64,000 bases of DNA from an uncultured Coriobacteriales bacterium (GTDB lineage: Bacteria; Actinomycetota; Coriobacteriia; Coriobacteriales; QAMH01). Below are positions 1 through 64,000 of the stretch, piece after piece. How positions within the stretch are numbered: position 1 is the first letter of the stretch; every line of letters begins with the position of its first letter. A model generated the notes under the pieces. The model had not been told where the DNA came from. It saw only the letters and a program-made list of their open reading frames with translations, and made no database searches. A program made the translations under genes and the position numbers. The DNA is taken from positions 42,090 through 106,089 of the forward strand of contig CAKUES010000001.1 in the NCBI GenBank assembly GCA_934646835.1. Direction: 5' to 3'.

Positions 1-2
1 AG

Positions 3-728
3 GTCCATGCCGTCAAACTTGTGCCGAACACCGTAATCGCGGGTATTAAGACGCAGGTAATCATGCAGCTCGTCACCTCCAAGGGCAGCGTTATCGCCGA
101 GTCCGACCTCGGCGGCGGCGGCTTGAACGGGAAGTATGGCACCGGTTACACCGCAAGCGTCAAGCTCTCCACCGACTACGGCTTTTTCAACAGGGGCCGC
201 AGTACGATATACCTGCCCCAAGTAGGCGACACAGTGGCGATTGAAGTCACGAAGCACACCGGGAATTACGAGAACGGTAAGGAAGTCGGTGCTGAGAAAT
301 GGAAGGCAATCCTCCTCGCACGCGAGCCGAATGCCGATGAGACCGGTCTGTCGGAGGCTGCTCAGAGTGTGAGATGCATCGACTACGGCTCCACTACCAC
401 GATCAGGGCATGGTTTGCCAAGGAGCTCCAAGACAATCTCAAGGCATCCGACTTCATCCTCAAGCCCAAAGACGGCGGTGATGCTATCGCGATCGACTCT
501 GCGAGCTCGTTCTTCATCACCAGGCTTAGCCTGGACGTAGCCTCAAGCGCGCTCACAGATGGCAAGGTCTACGAGCTCTACACCACCAAAGAGCCCTTCA
601 CCAAGAAGCTCGGCGAGTTCACGTTCGTCAAGTACGTGTACGTGGCGCCGACGCCGCCGACTGATACTCCTGTGGAGATTCCGACGGACAAGGAGACGAT
701 TCGCACGCCTCAGCCTGACAACAGCTAA
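3..728 (+). CDS. hypothetical protein, C-terminal fragment (5' end lies outside the window)
   Basis: The frame is open from base 3 to the TAA at 726-728; track ORF 21..728 is only the part after an internal GTG. Third positions are GC-rich. The Pro/Thr-rich tail PTPPTDTPVEIPTDKET suggests a secreted or surface protein. No family recognised. Confidence 0.45.
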   Translation, partial: VHAVKLVPNTVIAGIKTQVIMQLVTSKGSVIAESDLGGGGLNGKYGTGYTASVKLSTDYGFFNRGRSTIYLPQVGDTVAIEVTKHTGNYENGKEVGAEKWKAILLAREPNADETGLSEAAQSVRCIDYGSTTTIRAWFAKELQDNLKASDFILKPKDGGDAIAIDSASSFFITRLSLDVASSALTDGKVYELYTTKEPFTKKLGEFTFVKYVYVAPTPPTDTPVEIPTDKETIRTPQPDNS

Positions 729-788
729 CGATTGCCCAAGCCGTGACACCACTTGTACCAGTGACATTTGGTGTCACGCACTCCTCCA

Positions 789-816
789 AACGGGGTCGCA
801 GAACCGCGACCCCGTT
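789..816 (+). terminator. GC-rich hairpin downstream of the first CDS (candidate terminator)
   Basis: aacggggtcgc-agaacc-gcgaccccgtt forms a perfect 11-bp stem 60 nt after the stop. There is no clear U-tract. Confidence 0.3.
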
Positions 817-1192
817 CAGAGGCGGAAATGCCCAGCGGAGACCCCGTTCCAGGAAAACAACAGTTTGAGCGTCTAGTCTCAAACGTTCAAAAACTCGAAC
901 CACCCAGTTTGCGACGAAAGCCCCTCCCGCCTCCGCCTCCGCAAGTTGTCGCTATGCAAACAGTCGGCGGCGGCGCGGTGGGCGCGTGGTAGTATGTCAG
1001 GCTGTTATGTTCAGGGACCTCGCTCACATATTCCGACACATCCGCCGCATCGCGTCGTTTGACGCCGTGCAGGCGATGCCGTGCACCCCTGCAACACCCT
1101 CGCTGTCCTTCATGTTGATCTAGAGATCGCCGTCGCCGGCCTTGGCGCCGGCCAGCCGACTATCTCTCATATCGATCAACAGGAGGATTCCT

Positions 1193-2626
1193 TTGAGTCA
1201 ATCCAAAACCACCTCGCGCCAGGTGCGCATCGTCGGCGTCGTCGTCTTTGGCGCCTTCCTCGCCCTGCTCAACCAGACCGTCATGTCCCCAGCGCTGCCG
1301 GTCATCATGGCCGATTTCGCCATTGACGCGTCAACCGCTCAGTGGATCATGTCCATCTACCCGCTCGTCAGCGGCATCATGGTCCCCGTCTCCGCGTTCC
1401 TCATCGACCGCTTTAGCACGCGCAGGCTCTTCTTTGCCGCTACCGGCACCTTTGCCATCGGCACAGCGTTGTGCGCGCTGTCGCCGACCTTCTTCTTGCT
1501 CATCTGCGGACGCGTGCTGCAGGCTGCGGCTTCCGGCGTGCTGCTGCCGCTGGTAGCCGTCGTTCCCATGCTCGTCTTCCCCGTTGAGAAGCGCGGCACA
1601 GCCATGGGAATCGCCGGCATCGTCATGTCCGCCGGCCCTGCGGTCGGCCCCGTCGTCGGCGGCGCGATCATCGACTCCTACGGCTGGCGCGTCACGCTCG
1701 GCTGCATCGTCCCGTTGGCGCTCGTCATCCTGATCGCCGGCATGTTCCTGCTCGAAAACGTCGGCGAGCTCAAGCGCCCCAAGCTCGACGTCCCCTCCGT
1801 CATCCTCTCCACCGTCGCCTTCGGCGGCATGCTCTACGGCTTCTCAAGCGTGTCCTCACTCGGATGGACAAGCCCCGTCGTCCTTGTCGCTATCGCCGCA
1901 GGCTTTGTCTGCCTGGCGCTCTTTGTCCGCCGCCAGCTCAAGCTCGACGAGCCCCTGCTCGAACTGCGCTGCCTCAAATCCGGCGACTTCTGCGTGGCGG
2001 CCATCGTCGTCACGCTCATCAACGCAGCATGCCTGGTCACCAACACGCTGCTGCCCATCCTGCTGCAGACAGCCATGGGTGCCTCCGCGCTCGAGACCGG
2101 CATGGTCATGCTGCCCGCCGCTGCGGTCGGCATCATCATCAGCCCGCTGTCCGGCGTCATCTTCGACAAGTTCGGGCCGAGGACGATCTCGATCATCGGC
2201 CTTACGATGATGACGGCGGCGCTGTTCGCCCTGTCGCGCATGGGCGCGGACTCCCCCATCGTGCTCGTCGCCGTCCTGTGCGCCGCGCAGGCGGCTGGCC
2301 AGTCGCTGGCTAACATGCCCGTCAACACCTGGGGCGTCAACGCACTTGAGAACAACCTGATCGCCCACGGCAACGCGATTGCAAACACCGGCAGGCAGGT
2401 TGCCGGCGGCCTGGGCACGGCGATCATCGTGACGCTGATGACCTCCGTTACCATGAGCGCCAGCGCGGGCGGTGCTTCCACTGTGGCCGCGACCGTGTCC
2501 GGCACGAGCGCCGCGTACATGGCGTGCGCGGGCATCGGACTTGTCTCGCTCGTCTTTGGCATCATCAAGATCAGAAACCCCAAGAAGCGCGCAGCCGCTG
2601 CCGCCGCTCAGACCGAGGAGGCGTAA
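1193..2626 (+). CDS. MFS transporter, DHA2 (EmrB/QacA-like) family
   Basis: Track ORF 1142..2626. Many hydrophobic helices and the MFS loop motif LIDRFSTRRLF. I prefer the TTG at 1193 because AGGAGG (1181-1186) lies 6 nt upstream. Confidence 0.85.
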   Translation: MSQSKTTSRQVRIVGVVVFGAFLALLNQTVMSPALPVIMADFAIDASTAQWIMSIYPLVSGIMVPVSAFLIDRFSTRRLFFAATGTFAIGTALCALSPTFFLLICGRVLQAAASGVLLPLVAVVPMLVFPVEKRGTAMGIAGIVMSAGPAVGPVVGGAIIDSYGWRVTLGCIVPLALVILIAGMFLLENVGELKRPKLDVPSVILSTVAFGGMLYGFSSVSSLGWTSPVVLVAIAAGFVCLALFVRRQLKLDEPLLELRCLKSGDFCVAAIVVTLINAACLVTNTLLPILLQTAMGASALETGMVMLPAAAVGIIISPLSGVIFDKFGPRTISIIGLTMMTAALFALSRMGADSPIVLVAVLCAAQAAGQSLANMPVNTWGVNALENNLIAHGNAIANTGRQVAGGLGTAIIVTLMTSVTMSASAGGASTVAATVSGTSAAYMACAGIGLVSLVFGIIKIRNPKKRAAAAAAQTEEA

Positions 2627-2629
2627 GCC

Positions 2630-3145
2630 ATGACAGAGATCATCCCCGACAACATCCCCCTGGAGACCGAGGGCACGAGCATCGAGCAGATCATGGAGCG
2701 CGAGCCGTTTGCGTGCCCCATGGGTGCGACACTGGGCGAGGCATGCGGCCTGCTCATCGAGCACGGCGTATCCGGCATGCCCGTGGTTGACGACAAACAG
2801 CGCGTCGTGGGCTTCATCAGCGACGGCGACATCATGAGGGCCGTGGCGCAGCACCGCGCGCACTCCATCTTCAACGGCGACGCCGCGTCCATGCTGTACT
2901 TCGACGCCGCGCCGCTTGAGGATAAGATCGCCGAGCTCAAGACCCGCAACGTCATGGAACTGGCGACGAGCAAGGTCGTTTGCGCGACGCCCAACGAGAG
3001 CATCGGCCGCGTGGCGAACACGCTGTCCAAGCGCAAGTTCAAGAAGCTGCCCGTGGTCAACGCCGACGGCACGCTGGTCGGCATCATCCGTCGCAGCGCG
3101 ATTCTGCGCTACGTGTTCAGCGTGATGTTCGGCAAGGAGGAATAA
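2630..3145 (+). CDS. CBS domain-pair protein
   Basis: Two CBS-like repeats (GVSGMPVVDDKQRVVGFISDGDIMRAV and KFKKLPVVNADGTLVGIIRRSAILRYV). GAGGAGG precedes the ATG, which lies 4 nt after the MFS stop. Confidence 0.85.
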   Translation: MTEIIPDNIPLETEGTSIEQIMEREPFACPMGATLGEACGLLIEHGVSGMPVVDDKQRVVGFISDGDIMRAVAQHRAHSIFNGDAASMLYFDAAPLEDKIAELKTRNVMELATSKVVCATPNESIGRVANTLSKRKFKKLPVVNADGTLVGIIRRSAILRYVFSVMFGKEE

Positions 3146-3189
3146 GAGCGCGCCGTTGGCCAACAAAGCGTCAAGAGGGTCTCGCAATC

Positions 3190-3329
3190 AAAAAGATGCC
3201 GAAGTGTTAAGGGTTTTGGCGAACACGCGAGTAGACGGCTGTTGAAGCTTGCAAAACCGCAGGTCACAGCGTTGCGGATTCTTGGCTACTCGATGCTTTC
3301 GGCTAACCCTTAACACTTCGGCATCTTTT
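3190..3329 (+). repeat. family A palindromic element, copy A1 (most diverged)
   Basis: Terminal inverted repeats aaaagatgccgaagtgttaagggtt / aacccttaacacttcggcatctttt. The core is gagtagacggc...gcaaaaccgcaggtcacagcgttgc...ggctactc, shared with the other 5 copies. Confidence 0.8.
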
Positions 3330-3402
3330 CACGACATATGTTTGCTGTTGAAGCGTTTTTGATCGCCGGTGCAGTCGCGAAGCCCCTTTTGAAGACACCA
3401 TC

Positions 3403-3432
3403 CAGATTGTCTGAACGAAAAATCGTTCAGAC
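3403..3432. repeat. family C hairpin, copy 1
   Basis: ttgtctgaacga-aaaa-tcgttcagaca; the same hairpin recurs at 3675 and 3737. Confidence 0.75.
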
Positions 3433-3534
3433 ATTTACGGCAATCCCCCAGATTCGCCAGAGCAAGTCGAATTCATTCGACTTTGGCGTGGAAGACACAC
3501 TGGGCTTCGTGTGAGCACTGGACGGTCGCAACGA

Positions 3535-3621
3535 CACGTAGTCGCGAGACGAAGTCCGCGACACCTCGCAGGGGCAGCCGGTCCGCAGCACCAGATGGCG
3601 CCGACTTCGTCAGGCGCCTAC
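3535..3621. repeat. family B REP-like pair (variant B' 3535-3564 in minus orientation, B 3587-3621 in plus orientation)
   Basis: B' is acgtaGTCGCGagacgaagtcCGCGACacc. B is gcaccagatGGCGCCgacttcgtcaGGCGCCtacg. The whole ~140-bp block is repeated directly at 5106-5194. Confidence 0.8.
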
Positions 3622-3674
3622 GGGAGGCTTGCGGCTCGACGCCGCTGGCGCAGCGCCCTTCGCGGGCACCTCCC

Positions 3675-3710
3675 CGGTTGTCTGAACGAAAAATCGTTCA
3701 GACAACCGGC
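3675..3710. repeat. family C hairpin, copy 2
   Basis: ccggttgtctgaacgaaaaatcgttcagacaaccgg, a perfect 16-bp stem. Confidence 0.75.
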
Positions 3711-3736
3711 TCAATCACCCGAATACACCCAAAACC

Positions 3737-3771
3737 CGAATTGTCTGAACGATTTTTCGTTCAGACAATTC
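3737..3771. repeat. family C hairpin, copy 3 (opposite loop orientation)
   Basis: gaattgtctgaacgatttttcgttcagacaattc. Confidence 0.75.
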
Positions 3772-3812
3772 GCGGCACCCCCCACATCCGTCCCAAAAGA
3801 GAAGCCACAAAC

Positions 3813-4931
3813 CTACAGGTCCCTCTCCTCTGCGATGCGTTCGAAGAAGTACTCTCTGAATCCCGGCAGGCAGAATTCGAGCAAGCCCTTTGACCGCTCT
3901 TGGATAACACCATGCTGCAACAGACGTTTCTTGTATCTCGAAACATGACCGCTTCTCTTATCTAATCTGGCGGCCAAATCTGTCTGCTTCGTCGCTCCTG
4001 AGTCTTGCGTCATTGCCCAAAGGAAGGATTTGTCGGCTTCGCTCAGCTCAAACCACACCGCTTCGTAGACTCTTTCATCCAGCTCCTTGCGCGCGATGCT
4101 TGCTGCGGCGTTAACGCTTAAGATATCCACGATGTTTGAATCCTCGGCCATGCGCCAGGTGCGATAACCCGCAAGCTGTAACATGAAGGGGAAGCCCCCG
4201 ATAGCGTTAATCGCGGCTTCAAGAGCATCGGGCTCGAAGCTTTTGCCGCCGTCGCGCATCGTCCTTACCAGCGCCTCTTCGACTTCGTAATCGCTCAATG
4301 CCTGCAGCTCGTATCGTGCGGCTCTTCGCAGGAATGAAGTTGATTTACCCGAGAGCAGCGACGTTACCGCATACGGAAGACCCGCCATGATGAGGGAGAC
4401 CTTCTTCCCCTCGTCGAGGAAGTGCTGGAAAGCGGCGACGAGTGTCACCATTTCCTCAATATCAGGATTGACCTCGTCAATCGTCACTAGCAGCCCAGTG
4501 TCGCATTCAGCCAAAGCATCCAGAATATCGTCCATCCTTGAACGCCAGTTCGACAGCTCGCAAGGCGAATCCTCCAGCTCAATCGAGATGAGCTCGGCAA
4601 TTCCTGCTCCTTTGATTTTGCGCGAGGGGTTGGTATCCACCAGATGTCGTGCCGCTCGTTGCGTTCTGATAAGGATCTCGTCGAGCATCCCCTCAACGCA
4701 GGTAACGCGAGCCGTAATCCACCCCGAAGACTCGGCTGCGTCGGCAAAATAGGACAGGAGAGCCGTCTTGCCCATACCGCGCGGGCCGACCAAAAGGCTG
4801 ATGATCGCTGGATCGTTGCCTGTGCCGGAAAGAGCTGTCTCCACATCGGCGATGATCCTTTCGCGTCCGGCTATGTGCAAGGGAACCTTGCCGACCACAG
4901 GGGTGAATGGATTGTCGAAATCTATTGCCAT
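3813..4931 (-). CDS. AAA-type ATPase (AAA_16/Arch_ATPase-like) with C-terminal winged-helix-like domain
   Basis: Walker A GPRGMGKT, Walker B-like LLVTIDEV, and a C-terminal segment KQTDLAARLDKRSGHVSRYKKRLLQHGVI. GAGGAGG lies upstream of the ATG. GC is visibly lower than in the neighbours. Confidence 0.75.
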   Translation of the reverse strand: MAIDFDNPFTPVVGKVPLHIAGRERIIADVETALSGTGNDPAIISLLVGPRGMGKTALLSYFADAAESSGWITARVTCVEGMLDEILIRTQRAARHLVDTNPSRKIKGAGIAELISIELEDSPCELSNWRSRMDDILDALAECDTGLLVTIDEVNPDIEEMVTLVAAFQHFLDEGKKVSLIMAGLPYAVTSLLSGKSTSFLRRAARYELQALSDYEVEEALVRTMRDGGKSFEPDALEAAINAIGGFPFMLQLAGYRTWRMAEDSNIVDILSVNAAASIARKELDERVYEAVWFELSEADKSFLWAMTQDSGATKQTDLAARLDKRSGHVSRYKKRLLQHGVIQERSKGLLEFCLPGFREYFFERIAEERDL

Positions 4932-5105
4932 GGCCGCCTCCTCTGTTGATTACTTTCAGCATAGAATAGCAACCTTCATTAAAGTTTGCACGCGTTAGCA
5001 AAGTTTGTAATCGTTAGCTTCAGGGTGTTGTACGTGCTCCAGCGCCCGTTCTGAGCATGCGGGTCCTACAGAGGCGCACCGTGAGCACGGGATAGTCGCT
5101 GCAAC

Positions 5106-5194
5106 ACGTAGTCGCGAGACGAAGTCCGCGATACCTCGCAGGGATCAGCCCGCCCGCTGCAACCCGATGGCGCCGACTTCGTCTGGCGCCTACG
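5106..5194. repeat. family B REP-like pair (B' 5106-5135, B 5156-5194)
   Basis: Direct repeat of the 3535-3621 block, roughly 85 percent identical by eye over ~140 bp. Confidence 0.8.
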
Positions 5195-5243
5195 CGGGGC
5201 CTGCGGCTCACCAGCGCTGGCGCGTGCCCTCCTCCTCCAAAAA

Positions 5244-5281
5244 GAGAGGCCGCTGAATGACTCGCCGTTCAGCGGCCTCTC
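5244..5281 (-). terminator. intrinsic terminator of the MoxR-ending operon
   Basis: gagaggccgctgaa / ttcagcggcctctc forms a 14-bp stem. On the minus strand it is followed by TTTTT (complement of 5239-5243), 36 nt after the MoxR stop. Confidence 0.65.
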
Positions 5282-5316
5282 GCAATCAACAGCCCGCAGC
5301 CGCAAAGCGTCGCAAG

Positions 5317-6288
5317 TTACTCCCCGTCGGCGCAGTACGGCACGGCAATGGAGCCGAGGATGCTGTTGACCACGTCTTGAGCGGTGCGTCCCTGAACCTT
5401 GGCCTCGTGGCTCAAGGTGATGCGGTGGCACAGGACACAGGGCGCGAGCGCTTTGACGTCGTCGGGCATGACGTAGCCGCGGCCACGGGACAGCGCGAAG
5501 GCGCGGCTCAGCGCCATGAGCGCAAGGCCGCCGCGCGTCGAGGAGCCCACCTGGATCTCCGGGTTGGAGCGCGTCGCGGTGAGGATTTCCACGATGTAGC
5601 GCGTGACGAGCTGGCTGACGTGGACTTGGGTGGCGATATCGCGCACAGCGAGCACGTCAGACGCGCTGGCCACCGGGCGCACGGCCTTCTTGGCGCTGTC
5701 GCCGAGCTCCAGCACGCGCATCTCCTGCTCGAAGTCCGGATAGCCCATGGACAGCTTGATGAGGAAGCGGTCGAGCTGAGCCTCGGGCAACGGGTAGGTG
5801 CCAAACTGCTCGATGGGGTTTTGCGTGGCGAGCACCATGAAGGGCTCGACGAGCTTGTGCGTGACGCTATCGACGGTGACCTGGCGCTCCTCCATCGCCT
5901 CGAGCAAGGCGGACTGCGTCTTGGCAGAGGCGCGGTTGATCTCGTCGGCCAAGACGAGGTTGCTCATCACGCCGCCAGGCCTGAACTCGAAATCGCGTGT
6001 CTTCTGGTTGAAGATCGAGAAGCCCGCAACGTCGGAGGGCATGACGTCGGGTGTGAACTGGATGCGGTTGAAGCCGCAGTCGACGGACTTGGCCAGCGTC
6101 GAGACAAGCGTGGTCTTGCCGGTGCCGGGCAAATCCTCGAGCAGGACATGGCCCCGGGCGATGAGCGAGAGCACCACAAGCTCGACAGCGCCGTGCTTGC
6201 CCTGGATGACGGTGTCGACGTTGCCGACGATGCGCTCGATGACGGCCCTCGCGGCCTCGACCTGGCTTTGACTGGGCATCTCTGCCAT
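5317..6288 (-). CDS. MoxR-family AAA+ ATPase
   Basis: LLEDLPGTGKT (Walker A) and VLADEINRASAKTQSALLEAMEERQVTVD (Walker B/sensor block), typical of MoxR. Confidence 0.9.
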   Translation of the reverse strand: MAEMPSQSQVEAARAVIERIVGNVDTVIQGKHGAVELVVLSLIARGHVLLEDLPGTGKTTLVSTLAKSVDCGFNRIQFTPDVMPSDVAGFSIFNQKTRDFEFRPGGVMSNLVLADEINRASAKTQSALLEAMEERQVTVDSVTHKLVEPFMVLATQNPIEQFGTYPLPEAQLDRFLIKLSMGYPDFEQEMRVLELGDSAKKAVRPVASASDVLAVRDIATQVHVSQLVTRYIVEILTATRSNPEIQVGSSTRGGLALMALSRAFALSRGRGYVMPDDVKALAPCVLCHRITLSHEAKVQGRTAQDVVNSILGSIAVPYCADGE

Positions 6289-6303
6289 GTTGTTATCCTC
6301 TCT

Positions 6304-7086
6304 CTAGAAAACCGGCGCGCACATGCGCATGGGCTCGTTGTGGCTGTCCATGAACTCGACGATCTTGACGCCCACGCCGTAGGCGGCCCTCATGTTCTTC
6401 TCCGTGATGATCCGCGTCGCTGGGCCAAACTGCATGGGCGCGTCGCGCTGCAGCAAGACGACGTTGGACTTGCACATGAAGGCGTGGTCGGGACTGTGCG
6501 TGGTCATGACGACGGCATAGCCCTTGGCGGCCAGGTCACGTACCTTGGAGATAACGCGCATGGCGTTGCCGTAGTCGAGCGCGGCGGTGGGCTCGTCGAG
6601 CACGAGCAGGCGAGGCTGCTGGCACAGGGCGCGGGCGATCATCACCAGCTGCAGCTCGCCGCCGGAGATGTCCGTGTAGACCTTGTCGCGCAGGTGGTAG
6701 ACGCCCATGTCGTTCATGGCGTTTTCTGCGATGTTGTAATCCTCCGCACTCGGCTGGCCGGCAAGTCCCATTTTGTTGACGCGGCCGAGCAACACGACGT
6801 CTTTAACCTGGTATGGAAAAGGCGGCGTGTGGGCCTGGCTCACGTAGGCCATGGTGTCTGCAAGGCGCTTGGGGCTCCATTTGGAGATATCGTCGCCGTC
6901 GACGGTGACCTTCCCGCCTTGGAGCGGGATTAAGCCGAGTATCGACTTGAACAGGGTCGACTTGCCTACGCCGTTGGGGCCGAGCATGCAGCAGACCTCG
7001 CCGCTCTCAACGCTGAAGTTCACGTAGCGCTGGACGGGCTTGCCCTTCTCGTAGCCGCAGGTCGCGTCTAAAACCTCGAGTTTCAT
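6304..7086 (-). CDS. ABC transporter ATP-binding protein (FepC/FecE/BtuD-like)
   Basis: Walker A GPNGVGKST, signature ISGGELQ, Walker B LLVLDEPTAALD. AAGGAAAGG lies before the ATG. Confidence 0.9.
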   Translation of the reverse strand: MKLEVLDATCGYEKGKPVQRYVNFSVESGEVCCMLGPNGVGKSTLFKSILGLIPLQGGKVTVDGDDISKWSPKRLADTMAYVSQAHTPPFPYQVKDVVLLGRVNKMGLAGQPSAEDYNIAENAMNDMGVYHLRDKVYTDISGGELQLVMIARALCQQPRLLVLDEPTAALDYGNAMRVISKVRDLAAKGYAVVMTTHSPDHAFMCKSNVVLLQRDAPMQFGPATRIITEKNMRAAYGVGVKIVEFMDSHNEPMRMCAPVF

Positions 7087-7098
7087 CGTTGCCTTTCC

Positions 7099-7839
7099 TT
7101 AGCAGCAGCCGCAAGAGCAGCTGGAGCCACTGTCCTTAGCGCCCGCGTCGACCGCAGCGGCTTTGGGCTCCGCGGGGCGAGCGGTGCTCTGGTCGTACTT
7201 CTCGCGCAGGAAGCCGCGGATGTTGTCCGGCATAACGTACTCGTCGTATGCGGGCTTCTCGTGCGTGAAGACGACCTCGAGGAGGCGCTTGACGATATAG
7301 GCCACGGGCGGGACCTCGTAGAGCTTGCCGTTGAAGTCGAACTGGCGGCAGAAGACATCGTAGCTGGACAGGGTGCGGCAGCAGTCGCATTCGTTCTCGA
7401 TGACCTCGGGACAGATGTCGACGCCGTTGACGCGCACGGTGGGGCTGCTCAAGAACTCGAAGCGGTCTGCCAGGTACTCGTTCTCGATCTCCACCTTGTT
7501 CATGACGATGTTGTAGCCGGCCATGTCCATGATGGGGCGCACCTGCTCGACGGCGGCAGCCACGCGCGCATCTGTACCCTGGCAACGGTCGCAAACGCTC
7601 TGGTCGAGGTAGAGGTAGTCGACGATGACGACCTCCTTGCGGCCGAGGTTGGGGTCGTCTTGCGTGGCATCGGGGTCACAGCAGCCGTTGGACTCGCCGC
7701 TGCCGCAGCAGCAGTCGGAGTCATCACCGCAGCAGCAGCTCTCCTTGGCCTCGGAGTGCTTCGAGCCACCACAGCAGCAGCTCTCCTCCTTCTCCTTCTT
7801 GGTCTCACCAGAGCAGCAGCAGTCGTTATTCTTCGTCAT
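7099..7839 (-). CDS. poly-cysteine protein with DUF2703-like (thioredoxin-like) core
   Basis: The N-terminus reads CCCSG..CCCGG..CCCGDDSDCCCGSGESNGCC and the C-terminus CSCGCC. The core VVIVDYLYLDQSVCDRCQGT...SSPTVRVNGVDI resembles DUF2703 as I recall it. The ATG at 7839 (GGGAGG 8 nt upstream) is preferred over the TTG at 7845. Confidence 0.7.
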   Translation of the reverse strand: MTKNNDCCCSGETKKEKEESCCCGGSKHSEAKESCCCGDDSDCCCGSGESNGCCDPDATQDDPNLGRKEVVIVDYLYLDQSVCDRCQGTDARVAAAVEQVRPIMDMAGYNIVMNKVEIENEYLADRFEFLSSPTVRVNGVDICPEVIENECDCCRTLSSYDVFCRQFDFNGKLYEVPPVAYIVKRLLEVVFTHEKPAYDEYVMPDNIRGFLREKYDQSTARPAEPKAAAVDAGAKDSGSSCSCGCC

Positions 7840-7939
7840 ACTCAATACCTCCCATTTTCAGACGGGCATGTGCCCGTCACCACAAACAGTGCAAGTAGCC
7901 AACAGGGCCAGCATGTTGCCAGGCCCTTGCAAGGCAGAA

Positions 7940-9286
7940 TCACAGCGTCAGATGTCGTATTCGATAGCCAAACAGCCCGAGCTCCTTGCGCGCTTTTCGA
8001 TAGAAGCTCTCGTACAGGTAATCCATGGCCTTGAGATCCTCATCAGCCACAGGCACATCGCCGTACTGCTGCGCAACGAACAAGGCCGTCAGGTGATCGA
8101 AGGAACCCGCCTCCTGCGCCCCCGCAAAGGGATAGATGCGCTCCCTGAACTTGTTGGCGTAGTCGACCGGAGTCATAGCATCTGGCTTGGCAAAGCCCAG
8201 CTTGGCAAAACGCGACAAGAAGAATCGATACAACGTGATGACGTAAGTCCCGTTGCCCTTGTTGCGCATGCGCTGCCAGCGGACCTTCCTAACCACAAAG
8301 CGAGGGAGCACGAGCAAGACCACGACCAGCACGAAGACGATCAGGATAAGAAGCGGCCAAGGAATGCTCGAGTTGAGCGCGACCTTCCGCGCACCTTCGA
8401 CAAGGTCGGCAAGGTCGATGTCCGAGTACTTGCCGGAGAGGTAGTTCTCCTTCTTCTGCGGCGCGCTTGTCCCGCTCTCGTCATGTTGCTCTGAGCTCTC
8501 GTCGATCTTCTTGTCAGTCGTCGTCTTGGGATCAAGGCTCTCGTCGACATTCGAGCTGGTCACGACGTTGTCCGTGTCGGGCGACAGCGAAACCACTCCC
8601 TTGACAGGCTGCTCCTCGTAAGCGAGGTAGATCGTCTGCAGCTTGATCGTCGCATGGGGCGGATTGAGCGGCATGACGATACCGATCACAATAACGGAGG
8701 CAACGAGGCACAAGGCGAGCGGCAAGCCGACGACAGAAGCCACAAGCTTTGCCGGCAGCTTCCCGCCTGCAGCAGCGGCGGGCTGAGCTCCAAACCTCAA
8801 AGCAAGCAGCGCCAAGGCCGCAACGGCGAAGACGAAAGTGCTGACGAGCATGTTGGCGGTGTACATCAGCTGGATGTAACTGCAGGCGAACAAGCCCAAG
8901 GCAAACAACGCGACGCAGCCGAGGTGCTTGCGTGAGCAAGCGAACACCACGGCGTTCACGATGCCGACAAGCGCGCAGAAGACGAAGAGGTTCTCCGGCA
9001 CGTCTTCAACGGGGTTGACCTGCGGGGAGACGGCAACCGCCGCAGCGCACGATGCGACAAGCAGCGCTGCGAATGCCGCGCGCGAGCCCCATCGCCAGGA
9101 GGGGCGTGCAGCCCCCACACCCAAAACCACCTGAGCGACAGAGCAGGCCGCAAGGTTGAGGGCAAGGTTGTGGTGGATAGCGTCGCTGACGTTGAAACCG
9201 CCTTGGACAATGAGTTCAAGCGAGCATGCAGCGACGACGCACAGCAGCAGCTCGAACCCAAGCAACAGCTTCGTACCCTTACTCAT
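7940..9286 (-). CDS. multi-pass membrane protein with DUF4129-like C-terminal domain
   Basis: About 7 hydrophobic helices, an acidic/Ser-rich linker, one further TM helix, then MTPVDYANKFRERIYPF...YLYESFYRKAR. This resembles the DUF4129 tail of transglutaminase-type partners of MoxR/DUF58. The ATG at 9286 overlaps the DUF58 stop (ATGAGTAA). Confidence 0.55.
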   Translation of the reverse strand: MSKGTKLLLGFELLLCVVAACSLELIVQGGFNVSDAIHHNLALNLAACSVAQVVLGVGAARPSWRWGSRAAFAALLVASCAAAVAVSPQVNPVEDVPENLFVFCALVGIVNAVVFACSRKHLGCVALFALGLFACSYIQLMYTANMLVSTFVFAVAALALLALRFGAQPAAAAGGKLPAKLVASVVGLPLALCLVASVIVIGIVMPLNPPHATIKLQTIYLAYEEQPVKGVVSLSPDTDNVVTSSNVDESLDPKTTTDKKIDESSEQHDESGTSAPQKKENYLSGKYSDIDLADLVEGARKVALNSSIPWPLLILIVFVLVVVLLVLPRFVVRKVRWQRMRNKGNGTYVITLYRFFLSRFAKLGFAKPDAMTPVDYANKFRERIYPFAGAQEAGSFDHLTALFVAQQYGDVPVADEDLKAMDYLYESFYRKARKELGLFGYRIRHLTL

Positions 9287-10577
9287 GAGTGCCGCCTCCC
9301 ACCATGTCGGCGACGTCACTCACCAGCAGGCAAACTGCACCGGCGGCATCGAGGTCGGCCATGAGGTTGCGGTTCTCCTTGATAAAGCGCATACGCTCAC
9401 TGTGCGGGGACACGAGGATGACGGTTACAGCGATATTGCGCGCGCACAGGCTGAGAATCGCCGCAACGAGCTTGGGAGTCAATGTACTCGTGCACAAAAC
9501 GGCGTTGTCGACGCCGGAGGAGATGCCACACTCGCTAAGCAACAGCCCCACCGCGTCTTGCTCCGACACGGCATCGGACAGCAGCGGCAGCTCGCCTACC
9601 AGCTCCCCGATAGAAGCGCTATCGGGGAGCTCCTCGTACTTGATCATGCGGCCCGTCTTCCCGGTAAAACACAACTCGGTCTCGAGCTTGCGGCTCTGCG
9701 AGAGCTTGAAGGAGGTGATTGCGGACTCGACCAGGACATCGCGCGCTTCCATGAGCAGTTCGTGGCTGAGCGCCAGTGCATGGAAGTCGATGATGACGGC
9801 GGTCTTGGTGTTCACATTGGTCTCGAACAGGCGCGTCTGCAGGTTCTCCGTGCGCGCGGAAAGCTTCCAATGAACGGACTTCATCGGGTCGCCGAACTCG
9901 TAATCGCGCACCCCGGCATAGTCGACGTCGTCGGAGATGACAGAGCGCACGGGCATGAGGCTCTTGCGCATGGCAAGCTGCGAGAACTCGAGGGCAGATG
10001 CCTCACAGGGAAGCGGCGTGGCCACGATCGACGCATGGTCCACGCAGGCGACCTCTACGTGCAGCAGGCCAAACGGGTCGAAGAGCAAGATACCCTTCAA
10101 GCCGATCTGATAGCTTCCGATATGCGCGCAAGCCACCGAGGCACTGATGCGGGCATCCTCGTTGTTGTCGATCGCGATAACGGCCTCCTCGCTTTGCTCG
10201 ACATCCCCATAGGGATTAGCGACGAATACCTGCGGCAGCGCCTTGAAGACGGGCAGGGGCGAGCGGTTACAGACCGCCAGCGGCAGCTTGACGGACTCGG
10301 TGCGCGTGCAGGACTCTTCCTCGAAGTCAGAGCGTACCAACAGTCCCTTCTTGACTGTGCACAGATACATCCAGCTTGTCGCAAGCAGCAACAAGTAGGT
10401 GAGCAGCGGGATATAGGCGATGGGATGGGTCACGAAGACTGCGGGAAGCGCGAGCACGACGAACACGACAACGCAGACAATGATCTGCCTGAACGCAAGC
10501 GCGCGAACGCGCTGCTCATAGGCGCCGGCAGCCTTCTTGGGATTGAGCTTATCCAAGATACGCAGCACGCCTACCAC
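9279..10577 (-). CDS. DUF58 domain protein (MoxR partner)
   Basis: Hallmark motif DYAGVRDYEFGDPMKSVHWKLSARTENLQTRLFE and two N-terminal TM helices. The start is GTG 10577 (overlapping the upstream TAG as GTGGTAG) or GTG 10568. The track's longer N-terminus overlaps the permease gene. Confidence 0.8.
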   Translation of the reverse strand: MVGVLRILDKLNPKKAAGAYEQRVRALAFRQIIVCVVVFVVLALPAVFVTHPIAYIPLLTYLLLLATSWMYLCTVKKGLLVRSDFEEESCTRTESVKLPLAVCNRSPLPVFKALPQVFVANPYGDVEQSEEAVIAIDNNEDARISASVACAHIGSYQIGLKGILLFDPFGLLHVEVACVDHASIVATPLPCEASALEFSQLAMRKSLMPVRSVISDDVDYAGVRDYEFGDPMKSVHWKLSARTENLQTRLFETNVNTKTAVIIDFHALALSHELLMEARDVLVESAITSFKLSQSRKLETELCFTGKTGRMIKYEELPDSASIGELVGELPLLSDAVSEQDAVGLLLSECGISSGVDNAVLCTSTLTPKLVAAILSLCARNIAVTVILVSPHSERMRFIKENRNLMADLDAAGAVCLLVSDVADMVGGGTHE

Positions 10578-11821
10578 CCCTTTCGGGAGAACGTGGTCGC
10601 CCACACGAAGAGCGGCAAGGTGACAGCGCCCGCAACCACGCCGATAGGCAGGCCAATGCCAGGGAAGGGAATGAGCACTGTAAGGTCGCGGCAGATGAGG
10701 AGCACGATTGTGCCGAGCAAAACATTGCCCCACAACTGGCGCCTGAACTCGCTGCCAAAGAGGTAGCGTGCGAGGAAGGGCACGACGAGCGCGAACGAGG
10801 AAGCGGACCCGACGAAGACCTGGGCCGTCAGGATCATGATGGAGCCGGCGATGATGGAGAGGACCCTGAGAGCCGCCGGGTGCCCACCCATGACGCGGAT
10901 CTCACCATCGCTGAAGGAGAGCAGGTTGAGGCGATAGCGCATGATCGCAACGGGCACGAAGGCCACCAAGACGGAGCCGATGAGCACAACGTAGGTGATC
11001 GGCTGGTAGTAGATGTCGAGTGCCTCCTGGTACTCGAAGAACTCGATCCAGATGTTGAGCGCGGACAGCTGGTCCATCATGTACTTGACCACCGCACCGA
11101 GGAAGGCGGACATGATCGTGCCGACGACGAGCATGTCGAAGACGCTGATGCTCGTCTTGCGCTTGGTGATGAGCTTGCTCAGCACGAAGACCGCAGCAAG
11201 CGTGACTATGCCGGCGGTGTATCCGTAGACAAAGCGCTGGCTGTGCATGTCGAACGAGATGGCCCCGTAAGTCGCAAAGACGAAGAGCAGGCCAACCTGC
11301 ACGCCATGAGTGACGCCAAGCAGCGACGGCGAGGCGATGGGGTTGCGGAAGACGACCTGGTACAACATGCCAGCGCAGGCAAGCAAAGCACCGCTCGCAA
11401 CTGTAGCGAGCGTTATGCCGGCGCGCTGGACGACCTGCGCATACAGCGGCGCCACATCGACCAGGCTGGTCTTCTCGTCAAAGAGACCCAGCCCAAAGAT
11501 ATTGGAGAGCTGCCAAAGCGACCAATTCCACAAGTTGGATGCGACGTCAATGGGATTATAGAAGCTCACATAACCAGAACCCGAGCCCGTGAGGCTGAAG
11601 CACATCGAGACAAGGGTCAGCGCGACGGCGATGCAGGCCATCACTGCGATCTTGAGTCGATAGACCTTGCGGTCGGCCTTGAGGTTGGCATCAGACTGCC
11701 CGCGGGTAATGTCGCCTGCACCCTCTGCAACACGCAGGGCGAAGGCATCGTCGCGGAGAAACTCCGGGAGCTGGTAGCCCTCCTTGAAACGCGGGGCACC
11801 TGCGACCTTATTTCCAAGCAT
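10571..11821 (-). CDS. FecCD-family ABC permease
   Basis: Polytopic protein with the FecCD-type block LNLLSFSDGEIRVMGGHPAALRV. The ATG at 11821 (MLGNKV...) overlaps the upstream gene end by 14 nt. Confidence 0.85.
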   Translation of the reverse strand: MLGNKVAGAPRFKEGYQLPEFLRDDAFALRVAEGAGDITRGQSDANLKADRKVYRLKIAVMACIAVALTLVSMCFSLTGSGSGYVSFYNPIDVASNLWNWSLWQLSNIFGLGLFDEKTSLVDVAPLYAQVVQRAGITLATVASGALLACAGMLYQVVFRNPIASPSLLGVTHGVQVGLLFVFATYGAISFDMHSQRFVYGYTAGIVTLAAVFVLSKLITKRKTSISVFDMLVVGTIMSAFLGAVVKYMMDQLSALNIWIEFFEYQEALDIYYQPITYVVLIGSVLVAFVPVAIMRYRLNLLSFSDGEIRVMGGHPAALRVLSIIAGSIMILTAQVFVGSASSFALVVPFLARYLFGSEFRRQLWGNVLLGTIVLLICRDLTVLIPFPGIGLPIGVVAGAVTLPLFVWATTFSRKGW

Positions 11822-13025
11822 GGGCACCTCCCCTTCCCCTGAAAGCGACGATGAAGAACACAATGCAGCCGATGAACGTGGCGATGAGGTTGAAACCCTG
11901 GTCCATGTCGATGTTGAGCTGGCTGCCGATAAACAAAACGACCATCACGAAGATTGAGCCGATGACAAGCGACATGGGCATGAGGTAGCGGAAGTTGGGA
12001 CCGACCAGCCGGCGCGCGACATGGGGGCTCACAAAACCGACGAAGGCGATGGGGCCACAGAAGCCGACCACGATGCCCGTCGCCGCCGTGCACAAGACGA
12101 TGGTGCCCGTGCGGAACCTGCCCACATCCATGCCCGAAGAGCGCGCGATGTCGTCGCTCAAGGAGAGCAGGTTGAGCCGCGTGCGCAGCACCATAAGACA
12201 TGCGAGCAAGATGACGAGCGGGATGAGGAAGACCAACAGGTCCCTGAAGGTGATGAACGCGGTGAAGGGGACGGCTTGGGCGTTTTCTACGAGGTCCGCT
12301 CGAACAGCATCGCCGGTCACCTCGAGGAAATAGCGGAAGGTGTTCGCCACCGTGGCCAAGACGAGCGTGAAGACCTGGCCCACGACGATGAGAACGACGT
12401 TTCCAAGGGCCCCGTTGCCCACAGCGCGCGAGACGAAGAGCGCCGTCGCGGCGACGATCAGGCCTCCTGCGATGGCGCAGATGGCGGCGCCGTAGACCGC
12501 CCAAGCAAACTCAAGTGGATTCATCCCCTGCAGGGAGTCCATAACCTGCGAGGCAGAGACCACGGAGGAACCCCAGATGTCCGGCATGAGGCACAGGTAG
12601 TACAGCGTCGAGCCAAAGAGACAGCCGCTGATGATGCCCAGCGTGGAAGGCGATGCAAGCGGGTTCTTGAAGGTACCCTGGTAGACGGCGCCGCACACGC
12701 CGAGCGCACCGCCGGCGACAAACGCGGCGATGTAGCGCATGACCGTGGCCTTCTGCATGCCGCCGGCTCCCGAGCCGCTCAAGACAGCAGCGGTGTCGGC
12801 GACGTTGGACCCCAATTGGTCGAGAAACTCCGCCATCGTGGACTTGTGGCCGATCTCCGTAAGAAGACCGGACGGCAAGACAATCGCGCCGGCCAAGATG
12901 GCAAGCGCGATCACGAGCAAGATCACGATGCGACGGGCCTTCGCAGAATCCTTGCCCAAGGCGGCGAGCTGCGGCTTGGGCGCCTCAACCTCTGTCTCTA
13001 TGTGCAGGCTGCTCTTGTGTTCCAT
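11808..13025 (-). CDS. FecCD-family ABC permease
   Basis: Polytopic protein with the block LNLLSLSDDIARSSGMDVGRFR. Its ATG overlaps the TAA of the binding-protein gene (TAATG). Confidence 0.85.
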   Translation of the reverse strand: MEHKSSLHIETEVEAPKPQLAALGKDSAKARRIVILLVIALAILAGAIVLPSGLLTEIGHKSTMAEFLDQLGSNVADTAAVLSGSGAGGMQKATVMRYIAAFVAGGALGVCGAVYQGTFKNPLASPSTLGIISGCLFGSTLYYLCLMPDIWGSSVVSASQVMDSLQGMNPLEFAWAVYGAAICAIAGGLIVAATALFVSRAVGNGALGNVVLIVVGQVFTLVLATVANTFRYFLEVTGDAVRADLVENAQAVPFTAFITFRDLLVFLIPLVILLACLMVLRTRLNLLSLSDDIARSSGMDVGRFRTGTIVLCTAATGIVVGFCGPIAFVGFVSPHVARRLVGPNFRYLMPMSLVIGSIFVMVVLFIGSQLNIDMDQGFNLIATFIGCIVFFIVAFRGRGGAHAWK

Positions 13026-14953
13026 TACTCCTTGGAGCCTTCCAGAATCTTATCGACCTCGCTTGCGCTCAGGTCATAGCGGTAAAACGTCTTGTAGAAG
13101 TCCTTGACCTCCGTTTTGACAGAGCCCTTCCAAGAGCTTTTGTACTCGTCGATGCTCGCAATCCAAGCCGACTCCAAGCAAGACTCAGCCGAGCCCTGCG
13201 TCCAATCGCTAAACAGACCACTCGGATTGACGACGACATTCTTGCCAAGGTCCGTCCCAGGGTGGATGGCTGCGTACACATGGGTTCCGTTGAACTCGAA
13301 GCCCGCGCGCTCGCTGCCCGACTCGATGGGGTCGTAAACGCAGTACGGACCCTTCTTCGCGCTGCCGGAGACAAAGGCTGCCTTCATCTTCTTGCTGCCC
13401 ACGATGACCTTGGGGAACTTCTTCGAGCCAAAGCCGTTCTTGCCGAGCTGGTCTGCCTTGGTGCTCGACGTGGTAAGGGGCGTCATGTCAAAGCGCTTGT
13501 TGCCGATCGACAGCACACGCTTCTTGATAGAGCTCGTCGACCAGCTGATCTTGGACATGTCGTAGACGCTCGTGCTGAACTGCCAGACAGGGATGAACAG
13601 GCCGTCGTTGCCCTTGCTCTCATCCATGGCGGCGCCATTGTTGATGACGCCGGCTACGCCCATGTAGAAAGAGACCGGGCTCGACCTGTAGCCGACGGTC
13701 GAGAGCCCCAGTCCGGACTGAGACGTCGTAACGGAGCCGCTCATGGCGCCGTCTCCGCTGTAGCTGGCCTTGTAGTCCCAATCGTCGACAAGCAGCGTCC
13801 ACTTGTCCGAATTGTACATGCCGTAACGGTTCTTGCCGCTTGCGTCCGCATCGTAGTAGACCTTGTCGTGCGAGCCGTACCCGTTCGACCCCATGATGTC
13901 CTTGAGAAGGGCGTCGTGATACTTCACGTACTCTTCGGCGCGCTTCTTGGACTCGCCACCCGTGGCAGAGTCGAGCATGGTGCCGATAGTGTTCACCGCG
14001 GCTTTGATGCGCGTGTCAGAGCTCAGATCCGGAACAACCGTGACGGAGATCTTCGCGTCAGCGAGCTTTTGCTGCTGCTTTTTGGAGAAGTAGCCGCTGT
14101 CGTCGACAAGGACGGTATCGGGCTTGACGCTCACGATGGCGTCGACCTTGGCCTCGGCGGAGAAGTCCCCGTCATCGCTCCAGCCCGTCTTGATCTTGGA
14201 GGCTCCCTCGTCGGAGAAGACGTTCGAGAACTCGCTGCCAAGCAGCTCTGCGTCAGCGGCGACCAGAGGCGACTTGTCGCTTTGCCCGCCGAGCATCTGA
14301 ACGATGACAGCGGTCTGCCCGCAGGCGGCAACGCTACCTACCGAGGGGATGTCCGCATCCTCACCGGTGGTGTCATACACCTTGACCTTGCCCTTCTTGT
14401 CGGTGTCGGTCTTGCTGCTGTCGCCGTCGCCCTTGTTCTTGCTGGGCTTCTTGCTGTCGGTCTTGTTGTCCTTCTTCTTGTCGCCCTTGTCCTTGTTGTT
14501 CTTCTTCGAGTTGTCCTTCTTGGACTTGTCAGGGTCTTGCTTCTTGTCCTGGTCGTCCTTTTTGCCCTCTTGGGAGCTCGTGTCGCTCTTCGTGCTCACG
14601 CCCTCGCTCGCCTCCGAGGAAGCGGTCGCCTTCGAGTCGTAGATGAACTTGGACACCGGAAGGTCTGTCTGGGGGTTCTTAGAGCTGTAGACGACATTGA
14701 CCGAGCCCTCCTTGGTTTTGGAGGCGCCCTCGCCCACGACGAAGTCCTTCACATTGGCATCCGGGTCGATTTCTCCGTCAGGAGAGGAGACCTTGACTTT
14801 AGTGGGGTTATCCGTATCAACTTGCTCCGCGTCCTGCGTGTACTTGACCTCCTTGAGGGCATAGCTCGTCTTGCAGCCGGTCAAAGCCGCCGCAGAAGCG
14901 CACGCCACCAAGGAAACGCTGAGAACAAGGCCCATGCTGCGCTGAAGAGACAC
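13025..14953 (-). CDS. lipoprotein, class III (Fe-siderophore/B12-type) substrate-binding protein with long N-terminal extension
   Basis: Lipobox LTGC at residues 24-27, a K/D-rich linker, and the binding-domain-like block VAACGQTAVIVQMLGG...VKPDTVLVDDSGYF...ISVTVVPD. The GTG start overlaps the upstream TAG by 1 nt. Confidence 0.75.
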   Translation of the reverse strand: MSLQRSMGLVLSVSLVACASAAALTGCKTSYALKEVKYTQDAEQVDTDNPTKVKVSSPDGEIDPDANVKDFVVGEGASKTKEGSVNVVYSSKNPQTDLPVSKFIYDSKATASSEASEGVSTKSDTSSQEGKKDDQDKKQDPDKSKKDNSKKNNKDKGDKKKDNKTDSKKPSKNKGDGDSSKTDTDKKGKVKVYDTTGEDADIPSVGSVAACGQTAVIVQMLGGQSDKSPLVAADAELLGSEFSNVFSDEGASKIKTGWSDDGDFSAEAKVDAIVSVKPDTVLVDDSGYFSKKQQQKLADAKISVTVVPDLSSDTRIKAAVNTIGTMLDSATGGESKKRAEEYVKYHDALLKDIMGSNGYGSHDKVYYDADASGKNRYGMYNSDKWTLLVDDWDYKASYSGDGAMSGSVTTSQSGLGLSTVGYRSSPVSFYMGVAGVINNGAAMDESKGNDGLFIPVWQFSTSVYDMSKISWSTSSIKKRVLSIGNKRFDMTPLTTSSTKADQLGKNGFGSKKFPKVIVGSKKMKAAFVSGSAKKGPYCVYDPIESGSERAGFEFNGTHVYAAIHPGTDLGKNVVVNPSGLFSDWTQGSAESCLESAWIASIDEYKSSWKGSVKTEVKDFYKTFYRYDLSASEVDKILEGSKE

Positions 14954-16059
14954 TAGTTGCCCTCCGTCGCCTCGGCACTGCCCTTGCTTGCGCCTGAGTC
15001 AGCCTGGTTGTCGCCATACGACGAGGTGTCGACGTCGACGTCATAGCTCAGGCCGCTGGGCATGTCGTTGACGCTGAGGTTCGCGCTGATCTGGCTGGAG
15101 AGCCACGATGAGCACGAGATATCCCAGACGCGCGACTGCGTGCGCGTGGAGAGTATCTTCTTGAGGGTGGACGGGAGCTTGGAGACGTCGATGTCATCGG
15201 CCTTGGACGGGAAGGTGTAGCTGTCTGCAACGTAGATAACCTCATAGGCGTTGACATCGGAGTCAGAGGCCACGTCTGCGCTCACCTCGCCAGTTTTGAG
15301 TTTGGCGAGCTCGGTCTGCATGGTCGAGGTGGTCTCAGGGTCGACATCCCAGCCGTAATCCTCGTAGACGATCGTCTCTCCGTCAGCCTGCTTCTTTGCA
15401 GCGTCAAAACCAGCGGTAGCAGCGGAAGCTGTCTTTATCTTATTGAGTGCGGCCTGCAGTTTGGGGTAGTTGGCGCTGTAGAGCACCTCGAAGTGCTTCG
15501 TCGTGCTACCGAGCATGTTCTCGTGGATATAGCTCGCGATGTCTTGGTCAGTCGGGTCCGTCTTGTCAACGACGGCCTCATAGACTTGGTTGGCAAGGAC
15601 CTCCTTAGCCGTGCGGTCCCTGAGCTCGTCTTCTGTCATCTGATACTTCTCGAGCGTGGCCTCCCAGCTCTCGTCGTCAGTAGCCGCCATGGTCTCTTTG
15701 AGCGCGTCGATCTTCTTGTCGACCGCGTCTTGGTCGAGCTCGATTCCCCTCTCCTCGGCAACCTGCTCGATGACGATGTCACCTGCCAGCTCCACGATGG
15801 TCGTTTGGCGCAGGGCCTCAGGGGTGTTCTCGTTTTTCTCGAGATAACTCTTCCAAGCGTCTTGGTCGGTATAGGACATGACAGAGCGGAAGCTGTCGAT
15901 GTAGTCCGTGACCTGCTGCTCGGTAATCTCCTGCCCCATGATTGTCGCCGCGACACCATCCTTGGCGCTCTTGTCACAAGCGGTAATCACGGCGCAGGAA
16001 AGCACCAGGGCCGCGCTCAGCACACAGGCTTGTACCTTATGCAAAAAAGACTTCTTCAT
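14953..16059 (-). CDS. PrsA/SurA-like lipoprotein (degenerate parvulin-type PPIase domain)
   Basis: Signal MKKSFLHKVQACVLSAALVLSCAVITAC, a SurA-N-like helical part, and a C-terminal part HFEVLYS...DYGWDV...LKTGEVSADV..YEVIYV that resembles a parvulin fold. The start is taken at the MKK (16059). Confidence 0.55.
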   Translation of the reverse strand: MKKSFLHKVQACVLSAALVLSCAVITACDKSAKDGVAATIMGQEITEQQVTDYIDSFRSVMSYTDQDAWKSYLEKNENTPEALRQTTIVELAGDIVIEQVAEERGIELDQDAVDKKIDALKETMAATDDESWEATLEKYQMTEDELRDRTAKEVLANQVYEAVVDKTDPTDQDIASYIHENMLGSTTKHFEVLYSANYPKLQAALNKIKTASAATAGFDAAKKQADGETIVYEDYGWDVDPETTSTMQTELAKLKTGEVSADVASDSDVNAYEVIYVADSYTFPSKADDIDVSKLPSTLKKILSTRTQSRVWDISCSSWLSSQISANLSVNDMPSGLSYDVDVDTSSYGDNQADSGASKGSAEATEGN

Positions 16060-16163
16060 TGCTCGGTATTCCCCATCCTCTAACACCGAGATTGGGGTCG
16101 GAGCGCAGACTCCAACCCCAATCGTCTAAAACAAATGCCCCTGTTCTAAGGAACTAGGAGATT

Positions 16164-18176
16164 TTACTTCACCTTGACCTTGATGGTCTTGGAGGCAGTG
16201 GCTGCCTGGTAGGTCTTGCTCTTGACAGCAGAAGCGGTGACCTTGACCTTGTAGGTGCCGCTCTTGACGCCCTTGGCGACCTTGAGCTTGCCGGACTTGG
16301 AGACAGTGATCTTCTTGTTGCCGGAGACCTTCTTGAAGCTGAGCTTGGTGCTGGCCTTGGCCTTGATAGCGGCGGTCTTACCAGCCTTGACGCTCAGGGT
16401 CTTAGTGGAGATGGTGACCTTCTGGCTGATGGTGCCGATCCTGCTGGAGGGCTCGAGGTAGCCGAGGCCCTTTGCCTTGAGCTTGGAGGCGTTGGCGTTC
16501 CAGTAGGCGATACCGGCGTCGTACTGCTGCTCGATCTTCTTGGAGGTAGCGGCGTTGTAGCCCTTGATGTCGCTCATCTTGACACCAGAGGTGAGGGACA
16601 GGTCCTGGGCGAGGATCTGGACCATCTTGGAGACCTGGCTGGTCTTGATGTGAGCGATGTTGTCGAGGAACCAACCGTACTGCTCGAGCTGGTTCATGAC
16701 CTCGGGGTAGACGAAGCCGTTGATGATGCCGTGCAGGGCCATGGAGTCAACAGAGCCGCCGTCGCAGTTGGAGGCGTTCTCCTGCATGCAGGAGAGGATC
16801 TCCTTCTTGGCAAGCTTGGTGTGGCCGGCTGCCTTCAGGGCGTCCTTGATGGTCTCGACCTTGGTCTTGGTGACCTGCTGGGGGCCGTAGAACTGGTTCT
16901 TGAAGTGACCCAGGGAGATGTCGCCGTAGTGACGGGAGCTATTCTCGCCGTTGTCGCCAGCCTTGCCGAGGTTGTTGTCGCCCTTCTGGACGCCGGTATA
17001 GATGTCGTCCTTTTCGCTGAAGTTGTACTTCATGTTGTCGGCGTCGACCATGATGATGAAGTCGGCCTTGGCCAGCTCGTCGACGCTGCACTCGTAGGTG
17101 ACGCCGGGCTTGGACTCTGCGGGAAGCTCGACGCCGGCCTTGGCGGCCAGGACGTTGGCGAGATTGTAGCAGGTGGCGTTAAGCGGCTCAAGGATATGGC
17201 CGGAAGACTCGCCAGATTTGGTGGGGTCGAGGTTGGCCTGCAGGGTGAACCTTGCATCCTTGCCCTCGCCGGTGATGCTCTTCACGTAGGCGACGGTCTT
17301 CTTCTTGACAGTGCCGTCGGCGATCTTGGAGAGGACGTAGAGGTCGGAGCCACGCGTCATCTTCTCGTACTTCTGGGCGGTGGTCATCGCGGCGTCGTAG
17401 CCGTAGCGCAGTGCGACCTTGGCCTGTTGGGAGGTGCCGTCCCAAGAGTAATCGTAGGCCTTCTGAGCAGCCTCTGCTGCGTTGTAAACGGCATCGATGA
17501 AGCCAGCGGTCTTGACTTCCTCGTACTCGCTGATGACGGGCTTGTAGTTCTCGTCGCCGACGTAGGTGTCGGTAGCGGACTTGTAGTACTTGGAGTTGGC
17601 AGCCTTGAAGCCGTTGATGGTCTTGATCTCCTCCGCGAAGGCGTTGGTGTTGCCCTTCTTGGTGACGATGACATCGGGGCGACCGGACAGCGCGATGGAG
17701 GTGCCGTTCTTGAGGCTCTTAGTATCAGCAGTGATGCAGGAGCCGGAATAGCCGTCGAAGATGTAGTTGTACATGTAGTTCTGGACGGCATCTGCAGCGG
17801 CGGTCATGCCCTTGGCCTTGAGGTCCCACTTGTAGAAGAGGTTGGCGACATAAGGATCAGGGTTCTCGTTGGCATCACTGCCGTAGATACCGAACATCGG
17901 GTTGGTGGAGTAGTTCTCAGTGGAGACACCATTGCCAGAGGTAGCGTAGGTCTGGTTGATCTGCTCGCTCAGGCCAACGTACTCGCCGACAACCGCAGAG
18001 CCATGTGCGCCGATAGCGGTCAGGTAGCGCTCGACGCTGCCGTTTTGGGTGCTGCTCTCGGACGTAGGGGCGTTGTAGGTCAAATCAGCCGCAAACGCGG
18101 GAGCAACGCCGGCGAGAACCATTGCCATAGCTGCACCGGTAGCGGTAAAGCCCTTGAGGTACTTTCCAACTCGCAT
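16164..18176 (-). CDS. secreted substrate-binding-like protein with C-terminal Lys-rich Ig-like domain
   Basis: Signal peptide ...VAPAFA/AD and PBP-like segments (GRPDVIVTKKG, ADFIIMVDADN). The last ~90 aa form alternating beta-strand-like K-rich repeats (KVTISTKTLSVKAGKTAAIKAKA...TYKVKVTA). The ATG at 18176 is preferred because AAGGA lies 8 nt upstream. Confidence 0.6.
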   Translation of the reverse strand: MRVGKYLKGFTATGAAMAMVLAGVAPAFAADLTYNAPTSESSTQNGSVERYLTAIGAHGSAVVGEYVGLSEQINQTYATSGNGVSTENYSTNPMFGIYGSDANENPDPYVANLFYKWDLKAKGMTAAADAVQNYMYNYIFDGYSGSCITADTKSLKNGTSIALSGRPDVIVTKKGNTNAFAEEIKTINGFKAANSKYYKSATDTYVGDENYKPVISEYEEVKTAGFIDAVYNAAEAAQKAYDYSWDGTSQQAKVALRYGYDAAMTTAQKYEKMTRGSDLYVLSKIADGTVKKKTVAYVKSITGEGKDARFTLQANLDPTKSGESSGHILEPLNATCYNLANVLAAKAGVELPAESKPGVTYECSVDELAKADFIIMVDADNMKYNFSEKDDIYTGVQKGDNNLGKAGDNGENSSRHYGDISLGHFKNQFYGPQQVTKTKVETIKDALKAAGHTKLAKKEILSCMQENASNCDGGSVDSMALHGIINGFVYPEVMNQLEQYGWFLDNIAHIKTSQVSKMVQILAQDLSLTSGVKMSDIKGYNAATSKKIEQQYDAGIAYWNANASKLKAKGLGYLEPSSRIGTISQKVTISTKTLSVKAGKTAAIKAKASTKLSFKKVSGNKKITVSKSGKLKVAKGVKSGTYKVKVTASAVKSKTYQAATASKTIKVKVK

Positions 18177-18647
18177 GTAATCCATCCTTTCTTGAGGCGC
18201 GCTCTCTTGATTCGCGCCTCCCCTCGCCCCTCCTTAGGAGCGTTTTGCAAATCGCCAGGGCTTGCCTGGCGCGCCGGCCTCCGGTCAAAGCTCTGCTTGA
18301 TGCTCGGCTTTCTCGGATAACAGACGGGTGCCAATAGACACCAACCTGAAAATAAGCTGCAGCGCATCTAGTGTCAATTGCCAATAGTCGCACCTGTCGT
18401 ATATCATTGAGCAATCAAAACCGCACTACATCCGCAGCTACCTGCATTTGGACACGCGCAAGTAGCTGATATATATCTTATAAGTGCTTTAGAGACTTAT
18501 TCTCATTTCGATAATCGTCCACTCGTTATGCAGGGCGAACGGTTAAGGTGGTAGCAAGCAGAGATCGAGGGGCGTCCACCCCATCGAAGATGCCCGCAAT
18601 CCACTTGCACGAGTCAAGGCTGACAAGAAAGAAAGGGGGAGTTTTCC

Positions 18648-18989
18648 ATGAGCGAGAAATGCTGCATTGGCGACGGCAGCCCCACGGAGGAACTCACCTC
18701 GTTTGACGTCAACCCTGCATCCGCAGACCAAATGGCCGCCCTCTTCAAGGCGCTTGGCGACAAGCGCCGCCTCGAGATCATGGAGATCGTCGCCGATGAA
18801 GGCGACGCCTGCGCCTGCGCGCTGCTCGACGAGCTCGAGATCAGCCCCTCCACCCTGTCGCACCACACCCGCATCCTCACCCAAGCCGGCCTGCTCAACT
18901 GCTACCGTAAGGGCAAGTGGGCCCACTACCTCGTCAACGAGTCCGGCGTCGAGGCCGCCTGCGCGCTCTTGGGACGCCTGGCCAAATAG
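18648..18989 (+). CDS. arsR: ArsR/SmtB-family metalloregulator
   Basis: HTH region LGDKRRLEIMEIV...DACACALLDELEISPSTLSHHTRILTQAGLL with a C-x-C in the position of the ELCVCDL site, plus an N-terminal CC. AAGGGGGAG lies before the ATG. Confidence 0.85.
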   Translation: MSEKCCIGDGSPTEELTSFDVNPASADQMAALFKALGDKRRLEIMEIVADEGDACACALLDELEISPSTLSHHTRILTQAGLLNCYRKGKWAHYLVNESGVEAACALLGRLAK

Positions 18990-19007
18990 AGCGTCAAGTA
19001 TCGAACC

Positions 19008-21425
19008 ATGACCACCCATCCATCTGCATGCCAAGGCTGCTCGGCCTGCTGCGCCGTCCTCGTCGAAGAAAGCGACGGTGTGATAACGGCCGTGAAGGGC
19101 AGCCCCGCCTCCCCCGCCACAGGCGGCGCAGTCTGCCCCGCACTGCAGATCACCTTGCAGCAGCTTGCCGACCCCGACCGCGTGACGACGCCGCTGCTGC
19201 GCACCAATCCCGTCAAGAAGCGCGGTGAAAACCCCAGATTCAAGCCTGTGAGCTGGGACCTTGCGCTCGACCTGATTGCCGAGCGCATGCTCGAGCTGCG
19301 CCGCGAAGGCAAAGGCGAGCGCTTGGTCGTGAGTCGCGGGCGTTGCACGGGTATCTCGAACCTGCTCTTCAAGGCACTGCCGGACATCTTCGGCACGCCC
19401 AACCGCATCACGCACGACGGCATCTGCGCGGAAGCCGAGAAGCTCGCCTGCGGCAGCATGGACGGCATCTGGGATTACCGCGACTTCGACTTTGCCAACG
19501 CGAAATGCATCGTCTTGTGGGGCGCAGACCCACTTGTCTCCAACCGCTTCAAATCCATCGCCAACAAGCTACTTCCCAAGCTCGCAGAAGACGTGCGCGT
19601 CTTCGCCGTCGATCCCCATCTCTCCTACACCGCCACGCGCCTGGGCACTGACTGCTGGGTGCCCATCATCCCCGGCACCGACGGCGCGCTGGCGCTCGCA
19701 ATGGCCCACGTCATCCTGATCGAGGGCCTGTGGAGCAAGGACTACGTCGGCGATTTTGCCGACGGGTGTAACCGCTTCGAGCCGGGCGGCGAGGTCGACC
19801 CCGCTTGTTTTGAGGAGCGCGGCACGCTCGGGCTGGTCGACTGGTGGAACAGCGAGCTGCGCTGTCGTACGCCACAGTGGGCGGCACCGCTTTGCGGCGT
19901 GTCAGTCAGCCGCATCGTCGAGATGGCGCGTGTCCTTGCCGCAGCCGGGAGCCGCAGCATCTCCTGGATTTCCCCCGGCGTCACCATGACGGCGCGTGGT
20001 CTTGCGAGCGGCATGGCCTGCCACGCCCTCAACGCCCTCATGGGCTCGATCGACAGCGCTGGCGGCGTAAGGCGCCTACCCCTGCTGGGCTGCGCGCCAT
20101 GGCCCTCGACCGAGCCGTACCAAGACACCGAGGCACATCGCACAAACGCCTGCGAGCCCGTCGACCAGCGCTGCCACCGGGGCCTCATGGCTGCTAAGGA
20201 CGGCGGCATCCACGCAAACGCACTCACCGACAGGCTGGCCGACGCCATCTTGAGCGACGAGCCCTACCCCGTCGAGATGATGATCGGCTATTGGAACAAC
20301 TTCGCGTTCTCCTGCAGCGATACGCAGCGCTGGGAGGAGGCGCTGGCAAAGCTGCCGTTCTTCGTCCACGTGACCACCAATATCTCGGAGACCTCATGGT
20401 TTGCCGACCTCGTCTTGCCGGCAAAGAGCCACCTCTACGAGAGCTGGGGCTACGCCGTGAGCCGTATGCAGGGTCATAGCTGCGTCTGCCTGCAGACCCC
20501 CGCCGTCGACGCGCCGGGCGAGGCGCGCGCAGACGAGAGCGAGTTTCCCTTCATGCTCGCTCAAAAGCTCGCGGAGAAGGGATTCCCTGCACTGCTCGAC
20601 TACTACCGAGATTGCTTCCCGGAGGTGCTGACGGGTAAGGTGCCGAGCAACGGCACCGAGCTCGGCCGCAACGCCGTGCAGCAGATCACGCGCCCCCTGT
20701 GGGAGGCCGCAGGCGGTTGGGAGTGCTTCTTGAGCAGCGGCGTTGCCGAGGGCATCGGCGCCAAAGCCCCGCTGCGAGCAGCGGGAGAGATCACGGAGCT
20801 TCCCACTCCCAGCGGGCGCTTCGAGTTTCGCAGCTCTGTCATCGCGCGCATGCTCGCGGAGTACGCGACGCCCCACGGCATCAGCCAGCAGCAGGCCGTG
20901 TCAGAGCTTGGTTACGAGTGCAGCCCGCAGCTGCTTGCCCTACCGCATTGGGAGGCGCCGGCACGTGTTGGCGATGCTGCCAACTACCCGCTGGTGTTCA
21001 GCCAACACCGCGCCTACGCGAGCCTCGAGGGGCGCTCTGCGAACACGGAGCTCTTCCAGAGGATGAAGGGTATGGACCCCGGCGACGAGGCCTGGGGCGA
21101 CGTGCTCAAGGTCCATCCCGCAGACCTCGCGAGGCTGGGTATCGAGGATGGGGCGATGGCGCGTCTGGTGTCTCCCATCGGCAGCGCTGCCATCAAAGTC
21201 CGCGCATGGGAGGGCGTGCTGCCCGGCGTCGTCTCCAAATGCTACGGGCAGGGGCATTGGGCGTACGGGCACATTGCGGCTGCCGACTTCGAGGAAAGCA
21301 TCCCCCGCGGTGTCAACGCCAACGAGCTGATTCCCGCTGTCTACGAGGGAATCAGCGGCGCTACCGCACGTCATGGCGGCGTCATGCGCGTACGCCTCGA
21401 GCAGTTGGACGACACACTGTCGTGA
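19008..21425 (+). CDS. molybdopterin (bis-MGD) oxidoreductase, ArrA/Psr-type, with no Tat signal (predicted cytoplasmic)
   Basis: N-terminal FeS motif CQGCSACC...C, Mo-ligand block HDGICAE, and the conserved blocks IIPGTDGALALAMAHVIL and GQGHWAYGHIAA. It is a clear paralog of 42676..45267 but starts MTTHPSACQGC without an RR leader. Confidence 0.8.
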   Translation: MTTHPSACQGCSACCAVLVEESDGVITAVKGSPASPATGGAVCPALQITLQQLADPDRVTTPLLRTNPVKKRGENPRFKPVSWDLALDLIAERMLELRREGKGERLVVSRGRCTGISNLLFKALPDIFGTPNRITHDGICAEAEKLACGSMDGIWDYRDFDFANAKCIVLWGADPLVSNRFKSIANKLLPKLAEDVRVFAVDPHLSYTATRLGTDCWVPIIPGTDGALALAMAHVILIEGLWSKDYVGDFADGCNRFEPGGEVDPACFEERGTLGLVDWWNSELRCRTPQWAAPLCGVSVSRIVEMARVLAAAGSRSISWISPGVTMTARGLASGMACHALNALMGSIDSAGGVRRLPLLGCAPWPSTEPYQDTEAHRTNACEPVDQRCHRGLMAAKDGGIHANALTDRLADAILSDEPYPVEMMIGYWNNFAFSCSDTQRWEEALAKLPFFVHVTTNISETSWFADLVLPAKSHLYESWGYAVSRMQGHSCVCLQTPAVDAPGEARADESEFPFMLAQKLAEKGFPALLDYYRDCFPEVLTGKVPSNGTELGRNAVQQITRPLWEAAGGWECFLSSGVAEGIGAKAPLRAAGEITELPTPSGRFEFRSSVIARMLAEYATPHGISQQQAVSELGYECSPQLLALPHWEAPARVGDAANYPLVFSQHRAYASLEGRSANTELFQRMKGMDPGDEAWGDVLKVHPADLARLGIEDGAMARLVSPIGSAAIKVRAWEGVLPGVVSKCYGQGHWAYGHIAAADFEESIPRGVNANELIPAVYEGISGATARHGGVMRVRLEQLDDTLS

Positions 21426-21437
21426 GTTTGCACGCCC

Positions 21438-21476
21438 GCTGCAACCAGATGGCGCCGACTCCGTCTGGCGCCTACG
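21438..21476 (+). repeat. family B REP-like hairpin (single copy)
   Basis: gctgcaaccagatGGCGCCgactccgtctGGCGCCtacg. Confidence 0.8.
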
Positions 21477-21527
21477 CTGGCCTGCGACCTGCAGGGGCTG
21501 ACGCGCAAACCCGTAGCGAGTTGCGGC

Positions 21528-21613
21528 GCAGTCAACACTCCCGTCAGGCTGATTTGTTGACCAAGCCATGCTTGGCATGGTCAACAAATCAGCCTGACGG
21601 GAGTGTTGACTGC
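21528..21613. repeat. 86-nt near-perfect hairpin
   Basis: The 36-nt arm gcagtcaacactcccgtcaggctgatttgttgacca (21528-21563) is perfectly complementary to 21578-21613. The inner gcca-tgct-tggc extends the stem. Confidence 0.85.
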
Positions 21614-21672
21614 AGCCAAAACCCCACGAAAACCATATAGGAGCACCACCAATACCAGATTCTGTAAAAAAC

Positions 21673-21700
21673 TTGCAATTGAGACTTGCGCGCCTAATGG
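21673..21700 (+). promoter_or_regulatory. weak candidate promoter for the AhpD-like/arsS operon
   Basis: TTGCAA, 16 nt, TAATGG; by eye only. Confidence 0.2.
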
Positions 21701-21806
21701 ATGATGTCTTATATTGGTTCCAGCAAGTCAGTCCTCCCTCATACAATCAACTGGCTTCGCAAGAGAGCAGTTGCAGCTGTTCTCAAGCAAACTCCTTTGG
21801 ATTGTT

Positions 21807-21850
21807 TGGCTCGAACGGGAACAGGCCCCCGTTCGAGCCAAAAGTCTTTT
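21807..21850 (+). terminator. terminator-like hairpin inside the 5' leader of the AhpD-like/arsS operon (candidate attenuator)
   Basis: tggctcgaacggg-aacaggcc-cccgttcgagcca (13-bp stem) followed by aaagtctttt. A second short GC stem plus T5 lies at 21874-21893, and a third hairpin at 21908-21924 sits just before the RBS. Confidence 0.4.
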
Positions 21851-21944
21851 AGGGCGGATTCCCGACCGCAACAGCCGCGCCTGCGGCGTTTTTCATATTT
21901 GGCCCAAACCCACTGCTTGAGTGGGATAAGAAGAAAGGACTCCC

Positions 21945-22283
21945 ATGGAAACCTATTACAACCCCGCTGACCTCGCCAAGTTCTCTGCAGAGGGCGTCGG
22001 CTCCGCCGCCCCCGAGCTCTGGGAGAAGTACATGGGCTACTACGGCTCCGTCTTCCAGGACGGCGCCCTGACCGCCCGCGAGAAGGCCCTCATCGCCGTC
22101 GCTGTGGCAGCTGCCGTCCAGTGCCCCTACTGCATCGACGCCTACACCAACACCCTGCTGCAGGACGGCTGCGACGCAGACGAAATCATGGAAGCCATCC
22201 ATGTCGCCAACGCGATCCGCGGCGGCGCATCCCTCGTCCACGGCGTCCAGGCCGTCAACATCATCGAGAAGAACGAGCTGTAA
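21945..22283 (+). CDS. carboxymuconolactone decarboxylase (AhpD-like) family protein, arsenosugar-biosynthesis-associated type
   Basis: AhpD-like CxxC (AAVQCPYCIDAYT), about 110 aa, immediately upstream of ArsS as in the TIGR04169/TIGR04167 pairing I recall. Confidence 0.8.
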   Translation: METYYNPADLAKFSAEGVGSAAPELWEKYMGYYGSVFQDGALTAREKALIAVAVAAAVQCPYCIDAYTNTLLQDGCDADEIMEAIHVANAIRGGASLVHGVQAVNIIEKNEL

Positions 22284-22372
22284 ATCGGCAACCGCCGTAT
22301 ACTACGAACTTCGATAAAGCCGAGGGGAGCACACCGTGAGGGCGGCGTCTCCCCTCTTTCGTTGGAGAGAAT

Positions 22373-23401
22373 ATGTCCCAGTTAATCGATAGGATTGCAA
22401 ACGATCCTGAGCTCAAGGCGGCGATGGCGGCGTTTCCGCCCTTTGTCGAGCGCGTACCGGAGAAGTACCGCGCAAGCCTCGACGAGCTCGACGTGTTGCA
22501 GGTCAACGTCACGCGCCAGTGCAACATCGTCTGCAAGCACTGCCACCTCGACTGTCATCCCAATCGCACGGAGCACATGTCGCGCGAGCACCTCGAGCAG
22601 TGCCTCGACGTCTTCGAGCAGCGCGGCTTCAAGACGCTCGACATCACCGGCGGCGCTCCGGAGATGAACCCGGACTTCGAGTGGTTCATCCGCGAGGCGG
22701 GCTGTCGCAACATCCCCATGATCGTGCGCAGCAACCTCATCATCCACGAGGAACCCGGTTACGAGCACTACCCCGCGCTCTTCGCGCAGCTCGGCATCAA
22801 CGTCGTGGCGTCGCTTCCCCACTACCGCGAGCGCAACATGGAGAAGCAGCGCGGCGCGGGCACCTTCATGCCCGTCATCCACGGCCTGCAGCGCCTCAAC
22901 GCGCTCGGCTACGGCAAGGGCGAAGCGGGCAAGAACGCCGCAGGTCAAAAGCTCCAGCTTGACCTTGTCTTCAATCCGTCCGGCATCAACATGCCACCCG
23001 ATCAGGCGACCATGGAGGCCGAGTACAAGCGCCGTCTCAAGGCAGACTTCGACATCGAATTCGACAACCTGTTCACCTTCACCAATGCACCGGGCGGTCG
23101 CTTTGCCATGGCGCTCATGAAGGCCGGCAAGCTCGACATGTACATGAACAAGCTCATCGGCGCGTTCAACCCGAACACGGTCGAGGGCATGATGTGCCGC
23201 ATGGAGTACTCCGTCGCCCCCGACGGCCATCTGTATGACTGCGACTTCAACCAGGCGGTGGCGCTGCCTTGTGCCGACGGCCGCATGATCGGCGACCTGC
23301 TCGACCCCAACCAGCCGCTCAAGCGCCGCATCTGCTTTGGCAACCACTGCTACTCCTGCACGGCCGGGGCAGGCAGCAGTTGAGGCGGCAGCACAGCGTA
23401 G
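22373..23401 (+). CDS. arsS: radical SAM (seleno)protein ArsS, arsenosugar-type; in-frame TGA at 23381-23383 read as selenocysteine
   Basis: Radical SAM motif CNIVCKHC and Cys-rich C-terminal domain CFGNHCYSCTAGAGSS. The track ORF stops at the TGA, but the frame continues GGC GGC AGC ACA GCG TAG, giving ...GSSUGGSTA. A hairpin follows. The family assignment is firm; the Sec extension is less so. Confidence 0.75.
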
Positions 23402-23411
23402 GTTCTACGCT
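23395..23411 (+). promoter_or_regulatory. candidate bacterial SECIS hairpin
   Basis: agcgtag-gtt-ctacgct, a perfect 7-bp stem. The loop starts 18 nt after the UGA and begins with G. Confidence 0.4.
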
Positions 23412-23422
23412 CTCAAAGCGGA

Positions 23423-23455
23423 AACGCCCGTAAGTAGTGGATGCTTGCGGGCGTT
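23423..23455 (+). terminator. hairpin downstream of arsS
   Basis: aacgcccg...cgggcgtt (8-bp stem, 17-nt loop); weak U-tract. Confidence 0.3.
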
Positions 23456-23535
23456 CCTGTTATTGCGGCCATGGCAAGCGCAGACTGAGGAGGCCTGGTT
23501 GCGGCCACGGCAAGTGCAGGCTGGGGCGCCTGGCG

Positions 23536-23684
23536 AACAAAAAGTGCACGAAGTGTTAAGGGTTTCGGCAAGTGGACGAGTAGACGGCGATTTCCACTTG
23601 CAAAACCGCAGGTCACAGCGTTGCCGATTCTTGGCTACTCGCCTGCTCGCCGAAACCCTTAACACTTCGTGCACTTTTTGTTCG
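23536..23684 (+). repeat. family A palindromic element, copy A2
   Basis: TIRs gaacaaaaagtgcacgaagtgttaagggtttcggc / gccgaaacccttaacacttcgtgcactttttgttc, with the core in plus orientation. Confidence 0.85.
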
Positions 23685-23725
23685 CGGGGCCCCTCAACCC
23701 ACGCAATCGAGTGCCGCAAAAGCGA

Positions 23726-23760
23726 GAACGCCCGCAAACATCCATCGTTTGCGGGCGTTC
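23726..23760 (-). terminator. terminator of the minus-strand VOC/SDR/MFS operon
   Basis: gaacgcccgcaaac-atccatc-gtttgcgggcgttc (14-bp perfect stem). On the minus strand it is followed by tcgctttt, 60 nt after the VOC stop. Confidence 0.5.
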
Positions 23761-23819
23761 CAGTGTTTGCGGCTCACAATAGACGCGCGTCAGAGGGGGA
23801 GATTGGACGCTTGGAGAGT

Positions 23820-24458
23820 CTACTTGCCGCCGAGGGGGATGAACATGGTCTCAGGGTTGCCGTCCCATTTGTCCTTGGCACCGATGATCGCGTTGTGCAG
23901 CATCTGTGCGCGCGGGGTGATGAGCTGAGCGGCAAACCCGAGCTCCTTGCGCATGTCGCAGACCATGAAAGAAGCCTTGCCGGCGTTCTTCTTGATGGCC
24001 TCGACGTCTGCGCCGGTGGCCTTGGCTTTCTCAATCGCGTTGGCCATGTCCGGGTAGCCGACGGTGATGACGGGAATCTTGAGGAACTCGCAGGCATCCT
24101 GCGCCTCTTCCAGATCCTCGACGAAGATATGCAGGTGATTGAAGCCAGGCTCGCCCTCCGTGTTGATCTCGCTGAACATCGTGGGCACGTCGAAGGGAAC
24201 GGGCTCGACTACCTCGATGGTGTGGCTTCCCCAGGCACCGTAGGCAGCGTGAAACTCCAAGCCCGTGCAATCGACTTCCTCACCGCGGTAAAGCAGTTTG
24301 GAGAAGGTGTTCGTTGTGTAGAAAAACGGGCCGGAACCAAAGAGGCGGTTGTGGTCGGTCATGAACTTGCGCCAGTCCTTTGCATAAAAGCCCAGCATAT
24401 GGACCCAATCGCGCCCCTTGAAGTAATCCGTGTAGTCCTTGGCAAGAACCTCGCTCAT
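23820..24458 (-). CDS. VOC (glyoxalase/bleomycin-resistance/dioxygenase) family protein
   Basis: Two betaalphabetabetabeta-like modules (HMLGFYAKD..., FNHLHIFVEDLEEA...). The start is taken at MSEVLAKDY (24458); the track N-terminus is Arg/Ala-rich and non-coding in appearance. Confidence 0.7.
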   Translation of the reverse strand: MSEVLAKDYTDYFKGRDWVHMLGFYAKDWRKFMTDHNRLFGSGPFFYTTNTFSKLLYRGEEVDCTGLEFHAAYGAWGSHTIEVVEPVPFDVPTMFSEINTEGEPGFNHLHIFVEDLEEAQDACEFLKIPVITVGYPDMANAIEKAKATGADVEAIKKNAGKASFMVCDMRKELGFAAQLITPRAQMLHNAIIGAKDKWDGNPETMFIPLGGK

Positions 24459-24540
24459 GATAATCACGTCTTTCTTGACAGGGCTTGCAGCCTCAGGCCT
24501 CAAGCCGCAAGCCGAAAGCCGCAAGCCCAAGCCTGCGTTG

Positions 24541-25371
24541 CTAGTCGATTTGCTTTGCGGTGGTCAGGCCGAACTTCCCACCGTCGAGGATGAGGTCGCA
24601 TCCTGTGAGGTAATCGTGACCGGGGGCGAGCAGATGGGCGATGAAATCAGCCATCTCATCCGGGTCACCCAGGCGTCCGGCAGCAGTGCCCTTGGCGATG
24701 CCTGCGATGACCTCAGCAGAAGACTCTCGCAGCATCGGGGTGTCGAACGCGCCCGGCGCGATGGAGAAGATCTGGCAGCCCTTACGCCCAAAGCGCATGG
24801 TATTGGCCCTGGTGTAGTACTGGGTGAAGGTCTTGGAGATGGGATAGTAGAGGTAATCCTCTCCCATGTGCTTCATGGCCTCGGGAACCTCGCGGTTTTG
24901 GATGGCCACCTTGACTTTCTCGAAGAACTCCGGGTCAGCGGTGTTATCCCACAGCTCCTTCTCCTCTGGCGTAGGCTGGACAAAATACCCGGTGATAGAG
25001 GAGAAATTCACGAGACGAGCGCCGGCTTCCATGTAAGGGAAGAACGCCTCGACAAAGTTGACCGTGCCTACCATGTTGACGCCGATGATGAGGTCGGCAC
25101 CACCTGCGTCCACGCCGGCAGCGTTGAGAACGTTGCCGAGCGGTGCGATGCTTGCGGCATAGGCGGCGAACTCGTCAAGAGATGCGCGGTCGGCGATGTC
25201 GACGGTCTTGCCAAAGGCCTCGACACCGGCCTCCCTCAGTGTCGCCAAGGCGTTTTCCAGGCGCTTCTCGTTTCGTCCGCCGACCAGCACGGGACCGTAC
25301 TTGCCCAAGGCAATTGCAGTTGCCAGACCCATTCCAGAAGTTCCACCGGCGATAACTTGCAGTTTCTTCAT
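24541..25371 (-). CDS. SDR-family oxidoreductase
   Basis: Rossmann motif VIAGGTSGMGLA and a typical SDR length. AAAGGAG lies before the ATG. Confidence 0.85.
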   Translation of the reverse strand: MKKLQVIAGGTSGMGLATAIALGKYGPVLVGGRNEKRLENALATLREAGVEAFGKTVDIADRASLDEFAAYAASIAPLGNVLNAAGVDAGGADLIIGVNMVGTVNFVEAFFPYMEAGARLVNFSSITGYFVQPTPEEKELWDNTADPEFFEKVKVAIQNREVPEAMKHMGEDYLYYPISKTFTQYYTRANTMRFGRKGCQIFSIAPGAFDTPMLRESSAEVIAGIAKGTAAGRLGDPDEMADFIAHLLAPGHDYLTGCDLILDGGKFGLTTAKQID

Positions 25372-25459
25372 GATGCTCCTTTGGTGTTGGAGAACCGGGC
25401 CGGCAATAGCCCGGTTCTCGATTTGCGAAGGTGCTAAACAGCAGGTGCAAGGCCCTTCT

Positions 25460-26923
25460 CTAAGCCTCTGCCTCTTCAGAAGCGGGCTTCTTCAGCAGGA
25501 AGGTGATAAAGAAGAGGATGATCCAGGCGATCAGCGCGACGACCATACACAGGCGCATGCCGCCAGCTGGGTCGACGGCCAAGATCAGCGTGAACACCGC
25601 CATGCCGATGCCCGCACCGAGGTTCTGGCCGAGCTGAATGGTGGAGTTGCCGATGGTGCGCTCCTTGGCAGTGAGCATGATCTGCGGTGCAGCCGACTGG
25701 GTGACCTGCTGCTGGGAGTTGAAGATGCCAGCTGCAAACATCAGCACGTAGATGACCCACACGGGCACGCCGGGGACCAAGAAGAAGACGAAGCAGGCCA
25801 TGACGACGACGCGAACCGCATTGCCGATGGTCATGACGGTCTTGGCCGTACCGGCCTTGGTAATCACCTTGCCAAAGATCGGGCCAAGCACCAGGCCGAG
25901 CACAGCCATGAGGGCCGATGCCAAGCCAGCCGCGGTAGCGGGCCCGAGGGCGGCACAGATAGGGTCGTCGGTGAGCGTGCGCATGATGAAGCCGGCGATG
26001 AAGAAGATGATGGTCATGGCGCCAAAGTTGTGCAGGAAGTTTGCGGCGGTGAGCACCAAGACGTTGCGGTTCTTGAGGGTCTCGAGCGGGATAATGGCGT
26101 CGTTGCCCTTCTTCTTGATATTGATGGCGAGCAAAACCAAGAAGACTATGGCGATCACCAGGAGCGCGGTGTTGAGCGGCGTGCCGAACTTAACGTAGCT
26201 CGTGCCCATGGAAAGGCCGATGATCAAGGCTGCGAAGGCGATCATGACGTATACGGCTCCAAAACCGTCGAACTTGTTGCCGGCAGCGGCCATATCGGCC
26301 ACTTCTTCCTTCTTGACGCTGACGCCAAAGAAGGTGACGAGGGCACCGACGACCAAGACGGCCACGCAGATCCACGTCCATGCTCGCCAACCCAAAGAGT
26401 CGATGACAAGACCGGCGAGCACAGGGCCGATCAAAGTGGCAGCCGACATGACGGTACCAACGAGACCCAGGTAGAAACCGGCTTTCTTGCGGTCGTAGAC
26501 ATCGCGGATGATGGTGAAGCCCACGCCGAAGACGGCGGCACTCACCATGCCCCAGAACACGTTTGCCACGACGATCATCATCATGTTGGTGGCGATTGCG
26601 CGGACCAGCAGCACGCAGGCGCCGCCGGCAAGGCCGATCGTGCACAGGATGCGCTTGAGATGCGGGTTTCGCGCGGCAATGAAGCCGAACACGGGCATCA
26701 GCGCAACAGAAAGGACGCTGGAGATGCTTTGAGCCAAGCCGTAGATGTCCATGCCGCCGATCTCTGCCGCTGCAGCGGGCAGGACTGTGGCATTTGACGT
26801 TGAGATGAGCAGATTCGCAATGATTCCGCAGTACACACCGATGACGGTGAGGAACTTCTTGCTCTCGGGCGCTTTCATGAAGGCGTTGGTCTCTTTGACC
26901 TCAACTGTTTCCTTCTCATTCAT
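25460..26923 (-). CDS. MFS transporter
   Basis: About 14 hydrophobic helices. GGGAGG lies 6 nt upstream of the ATG. Confidence 0.85.
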   Translation of the reverse strand: MNEKETVEVKETNAFMKAPESKKFLTVIGVYCGIIANLLISTSNATVLPAAAAEIGGMDIYGLAQSISSVLSVALMPVFGFIAARNPHLKRILCTIGLAGGACVLLVRAIATNMMMIVVANVFWGMVSAAVFGVGFTIIRDVYDRKKAGFYLGLVGTVMSAATLIGPVLAGLVIDSLGWRAWTWICVAVLVVGALVTFFGVSVKKEEVADMAAAGNKFDGFGAVYVMIAFAALIIGLSMGTSYVKFGTPLNTALLVIAIVFLVLLAINIKKKGNDAIIPLETLKNRNVLVLTAANFLHNFGAMTIIFFIAGFIMRTLTDDPICAALGPATAAGLASALMAVLGLVLGPIFGKVITKAGTAKTVMTIGNAVRVVVMACFVFFLVPGVPVWVIYVLMFAAGIFNSQQQVTQSAAPQIMLTAKERTIGNSTIQLGQNLGAGIGMAVFTLILAVDPAGGMRLCMVVALIAWIILFFITFLLKKPASEEAEA

Positions 26924-27052
26924 TCGCTACCTCCCTCTTGAGTTAGCTGTCATTGATGGGAATCAAAACGTGCTACCGTAAGGAAAGCCTTGCGAGACGA
27001 GGCTTGTCGGCGGGATCTCGGTTTGCGGCTGGGTACCGCCTTCTGCTTCTCG

Positions 27053-27826
27053 CTATGCGAGCTCTCCTCCGTCGACAACCAGATGTTGTCCGTTCATAAA
27101 GCTCGAGGCGTCGCTTGCCAGATAGAGCACTGCATTGGCGCAGTCGTCGACGTTGCCGTAGCGCCCCAGGGGAATCTTGGCGATGGTTGCGTTGATATAA
27201 GCCTCCATCTTAGTTGCCCCGTGAGTCATGTCGGTGTCGATGAAACCCGGATACAGGGTGTTGACGCGCACGCCCTTGGGACCGAGCAGCTTGCCCCACT
27301 TCTGGGTAAGGGCGCGGATAGCTCCCTTGGTAGCCGTGTAGGCAGTCGAGCCGGCGGCATGCCACGACGCAAGCGAACCAATGGGGATGATGGCGCCCAC
27401 GCCGTTTTTGGAGCACTCCTCCCAGCCGTACTTGACCATAAAGAAGACGCTGTCGAGGTTAACCGCCATGATGTTGCGCCAGTTCTCCGTATCGAAGGCA
27501 TCGGCCATGCTACGTTCGGACAAGCCCGATATTCCAGCGGCAAGAACCATGATGTCCAGGCGGCCAAAGTCAGCCAGGCACTTCTCCACGGCGGCCTTGC
27601 AAATCTCCTCCTGAGATGCATCGCCCGCAAAGTAAGATGCCTCGCCTCCTGCGGCCTCGATCTGCGCCACGGCCTCTTGGAGCTTTTCCTCGCGACGTGC
27701 CACCAAGAAGACCTTCGCACCGTGTTCGGCGAGGATCTTGGCGCTTTGGTTGCCGATACCGTGCGAGCTCGCACCGGTGATCAAGGCAACGCGTCCGGTA
27801 AGGTCGTAGAAGTCCCTGCTTGTCAT
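27053..27826 (-). CDS. SDR-family oxidoreductase (classical, FabG-like)
   Basis: TGRVALITGASSHGIG cofactor motif, an NAAG-like LAAGISG motif, and a catalytic region with Y..TK (STAYTATKGA). Confidence 0.9.
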   Translation of the reverse strand: MTSRDFYDLTGRVALITGASSHGIGNQSAKILAEHGAKVFLVARREEKLQEAVAQIEAAGGEASYFAGDASQEEICKAAVEKCLADFGRLDIMVLAAGISGLSERSMADAFDTENWRNIMAVNLDSVFFMVKYGWEECSKNGVGAIIPIGSLASWHAAGSTAYTATKGAIRALTQKWGKLLGPKGVRVNTLYPGFIDTDMTHGATKMEAYINATIAKIPLGRYGNVDDCANAVLYLASDASSFMNGQHLVVDGGELA

Positions 27827-27913
27827 TTCCCTCTCCTCTCAAAATGAAAGCCCGCCCGCAATGCCGGCGGGCTTTGACCCTAATGTCTGCAGGGACACGA
27901 TGCCCTGCAGAAC

Positions 27914-28444
27914 CTACCTGCCGCCCATAAGCGCGGACATGGGGATGAGGGCAGGGGTGTCCTCCCCCGCGTTCTCATGGAGTGCCTTGACGCCCTGCCA
28001 CAGCTGCTCGATGGGCGCGTTGTACTCAACAAAGCATCCGAGCTGCTCGCGTGCGTCGAAGTAGACGACCTTGAGGCCCTGGCCGGAGACCATCTCCATG
28101 GCGACTTCGATGCCTTCGGCGGTAAACTGCTCGACGACCTCGTCGACGTCGTCTGCCCAGATGCATACGTGATGAAGGCCGTATCCGGCGTCCTTGTAAA
28201 CGTCGGGTTCGTCAGTCGTCACCTCGATAAGCTCAATCTGAACGTCTTTGACATGACCCAGGGCACAACGGCTGCGCATGCCGGAGTCCTGGCCGTGATA
28301 CTTGAGCGATACGGGCTCGGAAACGCCCAGATCGACAAAGGGCCCGGCACCCATGAGCCCGCGGAAGAGCTTCGCGGATTCCTCGATGTTCTCAACGTGG
28401 TAGCCCAGCTGCTTGATACCGTATTTCCCTAGCAAGTTCTTCAT
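27914..28444 (-). CDS. VOC family protein
   Basis: IKQLGYHVENIEES..., HHVCIWADDVDE.... The start at 28444 (MKNLLGKYG) has GGGAGGA upstream; the 83-aa N-terminal extension in the track is rejected. Confidence 0.8.
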   Translation of the reverse strand: MKNLLGKYGIKQLGYHVENIEESAKLFRGLMGAGPFVDLGVSEPVSLKYHGQDSGMRSRCALGHVKDVQIELIEVTTDEPDVYKDAGYGLHHVCIWADDVDEVVEQFTAEGIEVAMEMVSGQGLKVVYFDAREQLGCFVEYNAPIEQLWQGVKALHENAGEDTPALIPMSALMGGR

Positions 28445-28542
28445 GTGATCCTCCCAATCTGGCCGCTTGCGACGCTGCATTGCTGCCGCAAGCGGCCTTG
28501 CCCCCTTGAGGGACTTGCTCTGCTGAGAAACAGCCAAGGTCG

Positions 28543-28842
28543 CTAGGGGCGCTTCCGCGTCGAGTCGTGCAGAAGGCTCACCCACTGGCCGGCTCGATAC
28601 TGCATCGCCGGAAGCAGGTTGATGTGCCCTGCATGCGATCCGCTGCCCCAGTACCTCACGCTTCCCTCGTGAGCGGCTCCAAATCGCGCCCACATGTTGT
28701 TCGCAAGCTCGCAGTAGCCGTTTCCCTCTTCATCGAAGAGCTCGTTTCTCTCGTAGTCGACGCGAACGATGCGGACCCGGCGGGGCCGGGAGCCTCCACA
28801 CTCCCGACCCTCTTCGCCGCATGCCTTGCCATTGGCTCTCAC
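28543..28842 (-). CDS. possible small hypothetical protein coupled to the FeS subunit gene
   Basis: The GTG start lies 2 nt after the FeS-subunit TAG. Third positions are moderately GC-rich. No family recognised, and it may be non-coding. Confidence 0.25.
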   Translation of the reverse strand: MRANGKACGEEGRECGGSRPRRVRIVRVDYERNELFDEEGNGYCELANNMWARFGAAHEGSVRYWGSGSHAGHINLLPAMQYRAGQWVSLLHDSTRKRP

Positions 28843-28844
28843 TG

Positions 28845-29648
28845 CTACACCAGCGCGATGTCGCCCAAGCCCTTGTCCTCGTCAACGGTACTGACGGTGA
28901 GGACCTTCTCCTTGCCAGCGGCGGAGATGGTGACGGTCCACTCGTCGTCTGCCAAACCGTCGATCCAGAAGTCGCCCCAGCTGTTGGTGGTGTCCGTGTA
29001 GGTCTCGGTGCCGTTGGTGACGGTAACCGTGGCGCCCTCGACGATCTCCTCATCGGCGGGGGTGAAGACGGTGCCGGCGATGAACTTCTTAGGCAGGCCC
29101 TTGTAGTAGACGTGGGGCTTGGTGCCGTACTCGGGGTGCAGGACCTCTGCACCCTCGAGGTCGAGCTCGTCGAGCTCGCCAAACTCGATGACGTGGACGG
29201 GGCAGTTGTCCACGCAGCGCGGGACGCTGATGGGAGCATCCTCATCGTCAAGCAAGTGGGCACAGCCCGTGCACTTCTGGGGAATCTCGAGCTCCTCGTT
29301 CCAGAAGATCTTGCCGTAGGGGCAGGCCTTCACGATCTGCTCCTGGCCCTTTGCCTTCTCCGGGTCGATGATGACCAGGCCGTCCTCGCGGCGATAGACC
29401 GCGTCGTTTTCGGCCGCCTTGATGCAGGGGGCGTTCTCGCAGTGCTGGCAGGGCGTGGGAATGTAGCTGACCTTGACCTGGGGGCACTGGCCGTGCTCCT
29501 TCTGGTTGACCTTCAGCCAAAACTGTCCGGACTCGGGCTGCTCTTGGGCATAGGGCATCCAGCAGTTGCCGCAGTGCTCGTCCTTGCAGCCGATCTGGCA
29601 GGCATGGCACCCCATGCACTTGTCGGCGTGAATCAGGAAGCCTTTCAT
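28845..29648 (-). CDS. 4Fe-4S ferredoxin-type beta subunit with C-terminal beta-barrel (carboxypeptidase-regulatory-like) domain
   Basis: Cys clusters CMGCHACQIGC, CQHCENAPC, CTGCAHLL..C. The C-terminal AGTVFTPADEEIVEGATVTVTNG matches the architecture of the pyrogallol hydroxytransferase small subunit. The start is at 29648 with AGGAGAGAGGA upstream. Confidence 0.85.
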   Translation of the reverse strand: MKGFLIHADKCMGCHACQIGCKDEHCGNCWMPYAQEQPESGQFWLKVNQKEHGQCPQVKVSYIPTPCQHCENAPCIKAAENDAVYRREDGLVIIDPEKAKGQEQIVKACPYGKIFWNEELEIPQKCTGCAHLLDDEDAPISVPRCVDNCPVHVIEFGELDELDLEGAEVLHPEYGTKPHVYYKGLPKKFIAGTVFTPADEEIVEGATVTVTNGTETYTDTTNSWGDFWIDGLADDEWTVTISAAGKEKVLTVSTVDEDKGLGDIALV

Positions 29649-29667
29649 AATCTTGTCCTCTCTCCTC

Positions 29668-32355
29668 TTAAGCCTCGACGACCCAGGCCTCGCGGGTGAT
29701 GCCCTGACCGGCGTCGTAAGCGCGCTCGAATGCCTCGGGGTACTGGGCCTTCCAGTTGTCGTACTCCTCCTGGGAAAGCTTCTCTGCCTCAACCAGATAA
29801 CCCGTCACTGCGAATCCCTTGCAGTTCTTGGAGACGGTCGCCTCGGGGCTGATCAGGTTGATGGCGCCGCCGCGGTCGATGTGCGGTGCGATCGGGTCGA
29901 CGCGAGATCCCTTTGCGACGACTACGGAACCAGGCTGGACGCGCTGGGACACGCGCGCGCCGGTAAGGACGATGCCGCGCTCGTTGAAAATCTTGACGAT
30001 GTCGCCGTCCTTGATACCGCGGGCGTCTGCGTCCTCAGGGCTGATCCACAGCGCCTCGTACAGGTAGCCGTCCGGGCCCTTGACCTTCTGGGTCTCGATC
30101 TCGCGGTACCAGGCGATGTCGTCGCCCTGGACATGCACGCGGAAGCGGGCGGGGTTGGCGGTGACCAGCAGCGGGTACTTCTTGCAGCGCTCGCCCCACA
30201 GGCTCTCGTCGTGAGTCCATCCCTCTTCCTTGGGACCGCCGACGACCCACTTGGCGAGGGGCTGGCGCTCCTTGTCGTCGGGGAAGTTGTCTGCCAGTGC
30301 CTGAGAGTAGAACTCGAGCTTTCCAGAGGGGGTGTCAAGCGGGTAGTTCTCGGGGTCCTGGTAGAAGCCGCGCATGCCGGGAAGCTCGTCGCGCCAGTTC
30401 TCCTCGAGCTTGGGATAGTAGATGCCCTTTTCGACGAGGGTCTCCCATTCGACCTCGGTGGGCAGCTGGGAGTTGTTGAAGCCGTACTCGAGCCATTCCT
30501 CGGTGGTCATGTTGTAGTCGAGCTTCTCGCGCATGCCAAAGCGGTCGAGCACCTCGAGTGCGATCTCCCAGTCGGACTTGGACTCGCCGACGCGCTCGCA
30601 GGCGTGCGGTGTGTAGCCGGCATAGCGCATGCCAACGGTCATGGAAGCACCCATGGTGTCATCGTCTTCGACGCAGGTGGTGACGGGGAGCACGAGATCG
30701 CAGAACAGCGAGTCGTTCTCGAGCCACTGGTGGTTCGTGACGAAGAACTCGACCTCGTCGCTGCGGATGGCGTCCTGGAACTCGAAGCCGCCGTTCCAGC
30801 AGTTCATGTTGCAGGGCTTTTCCGACCACAGCATGTGGACCCTGTTGATGCGGGGCTCCTCGGTGGGGATGGGCTGGCCTGCGCGCTGCGCCATAGCCTG
30901 CGCCATCATGAGGCCCATCTTGGGGTCGCCGGGGTAGGTGAACTTCTTGAACTGCTCGGCGTTTTCGACGTAGACGATGCAGGGGCTGCCGTACCACTCA
31001 ACGTGCCCATTGCGAATCGCCTCGGCGATGGCGGTGCGGGGCAGGGACTGAGCGGAGGGGTAGAACATGCGGCAGTGGTTGAGCATCGAGAACGGACGGG
31101 TGGAAGACTCCGCCAGCTTCTCCTTTGCCATGTTGGTTGCCTCGAGATGAAGCTGCTGCACGCCAGGCTTGCCAAGGCCCTGCATCGCCAACAGGTACGC
31201 CTGAGTACGGCCGGGCTCATGGGAATACGGGGTCTTGATGGAGCCGGAGCTGTAGTGGACGTGAGAAGCGCGCTTCTTGCACAGGTTGCGTGCGTACGCC
31301 TTGATGGTGTGCTCGGGGATACCGCAGCGCTCGCTTGCCCACTTGGGGGTCTTGGGGATGCCGTCTTCCTTGCCCATGACGTAGTCGACGACCTTGTCAA
31401 AGCCAATGGAGTGGGTGTCGATAAACTCCTTGTCGTAGATGCCCTCGGTGATCATCACGTACATCGCGCCGAAGTCGAACGCGGCGTCGGTGTTGGGCAG
31501 GATGGGGATCCACTTGAAGGTCTTATGGCAGACAGCAGTGTAGTTGCAGAAGGGGTCGACGGAGACGAACTCCTTGCCGAGCTCCTCCCAGTACTTGAGG
31601 AGCCTCGAGAAGAACATGGAGGCGTAGTTCTGGGTAAGCTCCCAGTCGCCGGCGTCAAAGACCAAAAGCTCGGCGTTCTCCGTCACGTCCTTGACGACGT
31701 TGTAGTTGGAGAAGTTGTTCTGCGGAGGCGCAATCATGCCGCCACCGTGGTTGAAACCGGCACCCCAGAAGTGCTTAGCGCCCCAGTACCAGCCCTCGAC
31801 GGAGTCCGGGGTGCGGGTTTCGCGGGTGTAGCCACCCAGGAAGTTCATGACAGTTGCGTGCATACCGCCGCCCGCATGCAGGTCCTTGGACTCGCGATGG
31901 CCGTCCTCGCCTACGCACAGCACGCTGTAAGGGCCGTACTTGTCGATGACGCGCTTGATCTCGGACTCCATGATGTCGAGCGCCTCGTCCCACGAGATTT
32001 CGACGAACTTGGACCTACCGCGGTTAGCGGCATTGATCTTGGCTGGGTCTCCGCCGGGCTCCCAGTCCACGCGCTTAAGAGGCTTCTTAACGCGGTTTTT
32101 GGAATAGACGCGCTCCTTGTAGGCGAGCGCCATGTAGTTGGGTGCCGCCTTGTACTCGGGGCGGAACTTCTTGCCATCGACTTCAAGCTCCCACATGGAG
32201 TCTGCAAGCTCCTCCGGGGTGTACTTCTCGTCGATGTGCAGCGGGCGGATGCGAACGATCTTTCCGTCCTTGCTGTCGACTGCGGTGGGCTCACCGCCCG
32301 TGCCGCCGCTGGCGATACTCTGCACCGTCGTGGTGTAGGTCTCTTTATCGCTCAT
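29668..32355 (-). CDS. molybdopterin oxidoreductase, pyrogallol hydroxytransferase (AthL)-like large subunit
   Basis: There is no Tat signal and no N-terminal FeS cysteine cluster. The blocks SGGTGGEPTAVDSKDGKIVRIRP and PDSVEGWYWGAKHFWG resemble the Pelobacter transhydroxylase alpha subunit as I recall it. Confidence 0.75.
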   Translation of the reverse strand: MSDKETYTTTVQSIASGGTGGEPTAVDSKDGKIVRIRPLHIDEKYTPEELADSMWELEVDGKKFRPEYKAAPNYMALAYKERVYSKNRVKKPLKRVDWEPGGDPAKINAANRGRSKFVEISWDEALDIMESEIKRVIDKYGPYSVLCVGEDGHRESKDLHAGGGMHATVMNFLGGYTRETRTPDSVEGWYWGAKHFWGAGFNHGGGMIAPPQNNFSNYNVVKDVTENAELLVFDAGDWELTQNYASMFFSRLLKYWEELGKEFVSVDPFCNYTAVCHKTFKWIPILPNTDAAFDFGAMYVMITEGIYDKEFIDTHSIGFDKVVDYVMGKEDGIPKTPKWASERCGIPEHTIKAYARNLCKKRASHVHYSSGSIKTPYSHEPGRTQAYLLAMQGLGKPGVQQLHLEATNMAKEKLAESSTRPFSMLNHCRMFYPSAQSLPRTAIAEAIRNGHVEWYGSPCIVYVENAEQFKKFTYPGDPKMGLMMAQAMAQRAGQPIPTEEPRINRVHMLWSEKPCNMNCWNGGFEFQDAIRSDEVEFFVTNHQWLENDSLFCDLVLPVTTCVEDDDTMGASMTVGMRYAGYTPHACERVGESKSDWEIALEVLDRFGMREKLDYNMTTEEWLEYGFNNSQLPTEVEWETLVEKGIYYPKLEENWRDELPGMRGFYQDPENYPLDTPSGKLEFYSQALADNFPDDKERQPLAKWVVGGPKEEGWTHDESLWGERCKKYPLLVTANPARFRVHVQGDDIAWYREIETQKVKGPDGYLYEALWISPEDADARGIKDGDIVKIFNERGIVLTGARVSQRVQPGSVVVAKGSRVDPIAPHIDRGGAINLISPEATVSKNCKGFAVTGYLVEAEKLSQEEYDNWKAQYPEAFERAYDAGQGITREAWVVEA

Positions 32356-32453
32356 ACCTCACTCCTTCCTCGTTTGCGTGGGGTCTCTCAGCCCCGCTTT
32401 GGCGGCAGCCTTGCAACCTGCCGCGCCCTCGCATTCGAGACTACCGGGCAAGG

Positions 32454-32481
32454 AAAACGCCCACAATTGACGTTGTGGGCG
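32454..32481 (-). terminator. intrinsic terminator after the TetR gene
   Basis: cgcccacaa-ttgacg-ttgtgggcg; on the minus strand the stem is followed by TTTT. Confidence 0.55.
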
Positions 32482-32549
32482 CTCTATGAACGTGAGGTTT
32501 TCAGTTTTGCGGATTAGGAGGTTTTACGGTTAACAAAACGACAGAACTG

Positions 32550-33113
32550 TCACGAAAGGGTCCTTGAATTGGTCTCCCAGTAAGATCCGGTCATCTTCTT
32601 GTACAGGCTTCCAAGCTCTTCCGGGGTGAGGGGCATGCCGTCGAAAATCCACTTCTGCATGAGCATGGCCTGCGACGACGCGAAGAAGTACGCCACGTAC
32701 TCGCGCTCGACTCCCTCCGCAGACGAGACGTCGGCCATGATGTGGTGATTGAGCTTTTCGAGGGAGTTGGTGACGACGCGGATGAAGGTGTCGTCAACTC
32801 CCTTCATGGGACGGACGAGCCTTTGGTAGAACTCTTTGTCGTTGCAGATGGGAGTGTAGACGTTTTGCATGTACATCTCCATCAAGTCGCGAGACTGGTT
32901 GACAGACAGGAGACTGTTCATGGTCAAGATGGGCTTGACGACGTCGTCTTCAAAAATCGCTTCGAGGATCTCCTCCTTGTCCTGGAAGTTGTCATAGAAG
33001 GTTTTTCGGGAGAGATGGGCCTCGCGGCAGATCTCGGTGACGGTGATCTTGAAATAAGGCATCTTCATCACTAGCTCTCTAAAGCTTTTTTCAAAAGCCT
33101 CTTTAGCGCCCAT
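32550..33113 (-). CDS. TetR/AcrR-family transcriptional regulator
   Basis: N-terminal HTH FKITVTEICREAHLSRKTFYDNF. The start at 33113 (MGAKEAF) has GGGGGAGAG upstream. Confidence 0.85.
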   Translation of the reverse strand: MGAKEAFEKSFRELVMKMPYFKITVTEICREAHLSRKTFYDNFQDKEEILEAIFEDDVVKPILTMNSLLSVNQSRDLMEMYMQNVYTPICNDKEFYQRLVRPMKGVDDTFIRVVTNSLEKLNHHIMADVSSAEGVEREYVAYFFASSQAMLMQKWIFDGMPLTPEELGSLYKKMTGSYWETNSRTLS

Positions 33114-33192
33114 GCTCTCCCCCTGCCCCCGCTTTGCATTGCTTAGCCCTGTGAAACAAAATATCGTTCCCAACAGTTTAACGCTCAAAACA

Positions 33193-33711
33193 CTAGTGGC
33201 TATGCTCGCACCCGCAACCGCCGAGCGATTCGCGCAGCCGGTTGCAGCCGCAGCCGGTAGAGCCCTTTTCAACCTCGAGTGCAGCCGATGTCCCATCATC
33301 GACAAGCTCGACCTCGAACCGGAGGTCGTGCCCTGCCAGCTCGTGGTTTGTGTCAAAGATTATCTGGCCGTCTTCTACTGCGAGGACCTTTGCACGACCC
33401 CTGCCGCCTGCCATCCCGAACTCGATGAACTGCCCTATCGGGAGCTCGTCAGCATGCGAGAATCCCTCGGCTGCAACGCTGATGACACCCGCAGGATCGT
33501 AAGGCCCGTAAGCCTTCTCACACGGAATGACAAAGTTGCGCCTCTCGCCTCGGCGCATCTCAAGCAGCTGCTCTTCAAAAGCCGGAAGCAATCCGCCAGA
33601 GCCGATGACCACATTGACGCTGTCCGGCATAAGCCAGGTATTCACAAACTCAGTGCCGCCCTCTAACTGCCCCGCATAGTTGATCTCGACTCGTTGCCCC
33701 TTTGCCAGCAT
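33193..33711 (-). CDS. slyD: FKBP-type peptidyl-prolyl isomerase, SlyD-like, with Cys-rich metal-binding tail
   Basis: FKBP/IF-domain pattern (VEINYAGQLEGGTEF...AGHDLRFEVELV) and the tail GCGCNRLRESLGGCGCEHSH. AAGGAG lies before the ATG at 33711. Confidence 0.8.
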   Translation of the reverse strand: MLAKGQRVEINYAGQLEGGTEFVNTWLMPDSVNVVIGSGGLLPAFEEQLLEMRRGERRNFVIPCEKAYGPYDPAGVISVAAEGFSHADELPIGQFIEFGMAGGRGRAKVLAVEDGQIIFDTNHELAGHDLRFEVELVDDGTSAALEVEKGSTGCGCNRLRESLGGCGCEHSH

Positions 33712-33857
33712 GATGCACTCCTTTTCTTCGAGCGAATAGTTATCATCACTGTACTGGCCCAAAGCGAGGGGCGGCACTAATCAAAAGAGGCACCCTGTCA
33801 AAACGATGGTTACAGTTCGAGGCGAGTGTCACCCATCGTGTGTCGCTTGCTCTGTGG

Positions 33858-34020
33858 CCTATGGCGCCGACTTCGTCTGGCGCGTAGGCTGCGGCCTGAG
33901 GATGCTTCCGCGCAAACACCTGACCCCCACCGCGGCGACGCACGTCAAGCATCGCGTCAGCACCGGCGAGTCCCGAAGTCCTCGTAGGCGCCAGACGCAG
34001 TCGGCGCCATAGGTTGCAAC
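33858..34020. repeat. family B composite (B 33858-33888 in plus orientation, B 33983-34020 in minus orientation, shared inner sequence)
   Basis: An inverted pair. The inner segments gaggatgcttccgc and agcatcgcgtcagcaccggcgagtccc recur, reverse-complemented, in the 38460-38738 composite. Confidence 0.8.
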
Positions 34021-34045
34021 GAATCGGCGGCCCACCAACGGGCTC

Positions 34046-34194
34046 CGAAACAAAAAGTGCACGAAGTGTTAAGGGTTTCGGCAAGATGCGGAGTAGGCGA
34101 CAATTTCCGCTTGCAAAACCGCAGGTCACGGCGTTGCCAATTTTTGGCTACTCCGCATCTCGCCGAAACCCTTAACACTTCGTCCACTTTTTGT
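34046..34194 (+). repeat. family A palindromic element, copy A3
   Basis: Same TIRs and core (plus orientation). It is preceded by the conserved linker ggcggcccaccaacgggctcc, as in A5. Confidence 0.85.
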
Positions 34195-34763
34195 TAGGCA
34201 GAGCCGTGGAGCCCTCACGTGGCACCCGTATAAACCCACACGAAAGTTGAAGAAGAGGAATAATGGCGAAATAGGCCTCATGCATGACAAGATGTGTGCA
34301 TCGCAAAAGCGCCGGACTGGCTTACCGGCGTAGCCGTTGTTGTGATGATAGACTTCGCCGTTACAACAAGACCTACAGAAGAAGCCCCGTCCACTACGGC
34401 CCCAACATGCAGCCGGATCGCTGGGGCTCTCAAACCGAGCTACTACTATTTCCCATCATCATGCTGGCCTGCGTCGCTTTGATGACTTTGATTCTTCACT
34501 AGCTCAGCCCCGAGTATTGGAGCGAGCCCACTGACCTCAAAGAGAGCGATAAAGACGTCTGGCATTGCGGGCGCCCGATCGGTGGCTTGGGTTGAACTCA
34601 AGTGCGGCGTTTTCTCTCTGTTTATGGCTTGGCCCCTTGCCTGGCAGCGACGCAATGTTGGCTATCGGTGCAATCGTGTTCGCCTTGTTGGCCATGCAAC
34701 GCCCTTCGCGTTTGTTGCGAGATTTCTTCGCAGAGGCCTGGCCAAGAGCGAGGCCCCGCAGCG

Positions 34764-35819
34764 CTAGCAGCCCAATGTACCCCAGTCGATAAACAGCTCG
34801 CGGCGCAGCTCCAGCTGGGCGTCGAGTTGCCGCTCAGTCTTTTCGCGGTACCTCAAGCCGATCTCCTCGAACAGCATGCGCCTGACGATATCGAAGTTCT
34901 TTGCGTCGGCGATTTGCTGATATGTCAGCAGCATCACGTTGTAGCCCATTTGCTGCAAGGCGGTTGCGCGGTCGGAATCCGACAGCGACGCATCGGCCCC
35001 GCCGTGCACAAGCCTGCCCTGGCACTCGACGATGAGTGGCTTCTTGTCACCTGTCTCCTCAAACAGCAGGTCCGCGTAGCAGCTATAGCGCCCGGCCAAT
35101 CGAGTTGCCTTACCGGAAAGCGCGATTCGCGCGTTGTTGGAAAACGACTTGAGACCCTCTCCGCCAGCCGATCGCGGCGTTGCAAGCAACAACGACAGCT
35201 GCGCCTCAAACGGCGACGCGACAATGCCGGTCACGCGGCTGAGCGCTTGCTCGAAGACTCGGCAACCGCGCTGGCCCTTCATGTCCTTGGCAAGCTGTTC
35301 GAGCTCTGCCAACTCAACAAGCGGTGGCCTGTTCCAGAGGTCACTTGGCTTGCCGTCGGACCCGCGCGCGTTGCGCCAAGCGCTTGCGCACAGAGGGGTC
35401 GCCACATCCACTTGGGATGCAAGCTCTTGCGGTAGCTTGGACAAATTGAACACCGCGAAACTTCCGCACATCTCGTACATGGCCATGGCCACATGCGTGA
35501 CAGACAGCGACCTGGCCAGCTGGAACAAAGTCATTGCAGGGGATGAGACACCGATGCCGTGCTCTGTCTCGAGCACGCTCCCAAATGGGAACTCGCCGCT
35601 TTGGAGATGGCGACTGGAGTACAAGGCGGGAGTGCGATCCGCTTTGTCTATTGCCAGCAAATGCAAGGGCAGGGACAACACGTCCCGAATCAAGCTGTGT
35701 CTGCGCAGCTCGAAGCGACACCTGTCCCCCTCAGCTTGAGGGACAGGCGGCATCAAAGCCAGCACCTGTGGCGGGGTGCGGTGATATCGAAATGCCGACG
35801 CGCCATAGAGAATATCCAT
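34764..35819 (-). CDS. DUF559/Vsr-fold endonuclease-like protein
   Basis: The C-terminal block CYADLLFEE..PLIVECQGRLVH...DSDRATALQQMGYNVMLLTYQQI resembles the restriction-endonuclease-like DUF559 fold. It lies in a visibly lower-GC patch. Confidence 0.5.
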   Translation of the reverse strand: MDILYGASAFRYHRTPPQVLALMPPVPQAEGDRCRFELRRHSLIRDVLSLPLHLLAIDKADRTPALYSSRHLQSGEFPFGSVLETEHGIGVSSPAMTLFQLARSLSVTHVAMAMYEMCGSFAVFNLSKLPQELASQVDVATPLCASAWRNARGSDGKPSDLWNRPPLVELAELEQLAKDMKGQRGCRVFEQALSRVTGIVASPFEAQLSLLLATPRSAGGEGLKSFSNNARIALSGKATRLAGRYSCYADLLFEETGDKKPLIVECQGRLVHGGADASLSDSDRATALQQMGYNVMLLTYQQIADAKNFDIVRRMLFEEIGLRYREKTERQLDAQLELRRELFIDWGTLGC

Positions 35820-36026
35820 AGATGAACATTAGCAGCTATTGCCATGCGGTGCACTACTGTATGTCCAATTTCAAATCAATTACAGAATCTCTTCAAATCA
35901 ACCCTTCTCCTGCGCTCCAAAAGATGCTCCTTCTTCGAAATAGCATGCGATGTCCAAGCGAGTTTTTGGTGAGCGAGGTTCCAAACCGGCATTTGCGGAT
36001 GAGTTTGCGCCGTCCGGTAAGAGTAC

Positions 36027-36178
36027 GAAATCAAAAAGTGCACGAAGTGTTAAGGGTTTGGCCGGATGCATCGAGTAGCCAAGAATCCGCAACGCTATGA
36101 CCTGCGGTTTTGCAAGTGGAAATCGCCGTCTACTCGCCTCCTCGCCGAAACCCTTAACACTTCGTGCACTTTTTGTTC
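36027..36178 (-). repeat. family A palindromic element, copy A4 (core inverted)
   Basis: Core cgagtagccaagaatccgcaacgctatgacctgcggttttgcaagtggaaatcgccgtctactcg, the reverse complement of the A2 core. Confidence 0.85.
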
Positions 36179-36290
36179 GCGAGGCGCATTTGCGGACCGA
36201 AATATCACTCTAACTCGCGGCAACATCGCAGCGCAATGCACCCGAGCGCAGGCCGCGAAGCCCATACTCGGGTGCGCCAGCGTGCGACTC

Positions 36291-37085
36291 TTATGCTGCA
36301 TCCGCCGCCTTGTGCATCTTGTCGACGACCTGGGTGTAGAACAGGCCAGCAAGGACGCCGCCGACGAGCGGGGCAACGACGTAAACGACCCACACGCCCC
36401 AGTCGGCAAGGCCGGAGGTAGCCAGGACGCCGCTGGCGACGAGCCACATGACGCGCGGCAGGATGTCGCGGGCGGGATTCAGGCCGGCGTCGGTCATGGG
36501 GCCGGCGGTGCAGATGATCAGCGTAACGGTCAGGCCGATGAACAGCAGGAAGATGACGTCACCGGGCTTGCCGGCATTGGCGTCCTCGGTCATGGAGAAG
36601 ATGACGAAGACGAGGACGAAGACGCCGATACCCTCGGCAAGCGAGCCCTCGAGCACGCCTATGGAGAGCGCCGAGCTGTTGGTGATCTGCTCGCACCAGA
36701 TGGAGGCCGCGGTATCGGGACCGGCAACGCTTGCCCAAGAGGAGTCGAGGCCGTTGACGGAGGCAGCGAAGTAGATCCACAGGACCAACGCTGCGATAAA
36801 GGCTCCGATGAACTGGCCGATGAGGTATGGCAGGACCTTCTTGCCCTCGAGGCGGCCGGTGACGGCCATGGCCACCGTGACGGCCGAGTTGAAGTGAGCG
36901 CAGCTCAGGTTGCGCGTGCAGTAGATCGCAATGGCGATGGCGAGACCCCACACCATACCGACCTGGAAGGGACCGGTGTGAGCCCCGGCCAGCGTTGCGG
37001 TGGCGACGGCGCCGATGCCAAAGAAGCGCATGATGAATGTGCCGATGACCTCGCCCATCACCTCTCGAGCAGTGGCGTTACCCAT
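36291..37085 (-). CDS. MIP-family channel (aquaglyceroporin-like), first NPA box changed to NSA
   Basis: SCAHFNSAVTVAM and DAGLNPARDILPR. AAGGAGGAG lies upstream of the ATG. Divergent from arsM. Confidence 0.9.
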   Translation of the reverse strand: MGNATAREVMGEVIGTFIMRFFGIGAVATATLAGAHTGPFQVGMVWGLAIAIAIYCTRNLSCAHFNSAVTVAMAVTGRLEGKKVLPYLIGQFIGAFIAALVLWIYFAASVNGLDSSWASVAGPDTAASIWCEQITNSSALSIGVLEGSLAEGIGVFVLVFVIFSMTEDANAGKPGDVIFLLFIGLTVTLIICTAGPMTDAGLNPARDILPRVMWLVASGVLATSGLADWGVWVVYVVAPLVGGVLAGLFYTQVVDKMHKAADAA

Positions 37086-37325
37086 GCTCTCTTACTCCTC
37101 CTTGCGTTACATGCGGAAGGGCTTGGCCTTTTGGCCCAGTCGACTGCAGGCGGTGCTCCGTAATCCCACCAGTGGAGTGGGATTCTTTCACATCTATTTG
37201 CGGTTGTCCACTAATCTCTTGTTGCAATAATCTTGTCGAGCTGATACGCTCGAACTACCAACCTATTGAGTAGGTAGGATTAATCACGCGACGAGAGCTG
37301 CCGCTTTCTTAGAGAAGGAGCACCC

Positions 37326-38372
37326 ATGAGCGATATCCGCGAGCAGGTCAAGGAGTACTACAGCAACCTGAAGTCCTCTGGCGACCTCAAGACCGAGGTC
37401 TGCACCTGTGGCAGCGCACCCAAGGACATCCGGGCCATCATCAACGAGCTGCCCACAGAGATCTGCGAGCGCTTCTACGGCTGTGGCAGCCCCATCCCGC
37501 CCATGCTCGAGGGCTGCACCGTGCTCGACCTGGGCTGCGGCACTGGTCGCGACGTGTTCGCCTGCTCCAAGCTCGTCGGTGAGACCGGCAAGGTCATCGG
37601 CGTCGATATGAACGAGGACCAGCTTGCTGTCGGCGAGAAGTACAAGGACGAGGTCGCCAAGGCCTTTGGCTACACGGCCAGCAACGTCGAGTTCAAGCGC
37701 GGCTACATCGAGGACCTCAAGAGCTTGGGCATCGAGGACAGCAGCATCGACGTCGTCATCTCCAACTGTGTCATCAACCTCTCCCCCTTCAAGGAAGCCG
37801 TGTTCTCGGAGATCTGGCGCGTTCTCACCTACGGCGGCGAGCTCTACTTCTCCGACGTTTTTGCCGACCGCCGCATGCCGGCGGAGCTCGCAGCCGACCC
37901 CGTGCTGCGCGGCGAGTGTATCTCCGGCGCGATGTACATCGAGGACTTCCGCCGCTTGATGCGCAAGATCGGTTGGGAGGACTTCCGTTACATGTCCACC
38001 CGCCGCTCCGTCATCGGCAACGACGAGATCGCCGAGAGGGTCAAGGACTTTACCTTCTTCTCCCACACGGTGCGCGCCTTCAAGATCCCCGACAAGATCG
38101 AGGACCTGTGCGAGCAGTACAACCAGGTCGCAACCTATCAGGGCACCATCCCCGGCATGAACCAGTTCTTCGATCTGGACGACCACCATCGCTTCTTCAC
38201 CGATCAGCCGCTTGAGGTCTGCGGCAACTCTTGCGCGATGGTCGAGGACACGCGCTACGGCAAGGCCTTCAAGATCGAGGGCAACCGCGATGTTCACTAC
38301 GGACCCTTCCCCGGTTGCGGCAACATCCCCTACTCCGCCAACGGCGAGGATGCTGGCGGCTGCTGCTGCTAG
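37326..38372 (+). CDS. arsM: arsenite S-adenosylmethionine methyltransferase
   Basis: SAM motif VLDLGCGTGRD. All four ArsM cysteine positions are present (N-terminal CTCG, YGCGSP, ISNCVINL, GECISGA). C-terminal tail GGCCC. GAAGGAG lies before the ATG. Confidence 0.9.
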   Translation: MSDIREQVKEYYSNLKSSGDLKTEVCTCGSAPKDIRAIINELPTEICERFYGCGSPIPPMLEGCTVLDLGCGTGRDVFACSKLVGETGKVIGVDMNEDQLAVGEKYKDEVAKAFGYTASNVEFKRGYIEDLKSLGIEDSSIDVVISNCVINLSPFKEAVFSEIWRVLTYGGELYFSDVFADRRMPAELAADPVLRGECISGAMYIEDFRRLMRKIGWEDFRYMSTRRSVIGNDEIAERVKDFTFFSHTVRAFKIPDKIEDLCEQYNQVATYQGTIPGMNQFFDLDDHHRFFTDQPLEVCGNSCAMVEDTRYGKAFKIEGNRDVHYGPFPGCGNIPYSANGEDAGGCCC

Positions 38373-38459
38373 GTGCAGCGAGGATCTGTCCGCACAGTAA
38401 TCGAGAGCGTGCCCGGCAATTTGCCTGTCGGGCACGCTCTTTTGGGACGCTCGAACCTC

Positions 38460-38738
38460 GCTGCAACCTATGGCGCCGACTTCGTCTGGCACCTACGTGG
38501 GCTTTGGGACTCGCCGGTGCTGACGCGATGCTCGGCGTGCGTTGCAGCGTTGGGGGCGAATGAATTCGGCCCCAAACTAAGTCTTCCTATGATGAAATAT
38601 TGTTTGCGCAGGTAAAACATACGTAGGGGCCGAATTCATTCGACCCGGCGCGACGGGAATCAGATGTTTGTGCGGAAGCATCCTCAGGACGCAAGCCCAC
38701 GTAGGCGCCAGACGCAGTCGGCGCCATCAGGTTGCGAC
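38460..38738. repeat. family B composite (B 38460-38497 in plus orientation, B 38700-38738 in minus orientation) with nested AT-rich insert
   Basis: The inverted B pair has a centre carrying a second inverted repeat, ggggcgaatgaattcggcccc / ggggccgaattcattcgaccc, around a 50-bp AT-rich stretch. Confidence 0.8.
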
Positions 38739-38763
38739 GATTTGGCGGCCCGCCAACGGGCTC

Positions 38764-38913
38764 CGAAACAAAAAGTACACGAAGTGTTAAGGGTTTCCGC
38801 GAGCGGGCGAGTAGGCGGCGATTTCTGCTCGCAAAACCGCAGGTCACGGCGTTGCCGATTTTTGGCTACTCGCCTGCTCGCCGAAACCCTTAACACTTCG
38901 TGTACTTTTTGTT
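38764..38913 (+). repeat. family A palindromic element, copy A5
   Basis: TIRs gaaacaaaaagtacacgaagtgttaagggttt / aaacccttaacacttcgtgtactttttgttc, with the core in plus orientation. Confidence 0.85.
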
Positions 38914-39008
38914 CGCCAGGCGCTCCGCAATCGCAGCCTGAGCGCAACTAACTGCCGCTGCAGGCATCGGTTGCCTGCGGCGGTGGTTCGCTCTGTGTCA
39001 GAGAGGCG

Positions 39009-39557
39009 CTACTCACCCGGGAAGTAGGGGCACTGCCCGCGCAGGCACTGGGCATTGCCGCCACAGAAGGTGCAGGTCACGCGCTCAGGGCGCACCATGC
39101 GCACGTTGAAGTGCTCGTTGAGAAAATCAATCGCGTCGAGGGCAGCGGTATAGCTCGAGCGACTGCAGCAACGCGGCAGCTCGGCCTCGGCGATATGCCC
39201 TTGCACCGTCGCCGTTAGGCGCTGGCACTGCCCCCAGGGCTCGCGCGTCATGGGCGTCGCGCCGTTGATAACGCTGAGCGCCTGGCCCACGCCCACCGCC
39301 ACACCGCAGCAGCACCACGACTCGCACGAGCAACCGGGGACCTGCCCAGCTCGCGCGGCGTATTCCTTGAGGGCAGCGCCCTTGGTCATCGTGCCGCCGT
39401 TGATCTTGCCACCCGCATTGAAGAAGGCCGTGATGACGGCCGCACCCGCAGCCATATGGCGCATGGGGTCCTCGGCGCAGCAGCCCGCGCCAGCAAGCAG
39501 ACCCTCCATGACATCGATCGCATCGCACGAGCGATTGGTAATGCAGCTCTTGAACAT
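39009..39557 (-). CDS. Cys-rich protein, short paralog of 47723..48442 (possibly DUF5714-like)
   Basis: Shares GGKINGG, PGCSCESWCCCG..VGQALSVINGATPM, RCC..S..TAALDAIDFLNEHFNV and VTCTFCGGNAQCLRGQCPYFP with the long paralog. It lacks the Zn-ribbon N-terminus. Start at MFKSC (39557). Confidence 0.6.
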   Translation of the reverse strand: MFKSCITNRSCDAIDVMEGLLAGAGCCAEDPMRHMAAGAAVITAFFNAGGKINGGTMTKGAALKEYAARAGQVPGCSCESWCCCGVAVGVGQALSVINGATPMTREPWGQCQRLTATVQGHIAEAELPRCCSRSSYTAALDAIDFLNEHFNVRMVRPERVTCTFCGGNAQCLRGQCPYFPGE

Positions 39558-39667
39558 CTCTTCCTCTCTACGCGGACACCCGCGCACCCTCATCAAACGC
39601 AAAGACGCGCTCGCCAGCATTACAGCCAGCGAGCGCGCAAAAGCTCGAAACCTACTATCCCTTGCAG

Positions 39668-40606
39668 CTAGCAGCAGCTGCTGGTCACGACCTCGCCGTT
39701 ATCGGCAGTGTAAGGGATGTTGCCGCAGCCGGGATAGGGGCCGTAGTGCACGTTGCGGTTGCCGTCGATCTTAAAGTACTTGCCCACGCGCGTGTCCTGG
39801 ACCATGGAGCAGGAGTTGCCGCAAACCTCGAGCGGCTCGTCCTTGACAAAGCGATGATGATCGTCGAGGTCGTAGTACTCGTCACAGCCCTCGATGCCGC
39901 CCAGGTAGGTGGCAACCTGGCCGTACTGCTCGCACAAGTCCTCGATCTTGTCGGGGATCTTGTAGGCGCGCACGGTGCGGATAAAGAAGGTGATGCCGGC
40001 AAAATCGGGGTCGTCAGTGGAGGTGGCGACGGTACGTGTGTGACGGAAGTCTGCCCAACCGGCGGCGGTCATCTGACGGCGGAAGTCCTCGATGTACATT
40101 GCGGAGCCGGTGCCGGCAGCGCGCTTGACGGGGCAGGACTTGATGGAGGCGGTCATGCGACGATCGGCGAAGACGTCGGTTGCGTAGAGCTCGCCACCAT
40201 AAGCCAGCACACGCCAAACCTCGTTGAGGACAGCCTGGGTGTTGATCGGCGCAGAGATGCCGCAGTTGGAGATGACGAGGTCAGTCTCGGAGTCGACGAT
40301 CGCCTCGAGGTTGGTGAGCTCGCTCACGATGAACTGGCAGTTAGCCGGGGCGTGCTTGCGCGCGACGGCGATCTTGTCTGCATCCGGATCAACGCCGATG
40401 ACCATGCCGTCTTCGCCAACGAGCTTGGAGGCGATGTAGGCGTCTCGACCGGTGCCACAGCCCAGGACGAGGACGCGGATGCCCTCCATCGCAGGCGGGA
40501 AGGGGTAACCGGTCGTGACCGTGCCAGCGATAACCTCCTCGGGGATCTCCTTCAAGATCTCCGCGATCTTCTCCGACGGGGTGCCGGGAATGCGAATCTC
40601 GCTCAT
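39668..40606 (-). CDS. ArsM-like SAM methyltransferase paralog lacking three of the four As(III)-binding cysteine positions
   Basis: VLVLGCGTGRD. The C-terminal half is almost collinear with ArsM (KIPDKIEDLCEQY..VATY...LEVCGNSC.MV.DTR.GK.FKI.GNR.VHYGP.PGCGNIPY). YGCG is replaced by GYPFPP, GECISGA by AAGTGSA, and there is no N-terminal Cys. The tail is SSCC. Confidence 0.8.
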   Translation of the reverse strand: MSEIRIPGTPSEKIAEILKEIPEEVIAGTVTTGYPFPPAMEGIRVLVLGCGTGRDAYIASKLVGEDGMVIGVDPDADKIAVARKHAPANCQFIVSELTNLEAIVDSETDLVISNCGISAPINTQAVLNEVWRVLAYGGELYATDVFADRRMTASIKSCPVKRAAGTGSAMYIEDFRRQMTAAGWADFRHTRTVATSTDDPDFAGITFFIRTVRAYKIPDKIEDLCEQYGQVATYLGGIEGCDEYYDLDDHHRFVKDEPLEVCGNSCSMVQDTRVGKYFKIDGNRNVHYGPYPGCGNIPYTADNGEVVTSSCC

Positions 40607-40681
40607 AGTGATGCTTCCTTTCTCGAAACCGGCCGCACGGCCGGCTTGTCCCTAGTAATCGAAACGCCGCAGGGCCAGCCC

Positions 40682-41320
40682 TTACCTGAACGCGCTCAAA
40701 ATGCCGCCGAACATGGCATCGAGCTGGTCTTTCGACAGCTCATTGAGCGTCCAGGCACCGTTGGTTCGCGTCAGGTTCAAGTCGATGGTCTTGCTCTTGG
40801 ACTTGCTGCTCAGGGCAGAGACCTCGTCTTCGACCTTGGCGATCAAGGCCTTGGTCATCTCCGCGTCCGCGTCGCTGCCGTCGCTCACAGCCTTGATGAA
40901 GCCCTCACCAAAACCCTCCATGCCGTCCTTGTACGCGCTGCCAAAGTCGTAGGCCTTGAAGGTCACGTTGACCTTGGCGGTGTTGTTGTCGATGGCTGTG
41001 CTGTTGATGGTGTAGTCGAACGAGCACAGCTTCTTGGAGACATCGGCGATAAACTCCTGCTGGCTATCGCTCAAGCTATCAGTGTCAGGCGACATGGCGA
41101 CGTCATCCTTTGCGGACAGCATGCCCACGACGTCCTTGCTCTTGCTGTCGAGCTTGCCGCCGGTGTACACCGTAGCAAGCGTCGTACCGTCCATCGTCTT
41201 GATGGAGGTCAGGGCCGTATCGGCAACCTCCGCCGGCTTCATCTCGCCGCAACCGGCCAGGCTCAGCGCCATAATCGACGCTACACCCAGGGCTGCTAGC
41301 GGCCTCATGAACTTACGCAT
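40682..41320 (-). CDS. lipoprotein of unknown function
   Basis: Signal and lipobox MRKFMRPLAALGVASIMALSLAGC. The ATG overlaps the TorD-like stop by 8 nt. Confidence 0.65.
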   Translation of the reverse strand: MRKFMRPLAALGVASIMALSLAGCGEMKPAEVADTALTSIKTMDGTTLATVYTGGKLDSKSKDVVGMLSAKDDVAMSPDTDSLSDSQQEFIADVSKKLCSFDYTINSTAIDNNTAKVNVTFKAYDFGSAYKDGMEGFGEGFIKAVSDGSDADAEMTKALIAKVEDEVSALSSKSKSKTIDLNLTRTNGAWTLNELSKDQLDAMFGGILSAFR

Positions 41321-41966
41321 CCAATACCTCCTCGCTCAAAACACCGACGAGAAGACGCATCAGCGCAGGGTAGAGCGGAAACTCTGCATAGTCGTCGACC
41401 AGCTGCTTGAACTCCGGCAGCCAACGCAGGATATAGAGCGCGACGAAGTCGCGATAGGCCTCGACGAACTCCTCCTGGCCGCGCTGCTCGTGGGTGGCGG
41501 CGAGCCGTGCCGCAAAGGCGAGCAGGTAGCGGATGTGATCGGCCGGCTCGTGCTCGCTGGCAGACAGCTCCAGCCCAAACTGCTCGTAGAGCTGGGCCAC
41601 CTCCATGGTCGTCGGGCCGTAGACCTGGTGCTCACCGTCGACGTAGTACGACGCGTAGGGCGGCGCGTACATTTTGAAGCTGCCGATAAAGAGCCTCGTG
41701 TACTCGAGCTGGGCGGGCTCGGCGTCTTGCGGCTGCTCGACGCTGGGCGCCGCAAAGGCCTGCGCTGCATCGAGGACAGCGGTGATTTGCTCGGCATATG
41801 CCGAGCACGCAGCATCTGCCACACACAAGCGCAGGGGCGCAAGCGCCGCCTGCAGGCCCAACGCGGGATAGGTCAGGGCCGCAGACAGCGCTGCGAGCAG
41901 CGAGGACGGGGCGACGGGGGCGATGGGGGCGATGTTCCCAGAGTTTTCCTGCATGTCCCCTACCAC
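41313..41966 (-). CDS. TorD/DmsD-family molybdoenzyme maturation chaperone (ArrD-like)
   Basis: EYTRLFIG...PPYASYY...EPADHIRYLLAFAA, the typical TorD-family pattern. The start is either GTG 41966 (overlapping the upstream TAG) or ATG 41954. Confidence 0.75.
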   Translation of the reverse strand: MVGDMQENSGNIAPIAPVAPSSLLAALSAALTYPALGLQAALAPLRLCVADAACSAYAEQITAVLDAAQAFAAPSVEQPQDAEPAQLEYTRLFIGSFKMYAPPYASYYVDGEHQVYGPTTMEVAQLYEQFGLELSASEHEPADHIRYLLAFAARLAATHEQRGQEEFVEAYRDFVALYILRWLPEFKQLVDDYAEFPLYPALMRLLVGVLSEEVLDA

Positions 41967-42673
41967 GTCTTCTTGAACTCGCGGATGTAGTAGACGGCGG
42001 GCTTGGTGCCCTTCTCCGGCTTGAGGACCGTGGGCTCAAAGGACTGGGTGAGCTCGTAGATCTCGCCGTAGATGTCTGCCTCGTTGCCAAAGATGCGCGC
42101 ACCTGCGGGGCAGGCGTCGACGCAATAGGGCTTGTCGCCGGAGTAGACCAGGTGCTTGCACATCTGGCACTTGAGCGGGCCGCCCTTCCTGGTGTTGGGC
42201 AGGTTGTACGCGTCGAGCGCCGGGTCATGGGAGGGGTACTTGGCTCCGATGAACTCCTGCATCTCCTCAGGCGTGCCCGTGCAGTCCTTGATGAGCTGCT
42301 TGACGGAGCTCACCTGATCAGCGCTGGACTCGCCGTCGCAGCGCGTGATGGCGTGGTAAGGGCAGGCCGCAGCGCACAGGCCGCAGGCGACGCACTTGCT
42401 CGGGTCGTGCACGGTGAGGCCGTACTCGTCCTTGTGCATGGCATGCGTGGGGCACGCCTTGACGCAGGCGGCGTCGGTGCAGTGGTTGCACATGACCGGC
42501 CTGTAGGAGTACTCGACGTCCGGGAAGGTGCCCGTAGTCTCGTTGACGTGATAGGTCAAAAACGTGCCCTCGGGGACCTCGTTATGGGTTTTGCACGCGA
42601 TCTCGCATGCACCGCAGCCGACGCAGCGGTGCAGGTCGATGACCATGGCGTAGCGGGTCTTCTTGTCTGCCAT
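41960..42673 (-). CDS. arrB: 4Fe-4S ferredoxin-type subunit (putative ArrB)
   Basis: Four Cys groups (CVGCGACEIAC, CNHCTDAACVKAC, CVACGLCAAAC, CQMC...C). GAGGAG lies before the ATG, 2 nt after the large-subunit stop. Confidence 0.8.
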   Translation of the reverse strand: MADKKTRYAMVIDLHRCVGCGACEIACKTHNEVPEGTFLTYHVNETTGTFPDVEYSYRPVMCNHCTDAACVKACPTHAMHKDEYGLTVHDPSKCVACGLCAAACPYHAITRCDGESSADQVSSVKQLIKDCTGTPEEMQEFIGAKYPSHDPALDAYNLPNTRKGGPLKCQMCKHLVYSGDKPYCVDACPAGARIFGNEADIYGEIYELTQSFEPTVLKPEKGTKPAVYYIREFKKTW

Positions 42674-42675
42674 CT

Positions 42676-45267
42676 TTACTCCTCAACCTTCTCGATCTTC
42701 ACGCGGGCGAAACCGCCGTGGCGCGCGCTGTTGTTGGAGATGTGGTCGAAGACGCTCGGCAGGATCTCGTTGTTGTTGCCACCGCGCGGCTGGTGCTTGG
42801 CAAAGTCCTTGGCGGCGATGTGGCCGTATGCCCAGTGGCCCTGGCCGTAGCACTTGATGACGACACCCGGGCGCGTGCCCTCCCAACCCTTGGCATGGAC
42901 GGTGATGGAGCCCTGGACGGAGGTCACCTTGATGGTGTCGCCGTCCTTGAGGCCCAGCGCGGCCATGTCAACGGGGTTGATCTTCATGACGTCGTCCCAA
43001 GCCTCGTCGCCGGGGTCGACGTCCTTGAACTCCTGGTAGCCAACGCAGTTGGCGCTGCGGCCCTCGCGGTTGAGGCGGCTGCGGTGCTCCTCGAAGATAT
43101 AGGGGAACTCGCTCTCGTCGCCCAGGCGCACCGGCTCCTCGTAATGAGGAACGAAGGCGCGGCCGTCGCGAGCCTCGTAGCCCATCCACTCCATAACCTG
43201 GTCGGTGCCGACGCGGTACATGTCGGCCTTCTTCTCCAAGTCGCGCTTGAGGGTCTCGGAGTAGAACTCGAACTTGCCGGTCTCGGTGCCAAAGTTGCCC
43301 CAGTGCTTCTTGAAGCCCGCGGGCTTGGAGTTGAAGACGCCCTTTGAGGCGAAGTTGCGCCAGCTCTTGAGGCTGTCGCCCTGGCCGGCCTTCTCTGCGT
43401 CGCCGTTCCAGAAGGGCTCGGTGACGAGCTTGACGGCGATTTCTGCGAACTTGGCGGCGTCGGTGGGACGATTGCCGGTCTCGGGGTCGATGAAGGCCTG
43501 CGAGTAGTACTTGTAGATGTCGCCAAAGCCGCGCTCGTCGAGCTTCTTGGCGAGCTCCCAGGCGATCTCCGTCTCGTCGGTGAGGGTGTCCCACAGCGGC
43601 TTGATAATCGGCTGCTGAACGCTCATGTAACTGATGAGGCCCTGGTAGTTCTTCTGGCAGCCCCAGCGCTCGAAGAGGTGATGCTTGGCCGGAAGGACGA
43701 TGTCGGCGAACATCGCGGACTCGCTCACATGCGTGGTGATGCAGGCGTAGAAGGGAACGCTGGCCAGTGCCTTCTCCCAGCGCTGAGCGCCGGTGGCGGA
43801 GTAGGCGAAGTTGCACCAGCAGCTGATGAGCACCTTGGTGTCGTACCAGCCTGCATCCTCGACGTCGTGGTTGATGACGTCGGCGAGTCGGTTGGTGATG
43901 ACCATATCGTTGATCTTGCCGCCGTGCGCGCCGAGGAACTCCTTCTCGACGCGGCCGTCGATCTTGGGCTTCTTGGCGTTGGAGCGGGCGTTGCCGTTGC
44001 GCCAGCGATTGTGGTCGGGCAGGTGGCCGGCCGTCATGGACGCCGTGCGCATCGTGCCGCCCTCGTGCTCGGTGGAGCCGACGAGGCCGTTGAGGGCGTT
44101 AGCAGCCATGGCGCCGTAGACGCCGCGCGGCTGGTTGGAGACGCCGGGGCTCATCCAGGAGATGGAGCTGGCGCCGTATTTGCCAAACTGCGTCGCCACG
44201 TCGATGATCGTCTCCGCGGGGATGCCGGTGATCTCTGCGGCCCACTCGGGGGTCTTATCCTTGAGCTCGATGTTCCACCAGCGCACCAGGCCGTAGCCCT
44301 TGTTGTACTCGAACTTCTCCTCGTCGACCATCTCGCCGGCGACGAAGAGGTTGATGCGGGTGTTGGCGTCGTCGGAGATGTCGCGGTTCCAGACACCGGT
44401 CTTGAAATCGCCGACGAACTCCTTATTCCACAGGCCCTTGGTGAGGATGACGTGCGCCATGGCGCAGGCCAGCGCACCGTCGGTGCCGGGGATGATGGGG
44501 AGCCACTTGTCGGACTTGGCGGCGGTGGCGCTCAGGCGCGGGTCGACGACGTAGATCTTCGCGCCGTCCATGACGTCGCCCCACTTGGAGATGACAGAGG
44601 AGACCTGGCGGTTGGAGGCGATGGGGTCAGTCGACCACATGATGATGCACTTGGCGTTGGCAAGGTCGTAGTCGCGGTAGTTGAAGAAGCCCTCGGTGTA
44701 GTAGGCGCCCGCCTTCTCGACCTCTGCGCACAGCGTGGAGTGGCCGTAGTAGTTGGGCGTGCCAAAGAGCACGGGAAACTTGCTGTGGAGGACGTCGCCC
44801 ACAGCAGTGGAGCGGCCCTTCAGCATCATGAGCTTGTGGGTTTCCTTGTTCTCCTGCAGCTCCATGAGCTTGTCGGCGATCGTGCCAAGCGCCTCGTCCC
44901 AGGTAATGGGCACGAAGCCGGGGTCGATGTCGCGGCCCTTCTCAGGGTTGGTGCGCTTCATCGGCGTCTTGATGCGATCGGGATCGTAGAGCTGCTGAAT
45001 CGCCAGATGAGGACGGGGGCAGATGTTTCCGCCGGTGGCCTTGCAGTTCCAGTTGCCCTTGATGCGCAGGACGCGACCGCCCTGCGTGTAGACCTTAACC
45101 GGGCAGAAGGAAGTGCAGCCCTGGCAGGTGGACGCGGTCCACTTGCCTTTCTCGTTCTTCTTATGCGACTCGTCTGCAACGGCTGTGAAGGGGTTGGCAG
45201 CGCCGACACCTGCAGCCGCTAGTCCCAAGGCGCTAGCCTTGAGAAACGAGCGTCTATTCAGATTCAA
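42676..45267 (-). CDS. arrA: Tat-exported molybdopterin oxidoreductase, putative respiratory arsenate reductase large subunit (ArrA-type)
   Basis: Twin-arginine leader MNLNRRSFLKASALGLAAAGVGA. The blocks STCQGCTSFC, LQQLYDPDR, HSTLCAE and GQGHWAYGHIAA match my recollection of ArrA sequences. TTG start with AGGAAG 5 nt upstream. Confidence 0.8.
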   Translation of the reverse strand: MNLNRRSFLKASALGLAAAGVGAANPFTAVADESHKKNEKGKWTASTCQGCTSFCPVKVYTQGGRVLRIKGNWNCKATGGNICPRPHLAIQQLYDPDRIKTPMKRTNPEKGRDIDPGFVPITWDEALGTIADKLMELQENKETHKLMMLKGRSTAVGDVLHSKFPVLFGTPNYYGHSTLCAEVEKAGAYYTEGFFNYRDYDLANAKCIIMWSTDPIASNRQVSSVISKWGDVMDGAKIYVVDPRLSATAAKSDKWLPIIPGTDGALACAMAHVILTKGLWNKEFVGDFKTGVWNRDISDDANTRINLFVAGEMVDEEKFEYNKGYGLVRWWNIELKDKTPEWAAEITGIPAETIIDVATQFGKYGASSISWMSPGVSNQPRGVYGAMAANALNGLVGSTEHEGGTMRTASMTAGHLPDHNRWRNGNARSNAKKPKIDGRVEKEFLGAHGGKINDMVITNRLADVINHDVEDAGWYDTKVLISCWCNFAYSATGAQRWEKALASVPFYACITTHVSESAMFADIVLPAKHHLFERWGCQKNYQGLISYMSVQQPIIKPLWDTLTDETEIAWELAKKLDERGFGDIYKYYSQAFIDPETGNRPTDAAKFAEIAVKLVTEPFWNGDAEKAGQGDSLKSWRNFASKGVFNSKPAGFKKHWGNFGTETGKFEFYSETLKRDLEKKADMYRVGTDQVMEWMGYEARDGRAFVPHYEEPVRLGDESEFPYIFEEHRSRLNREGRSANCVGYQEFKDVDPGDEAWDDVMKINPVDMAALGLKDGDTIKVTSVQGSITVHAKGWEGTRPGVVIKCYGQGHWAYGHIAAKDFAKHQPRGGNNNEILPSVFDHISNNSARHGGFARVKIEKVEE

Positions 45268-45476
45268 TTGGACTTCCTGTTCTCTCTTCTCTCTCGACGC
45301 AGGTTGCTCAGGCCTGCAAAGCCCCTCTCGCCATATGCTCGCCGTTATCTTGGTTTGGGGAAGTCATGCATACGGCAGGCGAATGCGGCTATTGTAGGCG
45401 TTTCTTTACAGGAATTTGACGAAAATTGCATATTGGCTCTTATTCGGATGAATTTTATAGAGCAATAACAATGCTA

Positions 45477-45505
45477 TTTGCATTTTGCTAATAGCTTCTC
45501 TATAC
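45477..45505 (+). promoter_or_regulatory. candidate sigma-70-type promoter of the second MIP gene, overlapped by a 6-11-6 inverted repeat
   Basis: TTGCAT (45477-45482), 17 nt, TATACT (45500-45505). The inverted repeat GCTATT-N11-AATAGC lies at 45472-45494. Confidence 0.35.
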
Positions 45506-45575
45506 TTCATGACTGGCGGAAGTCACCCCTGTGCTCACAGGGAATCGCCACCTCGTGAGAAAGAGTCCTACTCAA

Positions 45576-46373
45576 ATGAAAATCGCAAAGACCCTCGTCG
45601 GTGAGATCATCGGCACCTTCATGATGTGCTTTCTGGGCATCGGCGCTGTCGCGACCGCGACCCTGTACGGCGCACTCACCGGCCCTGGCCAGATCGGCCT
45701 CGTCTGGGGTATCGCAATCGCGCTGGGCATCTTCATGACCCGCAGCCTGTCTGACGCGCACTTCAACCCTGCCGTTACCCTGGCCATGTGCATCTCCGGC
45801 CGCAACAAGTGGTCCGAGCTGCCCGTCTACTTCATCGGCCAGTGCATCGGCGCCTTCCTCGGCGCTGGCGCCCTGTGGATCCTCTTCGCCGACTCCGTCG
45901 CCAAGAACCTGGCAAACGCCGGCCTGACCATGTCCACCAACTCCATCGGCTCTGCCGCCACCATCTGGGCCGAGGTCTTCCCCAACAGCTCCCAGGCCAT
46001 GATCTCCATGCAGGGTGCAATGTTCGCCGAGGGCTTCGCCGTCTTCATCCTGTGCCTGGTCATCCTCGTCGTGACCGACAAGAACAACGAGGGCGCCCCC
46101 ACCGCAGCACTCGCACCGCTGTTCATCGGCCTCACCGTCACCGTTCTGATCAACGTCGTCGGCCCTCTGACCGACGCTGGTCTCAACCCCGCCCGTGACC
46201 TCATGCCCCGCGTGGTCGCGATGATGGTTGGCTTCAAGACCGTTGCCTTTGGCACCAACGCCTTCAACGTCTGGATGGTCTACACCGTCGCGCCGTTCAT
46301 CGGCGGTGCTGTTGCAGCCCTGCTGTATCGCTTTGGCCTCACTCGCATGTTTGAGGACAAGAACGAGGCCTAA
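45576..46373 (+). CDS. MIP-family channel (aquaglyceroporin-like)
   Basis: SDAHFNPAVTLAM and DAGLNPARDLMPR. The start is taken at MKIAKTLVGEIIG (45576). Confidence 0.9.
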   Translation: MKIAKTLVGEIIGTFMMCFLGIGAVATATLYGALTGPGQIGLVWGIAIALGIFMTRSLSDAHFNPAVTLAMCISGRNKWSELPVYFIGQCIGAFLGAGALWILFADSVAKNLANAGLTMSTNSIGSAATIWAEVFPNSSQAMISMQGAMFAEGFAVFILCLVILVVTDKNNEGAPTAALAPLFIGLTVTVLINVVGPLTDAGLNPARDLMPRVVAMMVGFKTVAFGTNAFNVWMVYTVAPFIGGAVAALLYRFGLTRMFEDKNEA

Positions 46374-46411
46374 GCTTTGGATCGCATAGCCGCAGCCAGT
46401 GCGGCAATGTC

Positions 46412-46444
46412 GAACGCGCCCGTCGGTTCCCCGCGGGCGCGTTT
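46412..46444 (+). terminator. intrinsic terminator after the MIP gene
   Basis: aacgcgcccg-tcggttccccg-cgggcgcgtt followed by ttc. Confidence 0.5.
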
Positions 46445-46498
46445 TCAGTGCGCGGGCAATGTGCTTGAGAGGTGGACGGCGATCGGGGTCCCCAGCCC

Positions 46499-46678
46499 GC
46501 TGCAACCTATGGCGCCGACTCCGTCTGGCGCCTACGTGGTTCTGCGATCAACTGAAGCCGGCACGTCCTTGCCCCAGTCCCTCGCTGTTGCCCGACCTGC
46601 AGGCGGCACTGCGTCAGTACCGGAGGGTCCCGAAACCCACGTAGGCGTCAGACGGAGTCGGCGCCATCGGGTGGCAGC
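46499..46678. repeat. family B inverted pair (46499-46536 in plus orientation, 46640-46678 in minus orientation)
   Basis: gctgcaacctatGGCGCCgactccgtctGGCGCCtacg and its reverse complement 100 bp away, directly beside the IS200 element. Confidence 0.8.
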
Positions 46679-46699
46679 GGGCCGGAAGCCCCTAAAACG

Positions 46700-47450
46700 C
46701 GGGCTGAAATCAGCACCACCCCTCAAAGGGGTGGTTTGCTCTGGGCCTATAAGGCCAAGGTTTCCGGGCAGCGCCTCAAGGCGCTGCCCTTCACTTCGTT
46801 CAGGGCGCTACCGCCTTTGACTCTTGGGTGCCGCACAAAGCGGCTGCTGTCCCAGCTACTTCCTCTTGAACGGGTCCTCGTACTCCTTGACGCTCAACCG
46901 GTCCAGGGCGATGTCGTGCATCTCCTGCTCCCGGATGCACTTGACTATCGTGGCCTCGTTGAGGCCGACGGTGCTCACGTAGTACCCCTCTGCCCAGAAG
47001 TGCCTGTTGCCGAACTTGTACTTCAGGTTGGCGTGCCTGTCGAACATCATCAGCGCGCTCTTGCCCTTCAGATACCCGACGAAGGAGCTCACGCTGATCT
47101 TCGGGGGTATAGCCACAAGCATGTGGACGTGGTCGGGCATCAGGTGCCCCTCTATTATCTCGACGCCCTTGTACCTGCAGAGGTTCCTGAATATCTCCCC
47201 GAGGGACTCCCTGTACTGGTTGTAGATCACTTTTCGCCTATACTTCGGTGCGAACACGATGTGGTACTTGCACATCCACTTCGTGTGCGACAGGCTGTTC
47301 GCCTTGTTCGCCATATGGTGGCCGCCTCTCTATCCGTGGCCGATGCGTCCTGAACAAACGAATCGTAACCCCGGCCGGCGGCCGCCACCCACCCGGTTGG
47401 GCATAGCCTTCGACGCGCACCCGCATAGCGGGTGGTTTCTTGTGTCGCGC
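46700..47450 (-). mobile_element. IS200/IS605-family insertion sequence (IS200-type, tnpA only); boundaries approximate
   Basis: A single Y1 transposase gene flanked by same-orientation subterminal hairpins, each followed by gggtggttt (46716-46734 ccacccct-caa-aggggtgg; 47418-47434 cacccgc-ata-gcgggtg). The size of about 0.75 kb fits IS200. Confidence 0.65.
46856..47314 (-). CDS. tnpA: IS200/IS605-family Y1 (HUH) transposase TnpA
   Basis: KYHIVFAPKYRRKV, HUH motif PDHVHMLV, catalytic Tyr region FWAEGYYVSTVG; 152 aa. Confidence 0.92.
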   Translation of the reverse strand: MANKANSLSHTKWMCKYHIVFAPKYRRKVIYNQYRESLGEIFRNLCRYKGVEIIEGHLMPDHVHMLVAIPPKISVSSFVGYLKGKSALMMFDRHANLKYKFGNRHFWAEGYYVSTVGLNEATIVKCIREQEMHDIALDRLSVKEYEDPFKRK

Positions 47451-47479
47451 TACGCGCTCCACAGGCTCATGAGTCTACA

Positions 47480-47629
47480 AAATCAAAAAGTGCGCGAAGT
47501 GTTAAGGGTTTGAGCGGGTTATCGAGTAGCCGAAAATCGGCAACGCTGTGACCTGCGGTTTTGCGAGCGAAAATCGCCGTCTACTCGGCAACCCGCTCAA
47601 ACCCTTAACACTTCGCGCACTTTTTGTTC
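47480..47629 (-). repeat. family A palindromic element, copy A6 (core inverted)
   Basis: Core cgagtagccgaaaatcggcaacgctgtgacctgcggttttgcgagcgaaaatcgccgtctactcg, with the same TIRs. Confidence 0.85.
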
Positions 47630-47722
47630 GCAGGGCGCCCTGAAATCGCCGCCTGAGCGCAAAAAGCCGCCGCCGCAGGCATCGCTTGCCCGCGGCGGCG
47701 GCTCGCTCGCACCAGAGAGGCG

Positions 47723-48442
47723 CTACTTGCTCGGGAAGTACGGGCACTGCTCGCGCAGGCACTGGGCGTTGCCGCCGCAGAAGGTGCAGGTCACCTTCTC
47801 AGGGCGCTCCATCTGCACGTTGAAGCGCTCGTTGAGGAAGTCCGTGGCATCGAGCACGGCCGTGAAGCCAGTGCGCTTGCAGCAGCGCGGGCCACCCACA
47901 TCCGCCAAATGCCCCAAGACCGTCGAGGTCAGGCGCTGGCACTGCGCCCACTCGCTTGTTGCCATGGGCGTCGAGCCGTTGATAATGCTGAGCGCCTGGC
48001 CAACGCTGGTCGCCGCGCCACAGCAACCCCAGAAACCGCAGGATCCGCCCGGTACCTGCAGGCTGCGGGCCACGAGCTCTTTGAGGCCCGCCTCCAGATC
48101 CATAGCGCCGCCGTCAATCTTGCCGCCGGCGTTGACGTAGGCCGTCATAACGGAGGCGCCGATGAGCGTGTGGTGCTCGGGACCGTTGGGATAGACGGAC
48201 TTGTCGCTCATGATCTGCTGCAAAATCTCGACCGCGTTGGTCGAGGCGCATGTGGGGCAGAACTCGAGGCCAAAGTCCACACCGCCGCGACGATGACAGT
48301 CGTTGCAGACATAGTGCCCCTTTGAGCACGTGGTCTTGCCCATCTCCTTCTTACCGCAGATAGCGCAGGTCTGCTCGGCTGCCTCGTTCGCGTAGACGAG
48401 CTCGCTTCCGCAGATCAGGCAATTGGGCGCTCCTTGTGACAT
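47723..48442 (-). CDS. Cys-rich protein with N-terminal zinc-ribbon, long paralog of 39009..39557 (possibly DUF5714-like)
   Basis: CLICGSEL...CAICGKK...CSKGHYVCNDCH, then GGSCGFWGCCGAATSVGQALS and VTCTFCGGNAQCLREQCPYFP. The start at 48442 has GGGGAGGG 6 nt upstream. Confidence 0.65.
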   Translation of the reverse strand: MSQGAPNCLICGSELVYANEAAEQTCAICGKKEMGKTTCSKGHYVCNDCHRRGGVDFGLEFCPTCASTNAVEILQQIMSDKSVYPNGPEHHTLIGASVMTAYVNAGGKIDGGAMDLEAGLKELVARSLQVPGGSCGFWGCCGAATSVGQALSIINGSTPMATSEWAQCQRLTSTVLGHLADVGGPRCCKRTGFTAVLDATDFLNERFNVQMERPEKVTCTFCGGNAQCLREQCPYFPSK

Positions 48443-48520
48443 GCCAAACCCTCCCCTTCTCTCGATGCAGCCGCAAACGCGGCGACTTACCAACAGTTTC
48501 CAGCTCTCCTGTGACGTGTC

Positions 48521-49573
48521 CTACATCCACCTTATCGCGTGCTCTTTGAGCGCGTTGATCAACCAGTTGAGCAGCGTGACGACGACGCCCACTGTGATGA
48601 TGCCAGCAAGCACGTTCACGTAGTTCGCAAAGTTCGTGTAATTGATGATGTAGTAGCCCAAACCAGATTTTGCACCGAGCATCTCCGCAAACGTCAGCAT
48701 CATGATTGCAGACGTCAGCTGCGCGTTGAGCCCAGACAAGACACCGGGGATCAGATACGGCAAAATCACCGAGCACACCATCTCCCATTTTGTGAGCTCA
48801 AGCATGCGGGCAGACTCGATGATGCGGCGATCCATGGAAGAAACGCGCACAATCGTCCCCAAAAACGTAGGCCAAAACAGTCCGAGGAAGATGACCGTGG
48901 CCGACGCCAGGCGAAAAGTCGGCATGAGCGCAACCAGATACGGAGCGAAGACGATGGAGGGAATCGGTGCGAGGACGCGGGCGATAGGTGCGAGGACGTT
49001 GCACAGCGATGGCGTCCAACCAACGACAGCGCCGAGCAGCACCCCGGCAAAAATCGAGGTCACAGCTCCCATAAGAAGCAGCTGGATCGACGAGCCGATG
49101 TGAACGAGCAAGTCCTTCCACTGAGTCGCGAAAACGTTGAACACCGCCTCCGGAGCAGGGACGAGCACGGGGTGCATCATGGCGAACTTGGTCGTCGCAA
49201 GGTCCCACATCGCGAGTAGCGCCCAGACAATGATGATGATCCACGAGGCCGAGACGGAGCTGTCTCCCTGCTGGGAGTCCGCGTCCTTGCCACATCCGAG
49301 AAGCCGGCTCAAATAAAGCAGCTCCATAAACCCAACCGAGACCAGGAGGGGGACGCAGCTCGGAACCTTCTTGGCTCCAGGCAACAAGATGATGACGACG
49401 AGCGCGGCAAGGAACAGATGGCTTGCGACGACCATCATGCGGCGCTTGCGTTTGCTACGATCGCGCATCTCCTTCTCCTGGGCCTCACAGCATGCGATGA
49501 CATCGTCGGATATGAGGTTCTGGACGACTTGGGGCTCATCGGCGCCGATGTTTTTGATGTTCGTCATGCCCAT
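48521..49573 (-). CDS. ABC transporter permease (NitT/TauT-type, SsuC/TauC-like) with extra N-terminal region
   Basis: A BPD-type permease core with the EAA-like loop SSMDRRIIESARMLELTKWEMV. The start is ambiguous (ATG 49573 or 49567). Confidence 0.85.
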   Translation of the reverse strand: MGMTNIKNIGADEPQVVQNLISDDVIACCEAQEKEMRDRSKRKRRMMVVASHLFLAALVVIILLPGAKKVPSCVPLLVSVGFMELLYLSRLLGCGKDADSQQGDSSVSASWIIIIVWALLAMWDLATTKFAMMHPVLVPAPEAVFNVFATQWKDLLVHIGSSIQLLLMGAVTSIFAGVLLGAVVGWTPSLCNVLAPIARVLAPIPSIVFAPYLVALMPTFRLASATVIFLGLFWPTFLGTIVRVSSMDRRIIESARMLELTKWEMVCSVILPYLIPGVLSGLNAQLTSAIMMLTFAEMLGAKSGLGYYIINYTNFANYVNVLAGIITVGVVVTLLNWLINALKEHAIRWM

Positions 49574-49581
49574 ACCCCCCC

Positions 49582-50361
49582 CTAATCCTCGTCCATGTAA
49601 AACAGACCGAGCAACTCGTCGCGCAACTCGTGGTAGCCGGAAAGCGATATGAAGTCACCGGACGTGCGGGGGCGAGGAAGGTCGACCTCGATCACGCGCT
49701 CGATGTGGCCCGGACGCATGAAAACGATGCGGTCCGCCAAAAGAATCGCCTCGTCGAGGTCATGCGTGACAAACACCGCCGTGCGGCTGTTGTCCCCGTC
49801 GTTCCAGACCTCCTCGAGAAGCGCCTGCAGCTTGGCACGGTTGCGCGCATCGAGGGCGCCAAAGGGTTCGTCCATCAGCAGTATCTCGCTCTCCATGGCC
49901 AAGGCGCGGGCAATCGCGACGCGCTGTTGCATGCCACCGGAAAGCTGAAACGGATATTTGTCCGCAGAATCCAACATTCCTACCTGCGCCAACGCAGATT
50001 TTGCACGACAGAGTGTCTCGTCTTTTGATAAGCCTTTGCCGTTTTTGGAATGCTCGATACTGAAGGCAACGTTTTTGATAGCAGTCATCCACGGGAAGAG
50101 CGAGTAATGCTGAAACACCATGGCGCGGTCAGACCCGGGACCACTAACGGGCTTCCCATTTGCCACGATACCGCCCACTGTCGGTTTCTCGAGACCGGCG
50201 ATGAGGTTGAGCATCGTCGTCTTTCCACAGCCGGAATGGCCGATAAGGCAGACGAACTCCCCTTGCTTGATCTGCAGATTCGCGTCCTCTATCGCAAGAT
50301 GCGTTTGGCTGGCGTCCTTGTAAGCAAATGACATGTTCGATATCTCGATAACGTTTGGCAC
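49582..50361 (-). CDS. ABC transporter ATP-binding protein (NitT/TauT-type)
   Basis: Walker A GHSGCGKTT, signature LSGGMQQR, Walker B ILLMDEPFGALD. The GTG at 50361 (VPNVIEISNMSF) is preferred over the track start. Confidence 0.9.
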   Translation of the reverse strand: MPNVIEISNMSFAYKDASQTHLAIEDANLQIKQGEFVCLIGHSGCGKTTMLNLIAGLEKPTVGGIVANGKPVSGPGSDRAMVFQHYSLFPWMTAIKNVAFSIEHSKNGKGLSKDETLCRAKSALAQVGMLDSADKYPFQLSGGMQQRVAIARALAMESEILLMDEPFGALDARNRAKLQALLEEVWNDGDNSRTAVFVTHDLDEAILLADRIVFMRPGHIERVIEVDLPRPRTSGDFISLSGYHELRDELLGLFYMDED

Positions 50362-50505
50362 GTGAGTCCTTCCAGACACCGCTGATAACAATCGCCCTGC
50401 CTGTGCTGCCTGGGAAAACTTCCTGACAGCAGAACCGCAGGGCAAAAACAGCCTGCCGAAAAAGGGCAAAAACTCCTCTTTCGGCAGGCGTCTTTGGCAA
50501 ACCTC

Positions 50506-51648
50506 TTACTTGCCGAGGGTGTTGTGGGTCTTATAGGTCTCGAGCAAGCCGTTGTAGAAGTCGGCGTTCTCGCCGCGTTCGATGAGCGTGTCGAGCGCCT
50601 TCTTGTAGACGGTGGAGTCGACGTGGTCCTCCATCTTGCACTCGGTGTTGGCGTCGATGTTGCCCGTCTCCTTCATCACCTCGTAGAAGTTGCAGACGGC
50701 ATCCGTGTAGGGGTCGAGCTCGATGATCATCGGGGTCTTGTAGTCATCGGTGCCGTAGATGACGTTCTCGACATAGGCCTTGTCCTGGCCGGAGTAGTCG
50801 ACAAGCGCTTTGATGGCACGCTTGCGGTCGTTAGTGATGATCTCGAGGCCGCGCAGCTCGGCGATCATGAACTTAACGAGGGCAGAAGCCTTGTTCTCGA
50901 GGGAGTTTTTGGAGGTCGTCTGACGGCAGCAGGGGAAGTCAGGCTCGAGGTCGCCCACATGCATAGAGGTGGTGACGCCGGACTTGGCGGCGATATAGCC
51001 CTGGCCGGAGTTCAGGAAGCCGCAATCGCACTCGCCCTTGGCGACAGCCTGGATGATGGACTGCTGGTCGGACATGATGACCCAGTTGTCGGAGTTGTAC
51101 TTGCCGGCATCGTTGAGCAGGCCCTGCATAACAAGATGGCCGGTCTCCATGGGGAAGTACGCGACCTTGGCGTCGGCAAAGTCCTTGATCTTGACGTACT
51201 TGTCCTTGTTCTTGGGAAGCACGATGCACTCGGAGCCCTCTGCGATAGTGCCGCCAAAGACGACGATGTTCTCAACACCCTGGGCGACGAAAGTGCAAGT
51301 GGGGATAACACCGAAGGGAAGGATGTCGATCTTGTCCTCGGAAACTGCCGTTGCGCCATCGGAGAGGTTGGCGACAGTCTCGAAGGTGACGTTGAGCTTC
51401 TCCTCCTCGAACAGGCCCTCCTGCTTTGCAACGCAGATGCCGGCGATCTTGATGTCCTTGCCGAGCAAAGCGCAGCTCAGGTCCTCGGTCTCAGTGGAGA
51501 TCTCGATCTCCTTCGCGGTGTTCTTGTCAGAATCGGCGCCGCTGGAGGCATTGGAGCCGCAGCCGGTAATCATGGCAGCGGAGCCGGCGACAGCGGCAGT
51601 TGCCAAACCGAGCTTGGCAAAGTCACGACGAGAAATGGTCTTGGTCAT
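50506..51648 (-). CDS. ABC substrate-binding lipoprotein (NMT1/THI5-like, NitT/TauT family) with Tat-type signal
   Basis: MTKTISRRDFAKLGLATAAVAGSAAMITGC (RR motif plus lipobox). AAGAAGGGA lies before the ATG. Confidence 0.8.
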   Translation of the reverse strand: MTKTISRRDFAKLGLATAAVAGSAAMITGCGSNASSGADSDKNTAKEIEISTETEDLSCALLGKDIKIAGICVAKQEGLFEEEKLNVTFETVANLSDGATAVSEDKIDILPFGVIPTCTFVAQGVENIVVFGGTIAEGSECIVLPKNKDKYVKIKDFADAKVAYFPMETGHLVMQGLLNDAGKYNSDNWVIMSDQQSIIQAVAKGECDCGFLNSGQGYIAAKSGVTTSMHVGDLEPDFPCCRQTTSKNSLENKASALVKFMIAELRGLEIITNDRKRAIKALVDYSGQDKAYVENVIYGTDDYKTPMIIELDPYTDAVCNFYEVMKETGNIDANTECKMEDHVDSTVYKKALDTLIERGENADFYNGLLETYKTHNTLGK

Positions 51649-51952
51649 GGTTTTCCCTTCTTATGCGAAACGCACCCTTTTGCAGTATCAACATCTATAT
51701 GCACATCGCTAATAGATGAGGCTAATCATAACATCAGGCAAGGCCCTAGCGGCAGACGAGAGGGCTATAATCTAATCAATTGAAATGTCCTACCGTCCTA
51801 GTAGGGTGATTGGTTTACATCAAAAGTGCACGTCAGCGGCCGACTTGGGCCGCTTGTGCACGCAAGGCGAACATAGGCAGTCCATCGCAATCCGCATGAC
51901 TGCGCGAGTGCTACTATGGCGTTCTTCGACTCAGCACGTGCCAGGAGGTTTC

Positions 51953-52987
51953 ATGATCCGTCTCAACAACGATTACTGCTACAGCGCACACCCCAAGGTT
52001 CTCGAGGCCCTCGCAGCCGATGCAAACAACGCCTACCCCGGCTACGGCACGGACTCTTGGTGCGAGAAAGCAGCCGAGATGCTCCGCGAGCAGGCGCAGG
52101 CGCCGAATGCGGACGTGCACTTCCTCGTTGGCGGCACGCCGGCAAACGTCATCATCATCAGGCACGCGCTGCGCCCGTGGCAAAGCGTCGCCTGCGCGGA
52201 CAGCGCCCACATCAACGTGCACGAGACCGGCGCAGTCGAGCACAAGGGCATCAAGTGCGAGTGCGTCGCTGCCGTTGACGGCAAGGCCGTGGCAGCCGAC
52301 GTCGAGGCGCTGGTGCGCGGCGCGCGCGAGGACAGCGTGGCCGAGCACATCACCCAGCCGGGCATGCTCTACATCTCCATGGCGACCGAGACCGGCAGCG
52401 TCTACACGCTCGCAGAGCTTGAGGCACTGCGCGAGGTCTGCGACAAGTACGACCTCTACCTCTTCATCGACGGTGCGCGCATGGGCTACGGCCTCACCGC
52501 CATCGGCGGCGACGTGACGCTTGCCGACATCGCGCGCCTGGCCGACGTCTTCTACCTGGGTGGCACCAAGCAGGGCCTGCTCTTTGGCGAAGCCGTGATG
52601 ATCCTCAACGACGAGCTCAAGCCGTACTTCCGCAACAGCATCAAGCAGGGCTGCAGCATGCTCGCCAAGGGTTGGCTCGCCGGACTGCAGTTTGCCACGA
52701 TCCTCGAAGACAGCCTCTACTTCGAGCTGGCACGCAAGGCAAACGAGCTCGCCGAGCGCGTAAGGCAGGCTCTCGCCGCCGCCAAGATTCCCCTGGCGTA
52801 CAAGACCACTACCAACCAGGTCTTCGTCGTCTTCACACCCGAGCAGCTCGCGCAGCTCGAGGGCGACTTCGCCTTCGAGATCGAGGGCATGCAGGGCGAC
52901 AACCACATCATGCGCATCTGCACTAGCTGGGCTACCAAGGACTCCGACATCGACGCCCTCGTCGCCGCAATCGAGAAGCTGGCCTAG
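51953..52987 (+). CDS. PLP-dependent threonine aldolase / beta-eliminating lyase family protein
   Basis: VHFLVGGTPANVI and YLGGTKQGLLFGEAV (PLP-lysine region). The start at MIRLNNDY (51953) has AGGAGG upstream. Confidence 0.8.
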   Translation: MIRLNNDYCYSAHPKVLEALAADANNAYPGYGTDSWCEKAAEMLREQAQAPNADVHFLVGGTPANVIIIRHALRPWQSVACADSAHINVHETGAVEHKGIKCECVAAVDGKAVAADVEALVRGAREDSVAEHITQPGMLYISMATETGSVYTLAELEALREVCDKYDLYLFIDGARMGYGLTAIGGDVTLADIARLADVFYLGGTKQGLLFGEAVMILNDELKPYFRNSIKQGCSMLAKGWLAGLQFATILEDSLYFELARKANELAERVRQALAAAKIPLAYKTTTNQVFVVFTPEQLAQLEGDFAFEIEGMQGDNHIMRICTSWATKDSDIDALVAAIEKLA

Positions 52988-53286
52988 GAAACACGCAGCG
53001 CATCAAGCCTTCCGCGCCCAAGATGCCCGACAGCCCGCGACGCCAAGAAACCCGCAAGGCCCAAACGCTCTGGCCTCCCCTGCCCTAGCAGCGCGAGCTG
53101 CGAGCAAGGAAAGCGCTGATTAATGCGAGGTTTATGGGGAGGGACAGGGTCCCTCCCCTACGTGACCAGCGGTTTTGCTAATCGTATACAATAGGCGCTC
53201 GCTTTAATCAGCATTTCCCAAGGGAGGCTGGGAGGGTTGTCATGCGATGCGGACGACGGCAACAGCTGCGGCTCACCTCTTGCCGC

Positions 53287-53643
53287 CTAGCCCTCCAGCG
53301 CGGGAGCATGCGGCCCGCCCGGAAGCTTGAAGGGAACGATGTTGTCGATTGACTCGCGCTCGAGGTCGAGGGAGTTCCAGAGATCGACGTTTCGCTGCAT
53401 GTTGAGCCAAAACTGTGCAGAAGTGCCAAAGTAGCGAGCCAGGCGCAGCGCCATGTCTGGGCTCAAGGCGCGACGCTCGCTCACCAGCTCGTTTACCGTC
53501 TGGCGCGACACGCCGAGGCTGGACGCCAGCCCAGAGACACTGAGCCCGAGCTCCGCCATGTACTCCTCGCGAAGCATCTCCCCAGGATGGGTCGGCTTGC
53601 GTGAGACGAGTATGAGTTTGTCCTGTTCTGCCATTCCGATCAT
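53287..53643 (-). CDS. higA: HigA-family antitoxin (XRE HTH)
   Basis: HPGEMLREEYMAELGLSVSGLASSLGVSRQTVNELVSERRALSPDMALRLARYFGTSAQFWLNMQ. Confidence 0.88.
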   Translation of the reverse strand: MIGMAEQDKLILVSRKPTHPGEMLREEYMAELGLSVSGLASSLGVSRQTVNELVSERRALSPDMALRLARYFGTSAQFWLNMQRNVDLWNSLDLERESIDNIVPFKLPGGPHAPALEG

Positions 53644-53645
53644 CC

Positions 53646-53927
53646 TCAGTGATAGTCACAAATCTCGACGTTGAAAGCATCATTGCCTTTGAATTCGAAG
53701 CAGATGCGCCATTGGTCGTCTACCGAGAGGGAATACTGCCCTTGCCTGTTGCCCTGCAAGCGATGGAGCCTGTTGCTGGGCGGGAGCCTCAAGTCCTCCA
53801 CCTGCATAGCGGCATCGAGCATGTCGAGCTTCCTGACAGCGCGCCTCACTATCTCTGGCGGAAACTTCTTGGAAGTCCCCTCAGAGAACAGGTGCTCAGT
53901 CTCTTTGTCGGCAAACGATCGTATCAT
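53646..53927 (-). CDS. higB: HigB-type (RelE/ParE superfamily) toxin
   Basis: IRSFADKETEHLF...NRLHRLQGNRQGQYSLSVDDQWRICFEF...VEICDYH, the classic killer-protein pattern. Start at MIRSF (53927). Confidence 0.85.
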   Translation of the reverse strand: MIRSFADKETEHLFSEGTSKKFPPEIVRRAVRKLDMLDAAMQVEDLRLPPSNRLHRLQGNRQGQYSLSVDDQWRICFEFKGNDAFNVEICDYH

Positions 53928-53935
53928 GGCAGTAT

Positions 53936-53961
53936 TGTAACACGTCACGTGACGTGTTACA
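53936..53961. promoter_or_regulatory. 26-bp perfect palindrome, probable HigA operator overlapping the higBA promoter
   Basis: tgtaacacgtcac|gtgacgtgttaca. On the minus strand, TACAAT (53939-53934) ends 6 nt before the higB ATG, which suggests a leaderless transcript. Confidence 0.5.
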
Positions 53962-54115
53962 GAGTTAAGTAAATACCGCGTTGTCGCTCATACAAAGAGC
54001 TTCCTTCTGCTGCCATCGATTTTGTCTATAGCAAGGCATGGGAACTATGCGTTTTGCAGCATCGACCTGCTCGTTTAGTATTCTCAGCATCGGTTTTGAT
54101 GAGGAGGTGACACAC

Positions 54116-54916
54116 ATGTGCGAGCTGTTTGGGTTCTTCGGTGATGACGAGCGTGACATCAGCGCTGACCTGCGCGAGTTCTTCTCGCACAGCGTGGAGC
54201 ACCCGCAGGGCTGGGGTCTGGCGCTCGGCAGTCAGGGCAACACCCTCAACATCGAGAAAGAGTCGCTGCGCGCTATCGACAGCTCCTATCTCAAAAGCCG
54301 CCTCGACGGCTCCGTCAGCGCCAAGGTTGCCATCGCGCACATCCGCCTTGCAACCGCCGGCAACACCTCCTTCGACAACTGCCATCCCTTCAGCGCCGTC
54401 GACGTGAGCGGCCGTCAGTGGACCCTCGCGCACAACGGCACGATCCTCGCCTTCGACGAGCTCGAGCGCTATCGCGGCGAGCAGCGCGGCAGCACCGACA
54501 GCGAGCGCATCCTCTGCTACCTCATCGACAAGGTCAACGAGGCCACGCGCGCTATCGGTCACACCCTCGACGTCGACGAGCGCTTCCGCGTTGTCGAGCG
54601 CATCGTCGCCGAGCTCTCCGCAAACAACAACAAGGTGAACCTCCTCATCCACGACGGCGAGCAGCTCCTCGCCCACTGCAACTTTGCGAACTCCCTGCAT
54701 GCCCGCCGCGACGCCGCCGGCACATACTTCTCGACGCACGCGCTGTCGCGTGGTACCTGGAGGCAGCTGCCCCTCAACACGCTCGTGGCGTTTCGCCGTG
54801 GAGACGTTGCTCGCATCGGTCACAAGCACGCAAACGAGTCCTTTCAGACCGCTGCGACCATCGAGGCATGGCAGCGCGCAAACGGGGAGGTCCAGACCGG
54901 TACTCAGATCGCCTAG
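54116..54916 (+). CDS. class II (Ntn) glutamine amidotransferase-like protein (YafJ/EgtC-like)
   Basis: The mature N-terminus MCELFG provides the nucleophile Cys2. HIRLATAGN and HPF are present. GAGGAGG lies 8 nt before the ATG at 54116. Confidence 0.8.
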   Translation: MCELFGFFGDDERDISADLREFFSHSVEHPQGWGLALGSQGNTLNIEKESLRAIDSSYLKSRLDGSVSAKVAIAHIRLATAGNTSFDNCHPFSAVDVSGRQWTLAHNGTILAFDELERYRGEQRGSTDSERILCYLIDKVNEATRAIGHTLDVDERFRVVERIVAELSANNNKVNLLIHDGEQLLAHCNFANSLHARRDAAGTYFSTHALSRGTWRQLPLNTLVAFRRGDVARIGHKHANESFQTAATIEAWQRANGEVQTGTQIA

Positions 54917-54934
54917 AACCCAAGAACAGAGCAC

Positions 54935-56320
54935 ATGAACGTAAACCAAATCAAGCAGCGCCTCTACGACCGCTACATCGCCCCCACGACGCAGTGCAAC
55001 GACAAGTTCATCGGCATCGAAGTCGAGATGCCGATCGTGCGCCTCTCCGACGGCCCGACGGACTACGCGGTAGCCCAGGCAGCGGCCGCGGCACTCGCCG
55101 ACGAATTTGGCTTCGAGCCAGACAAGTTCGACGACAACGGGGTGTTCTTTAGCGCGACAAGGCCCGACAACGGCGACAACGTGTCGTTTGACTGCTCCTA
55201 CAACAACCTCGAGCTCTCCCTTGGGAAGGAGAGGACCTTGACGGCCATCGACGAGCGCTTCCGCAGCTACGTGGGCTTCCTGAACAAGTGCCTGTGTGCA
55301 GACGACCACCTCCTCACCGGCATGGGCATCAACCCCCGTCATACAGTCAACCGCCGCGACTTCATCCCCAGCGAGCGCTACCGCATGCTCGAGCGCTACC
55401 TGCGACGTGCGCAAAGCTCCGCGGCGCCAATGCACTTCCATCCCTACGTCGACTACGGCAGCTTTGCCAGCGCCAGCCAAGTGCAGCTCGACGTGCCGCG
55501 CGACGCGCTGGTAAAGACTCTGCGCGCCTTTGGAAACGTCGAGCCGGTCAAGGCTGTGCTCTTCAACAACGCCCTGCTCGAAAGCGAGCCCGAGCTGCTC
55601 AACGTGCGCGACATGCTGTGGGAGAACAGCACCCACGGCATCAACCCGCACAACGTGGGGATGTTCGACTGCCCGCTCGACAACGTGGACGACCTGCTCG
55701 AGTACATCTCGACGGCGAGCATCTTCTGCACCGAACGCGACGGACGCTACGTCAACTTCGAGCCGGTGCCGATCATCGACTATCTCGCACTCGACTCCGT
55801 CGAAGGCGAGTTTTACCGCGACGGCGCCTACCACCCCATCACCGTCCATCCGCGCAAGGAGGACCTCTCCTACCTGCGCACCTACAAGTTCGAGGACCTC
55901 ACCTACCGTGGCACGATCGAGTTCAGGAGCTGCTGCTGCCAGCCGCTCGAAGAGACAATGACAGTCGCCGCCTTCCACACCGGCCTCATGGCAAAGGTCG
56001 ACGAGCTCGACCAGCTCATGCGCGCCGACACCGTGCTCTTCCACCACGGCTACTCCGCAACCGAGCTGCGCCGTATCATGAACCGCCGCGACTGGCCGCG
56101 CTTTATCGACCGCGATGCCCTGCGCGCCCTCTGTCTGCAAGTGCTGGAACTGGCTAGCGAGGGCCTGCAGACGATGGGCCTCGGCGAGGAGTGCTACCTC
56201 GACCCCCTCTTCACCCGTGCCGAGACGCTCAGCTCCCCTGCTCGCACCATGAAGGAAGCCCTCGAAGCCGGCACTCCCCTCCAAGACCTCATCGAGCGCT
56301 ACTCGCTGCAGCAGGTCTAG
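54935..56320 (+). CDS. glutamate--cysteine ligase family protein (carboxylate-amine ligase)
   Basis: FIGIEVEMPIV start of the GCS fold, about 460 aa, 18 nt after the amidotransferase stop. Confidence 0.7.
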   Translation: MNVNQIKQRLYDRYIAPTTQCNDKFIGIEVEMPIVRLSDGPTDYAVAQAAAAALADEFGFEPDKFDDNGVFFSATRPDNGDNVSFDCSYNNLELSLGKERTLTAIDERFRSYVGFLNKCLCADDHLLTGMGINPRHTVNRRDFIPSERYRMLERYLRRAQSSAAPMHFHPYVDYGSFASASQVQLDVPRDALVKTLRAFGNVEPVKAVLFNNALLESEPELLNVRDMLWENSTHGINPHNVGMFDCPLDNVDDLLEYISTASIFCTERDGRYVNFEPVPIIDYLALDSVEGEFYRDGAYHPITVHPRKEDLSYLRTYKFEDLTYRGTIEFRSCCCQPLEETMTVAAFHTGLMAKVDELDQLMRADTVLFHHGYSATELRRIMNRRDWPRFIDRDALRALCLQVLELASEGLQTMGLGEECYLDPLFTRAETLSSPARTMKEALEAGTPLQDLIERYSLQQV

Positions 56321-56375
56321 AGGAGCCGCTAGCCTCTTCACCCGCAGCAAACAAGCCAGCACGTCTCACCAGCGA

Positions 56376-56577
56376 GCTGCAACCTACTCACATCCACCCC
56401 TCCATGAGGCGAGCGAAGCGATGTCTTGCATCTAAGGGCTACAACCCAATCCTTCCTTCTCGTGAGGCGAGCGAAGCAATGCCTCACACCAACGGGTTGC
56501 AACCTCAGATAGGCACCGCGAGGCGAGCGAAGCGATGCCTCGCGTCAGCGGGTTGCAACCCAATTCCTCCACCTCCA
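56376..56577. repeat. tandem array of three ~56-58-bp GCAACC-hairpin units (family B relative)
   Basis: gaggcgagcgaagcRatgYct... at 56406, 56464 and 56520, each followed by gg(g/c)t(t/a)(g/c)caacc.... Confidence 0.75.
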
Positions 56578-56589
56578 ACGCAGCTGGGC

Positions 56590-56739
56590 CGTGGGGCGGG
56601 AGGCTGGGAGGGGGTGCCCCCGAGTTGCGCTCGCGCAACCGCTCCTGCCATAGTTGCGCGTAGTGGAGCGCACGAGCCCGAAGGGCGAGCAGCGGAACGG
56701 CCAACTCGGGGGCACCCCCTCCCAGCCTCCCGCCCCACG
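56590..56739. repeat. 38-bp perfect inverted repeat (cruciform / bidirectional terminator candidate)
   Basis: The arm gtggggcgggaggctgggagggggtgcccccgagttg at 56591-56627 has its exact reverse complement at 56702-56738, and base 56590 (c) pairs with 56739 (g). The structure lies between the convergent genes, 15 nt from the sbcC stop. Confidence 0.8.
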
Positions 56740-56753
56740 CCGCGTAGACGTCC

Positions 56754-59700
56754 CTACGCCTGGACCTGCGCCGTCGAGCCAGAGCGTGACTTCGTCACGA
56801 CGATGCGCTTGTCGATATTGGCCTTGAGGTCCTCGACGTGGCTGATGATGCCGACGAGCTTGGTCTCGCCGGAAAGATCCGACAGCAAACTGATGGCGTT
56901 GCCAAGCGCTCCCTGGTCAAGCGAGCCAAAGCCCTCGTCCACGAACATCGCGTCGAACTCCATGCCGCCTGCATGCGCCTGCACGACATCAGACAACCCG
57001 AGTGCCAAGCACAGCGAGGCCTGGAACGACTCTCCTCCAGACAGCGACGAGGCATCCCTCGCGCGACCAGTGAAGCTGTCGATGACGTACAGGCCCAGGC
57101 CGGCCTTGCTGTTGCCCGAAGACTCCGAATATCGCACGAGCTCGAACTGGCCACTCGTCAGCATCTTGAGGCGCTCGTTGGCGGCAGCGATGACACGGTC
57201 GAAGTAAATAGCCTGCACATAGGCCTCAAAGCGGATCTTCGCCTGTCCGGTCAGCGTGCCAGCAGCAACGTCTGACAGCAGCTTGACCCTTCCGTAGCGT
57301 GCCTCGAGATCCTCGCTCTTCTCAAGCGTCTTCTTGACGCCGGCGAGCACGTCTTTGTTCGCCCTCAAGCGATCTGACGCCGCATCAGCCCTGCCACGTG
57401 CCTCCTTACCCTGCACCTCAAGCTCTTCGAGAAGAGTCTTCGTCGCCTCGATATCCACTTGCGGGATGTCCTTGAGCACCCTTTCCTTCTCGGCTAGGGC
57501 AGCCTCGCTGGCACCGAGCTTTTGACGCTTCTCGTCAAGCGCCTTTTGAGCGGCATCACGTCTTGCCTTGAGCTCAGCGACCCGCGCATCGAGTTTCTCG
57601 ATGAGGGCGGATGCCTCCTCGCGCGAGGAGAATTCGAGGCCGTTCTCCACGCTCTTCAAGCCCTCAGCTGCAAGGTCGAGGACGTGCGCGGCTTTGGCAA
57701 GTGCGTCTTTTGCCTGCACGTGCGCCTCAGATGCTTCCGCTGCGTTCTTGCGTGCCTCTACATCGTCCTCTCTTGCGCTCTCGAGCTGACGAGAGGCATC
57801 CTGTGCCTTCGAATACTCGGCCTGGGCTACCTCGAAAGCGTCCCGTGCTTCCTCGACACGCTTTTGGGCGAGCTTTACATCGACATCCCGTAGCTGCTCG
57901 CGCATGACCTCGAGCGCCGCACGCTTGCTCGTGAAATCGACCTCTGCCTTCGCTACAGCCTGAGCAGCGACGTCGCGTTTGCCCAATACATCGTCAAAGG
58001 CCTTCTGCGCAGCGCAGACCGCGTCTTCGGCAGCCTTGGATTCTTTCTTGCGGGCCTCCTGCGCCACAAGCAGCTCTCCAGCAACGGTCTTGCGCCGCTG
58101 TGCCTGCGCAACAAGCTCTTCAAGCGCTTCTTGACCACCATGCTCCTTGTCAAAGTTCGCAAGCCCTTCTCGAGCGCCCTCGAAGCGCTCCCTAAGACTT
58201 GCCACCTTGCGGGAGACAACATCAGCAGACTCACGGGCACCCTGCTCACGTTCCGCTGCCTCGTCGATCTGCTCATCCGTTGGGATTTCGCCAGTAGATG
58301 CAGCAGGGGCAGGATGATGCTCAGAGCCGCAAACAGGGCACGGCATGCCATCCTCAAGCTCCTGCGCCAGCAAACCGGCGCGACCCAAACGCTGGCGTTT
58401 TCTAAGCTCTTGGAGCTCGGCATTGCAAGCATCGGCCTGGCCCTGCGCAAACTTGAGCTTGCCCTCTTCGGCCAAAAGCGGCGCCTCTGCCTTCTCGAGC
58501 TTGACAACGAGCTGCACGCGCGTATCCCGCAGCCCCTGCGCCTCTGACAGCTTGGCCCCAGCCTGGTCAAGGGCAGTCTTCGCCCCGAGCATGGCAACAT
58601 CGATACCATCGAAAGTGGCAAATCGCTCCCTCGCATCGTCAAGCGCCTCTTGGGCGACAGCTTTGGCAGCGACGCACGACTCGAGCTCAGCTTTAGCGCC
58701 CTCAAGCAACGCGCCGGCACGCTGCGCCCTTGCCTCGCTTTGTTCGTACTTGAGCACCGCGTCCAGGTCCTTCTGAGCTTGCTCTGCTGCAGCCTGAGTC
58801 GTTTCGAGCTTTGCCTTCGCAATTGGCAACCTCACATCTGCACCCTCGAGTATGCCCAGCTTCTCTGCTGCCACTTTGCTCAGCTCGTGTGCATTGGCAA
58901 GCTTCTCCTTGGCCTGTGCCTCCGCATGCTCAGCCTGGACCTTTGCCTTCGCCGCCTGAGCGCGCCTGTTCTGAGCAGCCTGAAGCTCGTCATATTGCGA
59001 CAGGGTGTCGCGCAACACGGCCGAACGGCCGACAAGCCCGCGCTGCTCATCGTCGTGAGCTTGCTCTGCCTTGAAAGCAGCTTCGAGAGCAGGCAGCTCT
59101 TCCTTGATGTTCGCGATCCGCCCCTCGAGCTCGGCATGCTCCTTCTCGTACTGAGGGCGGTTCTCACACCTGCCAAGCAGGTCCTTGGCTTCCTGCCACT
59201 TCCCCCTCAAATCCTCGACTTCGCCGTTGAGCTTGCGAACAAGGGGCTTATCCTGCTCGACAAACTCCTCGAGAATCTCCTTGAGCCACTTGCCTGAAAC
59301 GGTTTTCTCAGCACGGCATTGCTCGAATTCCTCTTTTCTCGAGAAGTCATCCGCCAGACGAACACGCTTCGCGCAGTTCTCGACCTCGAGCCTGAACTTC
59401 TCGTTGTCGCGCTCAAGCTTCCTACACTCATCCGTCAAGCGCTCCTGCAGCAGCTCGTAGCGCTGAGTGCCAAACAGCTTGCGGAAGATCTCCTCGCGCG
59501 AGGCGGTGTCGGAGGTGAGCAGCCGACGGAACTCGCCCTGGGCGAGCATGACGATCTGCTTGAACTGATCCGCCTTGATGCCGAGCAGCTCCTCGACGGC
59601 ATCGTTGACCTTGCGCGAACCCTTGATGCAGCATCCGTCGGGCATGGTCATCTCTGCATCCGCCGACTCCTTTGTCATACCCTCGCCGCGTGTCTTGGCG

Positions 59701-60011
59701 CGCTCGTACGCAGGGTTGCGGTGGATCGCGTAGCTCTGGCCCCTGTAGGTGAACTCGAGCTCGACATAAGTCTTGGCGGCGCTGTCCGCATAGTCGCTGC
59801 GAAAACTCGTTGTAGAGCGGGCGCCCGTCTTGCTGTCGCCGCTTGCCTCGCCAAACAGGGCAAAGCAGATCGCATCGAAGATCATGGTCTTGCCGGCGCC
59901 GGTGTCTCCGCACACAAGATAGACGCCATGCTCGCCAAGCTGGCTGAAATCGATGACGGTCTCGTCCGCATAAGGTCCAAAGGCGCTGAGCGTGAGCTTG
60001 TTCGGTTTCAT
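56754..60011 (-). CDS. sbcC: SbcC/Rad50-family exonuclease ATPase subunit
   Basis: N-terminal Walker A CGDTGAGKT, a long coiled coil with a CPVCG zinc hook, and C-terminal LSGGESF and FVDEGFGSLD. Confidence 0.9.
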   Translation of the reverse strand: MKPNKLTLSAFGPYADETVIDFSQLGEHGVYLVCGDTGAGKTMIFDAICFALFGEASGDSKTGARSTTSFRSDYADSAAKTYVELEFTYRGQSYAIHRNPAYERAKTRGEGMTKESADAEMTMPDGCCIKGSRKVNDAVEELLGIKADQFKQIVMLAQGEFRRLLTSDTASREEIFRKLFGTQRYELLQERLTDECRKLERDNEKFRLEVENCAKRVRLADDFSRKEEFEQCRAEKTVSGKWLKEILEEFVEQDKPLVRKLNGEVEDLRGKWQEAKDLLGRCENRPQYEKEHAELEGRIANIKEELPALEAAFKAEQAHDDEQRGLVGRSAVLRDTLSQYDELQAAQNRRAQAAKAKVQAEHAEAQAKEKLANAHELSKVAAEKLGILEGADVRLPIAKAKLETTQAAAEQAQKDLDAVLKYEQSEARAQRAGALLEGAKAELESCVAAKAVAQEALDDARERFATFDGIDVAMLGAKTALDQAGAKLSEAQGLRDTRVQLVVKLEKAEAPLLAEEGKLKFAQGQADACNAELQELRKRQRLGRAGLLAQELEDGMPCPVCGSEHHPAPAASTGEIPTDEQIDEAAEREQGARESADVVSRKVASLRERFEGAREGLANFDKEHGGQEALEELVAQAQRRKTVAGELLVAQEARKKESKAAEDAVCAAQKAFDDVLGKRDVAAQAVAKAEVDFTSKRAALEVMREQLRDVDVKLAQKRVEEARDAFEVAQAEYSKAQDASRQLESAREDDVEARKNAAEASEAHVQAKDALAKAAHVLDLAAEGLKSVENGLEFSSREEASALIEKLDARVAELKARRDAAQKALDEKRQKLGASEAALAEKERVLKDIPQVDIEATKTLLEELEVQGKEARGRADAASDRLRANKDVLAGVKKTLEKSEDLEARYGRVKLLSDVAAGTLTGQAKIRFEAYVQAIYFDRVIAAANERLKMLTSGQFELVRYSESSGNSKAGLGLYVIDSFTGRARDASSLSGGESFQASLCLALGLSDVVQAHAGGMEFDAMFVDEGFGSLDQGALGNAISLLSDLSGETKLVGIISHVEDLKANIDKRIVVTKSRSGSTAQVQA

Positions 60012-60017
60012 GTTCTG

Positions 60018-61211
60018 CTACTCCCCTTCTCCGCGTGCGACTGTGTGCTCGATCTCTCCAACTAATTTGCCGACCAGCTCTTTTTGCTCCTCGTCCATCG
60101 GCTTGCCCGTCTGCTCCTCGTAAAAGCTCGCAAAGAGGTCGATTGTCGAGAGCTCGTCAGGGTCAAGGGCGATGCGCGTCGGCTGACTTGCCCCGACAAG
60201 TGCTCGGGAGAGCTCGTAGTCGACCGTCATCGCGTTGGGGAACACCTCTTGGATCTTCCTCATTGCATCAAGCTGCGGGTGCTCGTCAGTCAAGGTGACG
60301 TGAAGGTAATCGCCCGCGCTGTCACCGGCGTCTTGAGCCGACGCAATGAGCTCTTCGAGGGTGGCGCTAACCTCGCGCATATCGTGCAACGGCACCAGGG
60401 GGATGAGCTCGGTCGACACACACTCCCCAACCGCGTCGCTGGCGCCCTTCTCCCCAAGCGTGACAAGGACGGCGCTCTTGTCATAGCGCGCCTCGCTGAA
60501 GGAGTACTTGAGCGGAGAGCCGCTGTAGCGGACCGTGTCGCGTCCTATGCGCTGCGGGCGATGAACATGCCCGAGGGCGACATAGTCGAAGGCGTCGTAC
60601 GCAGAGACGTCGACATTGTCGATGCCGCCGAGCTTGATCTCATCCTGTGCGCGCTCAGGTTCGATGCCACAAGCGGTGACAAGCTGATGGGACAGCGCGA
60701 TATTGCGCACGCCAGTATCAATCTCGCAAGCGTCCAGCACTGCGGTAAGCGCAGCAGAGTAATCGTCGCCAATCTCCAAATCTGAGAAGTGCCTGCGCAC
60801 GTCGCCTGGCTTCAAGAACGGGATGAGCCAGCACTCGACGTCGCCGTGCTCATCGGATAGGGTCACATGTTCAAGCGGGCCGCCATCATAGACCGGCGGG
60901 AAGAAGACACCCTGGTGCTCGAGCAAGCCTTGCGCGTAGGCGATGCGCTCCGAGGAGTCATGGTTGCCGGGGATGGCGATGACCTTGAGTCCAGACGCTG
61001 CAAGCTTGCTCAAGAAGGCATCGAACAGCGCAACGGCCTCCGCACTAGGCGACGCCTTGTCGTATATGTCACCGGCGATGAGAAGGGCGGAAACCTGCCG
61101 GTCAAGCGCGATTTCGACTAGCTGTTGCAAGATATGGCGCTGGTCTTCGAGCATGGGGATGTTGTTCACGCGCTTGCCGATATGGAGGTCTGATACATGG
61201 AGCAGCTTCAC
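60018..61211 (-). CDS. sbcD: SbcD/Mre11-family nuclease subunit
   Basis: Phosphoesterase motifs LHVSDLHIG, IAGDIYD, GNHD and GHVH. GTG start at 61211 with GGAG upstream. Confidence 0.9.
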   Translation of the reverse strand: MKLLHVSDLHIGKRVNNIPMLEDQRHILQQLVEIALDRQVSALLIAGDIYDKASPSAEAVALFDAFLSKLAASGLKVIAIPGNHDSSERIAYAQGLLEHQGVFFPPVYDGGPLEHVTLSDEHGDVECWLIPFLKPGDVRRHFSDLEIGDDYSAALTAVLDACEIDTGVRNIALSHQLVTACGIEPERAQDEIKLGGIDNVDVSAYDAFDYVALGHVHRPQRIGRDTVRYSGSPLKYSFSEARYDKSAVLVTLGEKGASDAVGECVSTELIPLVPLHDMREVSATLEELIASAQDAGDSAGDYLHVTLTDEHPQLDAMRKIQEVFPNAMTVDYELSRALVGASQPTRIALDPDELSTIDLFASFYEEQTGKPMDEEQKELVGKLVGEIEHTVARGEGE

Positions 61212-61335
61212 GGTGACTCCCCTTCGTTTTGTCACCCAACGCTCGCTTGAGATTTGGGTCGCGGCATGATAGATTAAAGGCAACGGGTCAGCCTGCTGTT
61301 GAGTCCAGCGGCTACCCCAGGTTTACACCCTAAAT

Positions 61336-61382
61336 CGAAGGAAGCCGCTCGGTTCTCGCACGAACCTGGCGGCTTTCCTTCG
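61336..61382 (-). terminator. hairpin immediately after the small ORF
   Basis: cgaaggaagccgc ... gcggctttccttcg (13-bp stem with one bulge, plus the inner stem ggttc/gaacc). The minus-strand tail is attta. Confidence 0.4.
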
Positions 61383-61469
61383 TTAGCTCTTCATAATAGT
61401 CACAGTCACGAGAACCGTCGTCAAAATCAGCTCTAACAAAGCAATAAGATCCGTCAAGTCCACAGCCAT
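61383..61469 (-). CDS. unannotated 28-aa hydrophobic peptide (holin-like / type I toxin-like candidate)
   Basis: ATG GCT GTG GAC ... AAG AGC TAA encodes MAVDLTDLIALLELILTTVLVTVTIMKS. GAGGAGG lies 6 nt upstream and a hairpin follows directly downstream. It falls below the 60-aa cut-off of the ORF track. Confidence 0.45.
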   Translation of the reverse strand: MAVDLTDLIALLELILTTVLVTVTIMKS

Positions 61470-61657
61470 GGCATTCCTCCTCAGACTAGCGGAGTAACCT
61501 GGCCGACCCGCGCGCGTCTAGCCTACCAAATAGAAAAGTCAAAATGCAGTCTTGAAACGAACATCTGTTCTGTTATGATGTTCGGCATTCGAGGTCGCGT
61601 GCCGAGCAAGCAGAGAGGGCGGCTTGGCGGAGCGGCCCCGTAACGGGTGAACTCTAC

Positions 61658-62854
61658 CTACACCTGGGAAAGAAGGGGCTCTATGAAGAGGATGACAACG
61701 CAGCTTATCCCAAAGCCTATTCCTACAAGCCTGAGCAGCCTACGGCCGGTACCGATATCGAAAACGCCGCGCTTGCGGAGGATATCGAACGGGTCTCCAA
61801 GCGCGAAGAGCGGCACGGAGAACGTGAGCACGGATAGCGCACAAGTACCCACAGAGGGCACGTTGCCATTGGCTCCCAGCAAAGACTGGATCCCAACGAC
61901 AAAGAAGAGCACTGCAAAGAGCAGCGACACAATCTGCAGCGCGCGCCATCCAAATCCCGGAGAGAACGAGCGGGCCCTGTCTTCCTGCGAAGCCATGACA
62001 CCGGCGCTCGAAGGCTGCGATCCCGGTGCCTCATCCTTAAGGCTACTGTCAAAAGATGCCGATCCCTGAACGCTCGACGATGACTCTGTCGCAGCTTTGA
62101 AGTCTGCATAGAAATCAACGACCCACGCATAACGGTTGCCCGGGTCGAAAGCGCACGCTCGATCGATGACCTTTGACAAGGCAATATCATCTATCTCGGC
62201 TTCCTCTTGCGGATCTTTGCCCGTCAAGGCAAACCTTACCGTCATGCCAAGCGCGTAGACGTCCGTTCTGATGTCAGTTTGCGCAAAGCCAAACTGCTCG
62301 GGAGCGGCATACCCGCGCGAACCCATCATCTGCGTGTCGGCATCTGCGTCCTTTTGCCATAGTCTTGCTATGCCAAAGTCGATAAGACGCGAGCTTCCGT
62401 CAGGCAAGACAATGATGTTGTCGGGTTTGATATCGCGATGGACTATGGGCGTCTCATTTGAGCTGTGCAAATACTCGATTCCACGGATAACGCCGCTCAA
62501 GGCAGACAGCGCGTCCTGCGGGCTCATCGGACCATTTTGCGCGACATACTGTCGTAAAGTTTCCCCTTCGATGTGCTCCATGAGAACGATGAGCTCATCG
62601 CCGATGCGAATCGCCAGCTCGATCTTAGGGAGGTAGGGGCAACTGCGGCCCTCGAGCAGCTCATAGGGATGCATACCCGCTGCTTGCGGAAGCATAATCG
62701 TCTTCTTTATCAGATAGCGCCCATCTTGAGAACGCACAAGCTCGGTCTTCTCTTGCTGCGCGGCCTTGATAAAGCTGACGGTCTCACAGGAGTGCAGTAA
62801 ATCAAGCTTCTCAACAAAGCTGTCAAGCGGCTCTTGCTCAGCACTCCCCCGCAT
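61658..62854 (-). CDS. membrane-anchored Ser/Thr protein kinase (atypical N-lobe)
   Basis: HRDIKPDN, IDFGIA and YAAPEQ are present, with C-terminal TM helices. No GxGxxG loop is visible. The ATG overlaps the upstream gene by 17 nt. Confidence 0.8.
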   Translation of the reverse strand: MRGSAEQEPLDSFVEKLDLLHSCETVSFIKAAQQEKTELVRSQDGRYLIKKTIMLPQAAGMHPYELLEGRSCPYLPKIELAIRIGDELIVLMEHIEGETLRQYVAQNGPMSPQDALSALSGVIRGIEYLHSSNETPIVHRDIKPDNIIVLPDGSSRLIDFGIARLWQKDADADTQMMGSRGYAAPEQFGFAQTDIRTDVYALGMTVRFALTGKDPQEEAEIDDIALSKVIDRACAFDPGNRYAWVVDFYADFKAATESSSSVQGSASFDSSLKDEAPGSQPSSAGVMASQEDRARSFSPGFGWRALQIVSLLFAVLFFVVGIQSLLGANGNVPSVGTCALSVLTFSVPLFALGDPFDILRKRGVFDIGTGRRLLRLVGIGFGISCVVILFIEPLLSQV

Positions 62855-63320
62855 CCGTTATCGTCTCCTCGCCATATCGATAGAGCTCCTCATCAGCGCG
62901 CACCAAATCATAGCCATGGCTGGCGCAGAACAAGATGATAGCGTCTCTCCTGTTCTTTGCGTACAAATCACCTGCATCGCCATAGCACAGCGCCAACCTC
63001 ATGTCGTGGATCCCGAGTCCCATCGCAAAGCACAGGGCAAGGATGTAGTTCCTCGATGGCCTCCTCGACCCACTGAAGATCTGGTAACCAAAAGTCTCGT
63101 TGATCTGGCTCTTCTTGATGACGTCGATCTTTCTCAGGCCCTTCTCCACAAGCTTCTCGCTGAGAAAAGTCCCCAGGTCCTTGTCGCTGTCAAACTTCTT
63201 CACAAAGAGGGAGTCCACCCTGTGGGAGCTTACGATGTCGTTGAGGAGCTCGTCTGTGAGAACTGGTGAGCTTTTCATCAAATGCCTTTTGCTGATTACG
63301 CGATTGATTCGTGTCTTCAT
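62838..63320 (-). CDS. helix-turn-helix (XRE-like) domain protein
   Basis: GTFLSEKLVEKGLRKIDVIKKSQINETFGYQIFSG is an HTH_3-like segment. Overlaps the kinase gene. Confidence 0.55.
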   Translation of the reverse strand: MKTRINRVISKRHLMKSSPVLTDELLNDIVSSHRVDSLFVKKFDSDKDLGTFLSEKLVEKGLRKIDVIKKSQINETFGYQIFSGSRRPSRNYILALCFAMGLGIHDMRLALCYGDAGDLYAKNRRDAIILFCASHGYDLVRADEELYRYGEETITDAGEC

Positions 63321-63538
63321 TTAACCATACCAAGAGTTATCGAGGGGACGAACAGGGTGTATGGGCATGCACAGTCCAAAAAGATTCCCAGACATCTCAA
63401 TACTTTGATTGCAGGGATCATGCGGCGGTGCAAAGCTTCTTGGAGGGCAGACCTGTTCCCTGTTCGCCAAGTAAGCGCAGGGACCAGATAGCCCGGCCCC
63501 TGCGGAATAAGTTTTTTCTCGAGAGATAGCGCAGGTGT

Positions 63539-64000
63539 CTACTTCAAAACCCAAGCTGCGCTCTCATCGGCAAACACGTTGCTGGAATAAAGGGCCTTCT
63601 TGGCGCTCTTTTCAAAGTAAACCCAGCCAGAGGTCTTGCCGCCGGGCTTAAGCTCGCCGCTGTTAAGAGCATCGTCAGCAAGGAAAGTCTGACCTGCCAC
63701 GCTGATAACCGCACCGTCCTTGTCCTCGCTATTCCATTCATATACGTTGTAAAAGGCCTTGCTGTCGCCGGTGTTCTTGTACACGACGTGGACTGCGATG
63801 TAGGTGGAGTTCGAGTATTTGGGCGTGACCTTCTTCATCTTGTCAACGGTAACCTTGAGACCGTTGTCGCCAACGTAAGTATCGCCGATGGCGAGCTTGC
63901 TCGCGTCAGCCTTAGTAGCGTCAGCATTGTCACCACCCTTGGCGCTGTCATCCGCCTTGGCCGCGCCATCTGCCGTATCCGTCGACTCGATAGTAGAACC
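63539..64000 (-). CDS. DUF4352-like secreted protein (5' end outside the window)
   Basis: On the minus strand the frame stays open from 63838 to the window edge (…KLAIGDTYVGDNGLKVTVDKMKKVTPKYS…). The pattern YIAVHVVYKNTGDS...GELKPGGKTSGWVYFE is DUF4352-like. Confidence 0.6.
   Translation of the reverse strand, partial: GSTIESTDTADGAAKADDSAKGGDNADATKADASKLAIGDTYVGDNGLKVTVDKMKKVTPKYSNSTYIAVHVVYKNTGDSKAFYNVYEWNSEDKDGAVISVAGQTFLADDALNSGELKPGGKTSGWVYFEKSAKKALYSSNVFADESAAWVLK

Follow-up and report, generated by a model that had tools for sequence, protein, structure and literature searches.

Do the arsenic genes of an uncultured human-gut member of the Eggerthellaceae (Coriobacteriia) form one system that joins arsenate respiration to organoarsenical synthesis or turnover? 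The question matters because gut microbes alter the chemical form of dietary arsenic. It was raised by an original prediction made from the sequence of a 64,000-nucleotide stretch (hereafter, the window), and gene calling combined with Pfam and NCBIfam profile searches recovered each of the genes listed there at or very near its predicted position (Table 1).

Gene calls, profile searches and a repeat search divided these genes into three modules (A, B and C), with gaps comprising a 12.9-kb unrelated block, an IS200 element and MITE-like repeats. A motif search of the window detected no operator common to the modules above chance. Given this division and the lack of a shared operator, a single regulon or island is not supported, and we describe the region as a composite neighbourhood of three modules for arsenic handling. 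The proposed 'arsenic-transformation island' thus holds for gene content but not for contiguity. The block, which lies inside the range of the original prediction and was not mentioned there, encodes an unknown protein, an SDR, an MFS (DHA2) transporter, a second SDR, a glyoxalase-fold protein, a 99-aa protein, the beta and alpha subunits of a pyrogallol-hydroxytransferase-like Mo enzyme (28845-32355), TetR, an FKBP-type PPIase and an unknown 351-aa protein. The last gene of that range encodes a PLP enzyme (51785-52987), whose tie to the other genes is unsupported.

Table 1. Features of the window, with the matches or sequence traits used for their annotation
Feature	Position	Strand	Basis and remarks
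DUF2703 thioredoxin-fold protein (candidate extra member)	7099..7845	-	Pfam DUF2703 87 bits; outside the range of the original prediction
arsR, ArsR/SmtB-family repressor	18648..18989	+	Pfam HTH_5; NCBIfam NF033788 76 bits (cut-off 55)
Tat-less ArrA paralogue, 805 aa	19008..21425	+	Best NCBIfam match ArrA 731 bits vs PhsA 186
AhpD-like CxxC protein (CPYC)	21945..22283	+	TIGR04169 165 bits (cut-off 120); Pfam CMD
ArsS, radical-SAM enzyme	22373..23383	+	TIGR04167 367 bits (cut-off 300); Pfam Radical_SAM + DUF3641
Intervening block (not part of the system)	23820..35819		12.9 kb unrelated genes; Pfam, NCBIfam
MIP channel 1	36291..37085	-	Pfam MIP 139 bits
ArsM1, full-length As(III) SAM methyltransferase	37326..38372	+	355 bits to ArsM structure 5EVJ, 284 to 4FS8
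DUF5714a, Cys-rich, without N-terminal zinc-ribbon part	39009..39620	-	Pfam DUF5714 140 bits
ArsM2, ArsM-derived methyltransferase	39668..40606	-	Pfam, NCBIfam, cysteine table
Lipoprotein, lipobox LAGC	40682..41320	-	Sequence; weak DUF5105 match
ArrD, TorD/DmsD-type Tat proofreading chaperone	41313..41966	-	Pfam Nitrate_red_del 94 bits
ArrB-like ferredoxin subunit, four [4Fe-4S] clusters	41960..42673	-	Pfam Fer4_11; NCBIfam ArrB 225 bits
Tat-exported ArrA-clade catalytic subunit, 863 aa	42676..45267	-	NCBIfam ArrA 950 bits vs PhsA 229; Tat signal
MIP channel 2 (NPA ... NPARD)	45531..46373	+	Pfam MIP 139 bits; divergent from arr operon
IS200-type Y1 transposase (not part of the system)	46856..47314	-	Pfam Y1_Tnp 133 bits; between MIP2 and ABC/DUF5714 module
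DUF5714b, Cys-rich	47723..48493	-	Pfam DUF5714 197 bits; MbdU-like 143 bits
NitT/TauT-type ABC importer	48521..51648	-	Pfam, NCBIfam
Importer permease	48521-49573	-	Part of the importer
Importer ATPase	49582-50469	-	Part of the importer
Importer SBP, NMT1-type	50506-51648	-	Part of the importer

The classical core of arsenic resistance is locally missing. None of acr3, arsB, arsC, arsA, arsD, arsJ, arsK, arsP or arsI was detected by Pfam or NCBIfam among all called genes of the window, in line with the predicted lack of arsB/acr3, arsC, arsA and arsD, and tblastn found no match to ArsP or NrfD there. An identical metagenome scaffold gave access to the flanks, and the genes called in ~7.4 kb to the left and ~8.8 kb to the right likewise contained no canonical ars operon, so that ~80 kb of contiguous sequence is free of this core; acr3 or arsC may be located elsewhere in the genome, beyond the ~80 kb covered. 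A membrane quinol-oxidising subunit (ArrC/NrfD or DUF4405) was also absent from the window in Pfam and tblastn searches.

Module A opens with arsR, whose product has an N-terminal CC pair and a C-A-C motif (DACACALL) that we take to correspond in position to the As(III)-binding CVC in R773 ArsR. The ArrA paralogue that follows retains the FS0 cysteines (C8, C11, C15 and C43) and the Mo-ligand motif HDGICAEAEK. No signal peptide would fit, as the arsR stop codon closes its frame 18 nt upstream. It lacks both an ArrB and an ArrD partner, cannot belong to the usual kind of respiratory enzymes, and has no evident electron donor. The module ends with a member of the arsenosugar-associated peroxidase-like family (the AhpD-like protein) and with ArsS, which carries the cluster motif CNIVCKHC and a Cys-rich C-terminal DUF3641 domain.

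In module B, MIP1 (first motif NSA, second motif aquaglyceroporin-like NPARD) diverges from ArsM1, which has all four conserved cysteines (C26, C53, C148 and C198) and a GGCCC tail, and scores 175 bits on NCBIfam PRK11873, under the cut-off of 263. The minus-strand arr operon runs, with overlapping or closely spaced genes, from Tat-ArrA through ArrB, the TorD-like chaperone and the lipoprotein to the ArsM-like and DUF5714 genes. Tat-ArrA carries the Tat motif RRSFLK and aligns over its full length with the crystallised ANA-3 ArrA (6CZ7, 847 bits). For the ArrB-like subunit, ArrB is the best NCBIfam match, under its cut-off of 450 bits, with TtrB as runner-up (128 bits); the chaperone matches TorD (86 bits) and DmsD (66 bits), both under cut-off. 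A tblastn search of 170 related loci gave no match to the lipoprotein. This layout is as predicted, except that the second ArsM-like protein lacks three of the four As-binding cysteines: ArsM2 keeps the SAM motif, the ArsM C-terminal domain and only the C148-equivalent cysteine.

By alignment and duplication families (D4, D6 and D8), the operon's last gene, DUF5714a, and the 3' part of DUF5714b are a segmental duplication; a strong hairpin (39605-39638) separates DUF5714a from ArsM2, and the true start of DUF5714a is probably at 39557. DUF5714b, with a probable start near 48442, closes the importer operon of module C, as predicted for the paralogous Cys-rich protein. It combines a zinc-ribbon N-terminus with an all-alpha core containing seven invariant cysteines. 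A search returned 1212 homologues, and its predicted structure (pLDDT 88) had no fold match in the PDB. The importer is missing from another strain.

Both Mo enzymes differ from textbook ArrA. In NJ trees, the ArrA group was separated from ArxA-like sequences in 100/100 bootstraps, and within it a Coriobacteriia-type radiation was recovered (bootstrap 95), in which the Tat subclade of the window joins a group made up of the Adlercreutzia Tat enzymes and the cytoplasmic clade (bootstrap 93). The cytoplasmic clade is monophyletic (100/100) and sister to the Adlercreutzia Tat enzymes (88/100). By phylogeny, both enzymes are placed as ArrA-clade paralogues in a radiation that is specific to Coriobacteriia and arises among true ArrAs, and the cytoplasmic Tat-less enzymes as a distinct clade, of which we found no description in the literature. 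Identity as Psr, Phs or Ttr was rejected on the tree and on the ArrA and PhsA scores. The label 'ArrA-type' stands as regards clade, but both enzymes depart from the canonical form: the scores of 950 and 731 bits fall below the NCBI equivalog cut-off of 1600 bits and, whereas canonical ArrA has (R/K)GRY, the Tat enzyme has KGRS and the cytoplasmic enzyme RGRC. This tyrosine is kept in ~65 of 70 Tat-type ArrA loci examined. Different residues occupy its position (166) within the Tat subclade of the window (KGRS, KGRA, QGRG, LGRH), and the cytoplasmic clade has C or S there. The oxyanion-binding residues R165, H189, K198 and Y210 are all kept, as is the Mo-ligating C of the Tat enzyme. Given the missing tyrosine and the low scores, arsenate may not be the substrate of these enzymes, or not the sole one.

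Related loci indicate that the association of these genes is no accident of one contig. At least six independent lineages have accessory genes of the same kinds (ArsM2-type, DUF5714, MIP, ArsS, DUF2703), with 45-84% identity, as neighbours of ArrA-clade genes. One locus (L010) combines MIP, an ArsM-type gene and ArrABD; Adlercreutzia sp. ZJ473 (L021) has ArsS, three ArsM-type genes, ArrAB and MIP; A. faecimuris (L024) has DUF5714, an ArsM2-type gene, ArrAB and MIP; and L141 has MIP, ArrABD, DUF5714 and an ArsM2-type gene at 84% identity. All four include the Cys-depleted ArsM2 type and a MIP gene adjoining ArrAB. This re-clustering in Adlercreutzia and metagenomic Eggerthellaceae supports a functional link, and the pairing of respiration with methylation is no one-off. 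It also upholds part of the proposed respiration-plus-organoarsenical locus, although the non-canonical Mo enzymes and the Cys-depleted ArsM2 depart from it. ArsS and the cytoplasmic enzyme are neighbours in two lineages only: that of the window, and L008, where ArsS directly follows an enzyme with 61% identity. Members of the cytoplasmic clade most commonly occur downstream of a PhnCDE-type importer (PhnE 385 bits, cut-off 217), a context that fits substrate acquisition better than detoxification. In Ellagibacter-type loci, ArsM, DUF2703, PhnCDE and cytoplasmic ArrA occur together, next to the NMT1-ABC/DUF5714 module. DUF2703 adjoins cytoplasmic ArrA in L005, L009, L012, L015-18, L041 and L097-102, and the copy in the window, with CCC/CCCC runs at both ends, is a candidate extra member.

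The reading that we favour, to which we give about an even chance, joins arsenate respiration outside the cytoplasm to As(III) passage through channels, to methylation and adenosylation in the cytosol and to reduction by a cytoplasmic enzyme derived from ArrA. We infer its substrates and reaction steps throughout from gene content, family placement, phylogeny, active-site differences, synteny and the local absence of the ars core. Tat-ArrA/ArrB/ArrD would reduce As(V) on the outer side of the membrane, probably in respiration, and would draw electrons from a quinol oxidase whose gene lies elsewhere. The resulting As(OH)3 would equilibrate across the membrane via the two aquaglyceroporin-type MIP channels and be methylated by ArsM1 in the cytoplasm. 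ArsM2, with its single arsenic-binding cysteine, and the Cys-rich DUF5714 would be accessory, possibly for species for which one thiol ligand suffices (DMAs(III), for example). ArsS and its AhpD-like partner in module A would put a 5'-deoxyadenosyl group on DMAs(III), and the ArsR-controlled ArrA paralogue would reduce intracellular pentavalent arsenic (arsenate or methylated As(V)). The strain-variable importer and second DUF5714 copy of module C may serve a related substrate.

The modules may instead be loosely co-located, an ordinary respiratory arr operon lying together with an ordinary arsM gene for detoxification as in other 'arsenic islands', with acr3/arsC elsewhere providing resistance and the cytoplasmic enzyme, DUF5714, ArsM2 and the importer having unrelated or non-arsenic roles in a family crowded with Mo reductases. 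Eggerthellaceae genomes encode tens of reductases each (10.1101/2022.12.26.521950), and the interrupted layout, the lack of a shared operator, the strain-variable importer and the adjoining arr and arsM of Desulfosporosinus and Bacillus loci (L047, L071) agree with this. We nevertheless consider it rather unlikely, given the recurrence of the accessory genes across lineages, the arsR gene heading the operon of the cytoplasmic enzyme and the ~80 kb lacking the ars core. Very improbable, in our view, is that the Mo enzymes and their Cys-rich partners act on selenate, selenite, antimonate, tellurate or the like, the ArsS, AhpD, DUF5714 and DUF2703 families serving selenium-related redox chemistry. 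NCBIfam does list selenoprotein members for ArsS, AhpD-like, MbdU (DUF5714-like) and DF (DUF2703-like) families, and the active-site motif is unlike that of canonical ArrA. However, ArsM1 has all As(III)-binding cysteines, ArsR has an arsenic-type CxC motif, both enzymes belong to ArrA in the tree while Arx-like and Psr-like sequences fall outside it, and relatives adjoin ArsP and ArrXSR. A putative SelD beside one relative was rejected, as it is HypE (453 bits).

A further alternative concerns the substrate. Replacement of the RGRY tyrosine by S, A, G, H or C could open the pocket, so that one or both of the Mo enzymes reduce methylated or otherwise substituted As(V) oxides, such as dietary MAs(V), DMAs(V), TMAsO or the dimethylarsinoyl group of arsenosugars, with PhnCDE-type or NitT/TauT-type importers supplying the cytoplasmic clade. 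Arsenic reaching the gut from the diet is largely organic, methylarsonate is a phosphonate analogue, and the variability at position 166, the PhnD/PhnE-type importers and ArsP, an organoarsenical permease, in the Gordonibacter locus of a close KGRS relative also favour this. PhnD-like proteins, moreover, include the arsenic-oxyanion binders AioX and ArrX (PMC5908839). Yet the oxyanion-binding residues are retained, and the Gordonibacter enzyme is accompanied by ArrXSR and GAPDH, which typify systems for inorganic arsenate. We also know of no enzyme of the ArrA family for which organoarsenical reduction has been shown, and regard this alternative as unlikely.

Compared with known systems, the respiration, channel and methylation arrangement that we prefer is partly familiar. 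The original prediction knew of no description of the combination as one system; it recurs in L010, L021, L024 and L141, but the pairing of Arr with arsM is in itself not unprecedented, since it also occurs in the Firmicutes loci above. The Gordonibacter KGRS relative is encoded in a classical arr locus (GAPDH, ArsP, ArsR, ArrC, ArrA, ArrB, ArrD, ArrX, ArrS, ArrR), whereas the arr operon of the window lacks ArrC. Similarly, arrAB of Shewanella has no membrane anchor of its own and uses CymA (PMC2762525). DUF2703 is found in arsenate-induced ars clusters of Rhodococcus (PMC6514093). Finally, while ArsC reduces pentavalent arsenic inside the cell in classical systems, here this role would fall to the cytoplasmic ArrA paralogue.

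Both ArrA-type molybdoenzymes of the window, one exported (the Tat enzyme) and one Tat-less (the cytoplasmic enzyme), fell within the ArrA clade and outside Psr, Phs and Ttr in a 173-sequence neighbour-joining (NJ) tree and a 48-taxon NJ bootstrap, in which reference sequences were identified by motif only. The homologues in these trees came from two database searches, supplemented by 150 cluster representatives (50% identity). In the larger tree, Psr/Phs-like and ArxA-like (GRGWG motif) proteins lay outside, and both window enzymes were placed among RGRY-bearing ArrAs. The bootstrap set the ArrA group apart from Arx-like sequences (100/100), with the ArrA of Shewanella sp. ANA-3 basal and branching outside the radiation that holds both window enzymes. 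The Coriobacteriia-type radiation had a bootstrap of 95; the Tat subclade of the window (100) was sister (93) to a group (88) of Adlercreutzia Tat enzymes and the Tat-less clade, the latter being monophyletic (100). ArrA was by far the best NCBIfam model for both proteins (Tat enzyme, 950 bits against 229 with the PhsA model; cytoplasmic enzyme, 731 bits against 186), although neither reached the equivalog cut-off of 1600 bits (NF041714). Both show the DMSO-reductase-family arrangement of an N-terminal [4Fe-4S] domain, a molybdopterin domain and a dinucleotide-binding domain (PF04879, PF00384 and PF01568), and the Tat enzyme aligned end to end with crystallised ANA-3 ArrA (6CZ7; 847 bits, approximately 50% identity).

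The two enzymes are paralogues, and the cytoplasmic form arose from an exported ancestor with loss of the signal peptide and of the ArrB and ArrD partners. The Tat enzyme carries an RRSFLK motif and is followed by ArrB and ArrD. The cytoplasmic enzyme cannot have a signal peptide: the stop codon of arsR, 18 nt upstream, closes the reading frame, and the [4Fe-4S] domain starts at residue 1. Neither ArrB nor ArrD accompanies it, and the same holds across its whole clade, in which no locus has ArrB or TorD nearby and the FS0 cysteines are invariant; among Tat-type loci, ArrB is present in nearly all and a TorD-type chaperone in most. Given the trees, the main outcome that would have refuted the original prediction, Mo enzymes falling in the Psr/Phs/Ttr clades, was not observed.

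Both enzymes depart from canonical ArrA at Tyr166 of the ArrA-defining (R/K)GRY motif (Arg165-Tyr166 of ANA-3). This residue is replaced by Ser in the Tat enzyme (KGRS) and by Cys in the cytoplasmic enzyme (RGRC); RGRY is present in approximately 65 of the 70 Tat-type loci drawn from GTDB species representatives, and the position varies between S, A, G and H within the window's Tat subclade. The Mo-ligand stretch reads HSTLCAEVEK...Y in the Tat enzyme and HDGICAEAEK...Y in the cytoplasmic enzyme, with Ser190 changed to Asp throughout the cytoplasmic clade. Both enzymes keep Arg165, His189, Cys193 (the Mo ligand), Lys198 and Tyr210 of ANA-3 ArrA, and the roles given to these residues and to Tyr166 are those reported for the ANA-3 structure. 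The Tyr166 change alone does not abolish an arsenic role: Gordonibacter encodes a KGRS enzyme within a textbook arr locus (GAPDH, ArsP, thioredoxin, ArsR, NrfD-type ArrC, ArrA, ArrB and ArrD, then a PhnD-like ArrX, a histidine kinase and a response regulator). PhnD-like proteins of the ArrX kind are arsenic-oxyanion sensors (PMC5908839).

Genes were called by third-position G+C, because spurious open reading frames abound at approximately 60% G+C, the value of the window, and were annotated with Pfam and NCBIfam. Every item of the predicted inventory was found: arsR, the two Mo enzymes, an AhpD-like protein, ArsS, the MIP channels, the ArsM-type genes, the arr operon, the importer and the DUF5714 proteins. 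They are treated here as modules A (plus strand; arsR, cytoplasmic enzyme, AhpD-like gene and ArsS, with a 520-bp gap before the AhpD-like gene), B (MIP1, ArsM1, the Tat-arr operon and MIP2) and C (a NitT/TauT-type ABC importer with DUF5714b as its final gene). The minus-strand operon of module B runs Tat-ArrA-like, ArrB-like, TorD-like, lipoprotein, ArsM2 and the Cys-rich DUF5714a, with MIP2 divergent from it. The window matches a 165.8-kb scaffold from a human-gut metagenome (ENA ERZ28613880 scaffold_126) at 100% identity, Hadza gut metagenomes contain near-identical contigs, and the closest named relatives of its proteins belong to Coriobacteriia/Eggerthellaceae (Adlercreutzia, Gordonibacter and Ellagibacter).

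Coordinates of genes, repeats and other features; positions refer to the window unless another locus is named.
Feature	Position	Strand	Remarks
DUF2703 thioredoxin-fold protein	7099-7845	-	
arsR	18648-18989	+	module A
Cytoplasmic enzyme	19008-21425	+	805-aa molybdoenzyme, module A
Almost perfect palindrome (~80 nt)	21535-21612		
Intervening block	23820-35819		
Neighbours of the pyrogallol-hydroxytransferase-like enzyme	24541-28444; 32550-33356		TetR, two SDRs, MFS, glyoxalase-fold protein
Glyoxalase-fold gene	27914-28693		
Pyrogallol-hydroxytransferase-like Mo enzyme	28845-32355	-	
FKBP-type isomerase gene	33193-33777	-	SlyD-like
MIP1	36291-37085	-	module B, divergent from ArsM1
ArsM1	37326-38372	+	module B
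DUF5714a	39009-39620	-	
ArsM2	39668-40606	-	
Tat enzyme (Tat-ArrA-like)	42676-45267	-	first gene of tightly packed module B operon
MIP2	45531-46373	+	
DUF5714b	47723-48493	-	
PLP enzyme	51785-52987		
HigB-like toxin and HTH antitoxin	53287-53948	-	directly after PLP gene
GATase_4 and GCS2-like genes	54038-56320	+	
56-nt repeats	56406-56575		three consecutive copies, between GCS2-like gene and SbcC
MITE/REP-like copies	3186-3242; 23535-23591; 34048-34104; 36029-36085; 38766-38822; 47481-47537		
Second repeat family	3584; 5156; 21438; 33850; 38459; 46498		
Segmental duplicate	38866-39446 vs 47581-48160		DUF5714a vs DUF5714b regions
ABC importer indel (~3.4 kb)	48461-51904 vs L096 20837-20950		
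Second ABC importer and neighbours	L093 1-8100		left of window position 1
LRR-like protein	L005 9393-10013; L009 8101-8700; L015/L018 9378-9995; L041 11227-11841; L097-L102		

The absence of arsB/acr3, arsC, arsA and arsD noted in the original prediction holds among the called genes of the 64-kb window, and arsP, arsJ, arsK and arsI are also missing among them; tblastn of the window with ArsP and NrfD gave no match. None of these genes was found either among those called on the flanking scaffold (7.4 kb on the left, 8.8 kb on the right), so that in 64 kb plus approximately 16 kb of flank the canonical pattern of an efflux permease and a thiol-dependent arsenate reductase beside arsR does not occur. 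Within this range there is thus no canonical ars operon just outside the window, which the original prediction had named as grounds for refutation. A glyoxalase-fold gene was rejected as an ArsI C-As lyase, having a weak methylmalonyl-CoA-epimerase match and no vicinal Cys pair, as were the MFS transporters as ArsJ or ArsK, both being of DHA2/EmrB type. The PLP enzyme was discarded as a member of the system, not being conserved beside the importer in any related locus. The scaffold DNA beyond the left end (L093) encodes a second importer, of NMT1/Phosphonate-bd type, two radical-SAM genes, a 220-aa protein and a Big_2 surface protein. To the right of the modules lie a HigB-like toxin with its HTH antitoxin, and a gene pair in which a class-II glutamine amidotransferase (GATase_4) precedes a GCS2-like carboxylate-amine ligase that weakly matches glutamate-cysteine ligase; the latter pair resembles the EgtC/EgtA genes of low-molecular-weight thiol biosynthesis and may be relevant to thiol-based arsenic chemistry. 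Beyond it lies an array of 56-nt repeats (GAGGCGAGCGAAGCGATG...).

ArsS and the AhpD-like protein encoded immediately upstream exceeded their curated cut-offs (TIGR04167, 367 bits against 300; TIGR04169, 165 bits against 120), and ArsS has the CX3CX2C motif CNIVCKHC and a Cys-rich DUF3641 domain (143 bits). The original prediction had named an ArsM and a second, ArsM-like methyltransferase. ArsM1 aligns over its full length with the solved ArsM structures 5EVJ (355 bits) and 4FS8 and keeps all four arsenic-binding cysteines (C44, C72, C174 and C224 of CmArsM). ArsM2 keeps the SAM motif and the ArsM-specific C-terminal domain, which is near-identical in the two proteins, but it is not filed as ArsM because only one of the four cysteines remains (its C148, equivalent to CmArsM C174); both proteins score below the NCBIfam cut-offs. 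This Cys-depleted type is conserved beside ArrA in L010, L021 and L141, and the copy in L024 lacks the remaining cysteine too. Since DMAs(III) needs a single thiol ligand, action of ArsM2 in a late methylation step is a testable idea, nothing more. MIP1 and MIP2 (Pfam MIP, 139 bits each) have the boxes NSA + NPARD and NPA + NPARD, respectively, NPARD being a signature of aquaglyceroporins. Homologues of DUF5714 number more than 1200, those listed coming from Coriobacteriia. The protein combines a zinc-ribbon N-terminus with an all-alpha core that carries seven invariant cysteines; its structure was predicted with confidence (pLDDT 88) and has no fold match in the PDB, and a search of the open-access literature for the family found nothing.

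Related loci from other genomes and contigs argue that the grouping is functional. In L010, which encodes a 69%-identical Tat-type enzyme, a MIP and an ArsM-type gene are divergent from ArrA-B-D, which is followed by a DUF4405 membrane protein. A single cluster in Adlercreutzia sp. ZJ473 (L021) contains ArsS (319 bits against the cut-off of 300), three ArsM-type genes, ArrA, ArrB and a MIP; Adlercreutzia faecimuris (L024) has DUF5714, an ArsM2-type gene, ArrA, ArrB and a MIP, and a metagenome contig (L141) has a MIP, ArrA (71%), ArrB, a TorD-like gene, DUF5714 and an ArsM2-type gene (84% identity). An arr locus beside arsM also occurs in some Firmicutes (L047 and L071). Members of the cytoplasmic clade are found directly before ArsS (L008, 61% identical) or after a PhnD/PhnE-type ABC importer and DUF2703 (L012, 67% identical). 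Ellagibacter-type contigs show the order ArsM, DUF2703, PhnCDE, a 206-aa LRR-like protein and the cytoplasmic-clade enzyme, with an NMT1-type ABC/DUF5714 module alongside.

DUF2703 is a thioredoxin-fold CXXC family found directly beside the cytoplasmic ArrA paralogue in many relatives, and the window has one such protein, with CCC/CCCC runs at both termini. A Cys-containing LRR-like protein of approximately 200 aa (partial HupY/LrrG-type leucine-rich repeat match) is conserved immediately upstream of or near the cytoplasmic-clade gene in relatives, where its gene often overlaps the start of the latter. The idea that the cytoplasmic enzyme is exported as a hitch-hiker was considered and rejected: the 206-aa LRR-like protein of the relatives has no signal peptide and is missing in the window.

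The description of the region as one arsenic island did not hold, the range being non-contiguous, with an unrelated block, an IS200 transposase (between MIP2 and module C) and repeats between modules. The intervening block encodes two SDRs, a DHA2-type MFS transporter, a glyoxalase-fold protein, TetR, an FKBP-type isomerase, two proteins without assignment and the alpha and beta subunits of a pyrogallol-hydroxytransferase-like Mo enzyme. This enzyme is cytoplasmic, with an alpha subunit of 895 aa and a beta subunit containing Fer4_11 and CarboxypepD_reg, and the genes around it probably form a polyphenol/aromatic-compound cluster, typical of Eggerthellaceae and unrelated to arsenic. The isomerase gene was overlooked by the third-position G+C caller, and the adjoining 33.8-34.7 kb hold repeats only and no confident gene. 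In a Hadza-derived strain (L096), the three ABC importer genes are missing, which brings DUF5714b directly next to the PLP gene.

Two families of MITE/REP-like palindromic repeats lie at the module edges. The first (AAAAAGTGCACGAAGTGTTAAGGGTTT ... AAACCCTTAACACTTCGTGCACTTTTTG; six copies, full elements of approximately 120-190 nt) occurs after ArsS, before MIP1, after ArsM1 and after DUF5714b, thus marking where the arsenic modules and the block between them begin and end. The second is intergenic, with the core ATGGCGCCGACTYCGTCTGGCGCCTACG and a length of approximately 42-62 nt, two copies often lying in inverted orientation at a distance of 100-250 nt; it may represent the ends of MITEs or a site bound by a protein. 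An almost perfect palindrome (GTCAACACTCCCGTCAGGCTGATTTGTTGACCAAGCCATGC / GCATGGTCAACAAATCAGCCTGACGGGAGTGTTGAC) lies inside the 520-bp gap between the cytoplasmic arrA paralogue and ahpD, a gap that is 84 bp shorter in strain L004. The 3' half of DUF5714a and the DNA downstream, including the MITE, are a 71-82% nucleotide duplicate of the DUF5714b region, which gives the end of the arr operon the look of a mosaic assembled through segmental duplication. A search for a common operator in five promoter regions (k-mers of 9-14 nt, 0-3 mismatches, both strands) gave nothing above shuffled controls, the best motifs occurring in three regions only, as in shuffled sequences; Rfam at gathering thresholds found no RNA element or riboswitch in the whole window.

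Read together, the gene content suggests a pathway in which exported ArrAB would reduce arsenate outside the membrane, with a quinol oxidase encoded elsewhere. There is a precedent for an ArrAB without its own anchor in Shewanella arrAB, which depends on CymA (PMC2762525). The As(OH)3 formed could equilibrate through the two NPARD-type MIP channels and be methylated by ArsM1, and ArsS with its AhpD-like partner may turn DMAs(III) into an adenosylated arsenical. The ArsR-controlled cytoplasmic ArrA paralogue would reduce intracellular pentavalent arsenic, the role of ArsC elsewhere. A bolder reading, possible but well short of probable, is that in gut Coriobacteriia this branch is an intracellular Mo-dependent pentavalent-arsenic reductase within an efflux-free transformation pathway that shapes arsenic speciation in the human gut. 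It might take over from ArsC in supplying ArsM and ArsS, or else act on organoarsenicals brought in by PhnCDE-type transporters. Its possible partners are DUF2703, the Cys-rich DUF5714 and an ArsM paralogue with a single cysteine, adapted to the later methylation steps.

A doubtful alternative is that the Mo enzymes instead act on dietary organic As(V) compounds, methylated or otherwise; the importer context of most cytoplasmic-clade members and the altered substrate pocket speak for it. The conserved neighbourhoods of the related loci speak for a functional grouping; still, since the evidence covers the window and its flanks rather than the whole genome, it is a viable alternative that ordinary parts are loosely co-located and that the true resistance genes lie elsewhere in the genome. 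A non-arsenic role, in selenium metabolism, is improbable: an AIRS gene beside a relative, at first regarded as 'SelD-like', proved to be HypE (453 bits), and the ArsM1, ArsR, ArsP and ArrXSR contexts are arsenic-specific.

Arr, ArsM, ArsS with AhpD, MIP and ArsR are known kinds of parts, and Arr operons beside arsenic resistance genes are well known. Judged from the open-access literature and general knowledge, the cytoplasmic ArrA clade and its association with PhnCDE/DUF2703 or with ArsS, the active sites of KGRS type in Eggerthellaceae and the conserved ArsM2-type + DUF5714 pair beside ArrAB and MIP appear to be undescribed. An open-access literature search combining arsM or arrA with Eggerthellaceae genera returned only a respiration study with the original arrA paper among its references; an 'arsM' in an Adlercreutzia paper was a misspelt author name. 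We know of no published link between Eggerthellaceae and arsenic metabolism. Gut microbes set how much dietary arsenic is reduced, methylated and thiolated before absorption, and the significance of the proposal lies in arsenic speciation by common gut bacteria. If it is true, a common family of gut respiratory specialists respires arsenate and makes organoarsenicals from the product. ArrA, hitherto treated as a strictly periplasmic respiratory enzyme and marker gene, would have a cytoplasmic offshoot, as well as active-site variants that current models (the NCBIfam cut-off and the RGRY motif) leave unnamed, and DUF5714, poly-Cys-tailed DUF2703 and Cys-depleted ArsM paralogues would gain a testable arsenic context. 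These hypotheses are directly testable, because similar loci are present in Adlercreutzia faecimuris JBNU-10 and Adlercreutzia sp. ZJ473, both of which are in culture.

Among known systems, ArrAB of Shewanella sp. ANA-3 (6CZ7) shares with the Tat enzyme the domain order, Tat signal, Mo-ligand Cys, H189, K198 and Y210, and with the window the ArrB partner and an operon without a membrane anchor. The Tat enzyme differs in having KGRS for RGRY and in scoring below the NCBI equivalog cut-off, and its locus in having an ArrD chaperone, MIP, ArsM, ArsM2 and DUF5714 as neighbours in place of the arsDABC of the ANA-3 arr-ars island, and a Gram-positive gut organism as host. Gram-positive arr loci (Gordonibacter L011, Desulfosporosinus, Bacillus and Mesobacillus selenatarsenatis) have the same gene order A-B-D, and the Gordonibacter enzyme also shares KGRS and the Coriobacteriia radiation with the Tat enzyme; unlike these loci, the window lacks ArrC (NrfD), ArrX-S-R and ArsP, and its operon is extended by the lipoprotein, ArsM2 and DUF5714 and flanked by two MIPs and ArsM. 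The adjacent ArsS and AhpD-like genes above curated cut-offs, with a complete ArsM nearby, recall the Synechocystis ArsM + ArsS arsenosugar pathway, but here they occur in an anaerobic actinobacterium of the gut, with ArsS linked to a cytoplasmic ArrA paralogue under ArsR control, and no downstream arsenosugar/arsenolipid genes were recognised in the window. In the AqpS-ArsC pathway of Sinorhizobium meliloti, an aquaglyceroporin takes the place of the ArsB/Acr3 pump; the arsenic locus of the window likewise has NPARD MIP channels instead of an efflux pump, but two of them, combined with ArrAB and ArsM rather than ArsC. DUF2703, as a thioredoxin-fold CXXC protein tied to arsenic genes, is also known from arsenate-induced ars clusters of Rhodococcus aetherivorans BCP1 (PMC6514093), whereas in the window and its relatives it has poly-Cys tails and accompanies the cytoplasmic ArrA paralogue and a PhnCDE-type importer, not acr3/arsC. 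With the Grx- or Trx-coupled ArsC reductases the cytoplasmic enzyme would share the production of cytoplasmic As(III) under ArsR control, but ArsC is a thiol reductase of 130-140 aa, and the cytoplasmic enzyme is an unrelated 805-aa Mo-bisPGD/[4Fe-4S] protein.

Follow-up and report, generated by a model that had tools for sequence, protein, structure and literature searches.

What does an enzyme built like the catalytic subunit of respiratory arsenate reductase do when its gene lies beside arsR and its product carries no export signal? The usual view of ArrA is of a respiratory enzyme that is always exported and depends on ArrB, with arrA as the marker gene for respiration on arsenate. Two genes of this type occur in the window analysed here, a stretch of 64,000 nucleotides from an uncultured Coriobacteriales bacterium (Table 1), and only one of them encodes a protein of the exported type.

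A leaderless ArrA-type protein beside arsR

An earlier note on this DNA had described an 805-aa open reading frame that begins MTTHPSACQGC, follows arsR and has neither a twin-arginine leader nor an adjacent FeS or membrane subunit, and each of these points held. The regulator matches NF033788 with 76 bits (cutoff 55); its stop and the reductase ATG share a frame and are 18 nt apart, and the two genes are co-oriented. This stop (TAG, 18987-18989) closes the upstream frame six codons before the ATG, and no alternative start lies between the two. An upstream in-frame start encoding an RR leader was looked for and, with the stop so close, none is possible. In the window enzyme, the Cys motif begins at residue 8.

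We checked nine ortholog loci for a leader. Seven have close in-frame stops upstream; the remaining two (L012 and L013) have no in-frame stop within 50 codons, yet they lack an RR or hydrophobic leader. Orthologs whose upstream DNA differs have the identical N-terminus, again with in-frame stops nearby. Since the window enzyme has no leader and no TorD-type chaperone, ArrB or Tat-bearing neighbour beside it, and since the whole clade to which it belongs is leaderless, a cytoplasmic location, as originally proposed from the sequence, is the best inference.

The 805-codon frame is intact and occurs in at least 23 contigs, and comparison with a 90%-identical ortholog gave a dN/dS of 0.14, which indicates that the gene is under selection. 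No Shine-Dalgarno sequence precedes the window copy; an ortholog has a good ribosome-binding site. Between strains, the reductase gene diverges more than the flanking DNA does.

The second ArrA-type protein in the window is collinear with the first, as had been claimed (41% identity over 825 columns, E = 0), and all four blocks quoted in support occur in both paralogs. It is indeed of the Tat-exported type: it carries an RR leader (LNRRSFLKASALGLAAAG), and genes for ArrB-like and TorD-like proteins follow its own. Its gene is on the minus strand, a detail omitted from the earlier note.

Table 1. Features of the window discussed in the text, in order of position.
Feature	Position	Strand	Description
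ABC-transporter ATPase beside DF gene	6304..7086	-	Link to the system uncertain
DUF2703 / 'DF family' protein	7099..7845	-	Thioredoxin-like core, invariant C-x-R-C, Cys-rich disordered tails
ArsR/SmtB metalloregulator	18648..18989	+	113 aa; N-terminal CC pair, C-A-C before HTH
Leaderless ArrA-derived enzyme	19008..21425	+	Mo-bisPGD enzyme, 805 aa, ORF intact
Palindrome	21528..21613		About 86 bp, 41-nt arms, 98% complementary; in the 519-bp reductase/AhpD-like spacer
Terminator-like hairpin	21805..21842	+	15-bp stem
AhpD/CMD-fold 'arsenosugar biosynthesis-associated peroxidase-like' protein	21945..22283	+	112 aa, C-P-Y-C; TIGR04169, 165 bits, cutoff 120
Radical-SAM ArsS	22373..23383	+	336 aa; TIGR04167, 367 bits, cutoff 300; Pfam Radical_SAM + DUF3641
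ArsM-like SAM methyltransferase	37326..38372	+	348 aa, C-terminal CCC
Second ArsM-like methyltransferase	39668..40606	-	312 aa; downstream of paralog operon
TorD/DmsD-type Tat proofreading chaperone of paralog	41313..41966	-	PF02613
ArrB-like 4x[4Fe-4S] subunit of paralog	41960..42673	-	Best match NF041715, 225 bits, cutoff 450
Tat-exported ArrA-type paralog	42676..45267	-	863 aa; active-site motifs KGRS and H-S
ABC importer	48521..51648	-	Binding protein, ATPase and permease
Binding protein of importer	50506..51648	-	Tat-lipoprotein, NMT1/PhnD-like

Position within the ArrA family and the substrate pocket

The window enzyme is a member of the DMSO reductase superfamily, with Molybdop_Fe4S4, Molybdopterin and Molydop_binding domains all above their Pfam cutoffs. 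Its score against the ArrA equivalog model NF041714 (731 bits) falls below the cutoff of 1600, as does that of the paralog (950 bits), and ArrA is still by far its best-matching family. Other assignments fitted less well: the PhsA model gave 186 bits (cutoff 694) and the NasC model 68 bits (cutoff 1100), and in place of an ArxA-type XGRGWG motif the enzyme has RGRC, with XGRG sequences lying outside its clade.

Among the closest 120 database proteins, 97 are leaderless. In NJ analysis these formed a clade with bootstrap 100, sister (99) to the Coriobacteriia Tat-type ArrA proteins, the group that includes the window paralog, with both inside ArrA (100). Far from grouping away from ArrA, the protein thus nests within it, and the leaderless clade is a monophyletic group of gut Coriobacteriia, restricted to that class. 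One leaderless lineage (P0010/L016) has no partner genes and no H-D signature (see below). In the literature library searched, we found no paper on a leaderless ArrA clade or on ArrA in gut Coriobacteriia.

Structural comparison agreed with this placement. An AlphaFold (AF2) model of the window enzyme (pLDDT 90.9) superimposed on ArrA of Shewanella sp. ANA-3 (PDB 6CZ7) with a TM score of 0.95 and an rmsd of 2.1 Å, the next best structure being PsrA (TM 0.74); the sequence match to 6CZ7 is full-length (39-41% identity, E = 3e-197). The iron-sulfur motif, which the earlier note had read as altered (C-x2-C-x2-CC), is in fact canonical for ArrA: C8, C11, C15 and C43 give C-x2-C-x3-C-x27-C, and Cys14 is an extra residue in place of Phe or Trp. 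The same spacing follows from the FS0 ligands Cys61/64/68/96 of ANA-3 ArrA (PMC10654088; PMC2500031). The Mo ligand, Cys140, aligns with ANA-3 Cys193 and is invariant across the leaderless clade, whose members are 45-90% identical and conserve all cofactor ligands. To this extent the claim that the H..(I/L)CAE block is kept was right; the block also conceals a clade-specific change from H-S to H-D.

We mapped six substrate-pocket residues of the window enzyme onto ANA-3 ArrA (R112=R165, C113=Y166, H136=H189, D137=S190, K145=K198, Y157=Y210). Arg165 is one that we take to belong to the pocket of the 6CZ7 structure. Four of the six are kept (R165, H189, K198 and Y210), and the changes are Tyr166 to Cys and Ser190 to Asp. 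The pocket roles of the other five residues are those given in PMC10654088, which sums up the 6CZ7 paper. Replacement of Tyr166 by a small residue is general in the leaderless clade, and Ser is also found at this position in the exported sister group, so this change does not set the cytoplasmic clade apart. The Asp at position 190, beside the Mo-ligand Cys, occurs in 95 of 97 leaderless sequences and in none of the 23 leader-bearing ones, and its column is among only nine that strictly discriminate the two sets. This substitution, which gives the clade its H-D-x-I-C signature, suggests altered chemistry or an altered substrate.

In fold, FS0 spacing, Cys ligation of Mo and the four retained pocket residues, then, the window enzyme resembles ANA-3 ArrA. 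Unlike that enzyme, it lacks a Tat leader, ArrB and a TorD-type chaperone, carries the two pocket substitutions, scores below the equivalog cutoff, and belongs to a clade whose neighbours are importer, DF, ArsS and ArsM genes and not respiratory partners. The ArrA Tat signal that is absent here has been described as 'fully conserved' (PMC2500031). With the Coriobacteriia Tat-exported proteins (the window paralog and Adlercreutzia and Gordonibacter homologs) the enzyme shares a sister relationship, a KGRS-type replacement of Tyr166 and host lineage, but those proteins keep the leader, ArrB, TorD and Ser190. We conclude from these comparisons that the window gene probably encodes a cytoplasmic, single-subunit descendant of the respiratory arsenate reductase ArrA.

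An enzyme of this kind would have counterparts in nitrate assimilation. NarB, NasA and NasC are leaderless single catalytic subunits with an N-terminal [4Fe-4S] cluster that take electrons from soluble carriers and reduce an imported oxyanion. The architecture of the window enzyme is analogous, although these proteins are distant in sequence, fall in another clade and have a different active site. The proposed cytoplasmic reduction of As(V) to As(III) under ArsR control would also resemble that of the thioredoxin- or glutaredoxin-coupled ArsC types, which are unrelated small thiol enzymes with no metal cofactors (PMC2500031), in contrast to the 805-aa Mo/FeS protein of the window.

Gene neighbourhoods in the window and in relatives

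We compared 74 leader-bearing ArrA loci with about 19 leaderless loci from nine lineages. A scan of a genome collection with the window protein alone gave three loci; a metagenome scan gave mostly environmental Tat-type ArrA loci, which served as the control set, and six leaderless loci, all of one lineage. ArrB lies next to ArrA in nearly all 74 leader-bearing loci, the exceptions being short or end-cut contigs, and TorD is present in most. Neither ArrB nor TorD was found in any of the approximately 19 leaderless loci.

Other genes accompany the leaderless enzyme. In five lineages a conserved ABC importer is next to the reductase gene in an operon-like run: the genes for a PhnD-type binding protein, an ABC ATPase, a permease and a DUF2703 protein are adjacent and on the same strand in four, and in the fifth (L012) the neighbouring DUF2703 gene is encoded on the other strand. 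This run points to active import of the substrate, and the earlier suggestion of one 'already inside the cell' is doubtful. The binding proteins beside the reductase in relatives carry twin-arginine lipoprotein signals. Structures of PtxB and PhnD are only weakly similar to them, and AioX and ArrX gave no match, so that these comparisons say nothing of the ligand; a putative selenate-binding-protein model is also touched (E = 4e-6). DUF2703 domains are elsewhere fused to ArsD, DUF5714 and ferredoxin domains, and the DUF2703, DUF5714 and ArsS families all include selenoproteins, judging by NCBIfam names.

The link to arsenic proved real, and stronger than the earlier note had it. In two other lineages ArsS comes straight after the enzyme, with a gap of 65 bp in L011 and a 4-nt overlap in L100; in the window and in L097 the AhpD-like gene stands between the two. 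In two further lineages, L017 and L099, ArsM-like genes flank the enzyme. The window itself holds two ArsM-like genes. In NCBIfam the 348-aa protein matches arsenite methyltransferase models best (175 bits, cutoff 263), and both ArsM-like proteins score below the NCBIfam cutoffs. The DF protein of the window is 65-69% identical to the DF proteins encoded directly upstream of the reductase in relatives, with the gene 11 kb from the reductase and on the opposite strand. The window importer is likewise not adjacent, and its binding protein is 46% identical to one flanking the DF-importer-reductase locus L013. Among the annotated window genes are two for MIP channels and none of the ArsC, Acr3 or ArsB type.

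A terminator-like hairpin follows the reductase gene, which suggests that arsR-reductase is transcribed apart from ahpD-arsS. The palindrome in the same spacer varies between strains as an insertion/deletion polymorphism; as it occurs only once in the window, we rejected its interpretation as a repeated element. Rfam matched a tRNA but no riboswitch or further RNA element in the vicinity of this locus or of its relatives.

Candidate functions and their meaning

At slightly better than even confidence, we favour the view that the window gene product reduces a pentavalent arsenical in the cytoplasm and so supplies As(III) handling and the synthesis of organo-arsenic compounds. In such a scheme, the ABC system of relatives would import a pentavalent arsenic oxyanion, which the Mo centre would reduce by oxygen-atom transfer, with a putative soluble ferredoxin- or flavodoxin-like donor passing electrons to FS0 in place of ArrB. 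The Cys-rich DF protein could then hold the trivalent product and hand it to ArsM and ArsS, the latter adenosylating DMAs(III), and the presence of trivalent arsenic would cause ArsR to switch on the arsR-reductase unit. As to the substrate of this reductase, we lean slightly to MAs(V)/DMAs(V) over inorganic arsenate, with a confidence somewhat short of even. A methylated form would be compatible with the use of DMAs(III) by ArsS (PMC13598754), with the small residue at position 166, with Asp at 190 and with a phosphonate-type binding protein. The retained positive charges of the pocket, R165 and K198, would fit inorganic arsenate as well as methylated forms.

More tentatively, and at well under even confidence, the clade may be the missing prokaryotic MAs(V)/DMAs(V) reductase and form, with the PhnD-type importer, the Cys-rich thioredoxin-fold carrier, ArsM and ArsS, a deliberate uptake-and-organification pathway by which human-gut Coriobacteriia would make adenosyl- or sugar-type organoarsenicals from DMAs(V) of dietary or host origin. 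In the literature searched, the sole candidate for a prokaryotic reductase of methylated As(V) was one report of an ArsH 'organoarsenic reductase'. If the methylated-arsenical reading is right, the window enzyme would share its reaction with mammalian GSTO1, an unrelated glutathione transferase that is an MMA(V)/DMA(V) reductase (PMC12608789).

Several other explanations were weighed against reduction of an arsenical that is taken up for organo-arsenic synthesis. The enzyme could simply detoxify inorganic arsenate by reducing it in the cytoplasm, as a metalloenzyme in the place of ArsC and with no dedicated uptake or biosynthetic role, acting on arsenate that leaks in through phosphate transporters and leaving As(III) to exit through MIP channels or to be methylated. 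The co-oriented arsR 18 nt upstream, placed as it is with arsC in classical ars operons, the retention of R165, H189, K198 and Y210, and the presence of MIP channel genes but no ArsC-, Acr3- or ArsB-type gene among the annotated genes of the window all agree with this. It is hard to reconcile with the importer conserved in five lineages, however; the strictly clade-specific Asp suggests a change in chemistry or substrate, the tight ArrA-ArsS gene pairs point further than detoxification, and we consider this explanation rather unlikely. Less probable again is reduction, or some other conversion, of an imported tetrahedral oxyanion or oxide that holds no arsenic (antimonate, selenate or selenite, tellurate, a phosphonate- or phosphite-like compound, or an S- or N-oxide), with the arsenic-named neighbours reflecting a broad handling of soft metalloids. 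Such a substrate would suit a score far under the ArrA equivalog cutoff, two changed pocket residues, the PtxB-/PhnD-like and selenate-type resemblances of the binding proteins, and the selenoproteins within the DUF2703, DUF5714 and ArsS families, but the clade is nested within bona fide ArrA and five different arsenic-associated families recur beside it: ArsR, ArsS, the AhpD-like TIGR04169, ArsM-like proteins and, as a domain fusion, ArsD.

The Tat lipoprotein signals on relatives' binding proteins raise the question of whether the enzyme is extracytoplasmic after all, with a respiratory role, hitch-hiking through Tat on a signal-bearing partner as AioA does on AioB. We rejected this as very improbable: those binding proteins accompany an ATPase and permeases and so look like ordinary importer components, signal peptides are absent from its neighbours in the window (ArsR, the AhpD-like protein and ArsS all belong to cytoplasmic types), and ArrB and TorD are absent from every leaderless locus. 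ArxA, an ArrA relative that works in reverse, offers a precedent for cytoplasmic oxidation of As(III) or MAs(III) as detoxification, and trivalent arsenic is what ArsR responds to. Yet ArxA-like XGRG sequences lie outside the clade, a phosphonate- or oxyanion-type importer fits a pentavalent substrate, and the cytoplasm of a strict anaerobe would offer no obvious acceptor for a couple of about +135 mV, which makes the oxidative direction slightly more improbable still. We give least credence to the idea that the gene arose by duplication from that of the respiratory enzyme, has no function and is decaying. The missing Shine-Dalgarno sequence, the lost partners and the raised divergence between strains would be expected of such a copy; the intact frame, its occurrence in many contigs, the low dN/dS, the cofactor ligands conserved throughout a diverse clade and the good ribosome-binding site of the ortholog would not.

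If ArrA does have a cytoplasmic, partner-less branch whose active site is changed, arrA-like reads in gut metagenomes would not signal respiration, and the ArsC and Acr2 enzymes would be joined by a third type of cytoplasmic arsenic reductase, one that depends on metal. The recurring importer suggests deliberate uptake of an arsenic species by some gut bacteria, which bears on the effect of the microbiome on arsenic speciation and host toxicity. The H-D-x-I-C clade would also provide a concrete candidate for a bacterial MAs(V)/DMAs(V) reductase.

Architecture and active site

The 805-residue protein begins MTTHPSACQGC and carries Molybdop_Fe4S4, Molybdopterin and Molydop_binding (Pfam), the domain set of a Mo-bisPGD catalytic subunit. 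As the earlier note had claimed, it is collinear with the exported ArrA-type paralog (41% identity over 825 columns), the quoted shared blocks all occur in both proteins, and the gene upstream encodes an ArsR/SmtB regulator (NCBIfam score above cutoff). The 863-residue paralog has an N-terminal twin-arginine leader, and an ArrB-like four-cluster ferredoxin and a TorD/DmsD-type chaperone are encoded after it. The reported lack of a Tat leader also held: arsR shares the reductase's reading frame and its TAG stop closes that frame six codons ahead of the ATG, with no start codon in between; judging from the sequence, a leader is not possible. The ortholog in database locus L097 (90% identical) starts at the same N-terminus, although the 155-bp region upstream of it differs and includes a good GGGGAG ribosome-binding site. 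In-frame stops lie shortly upstream in seven of nine ortholog loci checked; L012 and L013 have none within 50 codons upstream, and no RR or hydrophobic leader either. Because the window gene has no Shine–Dalgarno sequence and starts 18 nt past the arsR stop, its translation may be coupled to that of arsR. The L097 ArsR is four residues longer than the window's, with a different C-terminus.

The iron–sulfur motif, described as altered, had been misread. Cys8, 11, 15 and 43 form C-x2-C-x3-C-x27-C, the ArrA family motif (PMC2500031) and the spacing of Cys61/64/68/96 at the N-terminal [4Fe-4S] site (FS0) of Shewanella sp. ANA-3 ArrA, as given in PMC10654088; Cys14 is an extra residue, where other ArrAs have Phe or Trp. 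Apart from this motif, the earlier observation is real, and its interpretation is partly supported.

Among NCBIfam models ArrA fits best, but its 731 bits fall short of the 1600-bit cutoff (paralog, 950 bits). The best solved-structure match is ANA-3 ArrA (6CZ7; E = 3e-197, full length), on which the AlphaFold model (pLDDT 90.9) superposes with TM 0.95 and 2.1 Å; polysulfide reductase comes second (TM 0.74). The protein is ArrA by descent and fold, yet not a canonical ArrA. In the 6CZ7 alignment (ANA-3 numbering), the pocket residue Arg165 is kept as Arg112, as are His189 (His136), the Mo ligand Cys193 (Cys140), Lys198 (Lys145) and Tyr210 (Tyr157), whereas Tyr166 is changed to Cys113 and Ser190 to Asp137. 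The roles of five of the other mapped residues follow PMC10654088.

A leaderless clade of Coriobacteriia

In 97 of the 120 closest proteins in the database, the Cys motif lies within 5–18 residues of the N-terminus, and homologs with a leader appear only below about 46% identity. Named members are Coriobacteriia (Adlercreutzia sp. ZJ473, and Coriobacteriales and Eggerthellaceae MAGs), and the window's own protein lies on contigs from human gut samples, for example Hadza. The clade is narrow, since only two full-length representatives of it remain once a library is clustered at 50% identity. In neighbour-joining (not maximum-likelihood) trees, the leaderless proteins are monophyletic (bootstrap 100) and sister to a Tat-bearing Coriobacteriia group that includes the paralog (99), both inside canonical RGRY-type ArrA (100). 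The change from H-S to H-D at the Ser190 position occurs in 95 of 97 leaderless sequences and 0 of 23 with leaders, and is one of only nine alignment columns strictly separating the two. The Tyr166 position is Ser, Ala or Cys in the clade and also Ser in the exported sister group. In one leaderless homolog (P0017, 916 aa) the enzyme is fused to a rhodanese domain (PF00581), whose fold is also that of Acr2/Cdc25-type arsenate reductases and sulfur- or selenium-transferases.

The arsR–reductase cassette is 87–89% identical in DNA to that of L097, in strains otherwise close (downstream 9.7 kb, 98.6%; upstream 9.5 kb, 93%), and the reductase gene has about 66% G+C against about 59% in the flanks; together these suggest allelic replacement or recombination. 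A palindrome spanning about 86 bp, with 41-nt arms and found once in the window, is an insertion/deletion polymorphism, present also in L001 and absent from L004 and L097; GTCAAC marks the junction of the 84-bp gap in L004. It might represent a small mobile element or a hairpin element.

Neighbourhoods and partner proteins

Loci were annotated against a reference-protein panel, together with Pfam-annotated contigs. Nearly all of 74 leader-bearing loci have ArrB after ArrA, and most also encode a TorD-type chaperone; in the few cases where ArrB is missing, the contig is short or cut at its end. Neither ArrB nor TorD was found in about 19 leaderless loci of nine lineages. The neighbourhoods thus split cleanly into leaderless and leader-bearing kinds.

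Gene neighbourhoods of the leaderless reductase by protein lineage
Lineage (loci)	Neighbouring genes
Window, P0001 (L097)	Upstream ArsR; downstream AhpD-like (TIGR04169) and ArsS (TIGR04167), both above cutoff
P0003 (L008, L009, L014, L015)	Same-strand PhnD-type binding protein, ABC ATPase, permeases, DUF2703
P0004 (L099)	Importer–DUF2703 run as in P0003; downstream convergent ArsM-like fragment
P0007 (L010, L011)	ArsS 65 bp downstream
P0008 (L100)	ArsS overlapping the enzyme stop by 4 nt; second AhpD–ArsS pair nearby
P0009 (L101)	In order: DUF2703, C_GCAxxG_C_C protein, LRR protein, enzyme, PhnD-type importer
P0010 (L016)	None of these partners; no H-D signature
P0011 (L012)	Upstream PhnD-type importer and LRR protein; DUF2703 adjacent on opposite strand; GCAxxG protein
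P0036-type (L013, L017–L022)	DUF2703 (not seen on two short contigs), PhnD-type importer, LRR protein, enzyme; L017 also has an upstream ArsM-like gene

Features of the window and of database loci
Feature	Position	Strand	Remark
DUF2703 gene	7099..7845	-	65–69% identical to P0003 and P0004 DUF2703; adjoins ABC ATPase
arsR–reductase cassette	18646-21439
arsR	18648..18989		Stop TAG 18987-18989
Leaderless reductase	19008..21425	+	805 aa
Palindrome	21528-21613		Between reductase and AhpD-like gene
Second Mo-bisPGD enzyme with FeS subunit	28845-32355	-	Enzyme 895 aa
Dense arsenic-themed region	34700-52000		Surrounds paralog
MIP channel	36291..37085	-	Near paralog
DUF5714	39009..39620	-	Near paralog; weak match to 'metal-binding selenoprotein MbdU' model
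Exported paralog	42676..45267	-
MIP channel	45531..46373	+	Near paralog
IS200-type Y1 transposase	46856..47314	-	Near paralog
DUF5714	47723..48493	-	Near paralog; weak match to MbdU model
Segment flanking arsenic region	51785-56320		HigB/HTH toxin–antitoxin pair; aminotransferase or beta-eliminating-lyase-like gene; GCS2 carboxylate-amine ligase with GATase gene
LRR protein	L012:5101-5700; L013:6393-7013; L101:1358-2104		Also L017–L022
C_GCAxxG_C_C protein	L012:6630-6995; L101:914-1348		Between DUF2703 gene and reductase

DUF2703 ('DF family') proteins have an invariant C-x-R-C opening the first helix, an SSPT-R-NG loop, three more invariant cysteines and disordered tails rich in CCC or CCCC runs. 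The only matches of their modelled core are thioredoxin and PDI domains, and these are weak (best E = 4e-3); fusion proteins join homologous domains with ArsD plus a thioredoxin-like domain, with DUF5714 and with 2x[4Fe-4S] ferredoxin domains. These Cys motifs, core and fusions would fit a thiol-based carrier or redox partner for trivalent metalloid. Twin-arginine lipoprotein signals and an S-T-S-G oxyanion motif occur in the importer binding proteins, whose resemblance to PtxB and PhnD is too weak for the ligand to be read from sequence. Small BspA-type LRR proteins without signal peptide are encoded directly upstream of the reductase in three lineages, and L011 likewise has LRR genes close to the enzyme. 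The C_GCAxxG_C_C 'putative redox-active' protein may act as a partner in electron transfer or thiol chemistry.

Genes around the paralog include two for ArsM-like proteins, two for DUF5714 proteins, two for MIP channels and those of a Tat-lipoprotein NMT1/PhnD-like ABC importer. The second, unrelated Mo-bisPGD enzyme (AhtL-like N-terminus, DmsA/BisC-like) resembles catechol-dehydroxylase-type enzymes of gut Coriobacteriia; it is accompanied by an FeS subunit that bears a fused carboxypeptidase-regulatory-like domain, beside two SDRs, an MFS transporter and a glyoxalase-like gene.

Proposed function and its alternatives

The clade is recurrently linked to an oxyanion importer, a Cys-rich thioredoxin-fold protein, ArsS, AhpD-like and ArsM-like proteins and ArsR. 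Together with an ArrA-fold Mo/FeS enzyme lacking export signal and ArrB, and with clade-specific pocket changes, this makes it on balance probable that the enzyme reduces a pentavalent arsenical in the cytoplasm, as part of a module for uptake and organification. An imported pentavalent arsenic oxyanion would be reduced at Mo via oxygen-atom transfer, with electrons reaching FS0 from a soluble carrier; the trivalent product would pass to thiol carriers, ArsM and ArsS, and ArsR would give induction by trivalent arsenic. ArsS adenosylates DMAs(III) to 5'-deoxy-5'-dimethylarsinoyl-adenosine (PMC13598754). Methylated species are slightly ahead as substrate, given ArrA–ArsS two-gene units without nearby ArsM, the phosphonate-type binding protein, the smaller residue at position 166 and the charge-reducing Asp at 190; the retained Arg and Lys and the ArsM adjacency in other lineages favour inorganic arsenate.

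Plain ArsC-like detoxification of arsenate seems unlikely, as the importer speaks against it. Action on a non-arsenic oxyanion is more doubtful still, with five arsenic-linked families recurring as neighbours. Export by hitch-hiking is very improbable, there being no signal-bearing neighbour in the window, and slightly less credible is Arx-like oxidation, with the enzyme running in reverse, since Arx-like sequences fall outside the clade. We give least credence to a decaying duplicate: every ligand is conserved, and dN/dS against the L097 ortholog is 0.14 (dS 0.38), so the gene is under purifying selection.

The Tat signal of ArrA is described as fully conserved, and ArrA is operationally defined by arrB adjacency (PMC2500031). 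In contrast, the leaderless clade lacks both, scores below the equivalog cutoff and differs at two pocket residues, and should therefore not be filed as ArrA, although it descends from ArrA and probably works in an ArrA-like manner at the Mo centre. Leaderless assimilatory nitrate reductases offer an architectural parallel, and ArsC or, if methylated substrates are right, mammalian GSTO1 a functional one. A targeted literature search, with most subscription journals outside it, found no description of such a clade, which is weak evidence of novelty. The clade is at odds with the textbook picture of ArrA, provides a concrete candidate for a reaction without an assigned enzyme, and suggests that gut bacteria take up arsenic deliberately.

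Follow-up and report, generated by a model that had tools for sequence, protein, structure and literature searches.

The plus-strand gene at positions 22373-23401 of the DNA analysed here (a stretch of 64,000 nucleotides, in the following called the window) very probably encodes an ArsS protein of 342 residues with selenocysteine (Sec) at residue 337, the UGA codon at 23381-23383 being a Sec codon and not a stop as judged from sequence comparison. Readthrough of this codon had been proposed in an earlier note on the same DNA, and the proposal is now supported by a column that holds either Cys or TGA in related loci, by a short coding tail kept behind the TGA and by a covarying hairpin at a fixed distance from it, which is missing in the Cys forms. 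The gene and its codon in question are:

22373-23401, plus strand: predicted full-length coding sequence of the ArsS selenoprotein, 342 codons, Sec as residue 337, tail GGSTA, TAG stop at 23399-23401
23381-23383, plus strand: in-frame UGA codon, predicted to be read as Sec (U337), in a column that is TGA or Cys in related loci

As called, the open reading frame starts with ATG at 22373, ends with the TGA at 23381-23383 (22373-23383, plus strand) and has the last residues HCYSCTAGAGSS (also shown as FGNHCYSCTAGAGSS). Past the TGA the same frame continues with GGC GGC AGC ACA GCG TAG (23384-23401), giving ...GSS-U-GGSTA. Both the end of the frame and its continuation are exactly as described in the earlier note. 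The C-terminal motif GSS[C/U]GG is present in the form GSS-TGA-GGC-GGC at 23372-23389.

Family assignment was made with the NCBIfam model TIGR04167, for which the curated cutoff is 300 bits. The called, truncated protein reaches 367.1 bits over profile positions 5-298 of 303, its match ending five positions before the end of the profile. With the tail added and U written as C, the score increases by 10.5 bits to 377.6 bits and the match covers profile positions 5-302 of 303. The model is called rSAM_SeCys, its description being 'arsenosugar biosynthesis radical SAM (seleno)protein ArsS', and the name is the one that the earlier note gives. The statement in the note that the family includes selenoproteins is likewise borne out by two selenoproteome reviews, which list it as a predicted selenoprotein under 'Radical SAM domain protein' with the motif GxxU and the example AAR34688.1, both crediting the bSECISearch paper. 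Two Pfam domains were found in the protein, Radical_SAM (PF04055, 35.6 bits) and DUF3641 (PF12345, 143.5 bits). An alignment of 29 homologues shows no variation at C50, C54 and C57, which form the CX3CX2C motif, nor at the C-terminal cysteines. A search of the PDB returned no ArsS structure. Characterised ArsS adenosylates dimethylarsenite, DMAs(III), to DDMAA (PMC13598754). Going by its family, the window ArsS is a radical SAM enzyme with the assigned activity of placing a 5'-deoxyadenosyl group on dimethylarsenite in arsenosugar biosynthesis. The ArsS enzymes studied biochemically are, as far as is known, Cys forms from cyanobacteria.

The C-termini of the best 120 ArsS homologues are of two types with no third one occurring: 69 end in ...G[AS]GSS, and 51 end in ...GSSCGG plus three to four residues, so that the Cys homologues carry GSSCGG at exactly the Sec column, as had been expected. 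At the DNA level, 80 genome loci were fetched, and the GSS motif could be located in 78 of them. GSS is followed by TGA in 31 loci and by a Cys codon (TGC or TGT) in the other 47; TAA, TAG and other sense codons were found in none. These counts are to be read as loci and not as independent events, the TGA loci being phylogenetically related orthologues. They comprise 31 species-level genomes with protein identities of 50-91%. Cultured carriers of the TGA form include Gordonibacter pamelaeae and Raoultibacter massiliensis (loci L027, L034). A natural end at GAGSS without a following C/U-GG motif, which would have spoken against readthrough, was not encountered among the short forms, since TGA followed by GGN GGN was found in 31 of 31 loci.

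Beyond the TGA, the frame reads GGN GGN xxx ACN GCN stop in all TGA forms, with ACA replacing GCN in one. The resulting tails are GGSTA, GGTTA, GGATA, GGETA and GGSTT, each of which is also found among the tails of Cys forms, and all 29 distinct TGA forms keep the pattern GG[STAE]T[AT]. The two Gly codons that follow the UGA differ at synonymous third positions only (GGC, GGT, GGA and GGG). Among the 29 distinct TGA-form sequences, 27 have UAG as their final stop, whereas the 47 Cys forms end with TAA (27), TAG (18) or TGA (2).

These data bear on the plainest alternative, a genuine TGA stop that yields a 336-residue ArsS without the tail and leaves the hairpin as mere structure at the 3' end of the mRNA. 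We consider this improbable. It is in line with the public gene calls, which all give 336 residues (49 members of the 90% identity cluster; the 69 of the best 120 homologues that end in ...GSS), calls that under Sec decoding cut ArsS at the Sec codon and lose the U-GG tail. A genuine stop would, however, be expected to drift among TAA, TAG and TGA, as the stops of the Cys forms do (27/18/2), yet all 31 loci have TGA here, and the five codons that follow retain the peptide of the Cys forms with synonymous changes. Since Eggerthellaceae use UGA for about 20% of their stops and the peptide behind the TGA is conserved, the codon does not behave as a plain stop.

The same comparison excludes that the TGA arose by a sequencing or assembly error, or by recent inactivation of a TGC Cys codon that left a pseudogene tail. 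A single base change is sufficient to turn TGC into TGA. The identical protein recurs, however, on at least 65 contigs that stem from many independent gut metagenomes, one of these contigs being 337 kb long, and the TGA is common to the 31 species-level genomes described above. Further, a covarying hairpin accompanies the TGA, and the Cys forms are without it. On the recurrence and the conservation, an error or a decayed tail has next to no probability.

A different decoding of UGA, as tryptophan (genetic code 4), would place Trp instead of Sec at residue 337. Such a code is known in one clade of the Eggerthellaceae, as recently reported (PMC13462651), and TGA stops are rare in the window. The count of stops was limited to 25 family-supported genes because greedy choice of open reading frames is polluted by antisense frames in G+C-rich DNA; it gave 15 TAG, 8 TAA and 2 TGA, the latter terminating the ArrA-like and the TetR-like gene. 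This order, TAG > TAA > TGA, is the rank of ordinary Eggerthellaceae, the stops of which average 44.6% TAG, 34.9% TAA and 20.5% TGA. The residue aligned with the UGA in homologues is always Cys and never Trp. Read with code 11, all 25 family-supported genes are intact and free of internal TGA codons, and the TGA of the ArrA-like gene lies six residues past its alignment to profile position 847 of 848. The G+C content of the window is 60%, as opposed to an average of 36.8% in the code-4 clade. On the Cys column, the intact genes, the TGA stops and the G+C content, tryptophan decoding was rejected for the window, and we regard it as extremely improbable.

Coming back to selenocysteine, a hairpin follows the UGA at a short distance and probably acts as the SECIS element. 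The structured region behind the codon comprises:

23384-23394, plus strand: spacer of 11 nt from the UGA to the predicted SECIS stem, with the codons Gly-Gly-Ser and the start of Thr
23395-23411, plus strand: predicted SECIS hairpin, AGCGUAG/CUACGCU, perfect 7-bp stem with loop GUU, alternatively a 6-bp stem with loop GGUUC
23423-23455, plus strand: terminator-like hairpin 3' of ArsS, 14-bp stem, then CCTGTTATTG

The perfect 7-bp hairpin with a G-first loop 18 nt past the UGA is thereby found in the sequence as the earlier note had given it; the GGUUC loop of the 6-bp reading begins 17 nt past that codon. The final sense codon and the UAG stop are both part of the 5' arm, and the loop and the 3' arm lie in the 3' untranslated region. 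Published constraints for bacterial SECIS elements demand an apical loop of 3-9 nt, a stem of 4-16 bp and a G in the first two loop positions (PMC13188914), together with a UGA-to-loop distance of 16-37 nt and an energy of -7.5 kcal/mol or lower (PMC13188914). The window hairpin lies within all of them: the loop has 3 or 5 nt, the stem 7 or 6 bp, and the distance of 18 or 17 nt falls into the range, as the earlier note had stated for 18 nt. The loop starts with G, and the energy is -7.6 kcal/mol for the bare hairpin, barely within the threshold, and -10.7 kcal/mol with flanking sequence. A scan of the whole window against Rfam gave no match, and no curated Rfam family was found for bacterial SECIS elements of this type, which makes the empty scan uninformative.

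Taken alone, the fold is unremarkable for DNA of 60% G+C. For the 35-nt stretch the fold energy is -10.7 kcal/mol with z = -0.99; of 200 shuffled sequences, 32 fold at least as well, which is a point on the side of a genuine stop with incidental structure behind it. That the hairpin is more than chance is concluded from the comparative data (covariance-model match and compensatory changes) and not from its fold energy alone.

Among the TGA forms, the loop of the best simple hairpin within 45 nt begins 17-18 nt past the UGA in 28 of 30 distinct sequences, with a median energy of -7.5 kcal/mol. The best hairpins of the 47 Cys forms are, in contrast, weak (median energy -1.1 kcal/mol) and lie at varying positions, the difference in energy being highly significant (Mann-Whitney p = 2.9e-10). 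In the nearest Cys form (P0005, 82% identity), the Sec position is occupied by TGC and the stop is TAA; this form contains nothing complementary to the 5' arm and has no hairpin.

Across 14 sequences with a common register, all cells of the 6-bp helix (100%) are paired, and compensatory double changes occur at 3 of the 6 pairs. The covariation score of the helix was reached by 0 of 500 shuffles. Plain MAFFT alignment of the 3' ends brought the 3' arms out of register owing to unequal loop lengths, and an alignment by covariance model was used instead. In this alignment of 30 TGA-form sequences (27 distinct), pairing of the helix is again 100%, and the spacer between UGA and stem is 11 nt in 30 of 30. 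Compensatory changes are again found at 3 of the 6 pairs among the 27 distinct sequences, and here too 0 of 500 shuffles came up to the covariation score. GC, CG, AU and UA pairs are all seen at the outermost pair, and the same four occur at the fourth pair. When the 3' partner was slid by 1-3 columns as a control, pairing dropped to 16-52% for the 14 sequences and 22-52% for the 27 sequences. Most orthologues have GGUC as the loop sequence, others have GGUCU, and that of the window is GGUUC. In the 5' arm, variation falls on the third base of the Thr codon and that of the Ala codon, and the matching changes are found in untranslated sequence. Since changes at codon third bases are matched in untranslated DNA, as selection on RNA structure predicts, we consider the covariation convincing.

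A covariance model was built from the 14 orthologous hairpins of common register, with the window left out, and 549 kb were searched with it. In the window it matches 23381-23415 with 34.1 bits (E = 2.6e-6), the next matches there having E values of 4 or higher. The model gives at least 29 bits for each Coriobacteriia TGA locus and at most 23 bits for each Cys locus.

The invariant spacing of 11 nt and the covariation further argue against a genuine stop with mere 3'-end structure, as does the existence of a distinct and far stronger terminator-like hairpin downstream: the region 23415-23470 folds with -29.3 kcal/mol (z = -4.8). The frequency of UAG among the final stops (27 of 29 TGA forms versus 18 of 47 Cys forms) suggests that the choice of this stop is constrained by the hairpin.

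On these grounds, the selenocysteine reading can be put as a sequence of events. The UGA at 23381-23383 would be decoded as selenocysteine instead of terminating translation, with the hairpin at 23395-23411 (G-first loop, GGUUC or GUU), 11 nt past the UGA, presumably bound by SelB together with Sec-tRNA(Sec). Binding by SelB and incorporation of selenium are thus predictions for the window ArsS. The ribosome would then proceed via Gly-Gly-Ser-Thr-Ala to the UAG at 23399-23401. As this UAG is part of the 5' arm, half of the SECIS element would be located in the 3' untranslated region; with Sec only six codons from the end of the protein, the stop codon comes to lie within the 5' arm, and loop and 3' arm remain untranslated. 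RF2 competes with SelB at Sec codons (work cited in PMC13462651), a circumstance that lends some weight to termination at the UGA. Due to this competition, some truncated product is likely to occur beside the full-length protein, chiefly when selenium is scarce.

Neither tRNA genes, including tRNA-Sec (ARAGORN), nor recognisable selA, selB or selD genes were found in the 64-kb window, which is likewise compatible with a genuine stop. The search for a second selenoprotein among the TGA-ended frames of the window with a coding-like extension returned antisense shadow ORFs only, and the window therefore gives no independent sign of Sec use. Most standard-code Eggerthellaceae carry tRNA-Sec and selB according to a published survey (PMC13462651). 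From this survey and the conservation signature at ArsS, we infer that the Sec machinery is present in the source genome.

ArsS is preceded on the same strand by further genes of a string:

18648-18989, plus strand: ArsR/SmtB-family regulator, first gene of the string (NF033788, 76 bits, cutoff 55)
19008-21425, plus strand: ArrA-like molybdopterin oxidoreductase (NF041714, 731 bits, under the 1600-bit cutoff; profile positions 51-847 of 848)
21945-22283, plus strand: AhpD-like partner, arsenosugar biosynthesis-associated peroxidase-like protein with CPYC motif (TIGR04169, 165 bits, cutoff 120), directly 5' of ArsS

The ArrA-like protein is without the N-terminal approximately 50 profile positions of NF041714. 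The AhpD-like gene adjoins ArsS in all inspected contigs that carry ArsS (L081-L087). Six gut-metagenome contigs with the identical ArsS were fetched; five of them have kept the gene order (L081-L084 and L086), and in the sixth (L085) only the AhpD-like gene remains beside ArsS.

Compared with the TIGR04167 ArsS family, nothing structural differs in the window copy. It scores above the cutoff, shares CX3CX2C and DUF3641, carries the predicted GSSU six residues from the C-terminus and has the TIGR04169 partner adjacent. Its setting is an uncultured human-gut member of the Coriobacteriia/Eggerthellaceae, where it stands beside the ArsR regulator and the ArrA-like oxidoreductase. Since TIGR04167 has been listed as a predicted selenoprotein since 2005, the novelty is low: the finding is an annotation correction in an already described selenoprotein family, not a new phenomenon, and is unsurprising to the specialist. 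General understanding of selenoproteins and of ArsS is left unchanged by it. The practical consequence lies in the gene calls. With public calls ending at the Sec codon, structural, biochemical or expression work on gut ArsS would begin from a truncated protein, and for expression in a host lacking a matching SelB/SECIS pair, a U337C construct would be required. Additionally, the 30 aligned Sec-form 3' ends with their covarying hairpin could serve as the seed alignment of an RNA family model for this SECIS element.

The predicted SECIS element resembles the bacterial consensus (the bSECISearch model of Zhang and Gladyshev 2005, via PMC13188914) in being a stem-loop just 3' of the UGA with a G-first apical loop, and in its distance between UGA and loop and its GG(U)UC loop. 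In comparison with this consensus and with the fdhF element of E. coli, it is very short (17 nt) and has no lower stem; moreover, a true UAG lies within its 5' arm. The minimal fdhF SECIS of E. coli has an 11-nt spacer and a GGUC loop and is similar to the ArsS hairpin in both. A bulged U is present in the fdhF element, whereas the ArsS hairpin is without one.

As to the function of the tail, our guess is that GSSUGG provides a flexible residue for redox chemistry or for ligation of As(III), working together with the conserved cysteines of DUF3641. Two further-reaching readings, a Sec tail made for arsenic chemistry and a naturally minimal SECIS built around the UAG stop, are jointly put forward as tentative and rather unlikely. 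According to the first, GSSUGG may be a selenium ligand of the trivalent arsenic substrate (As-Se bond) or may partner the AhpD-like CPYC protein encoded next to ArsS in redox chemistry. According to the second, the lineage may possess a naturally minimal SECIS of 16-17 nt with the UAG stop as a structural part, the choice of stop codon being selected by RNA structure. The basic classification of the gene is unaffected by either.

If the first of these applied, ArsS would be one of several enzymes that use Sec specifically for arsenic in anaerobic gut Coriobacteriia. Other arsenic selenoproteins are the ArsM/AhpD-domain protein NF041537, the ArsM/DUF2284 protein NF041536 and the UxxS form of arsenate reductase. 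Like ArsS, they have Sec in place of Cys in an enzyme handling trivalent arsenic, and their protein folds are unlike that of ArsS. The ArsM-like and AhpD-like genes of the window are Cys forms with ordinary stops.

The hairpin that follows the selenocysteine codon varies among the homologues of the radical SAM (seleno)protein ArsS. The two Firmicutes-type TGA forms, L046 (3931-3972) and L080 (3931-3972), come from two MAGs, one of Lachnospiraceae and the other of Eubacteriales, and end their ArsS with a TAA stop. Their hairpin is different and sits further downstream, for example GUUCC-GUC-GGAAC with the loop 23 nt after the UGA, which indicates that the SECIS solution differs between lineages within the ArsS family. 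In the Cys-form locus L055 (3070-3104), which carries TGC at the selenocysteine column, a 6-bp hairpin (CGCGUA-GAUGA-UGCGCG) still occupies exactly the place of the SECIS, 17 nt downstream of the TGC codon. With 23 bits it reached the highest score of all Cys-form ArsS loci in the covariance model built from TGA-form hairpins. L055 may be a recent Sec-to-Cys conversion in which a decaying SECIS is still present.

On L002 (CAVCDT010000014.1), a 26 kb contig binned as Akkermansia muciniphila, ArsS is 90% identical to that of the window, the Coriobacteriia-type SECIS included; the contig is probably mis-binned. One Eggerthellaceae MAG locus, L064, holds ArsS-like C-termini at 3474 and 5606. The second, about 2 kb downstream and with the divergent tail ...GSS-C-EGTLVQSA, may belong to a tandem paralogue.

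In the window, ArsS is part of an arsenic-related island (18648-23401 and 36294-46370) with the following genes:

ArsR regulator
ArrA-like oxidoreductase, 731 bits (cutoff 1600), match beginning at profile position 51
AhpD-like protein and ArsS
37326-38369, + strand, ArsM-like methyltransferase
39671-40606, - strand, ArsM-like methyltransferase
two MIP/aquaglyceroporin genes
41963-42682, - strand, ArrB-like gene of an ArrA/ArrB-like pair, 225 bits, below cutoff
42679-45363, - strand, second ArrA-like gene, of the same pair, 950 bits, below cutoff

The first ArrA-like oxidoreductase (731 bits) is cytoplasmic-looking, and both ArsM-like methyltransferases end in Cys-rich tails.

A protein of 246 aa encoded at 7102-7839 on the - strand is very rich in Cys at both ends, with ...NNDCCCSGE...SCCCG at the N-terminus and ...SSCSCGCC at the C-terminus. 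It is matched sub-threshold by NF049942, 'DF family (seleno)protein' (47.6 bits, cutoff 70), and the window's copy of the gene contains no in-frame TGA.

TGA stops are scarce in the window despite a G+C content of 60%: among 25 family-supported genes, TGA ends 2, TAG 15 and TAA 8. This scarcity fits the preference for UAG as stop that PMC13462651 reports across Eggerthellaceae; the authors of that paper speculate that UGA may be a less favoured stop because of Sec decoding.

An intergenic palindromic repeat of about 150 nt occurs in six copies within the window, in both orientations and with 82-92% identity:

3181-3329, repeat copy
23536-23685, repeat copy
34049-34195, repeat copy
36032-36187, repeat copy
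38767-38916, repeat copy
47484-47640, repeat copy

The repeat has inverted arms of 65 nt that are 86% complementary (23519-23583 and 23635-23699), and it resembles a MITE or a REP-like element. One copy lies just downstream of the ArsS terminator.
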